Shown here: piece by piece, positions 1 through 34,694 of the stretch
How positions within the stretch are numbered: position 1 is the stretch's first letter
Layout of the letters: each line of letters starts with the position of its first letter
Assembly: GCA_008636045.1 (NCBI GenBank)
Contig: SNRW01000049.1
Coordinates: 1-34,694 of the forward strand
DNA length: 34,694 bases
Direction: 5' to 3'
DNA from: Streblomastix strix
Lineage: Eukaryota
Notes under the pieces: generated by a model
Seen by the model: the letters and a program-made list of their open reading frames with translations, nothing else
Databases searched by the model: none
What the model was told of the DNA's origin: nothing
Made by a program: the position numbers and the translations under genes

Positions 1-3000
1 GTTGATAATCATGGAATCTCAAACCCATTTGTTGTCTTAAAATATTGTGAACAAGAATTCAAAACTTAAGGGTTAAAATAGAAAGAAAAAGAGAGAGAAA
101 AAGAAAGAGAAATATAAATGTAGAAGGAATAAGAAAATGATAAAGAAAAAGAATCTGAAATAATGAGTGATGATATAAATGATTAATTGAAGAATGATGA
201 ATCTGAGAGAATGAAAGTTGAAGAAAAAGAAAAATAAATATAAATTAATAAATATAAAATAATAGAGAAAATAAAAGAGAATGAAAAAGGTCTATTAAAT
301 GAGAATTTCATTTTCTAATATGATCACGAATAGGCTGTTAATTAATCAGATAATAATCTAAATGTAGAATTTTATGACATAAATACTTTCTGGGACCCAA
401 TTTAGATTGGAAAATTAAAGATTAATATTGAGCCAGCACTTGAATAACTTCTATTAATACCAAATAATACTATTACATTCAACAAATAATTTAAAGGAGT
501 TGGTGAATTTGAAGGAAATTAAACAGGGGATATTGAAATGAAAATAAAATTTAATAGAGAATTTACAGAAGAAGAGAAAGAGAAGGCTAAAAAAGAAGAG
601 GAAGAGTAAGAAGAAATAGAAAAACAGAAATATGCTGAAGAAAAAGAAACATCAGAAAAGAAAAAGAAAGAAAAATAAGAAGATCAAAAGAAGGAAGAAT
701 AAATAAATATAGTTTAATTAAATGATTCAAAAGATGAATAATATTATGATAAGAATTATAAAAGTTAAATTAGTGAATAGGTAGAAACAATAAATAAATA
801 AAAGTAACCTGAAGATGAATAATATTATAGTTAAAGATATTAGAGTAAATATATAGATTATGTTGAAGAATAAAAAGCTCAAGGCAATGACATTGACTAT
901 GTAAATTAATTCGATTAAGACTTTACTCCTGATTATATAAGAACTGAAATTAGAAATTAAGAAGAAGAAGATTAGAAATATATTAATTAAGAATAAATCT
1001 TACTCAGAGCATCAAGTAAATAATTGCTTAATTCTGTAAGTATTATTATACATGAAAGAGATTAAGATTATTATTCTGATAGATATATTAGTGAGTTCAC
1101 ACATTTGCATGATGAAGAAGATTCAAACGCAAGTGATAAATTATTTGTTGAGAAAGATGAAGATTTCTATAGTCAAAGATACGATAGAAGATTTGATAAT
1201 GATATCTTATATTCTATGCAATCAAATGCATCTTCATAATCTAATGAAAATGATGAAAAACTTAATGAATTCAAATTTGAGGAAGAAATAGAGAATGAAT
1301 TGGAAAAATAGATTAGAACTTAATTATTTACTGATGAAGTTAATAATTAAGATCCGACCAAATAAAATGAAAATATATAATAAGATGAATAACTTAGAGA
1401 TTAAGTGGAATTAGAGAATAATAGCAAAGATGATATAGAATTAAAATAAAAAGAAACTAAAGTAGAATAATAATAAGAAGATACAACTGAGTAGAAAGAT
1501 GAAAATATTTAGAATATTAATGAAATGAATAAAATATTTAATGATGAATCAAAATTAGCCGATGAAGAAGGTTAAATTTTGAATGAAATAACATAAAATG
1601 AATTAGATATGTCTGATGAATAATAATAATAGGAATTGTAAGTAAAAGAATAAAAATAACCAAAAAAAATTATTAATAAAGATGGAAAGAAAATAAAATA
1701 AGCTGTAAATGAATCTCCAAAATAATCTCATACTAAAACATAAGAACAAATTAAACCTTAAAAGAAATAATAGAAGAAAACTTCATCTTCACCAAATAAA
1801 GTGACTGGAGCATCAAATAGATTATTTCCATATCATGCTCCTTCTCCTTAACCCTATTCATCCAAATAATCATAACCTGCATTTACATAGGCATAAATAA
1901 AGAAGATGTTGGAAGATCTTGAGAAAGGTCCTTATAGCAAAAAAACCATTAAAATATAGAAAAAAGTGATTTAATCGTAGGTACATATATATATTATTTT
2001 ATTGAAATATTAATAAAAAATCTTTTATATTCTATATCATTTATTATATAATTCATTTACTATTTATCTGAATTTGAATGATAACAAAGGTGGATATTGA
2101 TCGTATAATTCAGAAAGCAGAAGGAGATATGATGTTATCAAGTGATAAACACTATCATAATTCTCCATATAAAAAAGCATTGGCTTCAGGCTAACAATAA
2201 CCGAAATAAAGAATTAATGATGAAGATGATTATTACTAACAGCATCATTATTCGCCAGTTTATACTCCAGAAGGTTCAGAAATAAAATAAAAAAGAGCAA
2301 AATCATCTCCAAAAGTTTAAAGACAATAATAAGAACAATCCTAAGATACTTTAGGAAGATAACCAAATACTTTATTAATTAATGATAAACCCAATTCAGT
2401 AAAGAAGTAATAGAGGAAAAGAGTGAATGATAATTCAAATAACACTAATAATACAAATATCTAAACAATATCTCAACAAATTGCAGAATAGAAAAGATTA
2501 GCTGATTTAGAATAAGGGTGGGATTGTTCTGCTCCTCCATTGGGTAAACCAACTATGAGACCATATAATGCATTTATTGATCCAAATTGTACATATATGG
2601 AAAATAAATAAGTTTAAATTGATGTTAAAAGATCAATGGGAGATGATCTTGATCCTTTAACTCTCAAAATATTAAAGATGAGAAACAAATTAAAATAATA
2701 AAGAATTTAACTTTTACAAGAAGAATTTCCTGGCGAAAGTCTTCCTCTATCAAATACAAAAAGAATTTTGAACATAGATGAAAGAGAAAGATTGTCATAA
2801 AGAAGGCCAATTTCACAAAGGAGAAAAAGTTCATTAGAAGGAAGAAGTAAAAGATAGTCTTCTCCAGATGGAAGTAGAGTTAGAAGTGTAAGTCCTGTAG
2901 CTCGTAGATTAAACTCACTTCATATTGCACTATTAGCCAGAGGAAATCTGCCCAATTCATTAAGTCGATAATAATAAGAAAGAGAAAGAAAAGAAAAGAT

Positions 3001-4330
3001 TTAGAAAAGATCTTAAACATCACAGTTGCCTGAAAGAGATAGAAATAGGAATTCTGGAAGAAGATCATAAAGTCCTGTTCTTTCATCAGGAAGAAGAATA
3101 CAAACTGCTGATGATGATAATATAACAAATACTAAAAGAAGAAAGAGAGATATAGGTTTATATGAAAATGATGAAGATGAAAATAAATTACTTGAAGGAA
3201 GATATAATCGACAATCTTAATATTAATAAATTGAATATTATCCGTTATATTCTTAAAATCCTTAAAATAATTAATAACATATTGAAACAGAAGAATCATT
3301 TCTTCCACCACTTCAAGATTAGAAATAAAGTAGAAGAGGATAGAGAGATAAACTTCTATATACACCTTTGCCAAAGTAATAATTGTATAAACAGGAGAAT
3401 TAAAAATAAAACAGATAAATGAATGAAAGATATTATGAGGATTATGAAGATAAAGATAGAATTTCTCTTCCTTCAATTAATAATAACTTAAATAGAAATA
3501 AATAATCTCCATCACAAAATTAATCAAATAATAAATCTAATTTCATTGGACCCGATGGAATTGTTGGAGTATTTTCTGATGAAAATACAATGAATGACAT
3601 AGATACAAACCCACCTAATATTAAAGATCTAATTACTATTATTAGAAACAAATTAGATTATTAGAAAAAAGAAGGATAAGATAATAAATAATAATAACTT
3701 GATGATATTGATATTATAAACTCAAACGATTTTATTGTTGCATATTGGATTGCTAGCAGAAAGCTTGCCGCTTTATGGAATGTTTTAAATATTCCACTTA
3801 AGGAACAATAACTTTAATAATTTGTTATCATTCACCCAAAATCTCCAATTAATGAATCATCAAGTTATTAATCGAATGAAATCGTTAAGAAATTCTCGGA
3901 TGAAGATTAAAAACCAACTATTGAAAAATATTAAAATATTCACAATGAAATTGATTAATTATAAGAGCTATTTGATATTCGTTAAGAACTAGCTTTTTTG
4001 ATTAATGTACGAAATTCTCTTCTACTCTAATTTTTCCGCCGAGCAGGGAAATTTGGTCAATCAATACCCGAATAACTTCTTTCACAAAGATCAGATGGTG
4101 ATAATGAAAAAGAGACAAATTTGAAATCATCAATAGAAAAGTTGATTGAATAAATAAACTCATACACTTAACAAGTGAGATCAGGACTACAAGAATGGCG
4201 CAGCCTCAGACCTTGGCACAATGGCATATTACTACTAACACAACGAGATGAAGAAGCATAGTTGGAATAAGAAGATAATCTATTTCAAAGTAGGTTGTTG
4301 GAACTTTGTGATGTTTTTAAAATATAATGA
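1..4330 (+). CDS. 5'-partial C2-domain protein with a long E/K/Q-rich low-complexity region and a possible MAP65/Ase1/PRC1-like C-terminal helical domain; exons <1-1980, 2090-4330 (>1,400 aa)
   Basis: With TAR=Gln, frame 1 is open from base 1: VDNHGISNPFVVLKYCEQEFKTQG...NENFIFQYDH...LNVEFYDINTFWDPIQIGKLKINI...GDIEMKIKF, which has the C2 domain strand pattern. Phase-0 GT..AG intron at 1981-2089. The second exon is open to TGA at 4328-4330, followed by AT-rich intergenic sequence. Confidence 0.85.
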
Positions 4331-4702
4331 TATTTTCCATTTCACTTTATTTACCATTAAAAAAAATTTTAATATGATTTTAAAGCTAAATTTTTCAATA
4401 TAAACAAAATGGTAATATTTCATCCGCTACATTATTAAAATTAATATTTTATATTAAATAGTATTATATGTATTTTTTCATGGAATTTAAAATGGTAATT
4501 TTTAATCACAACAGCGTTTCAGATTTTTTAATTTAATATTACAAAAAAAATTAGAAAAATTGACTTTTCATGCCATTCAACTACAAAATATTTATATATT
4601 TCTTATTAATTAAATTAAATATTGTATTTCTTATTAGTTTAATTAAATATTATACTTATATTAATTTGTTTCATAACACATCCAATATTCAAAACGAAGA
4701 GC

Positions 4703-7700
4703 ATGACAAAGAAGGTTGGAAGATATTTTAATCCATATTTGCAAACTGCACACGAACCTTTGCAACCCCCCGAATTTTTGTAATCAGATAATAAGGAAGA
4801 TCTTATTTCTCGTATATCTTCAAAATAAGTTCCATCAAAATAAATACCTGCAACCTTAGCATCGATAAACACACCAGAAAAAAATAATATGAACATTGTA
4901 TTTAGAGGGTTAGAATCTCTTGGGGATTCGCCAATAAGACCAAATTTAGGAATTTAATATTAAGGATCAAAATTGGGTAATATTAAATTAAATGAATATG
5001 AAAAAATAGAAAATTCTACTTTTAAACCATCATCTGCCCCTATTGGATAAAAACGATAAAATTAACAACGTCCACGTTCAACTCAATCGTATTTCTCTAC
5101 AAGTGACATTTAAGTAAAAAGTTTTTAATATAAGAATTTTCCAATTGTAACTCGTCCTTCATTCACTCCAGGAACTAACAAGATGATTGGATACAATACA
5201 TGAAACTTAACAAATTCAGGTTAATTCGCATCCAAGATTGGTCAAAGGTAATTAAAATCTACATAACCAATAATATCACCAACAGAGCCTAGCACATAAA
5301 ACCAAAATTCAAACACTGATGATTACACTTAAGATAATATAAATATAAACAAGCCTTAGTCATTACTATCTTACTTTTAGGAACCTATTACATCTTAAGA
5401 TTTGCAAATTGATAATTCAAGTGATCTTCCTTAATGGTTATAGTTTAGTTAGTTAGAATCTCTTACAATTGAATCATTTTCATTTCCTCTTTCAGAATAA
5501 TTAACTCCAATGTCTAAATCTGAAATGTTGGAAGCTACAATATAAACTATTGCCTAAGCAAATGAAAAATAGAAAAAAGAAACAGAATATTTGTTGTAAA
5601 AGAGCACACCTGGATATGCTAAAGTTTATTTTATTATTAATATCGCTTAAATATTTAAATATATTAATTATTATTTTATTTTCATGTGATTAATTCATCT
5701 TAATAATATTATTAGGCAGGAGGAGCAATTGCATAATTTTCATTAAATGCATTTTAAAGAGCAGAAGCATCAATTAAAGCTGCAGAAATAGAAGCTAAGA
5801 TTTCTTAGTAACATAATGCATCTGATTAATTGTGGAGAAATATAATGCTTTAAACTAATAAACGAACTGAACCTACCAGGTATTTTTATTTTAATAGTTC
5901 TATATTATTACATTATATTCTTTTTTAGATAAGATGCTGAATTATTGGAGAAATGGATAGATTACCAGATAATGTTGTTGAAAGGAGAAAATCCAATCGA
6001 TAGAAGAGAATACTATAAGTAATTTTAGACTATTTTAGGTTGAGCATTTAATGAGTTAAATAGATAGGTAACAACTAGTTGTTTAGAGCGTGGCCATCTC
6101 TTAACTCATTTATGGATTTTATATTAATCAATTTTTGATGTATGAAACAAATAATAATAATAATAAGTTTATTAATTATTTGTAAAAATAAGTATTATTT
6201 AAATTGAAAACTTTTTTTTAATTATTATAACTATATATTAGGATATTATTCGTTTTATTACACTTAATCGTAATAAACATATAGAATTAATGGAACAATA
6301 ACTTAAAGATAAATTATTGTAAATAAAAAAAGAATAAGAAGAAAAAAGCAACACTGAATAATAGCATTTTTAGTCTCAAATAGTTTCATTAAGAGAATAG
6401 AATAGAGCTATTTCAAAGAGTTTACTTGAAATTTAGTCATAATTAACCGATAAAGAAAAAGAAATTTTCGATGCATGTTATATTAATAAAAATTTAAATA
6501 GTCAAATATTATTATTATTGTTCTTATTCTTATTCTTATTTTCTTTTTATTTTCTTTATACTTACAATTATTTTAGTTGCGTGAAACCAATAATAATCTT
6601 GAATAGGATATACAAAAATTGCAAAGCACGTTGATAAATTCTCTCAAGTTTATGTAAAGAGTAGACTAATAAGGAAATGATAATATTCATTAAAATAGTA
6701 ATATACAATAAAATAAAATAAATATTTAATAAGGAATGAATGAAATAATGTAAGGGCTGAGAGGAATAAGTATGTTTTAGTTATGAATTAAAGAAGAAAA
6801 CGTTAAAATAGAATAATAACATAAATTGATATTTATTTATATTATTATTTATATTATTATTTATATTATTAATATTATTATTAATATTATTACAAAATTT
6901 CATTTATTTCTTTACTATATTTAATTATAAATTTATTATTATTTGTTATATAATATTTATAGAGGGAAAGAAAGCTGGAGGAAATCTAAGAAAATTGGTT
7001 TCATTAATAATAAACTCGAAGCAAAACAAAATAAAATAATAAGAAATTAATTATAATCTACCGATTTCTATTTAATAAATTAATGATATTAGTCAAAACA
7101 CTAATAATGATAAAGTTAATTTGTAAAAAAGTGAATAATCCACATAATAATCTCAATAATAATTACCTAATAGATTTGCGAGAATTTCTTCAATTAATAT
7201 GAAAGATTGGTAAATGAATTAGAATATGAATAATTTATTGAATGAAAATTAATTATAATAAGATCAATAATAATAAATAGAAATCACGAAAGAAACAAAT
7301 GAAGAATAATAATAGTAATAAAAGTATGAAAATGAAAAATAACCAATAAAGGAAGAAGAAGGAATTTAAAATGATGATTAAGATGAAGAAATTGAATTGA
7401 AAATAATCAAAAAAGAAAAAAAGAAAATATATAAATATGAATATGAATATAATGATGAAGAAGAAGAAGAAGATGATGATGATGATGATGATGATGAGGA
7501 TGACGAAGTTGAATAAGAAATTTAAGGAGACATTAATAATGAATAAAATATAACACAACAAATATAACAACTTAATAGAAAAAATAATAAATAAAATAAT
7601 ATACATACGAAAAAATCTTTTTCTTTCCTAAAAACTGTTAAAAATATCGATAATTAAAATATAAATATAAATAATAATAAATAACCAAGTTGGTTAATGA

Positions 7701-10700
7701 AATAATAAGAAGAAGAATTAAAAGAAGGAAAATATGCTATAATAATGAAGGATAATTGTAACATTTAAATTTTCGATAAAAATAAAGAAGAAAAAGAGGA
7801 TTTAAAATTATTGAATTAAAAATAAGAATAAGATAAATAATAGTTCAAAGAAGACTTTCCAATTAAAGAAAATATTAATAATAATAAAGATATTGATGAA
7901 TGTTAGAATGAGCATTAACATGTTAAAATAATAACTTTTCCATTTTCTTTCATTGATCCGAAATAAATTTCGGAATATTTATAATAATAGTCTGATAATA
8001 ATAAAGCTTAATCTATTGCTATATAATTAAGAAACAAAAAAATTGCTCTTGTTGATGTTAAGAGTGAAGCTGAAGGTAAAAATTAAGAAGATTATGAGTA
8101 AGAATAATAAATATAAAATATATAAATGAAACAAAAACAATATGAATTATAGGGTGATAATTTGTTGTAATAAGAATATGAAAGAGATGAACAATAATCA
8201 AACATTTCATAGAGGCATATTCTTCATTAACACCAACCATAAATTATTACTCCTTCAAGATCTTATGATCAATAAAATAAGAAAAAACAATTAAAAGCAG
8301 TTTAGAGACCAATTTCATCAACTTCATATTCTCCTTTGATGCTTTTTTCTTCATCCTTATCATCTTTTAAATCATCTTCTCCCTAATCATAATCATAATC
8401 ATAATCATAATATCAGCAAACTAAACAGCTTTTAAAATCAAAATCGTAACCTTTAATTAATTTAAATATATAAGAATAATATGATACATAACAATAATAA
8501 TCATAATCATAATCATATTCACCTTCTTCTCCTTATTATGAAGAAAATTCTATAATTCTAAATACAAATTAATAAAATAATGAAGAAATATAAAATATAA
8601 ATGAATATAATGAATAAAAAGAAGAATCTTTGGAAGATAATTTATAAGATGCAAAGTCAATTGCAAGCTAATTGCATAGATAATCAACGAAAGGTTCAAT
8701 CTATACACATATTACTGTAGTTTCAGATAATTTTTCTGAGTTATCAAGTATTTCAAATTTGTAGAATGTCTCTAATTTACCAAAATTAGATTAAGAGAAG
8801 AAATAATAAAAAAAGCGCAAAAAATTATCATTTAAATAAGCCGCTAGATTAAAGATGACTACAAATGCAGTATTCCCTACATCTTAATAACTACATTAAT
8901 AGCAATCATAATAATCATTATAGACTATCAATTCATAATCATCTATTCATATTAGTTAATAAAAATAACAAACGTATCATCCTTCCCACCTTCATATTCG
9001 TCATATCAAAAGCAAATCACAATAAAATACTTTTAGGAAAGGTAATTTAAAGAGACTTTAATAGTAAATAAAGGATGAAGATTAAGAATAGGAATAAGAT
9101 TTAGAATATGAATAAATGGAAATAGAATAAAATTATGAAGGAAAAGAAAAAGAAAATAATTCATTTGATTTTAGTTTAAATGATGATAATATTAATGTTA
9201 TTAAATTAAATAATGATGACATTGAATATGAAAATGATAGTACAGAAAAAGAGAATAGTGAAAATGAATTTGGACAATAAAGAAATAAAGAAATATTATC
9301 TAATGTATTTTAGAGTTCATTTAGTCCACTTGATACTATTAAAGAAGAAAAAGAGAAAAAGATTGAAAAAGATATGGAAGTTAATAATTAGGAAGAGTAA
9401 GATTAAAATAAAGAGAAAAAGAATGAAGATGATAAAAAGATGGATAATAATTAAGATAAAGATTCGGATAAAAAATTAATTAAATATTACACTGCATATA
9501 ATCCATAAAATCCTCGTTATAATTAAACTAATTATTAGCAACAATTACTTCCAAGTTAACCCAATATTAATGAAAATAACATTAATAAAAAAATATCAAG
9601 ATCTAAATCATAAATTCAATAATAATATATAGATAATAATTTGAATTAAATCTAGAACAATAAAGAAAACACAAATTTTGATTAAAAGAAGGATTATTCA
9701 TTAGGTGCAAAACGCTAATCAAAAATTTATTAATAATATGTGTAATAACAATAGATAAATAAGTAAATTAAATAATAATTAGATAGTAATTTAAATAGTA
9801 GCAATAACTAATAACAATAATTAAGTTCAAGAGTATTCAAAATTAAGATTGACAAATTACCTAGAATATAACCACAAATAAGAGTTATTGAAAAAGATGT
9901 TGGCATATAATGTTATTTGGATGATAATTAAATGTATTTAATAGACGAAATAAAATAAAGGATGAAAGGATAAACATTAAACTTAGAATAAGAGAAAGAA
10001 CAGAAGAATAATGAATAATAAAAAAATGATAAAGAATTGAATACGTAAATAAGGAGGATAAATTCAGTTACAAAAGAAAATTCAATTTAAAATGGTATTT
10101 TAAGTAATAAATTAAATTAATCCGAAGAAAAAGTTAAAGGCATCAAAAATGAAATAAATCATGAAATTTAAGGATAAAACAAATATAATCTTCTTCTTAA
10201 AGTTCAATTTGGATTATAAGATAAAATATTAAATGAATAGGAATATCTATAATGGAAATAGAAAATGAAAGAAGAAGATGAATTAAATGCAGAAAATGAA
10301 GAAAAAAGAATTAAAAAGAAAGAAGATGAAGATGAATAGAAAAGAAGATAAGAAGAAGAAGATGAAGAAGAAAGAAATGAATAAAAAAGAATTGAATAAG
10401 AATAGGATTTATAACTTAGAATGAAGTAGATAGAATTATAATATATAAAACAAAATAATAAAGCATATATATCTTAATAATTTATTTAATTACAAGCACT
10501 CTAATAATAATTATTAGATTTGGAAAAGAAAGAAAAAGTGGAAAAAGAGAAATAAGAAGAATTGAAGAAGATTGAAATTGAGAAATAGAAAGAGAACGAA
10601 AAATATGAGTAAGAATATAAACAATAAATACAAATGAAAAAGATATATTAATAATAACAATTAAGGTTAGAAGAAAAAGAAAAAGAGAGAAAGTAAGAAA

Positions 10701-13700
10701 GAAAAGAAGGATAAATATAATTTGAAACATAAAATATTATTATAGGTACAGATTTTATTTCAAATAAAAATTAGAATGAAATTGCACAATAAAGAGATAA
10801 TGAAATAAATGTAGTAAATCAAATAGAATAATAGAAAAATGAATTAATAAGTTAAATAAAAATCATTCGAAGGAGTATGATTAACAGAAAAATAGTAAAT
10901 GAAGAGGATATTATATAGAAATAGTAATTCTTATAACAATTATATTCAAATCTCTTCAACAATCATAAATATTCATTGGCATCCTTTTAACTTCCCTCGC
11001 CTGATACAATCATTGCTCTATATGAAGAAGAGTATCAAGTTATCTTATAATTGTCTATTATAGATGAAATCGAGAAGAAATTCAGAGAAATTAATAATGA
11101 GAAGAAACTTACCGAGAAATAACAGGAAATTGATTAAGAAAAAGTGATAGAAATCGATAAAAAGAATTAAAAATAGAAAGAGAAAGAGAAAGAAAAAGAA
11201 AAACCTAAAAAGAAATTTAAATAAGAAAAAGATAATATATAAATTCCACCTATTAATTAATAGAATTTAAAGTAAAAAGAAATATAAAACCAAATACAAA
11301 TATTAAAAGTTGCCTAAAAAGCTACTAATTAAATATTATTAAATAGAACCAATGAATTTAACGATGAACTTGAAGAAGAATAATAATAATTAGGAGATTA
11401 AGATAAAGAATAAAATATTGTCATAAATGGTGATGCTATTGTTAGTTTGTTTATTTGTTTATTATTTTTTATTTTAATTTTCTTCAATTAATTCAAATTT
11501 ACTATTTTAAATATTAATAATTAATCAGCCAAAATGCCTTTGTTTTCAAATTTAATTTCTAATGTCGGACTAAGCTGGATGAAAGATCTAATACCAAATA
11601 ATTATTTCTCAGTAAATCAACTTAATTCATAACAGTTTATATCAAATTTATTTATTTCAAATAATCAAAGCCCAGACAATTAAGAATAACAATTAAACGA
11701 TGAAAAAGGAATAATCAACGAATAATAATTTGCTTATAATAATATAAAAGATGGATTAAATTAAAATATGAACTTTAATATAGGTATTATGCATCCCATA
11801 CTTTATATGAACATGATATAATCATAAGTATTTTAATTAAAATTGAATGAAAGAACGTAGAAAGTGAAGATGAATGAGAAAAAGAACGTAGATGAAGAGT
11901 AAAATGATAAAAATGACTAATAATTGGAAGATGAGGAATAAGAAGATGATATAGATAATTTTCTGGAATAATGGCAATCTATGAATTAATTTAATAATTA
12001 TAACAAATATACTTCTCAAAATTCACAGTAATCTTATTCATATACGCAATAATTCCATTATCAATAACTTTAAAATTAATTCTATAATTTTATCCTTCAC
12101 CATTAGAAATTACTATCTTAATAATTCCCTTTTTCTTTTCTATCTTTTATTTCTATAAAATAAATTAAATCTATTTTGCGAATTCATATTAATTTAATTA
12201 AACAATTAAGAGAATTAGTTGAAAAAGTTATTGAGATGTTTTAAGTATAAATATTATAATTTAAAATAATAATTTATTAATTTTAAAAATATTAAATTTA
12301 TCATTTTTAATTTCTATTTTCTATACTCTTTATATATTAATTTATTACAGATATAATTGAATAAATCTTTGAATTTAAAACCAATAAAATAACAAAAATA
12401 AACATAGATTTAGAAATCCAATCTAAATAATAAATAATAATAATAATCATCTTCAGAATCATCCTCTTCTTTTTCATATCCATTTCCTTCTCCTCAATCT
12501 TCTTAATAATTGACATTTACATTCTCATCATCATCTATAAGTTCTTTCTTATAATAATAATACCCTCTTTCTTTCCCTTGTTTTATTTTTAGAATAAATG
12601 AATAACTACCCTTTTCAATTCCAGATATTGAGATATTTAACATTTAATAAGTTATAAAAATGATTGGAGAAGGAAAAATTATTGAATATGCCTGGGTTTG
12701 AATATTATTATTATACCTTTACTTAGAAATAATTTATTATGTCTTCATTGCATTACCTTTTTTTATTACAATTTATTTATTTATTTAATAGGCAAACACA
12801 TAAATAATGAGAGATTTATAAAATTAACATTAATAATTAAAATAAAAATAAATAAATGAAAATATCAAAATGTAATAATAGTAAGAATTAGAATAACAAT
12901 CTAAATTTTTTGATAATTTGAAACTTTTGAATATAAATAAAATGAAAGAAAAAATAAACTTAAATGAAAAGGAAAAGGAAAAGGAAAAGGAAAGAAAGAA
13001 GAAATAATATGAAAAGAAAAAGGAGAAAGAGACAAATAAAAAATCTGTCATATTATCTTCTGGTAGCACAGAATAATTAAATATAAATAATTAATTATAA
13101 TAATCTTAATAATTATAGTAATAATAAATTATTTACTCTGATAACAATAAATAAACATTATTAGTAAATAAAGAAGGTGGAGAAAATATTGCATTCAAGT
13201 AAATTGTAAAAACTGAAGATTAAAATGAAATTTATGATAGAAGTTAAATTTCATTAGTAGATGCTGCTACTTTATAAAAATAGTAATCAGATTAATTAGA
13301 ATCATAAAATAAAGCAAAATAATTAGACAAGGAGCATGAATAAAATTAATCATTGTAATATTAATAGTAAATATAGTATAGTTCACAATCTTTAAATAAT
13401 TCTGATAGTAATATTAATGAATAAAAAAAAAGAAGATCATTATAAAGTTTTTAATAAAATAATAATCCACAATAATAAAATCATAGACAACAATCCATCT
13501 AACAATAATAAATTTCCAATTAACATACTCAAATATCCTAATTTTAGTCTCATCCTAAACTTCCTTCAATTTAATTATCATAATCAAGTTGATAAATGAC
13601 TCATTAAAAATCATCATAAAGTGATTTATAGAATAAAGAAGTATAATTATTAAAATAAGGAGATAACATTGAAAGAGAATAAAAAGATGATGATAAAGAA

Positions 13701-16700
13701 ATTGATAAGAAAAATAATAATCTTAAATATCATCATATTCATCATCATCACCACCACCATCATCATCTTTAATAATAATAATAAGAAGAAGAAGAATAAT
13801 AATAATCAAATATTAATAATATAGAATAATTAGATGAATAATAAATATAGACAGAAATTAATTAAAGAAATCATTCTCCATTATCTTATAGTTCAATTAA
13901 ATAGAAAGATGATTAATCTTTATCTCTTTCTTCTCGGTCTAACAAATCTTCATCTCGATCTGAAAAATCAAATAAATAATAGAAATTAAAGAAATAATAT
14001 GGATAAAGTAAAATAAATTTAAAAGATTAGTAATTACAATAATAGACAGAGAATTAATTTGATAAAGAAATGATGACTATTAAGAGAAAAGCATAATTAT
14101 TGAATATTACTGATACTAATTAGTATGAAAAAGAAAATCCTGAATTATAAATATCTACACGTGCATCTTCTCGTATTTCTTTTATTCCTCAACAATCTCC
14201 TTTGATCTAAGCATCTTAATAATAAAAGAAAAAACAAAGTAGAAAATAGAAATAAAATAAACTTTCAAATCAATAAACATAAAAATCTAATCATAATAAA
14301 AGAATGAATACTTATTCATCATTTAATTCATCTGTATCTTCCAATTCAAGACAATCAGCTCGCTCAAAATATTCTCTTTTGTCCATTTCACAATCTAATT
14401 CTTCATCCTAAGATTCTGCATCATCATCTACTTTCTCTTCATCTATTTCATAATCGCAGCATTCTATTTCATATTCTTCTATTTCATATTCTTATTCTTC
14501 ATCATCAACTTAACATTAAGAGAAAAAATTGAAAATAAGTAAGAAATTAAATAATTAAAAGAAAAATAAATTAATTAATAAATAAATAAAAAAGGATTAG
14601 AGCATTAGATCGTTTCAATCAAATACTTCAAATGGAAATTTAAATATTAAAAAAATTAATAATTTCAAAGCAAATTAAATATTATAAAAGAAGAAAAACA
14701 ATGAAAAAAATTAAAATTAATAACAAAATTAGCAAAATAAAGATTTAAATATAAATATACAATAATAATAAAATGAATAAATAAATAAATAACAAAAAGA
14801 TGAAATTATTACGAAATAAATCGAAGAAAATGACTAATAAATTGTGAAAGAATAAAATACTAATATAGAAAAACAGAAGAAAAGGACATAAAATCATAAA
14901 TCGCACCACCATCATTAAAAACATCATCATCATCATCATCATCATCACAAGAATAATGAATAATAAGAAAAAGAATTAGATAAATAGAATGGTGATGATT
15001 TGATTAAAGTTAATAATTAAATTGTTCCTTAAGATTTAACTCAAAATAATAATGAACTTTAAAATTAAGAATAATAATAGAATTAAGATGATATTCTTTA
15101 GAACAATTCATTAAGTTCAGAATAATAAAAAGAACTTGAATAATAAGATATAGCTTAATAATAAATATTAAAAAAGCACCTAAATCCAGAATATAATCCT
15201 TTTATTCCTTAATCATTCTAGCATTTGATAAGAGTGATAAAAGATTATCATCCAAATTTATTATCTTTATAATAATTAAGAAAAGATATATATTTAATAT
15301 ATTAGGACAAATAAGAGGCTGATTAACTTGATAAATAAAATAATAAAGAAACTTAGAGATTGAGTGAATTTGTATTTGATTATTATTTATATTAATTAGT
15401 ATGAATATATTAATATTATAATAATAGATTTATTATTTTTATTAATTAGTATGAATATATTAATATTATAATAATAGATTTATATTTTCTATTCATTATT
15501 AAATCAATTACCTTTTTTTATTAGGGAATGAGAAATTTAGCTGAAATTAAAATTATTGACTTAATAGCATCTGTGAGAAAATATGCATATCTTTCATCTC
15601 GTGTGAGACTATTCGGAAAATTTTGTGGTATTTTAAATATTCAACATTTATAGGTATTGTATGACACTAATTATTAACATAATCATTAAATTATTGTTTC
15701 CTTTTTATCATTTTTTATTATATTTTAATATTCCTTAAATAGAGTGACCCATTTAATCTAAACTTATTTGATTTATAAAAAGAAGAAGAAAGAAAATAAA
15801 TTATAAAGGTTTGATAAAGATTTAATATTAATTCATCAGTAATTTAAACTTTTGTTGGGTATACTTTTCTGTTTCAATTATAATTATTTTTATTTTATCA
15901 TTTAATAATTGTATAAAAAGGATGCACGTAGTGAATTAATTTAATAGTAAGAGGAAAAGGAGATGAACGAAAAAGAATAGTAGAAAGAATAAAAAAAGAT
16001 TATGTAATAGACTATTAAAGGAGAAGATTAACATATTATTGAAAATAATGATGATATTTTATTAAATTAAAAGTAATTATCATTGAAATTTGCAGCTAAA
16101 GCAGATGTCGCAGTTTAAAAGTTTGAAAATTTACTAAAGAAAAAAAGAAACGAAAATAATAATGTAAATATCAATTAAATGAAATAATAATAATAATAAG
16201 ATGATGAAGATAATAATAGAGATAATTAGTTTGGAAATGAATAATTTGATAGTGGAAATTATTTTAATTTTGATTTATAGAAATAAAAAAAACTAATGAT
16301 GAACGCATTTTCTGGTATTGAAGATGAAACAGGTAAAGATTAAACAGATTAATAATAATAATCATCAGATAGATAAATAGACTAAAATTAGAATTAATAA
16401 ATTAAATTAAAATAATTTTAACCAAAATAAAAACAATTTTTAAATAAATTATCATTTGGATAAAATAAATAAGATTTTGAAATGAAAATTATATAATAAC
16501 CTTCTGTATCTAATTTGAATTTATTAAAATAATAAAGAATTAATAATATTACTTTAAATGAAAGATTAAAATCCGGTCAACAATCATCAATTTCATTATT
16601 AACATCTAATTCATCATCTTCTTTCTTTCCTAATTAACCGCAATTTTCTTCAATGCAAATAAAATAATAGACAAAATAATAATCATAATTATAAAAAGAA

Positions 16701-18155
16701 ATGCATTAATAATAATTGAAATAATAATTTGAAGGAGAGTTAACAATTAAAAAGAAGAAAGGAATTTAGAATGTTTTGGATTATTTGTAAATAGAATAAA
16801 TAGACGTAAAAGGAAATATTAGTAACAATGATATTAAGAATTATAGAGATAATTTTGATAGAAATAAGTTTATAATATAATAATTTAATAAAATTAATAT
16901 TTATTTTTTATTTATTTTAACGTTTTTTCATTACTTCTGCTTCTCTATTTAATATATTTAGTATTGCAGTTTAAAAATAATAATAATTAGATGACATTTC
17001 CCCTCACTCGTTTGACTTACAGTGGCCAAAAGCGGCTATTGATTTCACGATGAGATTATTATAATTGATTTTGTAAAAAGGCACTGCATTAGCATTACCA
17101 ACGCTTTCTACAGCAGATGAATAATTTATCATATCAATTACAAGAGCTGTAGAATCAGCTTAATAATTCTTTAAAGTTATAATATTATTATCTAAATTAA
17201 ATAATTCATATATCAATTATTTCACATATATATCATATATATTTTTCATTATATTTATTGATATTAATAACAGGATATGCCAGATAAATCAAAATAACAT
17301 ATAATCGCAGAAATATAGAGAATTGGTGCTGATGGGTATGCATCTAAAATTAAATTAAACAGAATAAATTCAAATATTTTTCTTTTTATTTTTTATATAT
17401 AAATTTTCAATAGTACTGTTAATGTTGATGAAATGTTGGAACTCGCTACAATTGAATATATGACCTAATATTACATCTTAATATAAAAAATCAGCAACAT
17501 ATTAGCATTCTCTGCATTTTAAAATTCACCTTATCTTTCTAAGATATTTGCATAGAAAGCCAGAAATAATGGAGTTGATGAAATTGAGGTGTTAAATGCA
17601 GAAGAAGAATATTTGGAAGTATTTTCTGTGCTTTCTTCTCTTTCAACAGAGTCAATCCTTACATTTAATGAGTTTCGGTCTATAGTAAAAGTATTACAAC
17701 CTACATTAGAAGAACGAATGGCAGTAAGACTTTATAGAGAATCGCTATGTTATTTTGATTCATTAGTTATTAGCCCATTCTCATTATTAATCGTTTGTGA
17801 TAACGCGGGAATTTTTGGTAATGCAGGAACATCTCTGAAAATACCGAATAATATTTTAATATAAGTTGATGAAGATAATAATTAGCTACAAAATATAATA
17901 AGTATAATTTGGAAATCTTCATATCCATTATTAAGTAGCAAACTGATAGATATATAGACTAAGTAACCAAATCTTCCAATATCTGCATTTGGAACGCTTC
18001 GAAATAGAATTGAAAATATAAGTGTTGTTGTTTCATCTAATAAGACTCCATAGCGAGCTTTGCGTGAGATCAGAAGCCTCTTTGTAGATTTATCATTACT
18101 TGGAGGAGATTTAACATAAGGAAGAGGTGAAAGGAATTAGATAATGATGTTTTGA
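4703..18155 (+). CDS. Giant (~4,009 aa) protein: N-terminal axonemal dynein light chain (p28/DNALI1/AXDND1-type) domain, coiled coil, Q/E/K/S/N low-complexity middle, C-terminal TSNAXIP1-like/EF-hand-like region; contains 3 in-frame TGA
   Basis: Exons 4703-5623, 5716-5879, 5929-6139, 6242-6472, 6577-6769, 6963-11444, 11529-12244, 12351-12695, 12792-15398, 15525-15653, 15743-15808, 15921-16867, 16962-17175, 17274-17335, 17414-18155 sum to 12,030 nt (divisible by 3) with compatible intron phases. Motifs: EPTRQDAELLEKWID...AFNELNRQVTTSCLERGHLLTHLW (Ax_dynein_light FxELxRQVxxxCxERGxLL); IYQDKQEADQLD...LSEFVFDYYLYQLGMRNLAEIKIIDLIASVRKY...RVRLFGKFCG; LTFNEFRSIVKVLQPTLEERMAVRLYRESL. In-frame TGA at 5201, 6041 and 13590; terminal TGA at 18153-18155. 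Confidence 0.8.
6473..6576 (+). other. Probable non-canonical GC-AG spliceosomal intron
   Basis: The downstream exon (LRETNNNLEQDIQKLQS) needs a phase-0 donor. The GT dinucleotides at 6477, 6501 and 6520 are phase 1, 1 and 2, whereas GCATGT at 6473 is phase 0 and resembles GTATGT. The acceptor is ttttag at 6576. Confidence 0.6.
15381..15483 (+). repeat. ~50-bp tandem duplication spanning a 5' splice site
   Basis: attaattagtatgaatatattaatattataataatagatttat occurs at 15391 and again at 15441 (period 50), duplicating the GTATGA donor (15399 and 15449). Confidence 0.9.
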
Positions 18156-18361
18156 TAAAGATGATCATATTAATTTATTTTATAAAAACCTTGTATTATA
18201 TTTATTTCACGTACTAATTGTTTTTTTCAAAATTATATCTAATATTGACATTTTCTCTTTTTGTGAAGATTAATAAAATATCCTATAAATAACCAAAATT
18301 GAATATACATGTGAACCAATTTATATTTTTTTCTAGTCATTATTCCTACTATTATATATTC

Positions 18362-18843
18362 AGTATATTTTAAAATTTTTAATATAAATCCAACACTTTA
18401 ATTATCCTCAAAAAAAACCCAAACTTAACCCAACAACAAGTGAGAAATTAAAATAAAAGATCTCAATGTTATGCATTAATCACTACTGTAAATTATGTGT
18501 TTTTCTATATATATTATCCAGAAATAATTTTTTTAATTTGGAATCATTCTCAATAATAACATTTATTTTAATTCCATCGAGTTATGTCTCGCTGAAATTC
18601 ATATGAAAAAAAACAACTATTACGCTCGCGTAACAATCATTCAGTTTATATATCTACATTATTATTATTATTATTATTATATATTCTTTGCTTCTAACCC
18701 TTCCACCACATACTCACAAATAAATTCACATTAAGCGACATTTAACCAAATGATTTAAATTTTTTTAATAAACAAGTCGAGTGTTCTCAAATAATTAATA
18801 CATTTATCTTTTGTATTATATTAAATTTTTGATAAATTGACTT
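18362..18843 (+). repeat. Left arm of a long inverted repeat; forms the upstream region of MED10
   Basis: Reverse complement of 21231-21700, e.g. aatccaacactttaattatcctc, attccatcgagttatgtctcgctgaaattcatatg and ttccaccacatactcacaaataaattcac are all mirrored. The arms differ by scattered substitutions and (ATT)n length. Confidence 0.95.
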
Positions 18844-18910
18844 GATCTCATTTTATTTGCTGATTTATTTTCTTTTCTTAAAGACTATTAGTTATTATAT
18901 TTAAGTTCAT

Positions 18911-19498
18911 ATGTCGGCTGAGCTTGAAGAACTTCTAAAATCCGCGTATCTTGGATTGATTCGTCTTCAATAAATGGCTGAAGGTACAATATAATCATCA
19001 GATGATTAATTTAAAGAGGAAATGTTTGGTTATTCTATATGTATTATCCATATGTAAAATTGATTTTTTTTATTAACCAACCATTTTGTAGTTAAAATTC
19101 TATGGAAATTATGAATAATATGTATGAAATGAAAGATGCCGTACCCATTCCTATACCAGAAGAGATTATTTAGTGTGATATACTTTATTATTCCTTTCTT
19201 AATCTTAATTAATCCTCATTTATTTCACAGATTAATAGACCGCAATGTTCATCCAGATGTATTCACACAAGAGCTTCTTGCACAAACATTGAACAAGATT
19301 AATTAAATGAATACTTAATTGGTCTCTTATGAGGTTTGCTAATTATTTAATACATTTACTTCTTAGTACTCCTATCAGTTGCTTAAAGGGAGATTAAATG
19401 CAACTGGAATAAATTCAAGTGAAGAGGAAGCAAATGCAATTTTAAGTCAAATTAACTTAGAAATATAAAAGCAAAAGGAAAATTAGGAAGTATAATGA
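18911..19498 (+). CDS. MED10: Mediator of RNA polymerase II transcription subunit 10 (Med10/Nut2); exons 18911-19023, 19092-19172, 19231-19333, 19367-19498 (142 aa)
   Basis: Spliced protein MSAELEELLKSAYLGLIRLQQMAEG...PIPEEIIQLIDRNVHPDVFTQELLAQTLNKINQMNTQL matches the Med10 signature (VPxEvxxyIDxGrNPxxyTxexlexxxxxN). Three GT-AG introns with consistent phase; TGA at 19496-19498. The last 33-nt intron is in frame and less certain. Confidence 0.8.
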
Positions 19499-19641
19499 AA
19501 TACAAATATCTTTTGCTAATTTTCTATCAAATGTATAGATTGATTTATAGTTTTATTTCACAATAATATTATTAAATATGAAAGAGTAATAAGATAGCGC
19601 AAAAGATGTTAAAAACTAATTTATATAATATTCAATGGTAT

Positions 19642-21114
19642 TCATTTCTTCTTCAATATGCCTCCACCTCCTTTCACAATTACTTTACTATTTGACATGT
19701 ATGAAGAAGAGTTATTCCTCCCAAGAGCTGTATTTCGTAAGGCAAAATTTCGAGCAGCTGGAGACATGGCGAGTAATTGTTGTCGTGGTGTTTGTGGTGC
19801 CATTGCTCGAGGTGTCTACATATTTGCTGCTCCTGACATACGTGGTGTGAGTGATGTAATCTAATTAAGTGAAATGTGACCTTGTTTCTTCTTCATAGCT
19901 ATTTGAGATGGTGTTGATTGGCTTCGTGTTACTCTAACAGCCAAAGCAGCTCTCATTTTATCAGCGATGGCATGTGCTCCTTCTTCCCTCGCTGGTGTTG
20001 GCGGCATCCTGAATATTCTCTCATCTGCAACTCCAGCTCCAATTTATAGACCCAATTCCTCTGATCCTGTATTGATTAATTTGGGAGTACTTCCAACTGA
20101 TCCCCAAGTAATGAATGGTGTTACTCCTCCTTATGCAAGTCTCCCTGGAGAAGGTGCAGGTGTATTGATCTGTAAATCTGATACATTGGATCCAATATTT
20201 GGTGTTACTCCACCCCAACCCCAATTAACTCCTGGACCACCGACTTATTCTTCTTCATTTATTGGATCATTTGTTTTAATTAGTTAATTATTAGATTCAA
20301 TTATACTTGTTATTTCATCTCCAGTTAAATTATCTCTTTTAAATCGAGTATTTTATCTTCTCACAATAGAAGGAGGTCCCATTTACTCTTATGGATCAAG
20401 TTATTAATCACCTGGTGGAAGACTGACAGATGTTGAAGTGATGGCCATTGCAAGTGTCGGTGGTATTGATGATGTTGATGATGTTGATGTTGAATTGATG
20501 TGAATTGGTTATTCGGATCTTAATACAATCGCTGATGAGTTTTCACTGCGTAAAATTATCGCTGTTGAATTATCTTTTTAGGTTTAATTTCCATCAGTGA
20601 GCTGATGATAAATAAAGAGTAATAATTATATATATTAAAATAAACATTTTGTAGATATACCATTTTTATTTATTCTTATGGTTGTAAATTGTTTTCTAAG
20701 TTCTAATTCTATTTTTTATTTCTAGAAAAAGCCCACTGCATAAAATGAATTAAAGAAATAAATTATAAATCAAATAAACAAATAAAAGATCATAAACCCA
20801 TCTCTATTGGCGGAAACGTTCACTTTGATCATCCATCAATTCTCGAAAACTGGACATAAAAATATATTATACGTATATTTAATATAACAAACAAACCTAT
20901 CAGTATCCTCAGCTGTTATGTGCTCATGAATTGTATCAAGGTGTGCTTTTGTTTTATTAATTTCTTCCTTCTACTGTAATGTTTGACCTTCAATATCACC
21001 AATACCTTCAATAGTTTGACTTCGCAATGTTTTCAAGTCTGGGAAAAAATCACGCTCAATTACATTCCTAAGAATATTCATATATTTTTTCTGATCAAGT
21101 ACGTTTTCAGCCAT
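19642..21114 (-). CDS. ESS2: Splicing factor ESS-2 / ES2 / DGCR14 homolog; exons 21114-20897, 20849-20798, 20735-20661, 20601-19642 (434 aa)
   Basis: MAENVLDQKKYMNILRNVIERDFFPDL, ITAEDTDSFRELMD, TPAPSPG..TPFITWGSVGSTP, FRMPPTPAREE and MSPAARNF match ES2-family motifs (VLDExxY..IxRDFFPD, TSEDNASF, SPxMTWGxxxxTP, SPAAQ). Ends at TGA (tca at 19642-19644). Confidence 0.92.
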
Positions 21115-21230
21115 AAAATTCTATGTTTCTATTCAAAATAAACAAAATTAAGAAATATTATCAAATTTCTGGATTGTTAATATTAATTTTGTATCAATAT
21201 ACAGAATAATAAAGTAATTTAGAAAAAATG

Positions 21231-21700
21231 AAGTCAATTTATCAAAAATTTAATATAATACAAAAGATAAGAGTATTAATTATTTGAGAACGCACAACTT
21301 GTTTATTAAATAAATTTAAATCATTTGGTTAAATATCGTTTAATGTGAATTTATTTGTGAGTATGTGGTGGAAGAGTTAGAAGCAAAATATATATAATAA
21401 TAATGTAGATATATAAACTGAATGATTGTTGCGCGAGCGTAATAGTTGTTTTTTTCATATGAATTTCAGCGAGACATAACTCGATGGAATTAAAATAAAT
21501 GTTATTATTGAGAATGATTCCGAATTAAAAAAATTATTTTTGGATAATATATATAGAAAAACACATAATTTACAGTAGTGATTAATGCATAACATTGAGA
21601 TCTTTTATTTTAAATACTCACTTGTTGTTGGGTTAAGTTTGGGTTTTTTTTTGAGGATAATTAAAGTGTTGGATTTATATTAAAAATATTAAAATATACT
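21231..21700 (-). repeat. Right arm of the long inverted repeat; forms the upstream region of ESS2
   Basis: Reverse complement of 18362-18843; its inner end is 116 nt upstream of the ESS2 ATG. Confidence 0.95.
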
Positions 21701-21808
21701 AAATGTTTATACACAACCTTTATTAATCAACTTGTTCAGTTATGAAATGAATAAAAATCATTCAACAAGCAAAATTAAATAATTTTATAATTTGAGGGGT
21801 TTTACCAT

Positions 21809-24800
21809 TCATAAATTTTTAGTGTAATTTCTTTCGTTAATGACCTGAACAGATGCGATTTCCCTATTAAGATTTTATGTTGGAACTTGAGATTCAGGAG
21901 ATGTACATGAATGATTTGACTAATTAGCCTGAGGGAGCAATGAAGTTGTAGATTATGAACTTGGAGATAAATTTAATTGTGAGGAATTTGCATATATTGG
22001 ATGGAAAGACAAGTTGAAATTCTTATTTTAAGTTTCTGTATCATTATACTATAAGAATTGATTTGTTCCAAAATGAAATGATTCAATGGATGATTCTGAA
22101 TGAACTGATGGTGATGCTTATCCTGGGGTTTAAAAGAATGATGATGAAGAAGAAATCAGTGAAAATGGAGATTAAATAGTAGAATCATACGATTTATCTG
22201 AATGATTAGACACTGGAGAGAATATTTGATTAGAACTATTCATTACAACATTTGAAGGAGATATTTGAATGGATTATGGAATTGATAGAATATTTGTTGA
22301 TGAGTGTTATTAATTGCTCTTATTTTTCTTTCCTTACGAACTCAACTGTTTATTCTTATTTAATTAATTGTTAATATTTAGTTAATTATTCAATTAAATT
22401 GTATTTTATTTATTATCTGCTTAATTCTTTTATAAAAATTAGGAAATTAAAATATTTGGTTCGGATGTTGTTCGAGTAATTCCACCTTCATTTGATCTTT
22501 GAATTTCTAACTATTAATGTGAATATTAATTAATTCCTTTTCTTTTTTCAATTCCAGCTTTGTAGAAGTTTAATGTCAGTTCAGTTCCTGCATATTCATC
22601 ATCAGGTTAATAAACAGAGTTCTTGTGTTTGATTCTAATGTGTTTGTTATGATCTTATTATATGTTTCCAATATGATTTGTTGATGTTTAATTGTGTTTT
22701 GTTTATCTTTCATTTATATTCCCATTATATGATGGAGATGGAGGAGGAAGATCAATAGCAGGTGACTAATCATATAGAATGACATTTTAGTTATTAATAA
22801 TTGAAATTGGTGTTTAGTCTTTGCTAATTAACTCTTAAGTATTTTATTAATGAATAATGTGAGAATTGATGGAAGTATGTTTTTTCTTTGAATTATTATT
22901 ATGATGATGATGAGAATGATGTGTTTATGACGATTTGGATGAAATGAAAGAACTTATAGATGTGTTGGAATCATAAGATGATAGAGATGATAAAGTTTAT
23001 TGAGCAGGAGATTTCATTTATTTTTCAGATTAAACATTTTTATGGGTATCTTATTTGTACTTAATCCTAATGTGTTTATTACTATTATGAGAATTTGATT
23101 TATGGCTTTAATATGTTGATTTGCTTGATCTACTTATGTTACTATTGGATGATATGCTATAACTACTTATACTATCACTTATATTACTTAATGTTCTGCT
23201 ATGATCACTTGAATCTAAACTTGGACTTAAACTTACAAAACTGCTATATTCCGACCCATTTTCTTGGTCAGATGAGTTATTCTGTAAATTATCTTATATT
23301 TTATTAATTTATTATTATTTGATTTATTTTTTATTAAAATTTATCTTTTGATTATTTGAATCTTATTATTCCAAATTTGTTTTTTATTGTTTTTATTAGG
23401 CAGGTTTCATATTATTTCTTTAAAAATTTTATTATTAAAATATGTTTTAATCTTGTTTTGATTTTGAGAGAGATTCATTATTCTGGGGAAATGATTTATT
23501 TATATGATCAGAAGAATTTTAATTCAATGTCGTGTTTTATTCTTCCCAAGCTGAATAATCACGAAAAGTGTTTGTCTCTCTATTCTTAATTTGTTAAGTT
23601 TAAAAATGTGGCTATTAAATAATATTTGAAGAAAATTATTATTATAACTAATTATATTAAGGTTACATAATTGTTCCATTATTAAAACTTGGAGGATAAA
23701 AATATAACCCATTTACATTCATCTGAGGGTTTTAAATAACTGGAAACATTCCTGGTATCTGAAATTGATTATTTAATGACTACAGTCCAAATAGTTATTA
23801 TTATTATTATTATTAATTACTAATAGTTTATTCTGACTTTTCTTTTGCTAAAGACGATTTTTTCCCTGGATAATTATTTGATTATTGATTTTGTGGTAAA
23901 AAAGAAGCTGGGTTGAGAAACTGCATTGTGGATGGTATTTATGAAGAAGATTAAGAGGGTTTTATTGTAAAGTGAGATGTTTATTATTTTGTTTTATTTG
24001 AAACTGGTGATTTTTATAATACTGTTGGCATTTAATCAATATGATCTTCTTTCTCTTAACATTTCTAATTATAACATTATTCATCCTCATTATTTTCATT
24101 TTATTTTTCTATCATTTCAATATATTTCTACTCATCATCTGTATTTAATTCACCTTACTTCACCAATAAATCAGGATAAAAAGGAGAATTGGCAAATATA
24201 TAACCATATCCTGGGTAAGGCAATACATTTTAAGGTACTAAATGACTTCCTCCAGATCCACCGCTGTCTTTAGAAATTGTAGTTTGCAGAGTATGTGCAG
24301 TCTTAGCTGATGCTACTGACCACATTCCAGCTGTTCTGGTTGTTGTTGTAGATATATGAGAATATATTGATAATTTGTCTGATAAGTCTTCTTTGATACT
24401 ATCTTTCTCCTTATCTTTAAGCTTTTATATATTTAAATTCAATTCTTTCTCTTTTGGCACCTCATCTTTAGTTAATAATCTCTCTTTCTCAAATATCTAT
24501 TTATCATCTTAATCTTCTGCATCTTATGTCTCTGCAACAGAGGATAATGAAGGCATTGTTGATGTCCTTTGTGTATGTGTAGATATATGAGACCTGACTG
24601 AAACAAGATCTGATTTGTCTTCTTTCTCTTTCAATTCTTCATCTCCATCTTCATATTATCCAGATTAATTATAAGGTATTGGTTGTTAAGGAAAATGTAA
24701 TGGAAATAAATTATTCATTTAATTATTACTTATTCCAGATCCAGTTTAAGAAGAAATCATCCTTTGCTATTGAGCTAATGCAGTATAATATAGTGAAGGA

Positions 24801-27800
24801 TTTGATACTATAGGATTGAGTGGAATATTTTGTTGCTATGATGATTATGTTTAAAAATAAGGGTAAATATAAGGAATTGGAATTGGTTATATTAAATTTA
24901 GAGATTATTATTATATTTGTGATATATTTAATGATGAAGGAGGAATTAAATTTGATATTCCAGAATTTTAACTGTTAAATGAAGATTTGTCCTACTATAC
25001 AAAATTCATACTTGCATAGTAATTAAGGTATACTTAATTCATATATGTAACCCAATCTCTCATTCTACGCTCAGCTTTTGCCTGCTCTTAAACCTGTTAA
25101 GCATTTGCATCCTCACAAACATCATCTTCTTCATCATCACTTTATCCATTAGTTTAATTCCTGTTATTACTTATAGTTCCATCCAGTCCTTCTTCTCCTT
25201 CAACTTCATCTGCTGCATCACGAAGCAGTTCATTATCAACATCTTCATTGTTTATACTAATTTAGAGTGATAATGGGTCTTCTACTGGTTTTGAATTCAA
25301 TTATAGTTCAGATGGAATTTCACTTTAAATGCTTTCAACTGATATTTTAATTTCCTTATTTTCGATCTTAAAATCTTATTTTTATTCACTATACGTTCTT
25401 TTCATTTCTGTCATATCAATATTTGAATTTGTATCTATTTCCTATTTTTCTTTTTCTTCCAATTTTTAAAATTGCAAACAAATATCTTTGTCAGATTTAT
25501 TATGATCTGTTTGACAATCAATAATTATATTCTTCATAGAATTAGACTTTTTTTTCATATCAAATTGCTATTCTTATTCAAATTTATCTTATTTGTTAAC
25601 TTTGATTTTTGTTTTATCTTTAATTCTTATTTCGTTATTTTCATCATTCATGTTTTTATTTTCAATTTCAATTTCATCTTTATCCAGAAAAAACTTATTC
25701 TATTCAACTTATAATTAATTTAATTTTGAGGGAGTATTACTATTGCAAATAATATGAGATTAATTGTGGACATTAGAAACATCTTATTAATTTTCTTAAA
25801 TAAATGGTGAATGTATTTCCAATGGCATAATATCACTTTATAATTCAGATTATAAATCCTATGATGGATGCGAAGATGTAGAAGATGAATTTAAAATTGA
25901 AATATTCTTAGGTGTTGGAGATGTAATTTATTTGACATTTGACAGAAATGATATCGGAGATTGTTAATGATCAGGAAATCCTCCTTTAAATTACTATTAA
26001 TGAATGATCTTAGAATGAAGTGAAGATGAATTTTATTTCTTTGAAAGTGAATTTGATCTTTAAGCTTAATTTTTATCTTCATCTTATTCTAATCTTAAAT
26101 TATCTTATCTTTATTAATAATCCTATGTTGATGGTATCATAAACGTGAATGGAAAGGGGTATTGATGTTGAAGTGAATAGTTCCTTTATTGAATTGACTG
26201 CAAAGGTGATCGATTCCTATTTGCAGATTTAATTGGTTGTGAATTTGAAGAAAATTAGGAGAAAGATTAGGAAGATGTTTGCATTGGTGGTTGTGATGAG
26301 GAAATCTACAATGAAGAAGAAGATTATAATACAGGAGAATGAGATTATTTTTATATTTATGACGATTATTAATTGATTAATTACTTTATAGAATTTTTGC
26401 TTCTTTTAATATTTGATGGTTAAGAAGGATGAGGTTAAGTTATAAATTGTTTTCTTTAAGTTTGTTTTGGCTTTATTTAATAACTAACTTTTGGTTATTA
26501 CGTTCTTTATTATGCAATGTTTGTTTAAATATTATTATTCATTGGGTTATTCACCTATTTATCAATTTTCTTTCTTTTTAAAGCACTTTAAATTTAATGA
26601 TCTTTTAATTCATCATTATTTTTGGTTGTTTTTAATTATTTCATAATCTCTTTTTTCTCAATTTCGTCAACATAGGATAAATTAGTTTGGTTGTGTTTTA
26701 CATCTAAATATTCATCTACATCTTCTCCTGATTAGCGATTTTCATTCTCATCGTTGTATTCTTCTACATCGTTGATGTTATTACAACTTATATTTTTCTC
26801 ATTTAAAATTTCTTCACAAGATTCTTTCTTTAATTTTATCCCTTCATTTTAATTATATATGTTAACATCAGACATTACATCCTTTTATATGATCTCATTT
26901 TAATAATTTTCATTTTAAGTTTCTTTTTCCATTGAAATTTAATTAATTTTTTCTGGTTTTTATTATATTTCCTACTCTTTCTCTTTTTCTTTCTCTTTCT
27001 CTAATTTTGTTTCAATTTCATCCAAAATAAATTATTATTATTCTCCATCTAGTTTTGATTAAGAAAATATCATTGGATTTTCAAATGGTAAATAATATTG
27101 ATATGCATTTGGATAAGGAAATGGAAAGAAGAAAGGTAATGAAGGAGGTATTATCTAATTTGGAAATTAAGAAAAATTGTTCAAGTTGCCAAATTTTACA
27201 AGTTTAGAAGAAGAAATGTCAAACTGAGATGATTAGGATGAAGAATTTTATTATTCATTGCCTTCGTTTTAATCTAATTCTTCGAATGATAGATCTTATT
27301 ATTAAGTATTAATTTTGATTGATTGTTGATTATTTATGTTTTAATTTGTTTCATTAATCTATTCATTTCTTTCTTAAATTTCTTATTAATGAGTTTATAA
27401 TTATTTCAAGAAATGTATTTATTATTAAAGTTAAACATTCTGATGAAGTTGTATCATTTATTAATTCATCATTTTTCTCGCTTAACTTTCCTGATTCTGT
27501 GTTGAAGCAAATGAAGGTGGAAATGGAAGAGATGAAAGTTAAAGAGGAGGGAAAATAACAATTCCTGGATTGTGATCTTATTATGACTCTGAATCTGACT
27601 AATCTTTTTATTTAGCATCTTTGTTTTATTATTAATTATATTGACTTGTTTCACTTTCAACAACTGCTTTCTACTCTTCGTGAATACTATCGGTCTATTA
27701 CTCAAATTCAATTTAATTTTAATTGATCTAATTTAATTATTAACTTTCTTTTGTTTCTTAACTTTTCTCAATTGAATTATAATTAGAATCTAATTATTAT

Positions 27801-30155
27801 TCTATATTATCATTTAAAATTTTCTAATCTTTTCTTTCATCAAATTTGATTTAAGAAACTAAGTAATTATCATTTTAAATAATTTTATCATTCACTTGAA
27901 TTATTTGTTCATTTGTATTTTGATTAAGATTAGATAATAAATCAAAATTATTCTACTAACCATCATCCTAAAAAATTAATTGTTACTAACTTATTTATAA
28001 CTAATTTTATTAAATGTTTTAATTAAATGAATAATTTTGTTATATTTGTTATTATTATGGCAATATTTACTAATGAAATGGTGTTACTGTATCACTTTTG
28101 ACTAAAATATTAATATTTTAATTTCTTTTAGGTTAAAATACTGGTGCTGATAATCTAAGCTGTTTCTTAACTTTTTCTGGAGAATTTTAATCAATTTATT
28201 ACTAATCTACATAACTGCTGTTAATATTTAATTATGAGGTCAATTATTTTTATTATATGTTTTAAGGTAATGTGATAGGTTCAATGTACTAATGATTATT
28301 TTATAAAGGAATCTGAGTTTAATTCAAATTATTTAAATAATTTGAATAAAGTGGAGGCTGTATAAGTTAATTCTATTGAAATGATTAAGTCTAATTGTAT
28401 TAATTTGTTAAATCTTATTGTTATTAAGGTGAAAAAGGTAATAAATATTGCTATTAATTATTTGTTTAATTTAAATTTATTGAAAATGTTTGAATTGGTT
28501 ATATTTACCTATTATAATATTCTGAAGAATGAGAAGGAAGTTAGTGAATTTATGGATGAATTTAATTAATATCATTTGATTAAAAAGAATAAGATGGAGA
28601 AACTTGATTAAATTAATATGAAGAAGAAGTCTATTATGAAGATGATATTGAAGAAGCTATCTATTATTATTCGTTGATATTTTGAATTATATATTATTAT
28701 TATTATTATTTCAATTGATTTAAATTTTAACTTGAATTTAGATTATTCATATGTGATGTGAATTATAATGAATCTCTTTCTTATACATTATTCATTATTT
28801 AAAGAGATGATGACTATTAATTAATTAAATTGGTTGATTAATGAATTGTTTTATTAAATTCTATTTATTCCTTATTCTTATTTACATCTGCTTTCAATAA
28901 TTTCTTTTCTTTTTTCTTTTCTCGCATCTTTTCTTTTCTCTTTTCCTTCTTTTTCTTTTTCTATTATTCTTTATCTTATTCACTCTTTTCTACTTTAGTT
29001 GGTTTAACCTTCACTTCATGAACTGTCCAAAAATAGTTTCTCTTTTTCATTTTCTATGATTTGTTCTCATATCGAGGTTTATATTTAACACATACCCCGC
29101 AAACGTTCACCTTCCTTTCTTACTCTTCTAACTATAATGCTCGAGTTGCAGCCTGAATAATAAAATTTATAAGAAAATGAATGTTAATAAAGTAACATTA
29201 AAGAAGAAAATTAAGTTTAATAACCCTTTCTCCTTTTCCACTATTCACAAAAAATATTATTCCACATCCTTTGAAATTTCCTAATCTATCTACTTAAAGA
29301 TCAGCACGAATGACAGGACCAAATTTCTAAGCAAAAGCTTCAATCACAGCCTCTTCTGAAAATGATTATAAACTACTGTTAGGAATTGGCGTTTCAAAGT
29401 AAACGAATATTGAATTATTAAGAAATTCAGAATCAGCCCACATTACATTCAATATGACTCCAGAGTAATTCAAGTTAATAAGGCGATCTTTGGCATGTTA
29501 AGCACTAAATCTAAGTTCATATTGAACATACAATGTGAAGAATCCCTTAGTTTCCTCTTTTTCCAATGTTTTAACCCTTGCATAATCTCCAAAATAACGA
29601 AGATTGACAAGATTATAAAGCTCCGAATGATTTGCTGAGAGTGGAATTGGGAAAATGGCAATGCTTGTGTTTATATGAGTTTTGCTAATTCTTAGAATGC
29701 ATCCATCCTAGAGTTTCTGATATAATAATTGAAGCAATAAGAAAATAGATAACAAATAAAAATTGTAAACAAGAGTTCGTTAAGAAAGCACATGTCGAGT
29801 GGACCTTGTATCGCTGAAATATATAAAGGCATATTTCTTTAGTTATTCATGTTTCTTTTAAATGGATTGTTCTTTCGCAGAAAAATCAATATTATTCTCA
29901 AATTAACAATGTAATATTTATCCGAATGTACTGAAAACTCATCATAATTCAATTGCATCAAACAGTTATAAATCTCCACGAATCATAACACCTGTCCTGC
30001 TTTTTATCTCATTTAATTAGTTAATTTCAGTAGATTTGTGAGATTAATTTATTTGGGATGAAGATCCTACGAAATAAAAATAGTAATTGTCAGAAAATGG
30101 TCAAAATAAAAAACATACCTACAAAAACATTTTGATGCGATTCAAGTGGTTCCAT
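21809..30155 (-). CDS. Large (~2,720 aa) RNA-binding protein with three N-terminal RRM-like domains and a ~2,400-aa Q/S/N/P-rich low-complexity tail; contains tandem in-frame TGA-TGA in RRM1
   Basis: Exons 30155-30119, 30066-29771, 29716-29225, 29152-21809 (8,169 nt, divisible by 3). RRM1: TGVMIRGDLQLFDAIEL**VFSTFGQILHCQF...KYAFIYFSD. RRM2: SIAIFPIP...YFGDYARV...LYVQYELRFSAQHAKDRL...LNVMWAD. RRM3: SIFVYF...AFAQKFGPVIRADLQVDRLGNFKGCGIIFF. The last exon has no in-frame TGA for 7.3 kb. The first downstream TGA is 21811-21809; an alternative stop is 21760-21758. Confidence 0.82.
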
Positions 30156-30578
30156 AAATTATGATTTTTTATAAATTAAATCTATAATAGCAAATATAAA
30201 TAGTAAAAAAAATAAAAAATTTATGTAAATTTATTATGAATTGCTAATAAAACCGGAAAATGATAAAATAGTTTTTATCCTATAGTTTAATTATATGTTT
30301 GTTAATTATTAAACTTGTTTAATAAATATTTTAACGCAAAATATATACTTATTAAAATAAATGTGCTTTTATTTGACTTTAAAAACATATTTTTATTTTA
30401 TTTGCTATTTATAGCTAATAGGTCGACATATGAGATTAAATATTTTAAAAAATATGTATATTGAAAAAAATATTACTATTTATTCAATTATATTACATAT
30501 AATCTAACTTATAAAATTTATAAATAATGAGCCTTAAAATAATATAAGATCCTATATTATAATTACATTTTCATCGAT

Positions 30579-34694
<4,116 letters not shown>

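Follow-up and report, generated by a model that had tools for sequence, protein, structure and literature searches.

The genes on one contig of Streblomastix strix, an amitochondriate oxymonad (Metamonada) of the termite gut, suggest that this protist adds to its UAR=Gln code a rarely used UGA that would mean arginine within genes and stop at their ends. On the evidence of the DNA, we consider this reading to have a good chance of being right, and in that case S. strix is likely to have no dedicated stop codon. The contig (SNRW01000049.1, all 34,694 nucleotides of which form the window analysed here) carries six gene models, which in their spliced form are all free of frameshifts under genetic code table 6, and two of which contain five in-frame TGA codons between them.

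Internal and terminal TGA codons

The models were predicted from the genomic sequence and contain 24 introns (23 GT-AG and one GC-AG) of 45–196 nt, a range that differs slightly from the 33–193 nt given in a preliminary description of this DNA. The proposal in that description that TAA and TAG encode Gln holds, with 986 TAA and 171 TAG in frame among 10,026 codons, and with TAR in 7 of 13 conserved Gln columns. TGA is indeed the terminator of all six genes (at 4328, 18153, 19496, 19644, 21811, and 30581). Four of them lack an internal TGA: gene A (5' partial, 1..4330, forward strand) and gene C (18911..19498, forward strand, 138 aa), both of which end in TAA TGA; gene D (19642..21114, reverse strand), which encodes an ESS2/Es2 protein (PF09751, E = 1.6e-10) whose Pfam match reaches the last model position, 33 residues short of the terminal TGA; and gene F (5' partial, 30579..34693, reverse strand, terminal TGA at 30581–30579), which has a weak EF-hand match. 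Gene C, called MED10-like here after the preliminary description, gave no Med10 Pfam match when its exons were searched singly.

The five internal TGAs, at +5201, +6041, +13590, −29944, and −29941, lie where they had been described, in two long unbroken genes of 4,009 and 2,719 codons, and are the only internal stops in the spliced models. Gene B (4703..18155, forward strand; 15 exons, 4,009 aa, 4,010 codons with the stop) has three of them, at codons 167 (5201..5203), 400 (6041..6043), and 2688 (13590..13592). It is orthologous, as one protein, to Blattamonas BLNAU_19495, BLNAU_19170, and BLNAU_22010, and the orthologue matches span the protein from its N-terminal domain to its C-terminus. 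Near the N-terminus lies an Ax_dynein_light-like domain (PF10211, E = 2.9e-5, under the curated cut-off), and the sequence 5' of 5201 matches the orthologue P0005 (E = 1e-5), while the piece before 5201 has no exact copy in the protein collection. In the columns common to the orthologues P0002 and P0003, identity is 20/29 before 6041, 198/330 after 6041, and 160/272 after 13590; judged by these alignments, the orthology extends across all three TGAs. The profile search for gene B used as its query only the 130 positions before 6041, and one candidate, P0006, was dropped from the orthologue set as an unrelated match. At the other end of the gene, the Blattamonas orthologues finish 6–10 residues before the terminal TGA (18153..18155) in the alignment, and the G+C content drops from 0.36 to 0.17 across this site.

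Gene E (21809..30155, reverse strand; 4 exons, 2,719 aa, 2,720 codons with the stop, terminal TGA at 21811–21809) encodes N-terminal RRM domains (PF00076) followed by a long low-complexity tail. Its PDB matches are to PABP and p14 RRMs, and these searches left the first RRM unaligned; protein searches found no orthologue of gene E and matched only the window's own annotated protein. The tandem TGA TGA (29939..29944, codons 54–55) falls in helix 1 of this first RRM, EL(TGA)(TGA)VFSTFG. A comparison of genes B and F revealed no detectable relationship.

Every internal TGA is at least 1,322 codons upstream of its gene's stop, a figure that comes from five sites only. The flanking bases, over 11 sites only, fail to separate sense from stop: the terminal codons have T, T, A, A, A, and A at +4 and the internal ones A, G, T, T, and G, and TGA-TAAA occurs both internally (13590) and terminally (18153). 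TGA is also infrequent, with 5 TGA to 32 CGA (about 1.3% of Arg codons, 5/373), compared with 986 TAA to 200 CAA.

The presence of the internal TGAs in sequencing data could be followed for two of the five sites, as the comparison of sequencing runs covered 1900–10200. A contig of 6,044 nt from run X1 spans 1900–6502 with five other letters, none of them at 5201 or 6041, and no gaps, so that both TGAs are kept; X1 may, however, be the source of the window itself, and its agreement would then not be independent. Run X2, which has no coverage of 5201 or 6041, contributes four short pieces in gene B with 11 other letters and no gap (low depth, hence weak evidence), and two of the three differences listed are TAA/TAG swaps. 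For 4700–14600, no RNA run was among those listed, which carries no information on expression. The public annotation truncates or splits these genes, as had been foreseen: EZS28_000578 stops at ILG, immediately before the TGA at 6041, and EZS28_000583 bypasses both RRM TGAs by a predicted intron of 150 nt and covers only the N-terminal part of gene E.

Arginine as the probable residue

The residue at the internal TGAs is, to judge from the alignments, probably Arg and not Trp. The site with a good alignment is 6041, in a conserved domain (ILG(TGA)AFNELNRQV), where the orthologues have R in P0002, P0007, P0003, and P0005 and K in P0004; TGA thus occupies an Arg position of its relatives and is likely to be read as Arg in mid-gene. 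Only 7–11% of random nonsense mutations would arise from an Arg codon under two simple rate models without a CpG boost. The choice of Trp, which the preliminary description had assumed by precedent, is not borne out: besides the R/K column at 6041, conserved Trp columns have TGG in five of six cases and TGA in none, one of 34 conserved Arg columns has TGA, and the dozen or so TGG codons noted in gene B are there (12). At the RRM pair, the PF00076 score is 21.8 bits with E or K, 21.4 with R, 20.9 with Q, 20.6 with D, 17.4 with W, and 16.2 with C, which is the second lowest of the 20 residues; against the Pfam cut-off of 20.7 bits, Arg passes and Trp and Cys fail.

Several observations count against Arg. 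An Arg alignment is seen at one of the five sites, the only one with orthologues that fix the residue, and Arg is compatible at two. The codon at 5201 is in a poorly conserved region, where one BLASTP alignment pairs it with an R of P0005 but the MAFFT alignment does not place R there, and that at 13590, which is followed by TAAA, is in a Gln/Ser-rich expansion absent from the orthologues. The RRM pair accommodates Gln, Lys, and Glu as readily as Arg. Finally, distant p28 paralogues in the PDB have Q at 6041 in five of five chains (counted from three alignments and two human-type chains listed with the same range, the Q being directly read in four alignments).

A sense TGA that specifies some other residue, be it Gln (one transition from TAA), Trp (as in table 27), Cys, or selenocysteine, is nevertheless improbable. 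The p28 paralogues and the score of Q on the RRM pair speak for Gln, but the true orthologues have R or K at 6041 and none has Q, W, or C; moreover, Gln at UGA needs second-position mismatch decoding, of which the yeast data of PMC4150775 showed none. Trp is the main product of UGA readthrough in yeast (PMC4150775) and is inserted at UGA in known stop-less codes (PMC10089648), yet W, like C, is near the bottom of the RRM scores. Selenocysteine synthesis is attributed to oxymonads (PMC10703272), but an Rfam search of the window, SECIS included, returned no family at the gathering score.

How could an arginine codon and a terminator be one and the same? TGA would be read as Arg where it is far from the mRNA end, with termination at gene ends. 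An arginine tRNA would decode UGA, and we favour, by about 60:40, the ordinary tRNA-Arg(UCG) acting via a first-position G:U pair over a dedicated tRNA-Arg(UCA); the window itself contains no tRNA that could be found. The first-position C-to-U step from CGA to UGA would be the same as that from CAR to UAR for Gln. In yeast, Trp, Cys, or Arg is inserted at UGA, and first-position G-U pairing is used for Gln at UAR (PMC4150775). However, yeast readthrough of UGA gives 82% Trp, 14% Cys, and Arg least (PMC4150775), and Arg would thus not be expected from near-cognate decoding by itself. The rarity of TGA would be accounted for if its decoding is, as seems probable, inefficient. The other half of the mechanism may be a weak eRF1 whose activity is largely confined to stops close to the poly(A) tail, a scheme that has been put forward for Condylostoma and Parduczia.

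Decay, editing, and splicing as possible explanations

The main competitor of the Arg/stop reading is that S. strix uses plain table 6 and that nonsense mutations of recent date produced the TGAs, either in genes that are dead or dying or as alleles tolerated in one cell line. This has a modest chance of being correct. TGA is rare here and far from the free use made of TAA, as rare nonsense alleles would be; it arises from 2.2–2.6% of substitutions by computation, so a neutral divergence of about 1% would yield the three TGAs of gene B and be invisible in the comparison with Blattamonas. The depletion of CpG (observed/expected 0.53) suggests, in addition, that CGA may change to TGA fast. However, neutral decay fits poorly with the rest of the data: there is no frameshift in 6,728 codons, and the probability that five lesions of five are TGA is 0.0002–0.048 depending on the indel rate, or about 0.001–0.09 at the same ratios if the tandem pair is counted as one event, while two independent hits would be adjacent with a probability of 0.0008. 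Decay would also mean that two of the six genes in the window are dead; the X1 contig differs at five places yet keeps both TGAs that it spans; the records listed include no further long copy of gene B; and the X2 pieces are gap-free, a weak point.

Another possibility is U-to-C RNA editing, which would turn UGA into CGA in the mRNA and give Arg under the normal code; it predicts exactly what is seen, namely Arg, rarity, and intact frames, and U-to-C repair of stops operates in the organelles of hornworts and ferns. To our knowledge, however, there is no such nuclear system in metamonads, and each terminal TGA would need to escape editing. Moreover, the same TGA=Arg pattern occurs at high frequency in other TAR=Gln organisms (see below), which argues for decoding rather than editing, and we regard editing as a long shot.

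Least probable of all is that intron sequence holds the TGAs or that alternative splicing removes them. An intron of this kind is part of the public model for gene E, and each site has GT/GC-AG candidates that would keep the frame; the best of these score 10.0–12.3, within the lower part of the range of real introns (6.8–22.3). An alternative acceptor at 29938 (GAG, weak, 11.6) could remove both RRM TGAs. Hidden introns fit poorly too, though. None of the 24 modelled introns has a GAG acceptor, and the best candidates have a T fraction of 0.30–0.39 against 0.42–0.61 in those 24. Candidates at 6041 would delete codons conserved in the orthologues. For the RRM intron of the public annotation, the donor scores −2.9 (2.3–12.6 for the 24) and the sequence +15 bits as coding, and removal of this intron costs most of the Pfam RRM match. 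Scored for coding versus intron, the 30–31 codons that surround each of the four TGA sites reach +13 to +30 bits, while all 24 modelled introns are below −4 bits, the intron model having been scored on its own training set.

Known codes and consequences

The published code of S. strix, credited by PMC13002328 and PMC10089648 to Keeling and Leander (2003), is table 6. PMC13002328, in which neither UGA nor TGA occurs, inferred the code from tubulins. The window agrees with table 6 in that TAR stands at Gln positions, TGA ends every gene, and TGG is Trp, and departs from it in that five TGAs lie inside intact-looking coding sequence in two of the six genes.

Context-dependent stop-less codes exist in Blastocrithidia. 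They also exist in Condylostoma magnum and in Parduczia sp. (PMC4967479; tables 28 and 27) and, according to PMC6394959, in Amoebophrya sp. These codes would share with S. strix a codon read as sense within genes but as stop where they end, and UGA as a minority sense codon; uninformative flanks are common to both. They insert Trp at UGA, whereas S. strix points to Arg. Their 3' UTRs are very short (21–23 nt in heterotrichs); in the window, 143–423 nt separate a stop from the next gene or the converging stop.

The closest precedent is not table 27 or 28 but the Q/Q/R code described in PMC10089648 for seven spirotrichs (Uronychia setigera, U. binucleata, Sterkiella, Tetmemena, Stylonychia, Paraurostyla, and Uroleptopsis), in which TAA and TAG are Gln, as in S. 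strix, and, as is likely there too, in-frame TGA stands at Arg positions and all three stops are translated. The preliminary suggestion of an undescribed stop-less code thus needs qualifying as to the type of code, of which PMC10089648 had already reported an example, though the lineage would be new. The two differ in the rarity of TGA, with 5 TGA to 1,157 TAR in S. strix and 987 to 11,723 in U. setigera (PMC10089648). A metagenome scan for kinase loci with TGA at the HRD arginine gave 75 loci, 68 of them unique and many with ciliate telomeres; Streblomastix was not recognisable among the 75. Their 79 other TGAs, which belong to other organisms than S. strix, scored +40.8 for Arg, −9.7 for Lys, −144 for Cys, and −211 for Trp. 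In the short-ended ciliate-type loci, the 60 nt next to the telomere contain an in-frame TAA in all 13 and a TGA in 5, so these loci seem to stop at TAA, unlike the six S. strix genes. In other metagenome and viral searches, no metagenome contig matched a degenerate version of the conserved motif that follows 6041, and a 22-nt piece of an inverted repeat matched no viral contig.

Metamonada are a supergroup apart from the spirotrich ciliates, which implies an independent origin. We lean towards the fuller proposal that a metamonad evolved a stop-less code independently, through the same C-to-U step as UAR, with UGA as the only terminator and also an Arg codon, and that it may be caught at an early stage, in which the sense codon is rare and piled towards gene starts. 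If this is true, S. strix would provide both an Arg/stop UGA beyond the ciliates and a stop-less nuclear code in Metamonada, where literature searches found none reported; for oxymonads, these searches, which covered main texts other than that of the S. strix genome paper, likewise returned no report of such a code. A TGA that is both rare and the sole terminator would offer an early-stage case for testing the origin of ambiguous codes, in particular whether near-cognate decoding and position-dependent termination precede any dedicated tRNA. Since single-cell S. strix transcriptomes have been published (PRJNA1433164; PMC13002328), the key test is feasible at once. The proteome of S. strix would change as well: both TGA-bearing genes are mis-modelled publicly, so the 56,706 predicted loci (PMC10703272), and claims of presence or absence drawn from them, may need re-annotation.

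Reading frames and codon use

The exon carrying TGA 6041 matches the protein EZS28_000578 of Streblomastix strix. Six genes with 24 introns were modelled from genomic sequence. The introns are 45–196 nt long with a T fraction of 0.42–0.61; 23 are GT-AG and one, in gene B, is GC-AG (6473–6576, + strand; donor GCATGT), the latter being required by the phase and backed by the orthologue alignment. Translation with table 6 confirms the preliminary description in giving six continuous frames, all six terminated by TGA and free of internal stops apart from five TGAs. Three of these lie in gene B (4703–18155, + strand) at 5201, 6041, and 13590 (codons 167, 400, and 2688), and a tandem pair lies in helix 1 of the RRM1 of gene E (30155–21809, − strand) at 29944 and 29941 (codons 54 and 55). 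The 10,026 codons include 986 TAA, 171 TAG, 200 CAA, 41 CAG, 38 TGG, and 5 TGA, as well as 368 ordinary arginine codons, 32 of them CGA. TAA next to the stop is clearly not avoided: TAA TGA ends two of the six genes (4325–4330 and 19493–19498), which is within chance at around 10% TAA.

An inverted repeat of around 480 nt (18353–18860, + strand, and 21210–21709, − strand), with 18 substitutions, 3 indels, and a 203-nt core of 98% identity, has its copies upstream of the convergent genes C (MED10-like) and D (ESS2). It has no match in Rfam or among viral contigs, and it resembles either a promoter region that has been duplicated or the termini of a mobile element.

Orthologues of gene B and the residue at TGA

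A profile search yielded five orthologues of gene B: three are Blattamonas proteins (BLNAU_19495, 22010, and 19170), and the other two are unnamed fragments. One further match (P0006) was rejected as unrelated. The Blattamonas proteins are single proteins that align to gene B from the N-terminal domain through the C-terminus, and the alignments there concur with the modelled splice junctions, one donor being shifted from 15372 to 15399. A near-exact tandem duplication of around 60 nt (15385–15480, + strand) copies the donor of intron 9. One orthologue (P0005) matches sequence upstream of TGA 5201 (E 1e-5), and in the columns shared by two others (P0002 and P0003) identity is 20/29 before 6041, 198/330 after it, and 160/272 after 13590. 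Gene B encodes 4,009 aa versus 1,458–1,537 aa in the Blattamonas orthologues, the extra length being a low-complexity expansion rich in Gln/Asn/Glu/Lys.

At TGA 6041, the orthologues have R, R, R, K, and R; in the p28 dynein light chains, which are distantly related, the residue is Q. Where P0002 and P0003 conserve tryptophan, gene B has TGG in five of six columns and TGA in none; where they conserve arginine, it has TGA in one of 34. The 6041 column and the use of TGG do not support the tryptophan that the preliminary description assumed; the stop-less code that it proposed is partly supported. When all 20 residues were scored at the RRM pair against PF00076, the top values were E 21.8, K 21.8, R 21.4, Q 20.9, and D 20.6 bits, with W 17.4, C 16.2, and I 16.1 bits among the low ones. 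Yeast inserts Trp, Cys, or Arg at UGA (PMC4150775), and Arg is the best fit of these three. TGA 5201 meets R in one alignment but not in another, and at 13590 the orthologues have no equivalent residue. Judged from alignments, the internal TGAs would encode arginine; one site supports this firmly, and two others are compatible with it.

Introns and gene decay as possible explanations, and sequence accuracy

One simple explanation is that the internal TGAs lie in introns. Frame-preserving candidates number 38–62 per site, with best scores of 10.0–12.3, close to the bottom of the range spanned by the modelled introns, and the best have a T fraction of 0.30–0.39, under that of all modelled introns. 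When coding and intron sequence are compared, the codons flanking each site favour coding by +13 to +30 bits, whereas every one of the 24 introns, on which the intron model was trained, falls below −4. The public annotation ends gene B at 6041 and takes the RRM TGAs out of gene E by means of a predicted 150-nt intron. The donor of this intron has a score of −2.9, and its excision would remove most of the RRM match; in gene E, a weak alternative acceptor, GAG at 29938, is possible.

The S. strix assembly has been described as fragmentary (PMC10703272). The matches listed for 4700–14600 are four sequencing runs, all from termite gut and none from RNA. In a comparison over 1900–10200, one contig of the run X1, which is possibly the window's own source, spans 1900–6502 with five other letters (at 2794, 2914, 3935–3936, and 4337) and no gap; none differs in 5201–5203 or 6041–6043. 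A second run, X2, whose coverage excludes 5201 and 6041, shares the letter of the X1 contig at three of the five positions. This agreement may reflect two alleles or cells, both with the TGAs.

Another, less likely possibility is that these genes have begun to decay very recently, which comparison with orthologues alone would not reveal. In these genes, 2.2–2.6% of substitutions would create TGA, around half of the new TGAs coming from Gln codons and 7–11% from Arg codons (no CpG boost modelled), and the inverted repeat has 2 frameshift-size indels per 18 substitutions. The probability of all five lesions being TGA by chance is 0.0002, 0.004, or 0.048 at indel ratios of 0.11, 0.05, or 0.02 (about 0.001–0.09 if the tandem pair is a single event), and that of two independent TGA hits being adjacent is 0.0008.

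S. strix probably has a code without a dedicated stop, in which UAR is glutamine and UGA is arginine or stop. This type of code is already known from ciliates; if the reading is true, what would be new is the lineage, the rarity of TGA as a sense codon, and its being also the sole terminator. Searches of the available literature returned no report of sense UGA in oxymonads and, since 2020, no paper on metamonad UGA, arginine, and the genetic code. In the available text of a 2026 study of oxymonad transcriptomes, Streblomastix is taken as TAR=Gln from its tubulins and UGA/TGA is nowhere mentioned (PMC13002328).

Proposed decoding of UGA in S. strix and comparison with ciliates

Starting from what is demonstrated (the codons, the frames, the orthology, and the Arg/Lys column), a mechanism may be proposed in which an arginine tRNA would decode UGA mid-gene and eRF1 would prevail near the mRNA end. 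The +4 base is T, T, A, A, A, A at terminal and A, G, T, T, G at internal TGAs, and the TGA-TAAA context occurs at both; flanking bases thus fail to separate the two uses, as in Condylostoma, for which poly(A) proximity was proposed as the stop signal (PMC4967479). Every internal TGA is at least 1,322 codons ahead of the stop, and four of the five fall within the initial 10% of the gene that contains them (noticed post hoc, in small numbers). TGA:CGA is 5:32 versus 986:200 for TAA:CAA, which points to strong avoidance of TGA in spite of AT pressure. This rarity fits better with a near-cognate tRNA-Arg(UCG), which would read UGA by a costly first-position G:U pair, than with a dedicated tRNA. 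Such pairing is how yeast inserts Gln at UAR. On the other hand, of the residues placed at UGA in yeast, Arg is less frequent than both Trp and Cys (PMC4150775); an altered tRNA or altered competition would hence be needed.

A code reading TAA, TAG, and TGA as Gln, Gln, and Arg (Q/Q/R) has been reported in seven spirotrich ciliates (PMC10089648). A scan of metagenome contigs for kinases whose HRD motif has TGA as its arginine codon gave 75 loci, or 68 after removal of 7 near-duplicates, counts that retain a few loci resembling pseudogenes of other organisms. In-frame TAR occurs in 64 of the 68, and 47 have another TGA in frame within the kinase core. For 79 scored TGAs, the selected site excluded, log-likelihoods were +40.8 for Arg, −9.7 for Lys, −144 for Cys, and −211 for Trp. 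The controls returned Trp for TGG and Arg for AGA; TAA gave Gln only narrowly, and for TAG both Asn and Lys outranked Gln, which shows the method to be coarse. Many of the loci are gene-sized, telomere-capped contigs of ciliate type that use TAR=Gln and, frequently, TGA=Arg, with 49 TGA versus 12 CGA in kinase cores. None of the 75 is recognisable as Streblomastix; they show that TGA=Arg decoding is workable in nature and are not evidence on the S. strix genome.

Telomere repeats of types known from ciliates occur in 41 of the 75 loci (C4A4 in 26, C4A3 in 13, and C4A2T in 2). Since there are at least two telomere types, C4A4 and C4A3, the Q/Q/R code may extend to ciliates beyond the seven species in which it was reported. 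In 13 loci a telomere follows less than 1 kb downstream. Its nearest 60 nt hold an in-frame TAA in all 13 (7 and 8 in the other frames) and an in-frame TGA in 5 (4 and 7), which suggests that TAA is the terminator in these ciliates, whereas S. strix ends at TGA. The apparent terminator is a TAA 10–35 nt from the telomere. The sole tRNA in the 39 loci scanned is a tRNA-Arg(ACG) at L066:2045-2116 (− strand), inside a TGA=Arg locus.

Follow-up and report, generated by a model that had tools for sequence, protein, structure and literature searches.

Stop codons with a dual meaning are known mostly from ciliates, with a few cases in other protist lineages, and the termite-gut oxymonad Streblomastix strix is known to use NCBI table 6, in which TAR encodes Gln and TGA is a stop; TAR is likewise Gln in an oxymonad from Cryptocercus. 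A Gln/Gln/Arg code is of a kind already described: the accessible part of PMC10089648 infers it computationally in seven spirotrich ciliates, which include Uronychia, Stylonychia lemnae, Sterkiella, Tetmemena, Paraurostyla and Uroleptopsis. A putative Arg meaning of UGA is also given for the mitogenome of Craticula vanensis and suspected in the plastids of Trentepohliales and the mitochondria of oikopleurids (PMC13672107, in the text available).

How does S. strix compare with these systems? We analysed a stretch of 34,694 nucleotides of its nuclear genome (contig SNRW01000049.1, assembly GCA_008636045.1; hereafter the window) that holds five gene models. As expected from table 6, TAA and TAG occupy Gln columns and TGA ends all five models; unlike table 6, five TGAs lie inside modelled coding regions. 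With the spirotrich Gln/Gln/Arg code, as far as the accessible account goes, the window shares TAA/TAG as Gln, a minority of internal TGAs at Arg and an AT-rich genome, but hundreds of sites are known genome-wide in spirotrichs (987 in U. setigera), whereas here one is alignable out of five in total. Oxymonads are unrelated to ciliates and the same code would therefore imply an independent origin. A further likeness is to Condylostoma, Parduczia and Amoebophrya sp. ex Karlodinium, in which all three stops occur inside genes and UGA is kept as terminator (PMC6394959, PMC10089648, as excerpted); in contrast to the Condylostoma type (UAR Gln, UGA Trp or stop), however, conserved Trp in S. strix is TGG and the TGA column is Arg. 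The organellar cases resemble the present one in having UGA at Arg columns and in being computational, according to the portion of the source at hand, but here the codon is nuclear, rare and dual. In a 2026 paper on oxymonad transcriptomes the code of S. strix, inferred from tubulins alone, is TAR Gln only, and the accessible text does not mention TGA or UGA (PMC13002328). No published report of an internal UGA in Streblomastix or other oxymonads was found in the literature covered, the species' genome paper lying outside it.

Gene A and the spliced contig across codon 400

Under the standard code the window contains 8 open frames of at least 100 aa, and long frames appear under table 6. TAA and TAG behave as Gln codons: among 13 shared Gln columns 7 are TAA/TAG and 3 CAA. 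The five gene models comprise 9,869 codons with no frameshift and with 5 internal TGAs (~0.5 per 1,000 codons), three in gene A and two in gene B, the other three genes having none; AT-rich sequence follows the terminal TGA in all five. The features of gene A are as follows.

4703..18155, + strand: gene A, 14-exon model of 3,987 codons in one frame
4703-5623, 5716-5879, 5929-6139, 6242-6472, 6577-6769, 6963-11444, + strand: exons 1-6
11529-12244, 12351-12695, 12792-15398, 15525-15653, + strand: exons 7-10
15921-16867, 16962-17175, 17274-17335, 17414-18155, + strand: exons 11-14
5624..5715, + strand: intron 1, GT-AG, spliced in run X2
5880..5928, + strand: intron 2, GT-AG, spliced in run X2
6140..6241, + strand: intron 3, GT-AG, spliced in run X2
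5929..6139, + strand: exon 3, core of the PF10211-like domain
5201..5203, + strand: internal in-frame TGA, codon 167, from the gene model
6041..6043, + strand: internal in-frame TGA, codon 400, Arg at this column in oxymonad orthologs
13590..13592, + strand: internal in-frame TGA, codon 2688, from the gene model, within an insert
18153..18155, + strand: terminal TGA, shortly past the last block conserved with orthologs

The bases at 6041..6043 of the forward strand were read directly as TGA, in the frame given in the preliminary description, and this frame is continuous with the upstream PTR-x-D motif through the intron at 5880-5928. As that description recognized, a 20-nt GT..AG stretch at 6019-6038 cannot remove the TGA, as it ends before the codon and its length is not a multiple of three; moreover, none of the 20 modelled introns (47-267 nt) is as short, and the transcript contig described below does not skip it. 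To that description it must be added that this TGA is one of several: in-frame TGAs are also found at codons 167 and 2688, besides the terminal one, and at codons 54-55 of the neighbouring gene B. The loss of more than 3,500 intact codons, were this a true stop, is right in size, with 3,587 codons to the terminal stop, but one of these is itself a TGA (codon 2688).

Three sequencing runs (X1, X2 and X3) were compared with positions 4600-7200. One X2 contig (depth 12.2) covers 5474-5623, 5716-5877, 5927-6139 and 6242-6286 and joins across three GT-AG introns; it appears to derive from spliced RNA, and X2 was taken as cDNA because this contig is spliced. At 6041-6043 the contig is identical to the window, so that the TGA is kept in spliced sequence, the place where the preliminary description had suggested looking for a cDNA without the codon. 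Within the same exon the contig departs from the window at 6004 and 6094, one difference on each side of the TGA and both synonymous; a third difference is one base in exon 2, its position not located. If a quarter of changes are assumed to be synonymous, the chance that both located differences are so is ~0.06, which is weak evidence. Codon 400 is not covered in X1 and X3, X1 being without depth at 5992-6078. The check on mature mRNA thus reached one of the five internal TGAs (6041), which is retained; that at 5201 is outside the X2 cover. The contig has a loose end whose 30 bases equal the reverse strand of 14834-14863 in exon 9, with 8 bases overlapping at the joint; it would be a chimera formed by amplification within a single long transcript that extends beyond codon 2688.

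A misassembly, an undetected intron or complete editing is unlikely because the spliced contig of a second sample keeps the TGA. In favour of an artefact or of repair at the RNA level it can be said that X1, the possible source of the window, has no depth over this codon, the genomic base not having been re-read, and that contigs show presence only and drop rare variants, so that a minor spliced or edited form could escape. Among 27 frame-preserving intron candidates over 6041, however, the most intron-like (GC 0.24, T 0.42) would take the conserved core out of the domain. None over 5201 or 13590 is intron-like (T at most 0.35 against 0.42-0.61), and those closest to intron composition over 6041 and 29944 just reach its limits. 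Taken together, we regard an explanation of this kind as highly improbable.

Gene A encodes a PF10211-like domain, a coiled coil, long Gln/Asn-rich inserts and a conserved C-terminal region. Its introns comprise 12 GT-AG and one GC-AG, the first three confirmed by X2 and the other ten inferred from splice signals and, where these match, from homolog alignments. Intron 4 (6473-6576) needs the GC donor to keep the frame, and the resulting junction aligns gap-free to Blattamonas; in Monocercomonoides GT-AG boundaries are described as ubiquitous (PMC6759080, in its accessible text). At the start of intron 9 (15399-15498) a direct duplication of ~50 bases gives the donor site a second copy (GT at 15399 and 15449). 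As many as 533 of the 630 Gln codons of the gene are TAA or TAG.

The preliminary description identified an axonemal dynein light chain domain at this site. PF10211 does align across the codon (E 2.8e-5, exon 3 alone scanned, residues 35-61 of the exon against 62-88 of the profile), yet the score of 24.7 bits falls just short of the gathering threshold of 26.4. Gene A shares with the family (p28/DNALI1) the core F-x-E-L-x-R-Q-V...C-x-E-R-G-x-L-L, but it differs in its length and in a long C-terminal region that it has in common with Blattamonas hypothetical proteins, and p28 carries Gln at the TGA column. The product is not a small p28 light chain, but a protein of ~4,000 residues with a PF10211-like domain near its N-terminus; judging from the family, it is probably flagellar when full-length.

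A search with exon 3 against 1.84 billion representatives returned 23 matches, one of which is the annotated S. strix protein itself (P0001). The best named matches, 10 of the other 22 having been looked up by name, are Blattamonas nauphoetae proteins of 1,458-1,537 aa. Blocks of Blattamonas P0004 and P0005 are colinear with gene A from 5782 to 18107, single Blattamonas proteins match both sides of codons 400 and 2688 in order, and P0003 matches the N-terminus from 4769, more weakly; gene A would be orthologous to Blattamonas BLNAU_19170/19495. Alignment-based homolog searches covered only the length ranges 2,691-5,000 aa and 30-37 aa, where they gave nothing, and are uninformative. At columns common to two Blattamonas paralogs identity is 38/93 before codon 400, 38/65 just after it and 160/288 in the C-terminal part. 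Conservation is no lower after codon 400 than before. Gene A is ~2.6 times as long as its Blattamonas orthologs, through the Gln/Asn-rich inserts (6963-15398).

Genes A and B could be recent, still transcribed pseudogenes or fixed nonsense alleles, in which TGA is a true stop derived from CGA. TGA is the only possible nonsense codon when TAA and TAG are Gln, ~2.6-3.2% of substitutions would create it, and the public annotation ends the protein at the 6041 TGA (P0001, 130 aa, matching the frame without a difference as far as the TGA). On the other hand, no frameshift occurs in 3,987 codons despite 13 A/T runs of at least 7, and the splice sites of the 13 modelled introns are intact, although a very recent pseudogene would pass this test too. 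The force of the frameshift argument is moderate: if the gene decayed neutrally, two additional lesions would both be TGA with a probability of 0.04-0.38 at the frameshift rates assumed, the upper value being that at low indel rates. The TGA is common to two haplotypes that differ synonymously at both located sites, and a spliced transcript is present though UPF1 homologs are listed for S. strix (PMC10703272 supplements). Among the 10 of 22 matches looked up by name no further copy of the domain from S. strix came up, which is weak evidence in an assembly reported, in the part of that source available, as 69.6% complete (PMC10703272). We consider loss of function quite unlikely. Readthrough of an intact gene, which had been presented as demonstrated, would be the best-supported reading on sequence grounds, with a recent pseudogene as a competitor.

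The residue at codon 400

The column of codon 400 was surveyed in 30 homologs (22 representatives and 8 cluster members), which carry Ile 9, Thr 5, Arg 4, Ala 3, Leu 3, Gln 2, Val 2, Lys 1 and Gly 1. The column had been described as variable, and unable to tell which residue is inserted; this is true of the wide family and of distant homologs, but not of the nearest ones. Among the five nearest homologs Arg was observed directly in four (P0003, P0004, P0005 and P0024) and Lys in one (P0002), the Arg bearers being three Blattamonas proteins, two of them near-identical, and one other. In P0004 and P0005 the Arg is stable in 28/28 alignment runs. Codon 167 was tried as a second Arg site and is not counted, Arg being aligned in all three covering homologs in only 6/28 runs; codon 2688 lies in an insert that Blattamonas lacks and is unalignable. 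The tally over the three internal TGAs of gene A is one robust, one unstable and one unalignable; the Arg assignment, a suggestion of the alignments, rests on one alignable column.

Translation through the TGAs might instead involve site-specific programmed or leaky readthrough, or a residue other than Arg (Gln, Trp, Cys or Sec), and not a general Arg meaning; we judge this fairly unlikely. With respect to another residue, p28-type chains with solved structures have Gln at the column in 3/3 alignments shown, and Gln was also suggested by the abundant TAA, but this candidate was lowered once the oxymonad orthologs gave Arg. Trp, the reading implied by the preliminary description, was rejected: no Trp is present at the column (0/30 homologs), and the six Trp columns common to two Blattamonas paralogs are TGG in five and TGA in none, with 38 TGG codons counted in the five gene models. 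Sec might find a basis in the SelB gene listed for S. strix (PMC10703272 supplements), but it was rejected with Cys at 0/30, and a crude SECIS pattern gave 0 matches 3' of genes A and B.

Arg at the column is what a pseudogene would also show if CGA had mutated. The Arg column alone cannot separate a sense codon from a dead gene, because CGA-to-TGA is a common nonsense change. Depending on CpG mutability, Arg codons would supply 8-41% of new TGAs, and CpG is depleted here (observed/expected about 0.5).

The downstream hairpin and the other internal TGAs

A candidate stimulator of readthrough follows codon 400, and the remaining internal TGAs of the window lie in gene B.

6045..6114, + strand: predicted hairpin, 10-bp stem 6050-6059/6101-6110 with a 6-nt spacer after the TGA
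29939..29944, - strand: tandem in-frame TGA-TGA, codons 54-55 of gene B, from the gene model
30155-21809, - strand: gene B, an RRM gene of 2,722 codons, with an RRM_1 match further along the same frame

The hairpin has a predicted energy of -18.6 kcal/mol and ranks 0.002 among 1,952 coding windows, which makes it exceptional and speaks for site-specific readthrough at 6041. Only 1/343 GC-matched windows is as stable, possibly the overlapping window itself, and 0/118 random windows have a synonymous-resampling z as low. Its spacer and stem resemble published 3' stimulators of UGA readthrough (alphaviruses, Drosophila kelch, the SEPN1 element; PMC3159437, in the part accessible), but the 3' context in S. 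strix is GCA and not CUA or CGG. The signal varies with window length, which was picked after the fold had been seen: among 500 synonymous resamplings 0, 1, 3 and 9 are as stable for 72, 75, 90 and 96 nt, against 213/500 for a 60-nt window in which the 3' arm is cut, and 17/200 shuffles are as stable as the 105-nt fold. The X2 letter at 6094 turns a G-C pair of the upper stem into G-U and weakens the hairpin by 4.2, to -14.4 kcal/mol, leaving the basal stem unchanged. Moreover, a full-length gene A protein needs three readthroughs, and no unusual structure was predicted at the other three TGA sites (ranks 0.18-0.55); Rfam gave no match in 4600-7200. The hairpin may assist readthrough at 6041 and does not explain the other TGAs.

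The TGAs at 5201, 13590 and 29939-29944 are those predicted by the gene models. Gene B is the weaker case, because the 60 bases after its tandem TGAs (GC 0.22, T 0.45) have a composition like that after true stops. The tandem pair appears to lie between what would be the first strand and first helix of the RRM. If the TGAs mark pseudogenes, both gene A and gene B must have lost their function within a neighbourhood of five genes, which speaks against that reading. A codon-usage scan for TGAs with coding sequence on both sides ranked 13590 fourth of 1,547 and left 5201, 6041 and 29944 outside the top 30, but the scan was dominated by low-complexity sequence and was not used.

A possible dual meaning of UGA

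Based on these observations, we propose that UGA is a rare codon of dual meaning in S. strix, standing for Arg within genes and for stop at their ends, a reading to which we give about an even chance; that codon 400 itself is translated through appears likely. A broader and more tentative version, which we put just short of even, is that in the nuclear code of S. strix all three stops are read as their sense neighbours with C at the first position (UAA/UAG as Gln, UGA as Arg or stop). Such a code would be a first for metamonads and, as a Gln/Gln/Arg code, the first beyond the ciliates; many of the 56,706 annotated genes would then be fragments split at sense UGAs. Against an Arg code stands the scarcity of internal TGAs, only 5 in 9,869 codons.

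In this model of a dual codon, codon 400 would once have been CGA and have had its C replaced by T; the change that relates CAA/CAG to TAA/TAG is of the same kind, also at the first position. It could be decoded by tRNA-Arg(UCG), with G-U pairing at the first codon position, or alternatively by a copy of a tRNA-Arg whose anticodon has changed to UCA. In mammalian cells, efficient suppression is obtained with Arg tRNAs engineered to carry a UGA anticodon (10.1101/400127, in the portion seen); positions 1-10999 of the window contain no tRNA genes. A release factor already blind to UAA and UAG might need proximity to the 3' end to terminate efficiently, and readthrough at 6041 alone may be helped by the hairpin that follows after 6 nt. 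An eRF1 is listed for S. strix in the PMC10703272 supplements; in Condylostoma, according to the summary in PMC10089648, termination is favoured by closeness to the 3' end. The internal TGAs of the window lie 3,900-11,463 spliced bases from the ends of their own genes.

What would such a codon mean? If true, it would be an independent case, in an oxymonad, of the loss of UAA/UAG termination repeatedly leading to a leaky, Arg-reading UGA, and would offer a test of how ribosomes distinguish sense from stop; ~0.5 TGAs per 1,000 codons would then correspond to an early stage. There is also a consequence for annotation: the public proteome of S. strix, which has served arguments on gene absence in oxymonads, reduces gene A to 130 of ~3,990 residues.

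The rest of the window offers some minor observations. An inverted duplication of ~490 bases, 94% identical (18358-18846, + strand; 21231-21704, - strand), flanks an Es2-like gene and a 0.8-kb spacer, and may be what is left of a mobile element or an intergenic element that was duplicated. The Es2-family gene (19642-21114, - strand; PF09751, E 2.5e-10) has an intron 2 with two in-frame acceptors (20723 and 20603), which leaves its model uncertain. The 5'-open gene at 1-4330 (+ strand), presumably C2-like at its N-terminus, has no internal TGA in 1,406 codons. Gene C (30579-34693, - strand) is likewise 5'-open and without an internal TGA, and shows weak EF-hand matches; one stretch of it resembles, by eye, the conserved C-terminal region of gene A near 15200-15650, and it is a possible distant paralog of gene A. 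At the end of the contig a long stretch of (TAA)n (frame end at 32780-32890, + strand, and ~34590-34694) reads as poly-Gln in the minus-strand frame of gene C.

What the first reader, a model, noticed from the sequence alone, without database searches (positions are those of the whole stretch)
13590..13592. Identical local context (T-TGA-TAA-A) is read through mid-gene but terminates at the gene end
Internal 13590 reads agt TGA taa atg within a 2.6-kb exon (LSQSS*QMTHQKSS), while the same gene ends at ttt TGA taa aga TGA (18153). Contexts of the other internal TGAs (aca-TGA-aac, ggt-TGA-gca, tta-TGA-TGA-gtt) and terminal TGAs (taa-TGA-tat, taa-TGA-aat, aaa-TGA-ata, tta-TGA-atg, tca-TGA-atc) show no distinguishing motif. 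All internal TGAs lie more than 3.5 kb from the 3' end. Inference: termination is position-dependent (proximity to the poly(A) tail), as proposed for ambiguous-code ciliates.
Basis: partly seen in the sequence, partly recalled or inferred. Interest (0 to 1): 0.7.

Follow-up and report, generated by a model that had tools for sequence, protein, structure and literature searches.

The report
Termite-gut protist without a dedicated stop
In the termite-gut protist Streblomastix strix, the last remaining stop codon, TGA, sits five times inside otherwise intact genes, so it likely also codes for an amino acid (likely arginine) and would end proteins only near the end of the message, a rare kind of genetic code described in ciliates and a few parasites.

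Summary
The window is a Streblomastix strix contig (oxymonad, TAA/TAG=Gln). TGA 13590 lies inside a 15-exon gene (4703-18155). Single Blattamonas proteins align along this gene in order, on both sides of 13590, so it is one gene, not two. Four gene models hold 5 internal TGAs in 9,482 codons and no frameshift. A hidden intron, assembly error and pseudogene decay each fit badly.

The residue is probably not Trp. At 6041 the four closest homologs have R, R, R, K, and 0 of 22 have W or C. The tandem TGA TGA fills two positions of an RRM helix where polar residues score best. The likeliest code is Gln/Gln/Arg-or-stop; Gln is not excluded.

Position-dependent termination is inferred by analogy only. 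Five sites cannot test it (P=0.9 for none in the last 50 codons), and the true stop could be 18162. No RNA or second genome was available. My searches found no report of sense UGA in oxymonads.

The parts
13590..13592 (+). Internal in-frame TGA, codon 2688 of 4010 of gene B, in a Q/S/H-rich stretch with no counterpart in orthologs (residue cannot be read by homology)
   Evidence: all 29 GT/GC-AG candidate introns covering it score exon-like (best -0.21 bits/base, real introns +0.055 or more)
12792..15398 (+). 2,607-nt exon 9 of gene B holding TGA 13590; its 3' end and the exon before it align to Blattamonas orthologs
4703..18155 (+). Gene B: 15 exons, 14 introns, 4,009 codons, three internal TGAs; axonemal-dynein-light-chain-like segment; colinear with Blattamonas BLNAU_19170 and BLNAU_19495
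6041..6043 (+). Internal TGA in a conserved helix (ILG*AFNEL); K, R, R, R in the four closest homologs
   Evidence: the NCBI model EZS28_000578 stops here
5201..5203 (+). Internal TGA in exon 1 of gene B; aligns to R,R,R in one alignment mode and K,K,N in another, so uninformative
29939..29944 (-). Tandem internal TGA TGA in helix 1 of the first RRM of an RRM gene (30155-21809)
   Evidence: the NCBI model EZS28_000583 skips them with a 150-nt exon-like 'intron'
18153..18164 (+). End of gene B: TGA TAA AGA TGA; termination at 18153 or 18162; T-rich DNA follows
   Evidence: (ortholog alignments end at 18104-18107)

Best explanation
TGA lies inside the reading frame of intact Streblomastix strix genes and also at their ends, so it is likely a dual-meaning codon, likely read as arginine inside genes and as stop near the transcript end. 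Shown: organism, TAR=Gln gene models, five internal TGAs without frameshifts, one-gene continuity across 13590, Arg/Lys in the closest homologs at 6041. Inferred: (1) CpG-type C-to-T change turns Arg CGA into TGA, the same first-position change that links CAA/CAG to TAA/TAG. (2) A nuclear tRNA-Arg, either with a UCA anticodon or reading by first-position G:U wobble, outcompetes a weakened eRF1 at internal sites. Decoding must be efficient, since gene B needs three passes. (3) Termination is restored near the 3' end, by analogy with the poly(A)-proximity model for ciliates. My split: TGA is a real sense codon about 0.8; given that, Arg about 0.55, Gln 0.25, Trp 0.1; position dependence about 0.7.
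For: Single Blattamonas proteins align in order from 5782 to 18107. 5 TGA and 0 frameshifts in 9,482 codons; 19 of 19 introns are GT/GC-AG, T-rich, 49-193 nt. UGA frequency 0.053% lies within the 0.042-0.120% of three UGA-reassigning ciliates (PMC4967479). At 6041 a profile of the four closest homologs scores R 102.6, K 101.9, Q 100.8, W 98.7, C 98.7 bits; 0 of 22 homologs have W or C. RRM_1 bits: K 22.6, E 22.6, R 22.2, Q 21.7 vs W 18.2, C 17.0; the TGAs fill match states. Of 6 Trp columns shared by both orthologs, 5 use TGG and none TGA; 1 of 34 shared Arg columns uses TGA. CpG is depleted (o/e 0.53), and 3 of 17 substitutions between two repeat copies are at CpG. Two terminal TGAs have no in-frame backup for 291 and 163 codons, so simple leakiness everywhere fits badly. 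A Q/Q/R code is reported in seven spirotrich ciliates (PMC10089648 section 5).
Against: One contig from a whole-genome-amplified assembly, with no reads or RNA. Only one TGA sits in a well-aligned ortholog column. That column varies in distant homologs (Q4 R3 A3 T3 I3 V2 K L G S of 22; V, I or A in 7 of 7 loci), and Pfam Ax_dynein_light prefers Q (27.9 vs R 24.7). An ortholog residue shows ancestry, not what is decoded. A neighbour-composition model favoured W (+4.0 bits) over R (-2.4) and Q (-3.6). TGA is far rarer than an equilibrated synonym would be (5 vs 24 CGA, P about 4e-15). Two short candidate introns over the RRM pair score intron-like (33 nt +0.065; 60 nt GC-AG +0.116). Monocercomonoides 3' UTRs average 166-312 nt, much longer than in ciliates. 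No tRNA or eRF1 could be examined (0 tRNAs in the window).
Confidence: 0.6

Rival explanations
1. TGA is a real sense codon but gives glutamine (TAA-to-TGA transitions read by the UAA-reading tRNA-Gln) or tryptophan (near-cognate tRNA-Trp, as in Condylostoma, karyorelicts and Blastocrithidia).
For: Gln: p28/DNALI1-type chains have Q at the 6041 position in the 4 dynein alignments shown; Pfam prefers Q; TAA is the commonest codon (965) and 13590 lies in Q-rich sequence. Trp: usual outcome elsewhere; the neighbour model leans to W.
Against: Closest homologs have R/K. Gln needs a mismatch at the middle codon position (established decoding rules, own knowledge). W-W in an RRM helix loses 4 bits, and 0 of 22 homologs have W. 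34 TGG vs 5 TGA in a genome where A-ending codons take 74-87% of two-codon boxes.
Confidence: 0.25
2. The TGAs are amplification or assembly errors, or nonsense mutations in dying genes; TGA is a plain stop (table 6).
For: Whole-genome-amplified source; no second copy of the locus found; 2 of 4 modelled genes have none.
Against: Random substitutions would need about 0.7% error per base, about 200 changes. The window's own duplicated non-coding repeat shows 17 substitutions and two 1-nt indels in 490 nt, predicting some 20 frameshifts (about 3 at the lower Poisson bound); 0 are seen. Conserved blocks remain 37-55% identical to Blattamonas, against 47-66% between the two Blattamonas paralogs. 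Two adjacent TGAs.
Confidence: 0.12
3. Sense versus stop is set by something other than poly(A) distance, for example a downstream exon junction or a U-rich 3' UTR element.
For: 0 of 5 internal TGAs lie in last exons, which hold 44% of codons, one of them 7.3 kb long (P=0.05). All six terminal TGAs are followed by T-rich DNA (0.43-0.50 over 60 nt; about 5% of exon positions reach 0.43).
Against: Small numbers. The RRM internal pair is also followed by T 0.45-0.47. No precedent seen for junction-dependent sense decoding in the papers read.
Confidence: 0.12
4. At 13590 specifically: a hidden intron, two genes, or an alternative poly(A) site giving a short isoform.
For: GT at 13588 and an AAG at 13638 would give a 51-nt in-frame intron; ATG at 13596; ATTAAA at +11 and AATAAA at +40.
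Against: That intron scores -0.255 bits/base. AATAAA occurs 7.5 times per kb of coding DNA here. Orthologs are single chains. It would not explain 6041.
Confidence: 0.05
5. The mRNA is edited (U to C) so that UGA becomes CGA and the code itself is unchanged.
For: Would give Arg, as seen at 6041; U-to-C removal of stop codons is known from hornwort and fern organelles (recalled, not checked).
Against: TAA and TAG are present in Streblomastix ESTs (PMC1501061), so the Gln codons are not edited; no nuclear precedent seen.
Confidence: 0.04

Closest known systems
Q/Q/R code reported for spirotrich ciliates (Sterkiella, Tetmemena, Stylonychia, Paraurostyla, Uroleptopsis, Uronychia; Chen et al. 2023, PMC10089648)
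   Same: TAA/TAG=Gln, with rarer in-frame TGA at Arg columns.
   Different: Different supergroup (Metamonada); here Arg rests on one ortholog column plus one profile; no read support here.
Karyorelict/Parduczia code (NCBI table 27; also Amoebophrya sp. ex Karlodinium)
   Same: TAR=Gln; UGA both sense and main stop; low UGA frequency.
   Different: There UGA=Trp, with 3' UTRs of about 21-43 nt and UGA depletion 10-20 codons before the stop. Here Trp is disfavoured, and UTR length and depletion are untested.
Condylostoma magnum (table 28) and Blastocrithidia (table 31)
   Same: All 64 codons can be sense; termination depends on context.
   Different: There UAA/UAG also serve as stops and UGA=Trp; here all six modelled gene ends are TGA.
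Published Streblomastix strix code (table 6, TAR=Gln, TGA=stop)
   Same: TAR=Gln confirmed (1,132 of 1,355 Gln codons); TGA ends genes.
   Different: Internal TGAs are not accounted for; two NCBI models on this contig are cut or mis-spliced at them.

Membership tests
Ambiguous stop/sense nuclear codes | Stop codon in frame inside conserved coding regions of intact genes | tested here: met
   6041 in a conserved helix, RRM pair in profile match states, no frameshifts
Ambiguous stop/sense nuclear codes | The same codon also terminates genes | tested here: met
   Gene B ends at TGA 18153 or 18162 just past the ortholog alignment; the Es2 gene ends at TGA 19644, 33 residues after the Pfam model end
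Ambiguous stop/sense nuclear codes | No local sequence motif separates sense from stop | tested here: inconclusive
   Identical 8-nt context and no shared structure, but only 5 vs 6 sites, and 18153 is not proven terminal
Ambiguous stop/sense nuclear codes | Depletion of the codon just before true stops | tested here: inconclusive
   0 of 5 in the last 50 codons, P=0.90 by chance
Ambiguous stop/sense nuclear codes | Very short 3' UTRs, stop close to poly(A) | not testable with these tools
   No RNA run listed. Hint only: two convergent stops are 143 nt apart. The relative M. exilis averages 166-312 nt
Ambiguous stop/sense nuclear codes | Translation through the codon shown by ribosome profiling or peptides | not testable with these tools
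   No such data available
Ambiguous stop/sense nuclear codes | Decoding tRNA and altered eRF1 | not testable with these tools
   No genome held; 0 tRNAs in the window
Table 27/28 codes (UGA=Trp) | In-frame UGA at conserved Trp columns | tested here: not met
   0 of 22 homologs with W at 6041; 0 of 6 shared Trp columns use TGA; W scores 4 bits below R in both tests; few sites
Q/Q/R code | In-frame TGA at conserved Arg columns | tested here: inconclusive
   R in 3 of 4 closest homologs and K in 1 at 6041; R and Q within 0.5 bit in the RRM; Pfam dynein model prefers Q
Selenocysteine recoding | UGA at a redox Cys column with a SECIS element | tested here: not met
   C never seen at 6041 and scores worst in the RRM; no Rfam hit in the window at E<=1; a divergent SECIS could be missed

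The most novel reading that the evidence does not exclude
Streblomastix strix, a metamonad from a lineage without mitochondria, has no dedicated stop codon. All three stops were captured by one C-to-U logic at the first codon position (CAA, CAG, CGA to UAA, UAG, UGA = Gln, Gln, Arg). This would be the first Q/Q/R code outside ciliates, caught early while UGA is still rare, and it may choose stop versus sense by exon-junction position or a 3' UTR signal rather than by ultra-short UTRs.
Probability: 0.4. Interest if true: 0.85.

Novelty: new member of a known kind. Interest (0 to 1): 0.72.

Why it matters
Codes with no dedicated stop are described from ciliates, Blastocrithidia and one Amoebophrya strain. 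A metamonad case would be a further independent origin, in a species whose code has been treated as settled. Oxymonads are reported to lack mitochondria, so an imported mitochondrial tRNA could not be the decoder. Relatives have ordinary-length 3' UTRs, which makes this a direct test of the poly(A)-proximity model. In practice, table-6 annotation cuts or mis-splices genes at these sites (2 of the 2 NCBI models I retrieved from this contig), so the S. strix proteome used in studies of mitochondrion loss may need re-annotation.

Tried and rejected
No whole genome held. No RNA holder listed for 12000-19000, so no reads were laid. A repeat pattern found nothing in viral or prokaryotic contigs. The profile of the 6041 exon gave 7 distant loci in metagenome contigs, none close to the query (best segments 33-59% identical), and 0 in genome contigs. 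No ortholog of the RRM gene was found (only the window's own NCBI model; PDB: nothing useful). The single-sequence AlphaFold model of RRM1 was poor (pLDDT 47) and its fold search had no match at E<=0.001; neither is used as evidence. The protein atlas was not usable for this code. The neighbour-composition model was uninformative and leaned to W. Site 5201 gave different residues in two alignment modes. No poly(A)-signal hexamer separates terminal from internal TGAs. Rfam and tRNA scans were empty. Earlier findings: none. Rows dropped from the 22-homolog count: P0001 (the window's own protein) and P0020 (a repeat protein), of 24 hits; that search used TGA=Q, which slightly favours Q-bearing hits. 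The two short genes (18911+, Es2) were not in the codon count.

Full report
Identity. The window is 34,694 nt and AT-rich (GC 16-38% in 500-nt windows), and it reads as long frames only when TAA/TAG are Gln. A search with the exon at 5930-6142 returned one protein, EZS28_000578 of Streblomastix strix, 100% identical up to the TGA and recorded on a contig of 34,694 nt. The window is therefore that oxymonad contig. Its code is described as TAR=Gln (PMC13002328, passages).

The observation. TGA 13590 and TGA 18153 share exactly T-TGA-TAAA. I modelled four genes with 19 introns, all GT-AG or GC-AG, 49-193 nt long, 42-61% T and 8-23% GC. They hold 9,482 codons, no frameshift and five internal TGAs: 5201, 6041 and 13590 in gene B, and the tandem 29944/29941 in an RRM gene. 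Positional base composition would give 122 in-frame TGAs, so TGA is strongly avoided but present. One matching 8-nt context among 30 pairs is expected 0.16 times by chance.

One gene, not two. A profile search of 1.84 billion proteins gave 24 hits. Two are full-length Blattamonas nauphoetae proteins of 1,537 and 1,458 aa. They align in order from 5782 to 18107, with blocks at residues 311-541 and 2380-2440 before codon 2688, and 3223-3336 and 3632-3994 after it. The stretch around 13590 is a low-complexity expansion with no counterpart in them, so its residue cannot be read by homology. A two-gene reading needs a 3-nt spacer; the five spacers in the window are 143-755 nt.

Not an intron. All 29 frame-preserving GT/GC-AG candidates over 13590, and all 29 over 5201, score exon-like (best -0.21 and -0.25 bits/base) with the gene left out of training; real introns score +0.055 or more. 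At 6041 the best candidates score about 0 and would delete aligned residues. At the RRM pair, two of 26 candidates score intron-like (33 and 60 nt), but they would remove a helix that matches RRM_1 positions 14-23 without gaps. This site is less secure than the others.

Not decay or error. Five TGAs by random substitution need about 200 changes (0.7% per base). A duplicated 490-nt non-coding element in the window differs by 17 substitutions and two 1-nt indels, which predicts about 20 frameshifts, about 3 at the lower bound; none is seen. The assembly comes from amplified DNA (PMC8767320, passages) and I could not see reads, so error stays at about 0.1.

Which residue. At 6041 the four closest homologs (two named Blattamonas proteins, two unnamed) have K, R, R, R. 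Among 22 homologs none has W or C, but the column varies. Distant dynein light chains have Q, and seven distant loci have V, I or A (read by eye). A profile of the four closest ranks R, K, Q first, with W and C 4 bits lower. Pfam RRM_1 gives K and E 22.6, R 22.2, Q 21.7, W 18.2, C 17.0 bits; Pfam Ax_dynein_light prefers Q 27.9 over R 24.7 and W 24.1. K and E are two base changes from TGA. Against this, a neighbour-composition model leaned to W, and site 5201 is alignment-dependent. Arg is the best guess, Gln second. CpG depletion (0.53) and 3 of 17 repeat substitutions at CpG offer a route from CGA to TGA.

Mechanism. Gene B needs three passes, so internal decoding must be efficient (inference). 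Two terminal TGAs have no in-frame backup for 291 and 163 codons, so termination there must be efficient too (inference; these two ends rest on composition, not homology). Something must tell the sites apart. Local context and downstream structure do not. The ciliate model, in which poly(A)-bound protein near the stop helps eRF1 win (PMC4967479, passages; bioRxiv 2022.04.12.488043, passages), is the best-supported analogy. The window cannot test it: P=0.90 for no TGA in the last 50 codons. The 3.5-kb gap (P 0.03-0.07) is confounded with absence from last exons (P 0.05-0.10). M. exilis 3' UTRs average 166-312 nt; the only local hint of short UTRs is 143 nt between two convergent stops. The context argument also assumes that 18153, not 18162, is the stop.

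Known systems. Chen et al. 2023 report TAA/TAG/TGA = Q/Q/R in seven spirotrich ciliates (PMC10089648, passages and sections 5 and 8). UGA=Trp/stop codes are known from karyorelicts, Condylostoma and Amoebophrya. Seven searches listed no paper reporting sense UGA in an oxymonad. The 2026 oxymonad transcriptome paper has no 'TGA' in its main text and inferred codes from tubulins (abstract and passages); PMC10703272 has no 'UGA', 'TGA' or 'stop codon'. Also seen: PMC1501061 and PMC11687900 (passages) and PMC10235951 (abstract). The S. strix genome paper was not held, Keeling and Leander 2003 was seen only as a citation, and I read no supplements; any of these could mention in-frame TGA.

Verdict. 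The feature is real. It is most likely a dual-meaning TGA in a lineage for which my searches found no such report, with Arg the likelier residue and positional termination unproven. New member of a known kind; interest 0.72.

Noticed in passing
window 6473-6576 (+): GC-AG intron with donor GCATGT; only this donor keeps the frame and a gap-free alignment with the Blattamonas ortholog.
   Followed up: partly
window about 18358-18846 and 21222-21704: A 490-nt inverted duplicate (93.7% identical) lies upstream of two convergent genes (short gene at 18911+, Es2 at 21114-); no Rfam hit. It could be a shared promoter or a mobile element.
   Followed up: partly
window 5201, 6041, 29944, 29941: 4 of 5 internal TGAs lie in the first 10% of their coding sequence and none lies in a last exon.
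   Followed up: partly
window coding regions: AATAAA, the poly(A) signal reported for M. exilis, occurs 7.5 times per kb of coding DNA because TAA is the main Gln codon. It is absent from the first 80 nt after all six terminal stops, so S. strix likely uses another signal.
   Followed up: no
window 4703-18155 and 30155-21809: Gene B is 4,009 codons against 1,458-1,537 aa in Blattamonas; the excess is Q/N/S/H/E-rich low-complexity sequence.
   Followed up: no
window 18911-19498 (+): Short intron-containing gene, unidentified. It resembles Mediator subunit Med10 from recall only; Pfam gave nothing firm, and the PDB hits to designer PPR proteins are sums of weak repeats.
   Followed up: partly
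window 30155-28xxx (-), protein P0030: The NCBI model EZS28_000583 also ends early (324 aa) through an out-of-frame splice, while the frame stays open to 21809.
   Followed up: no
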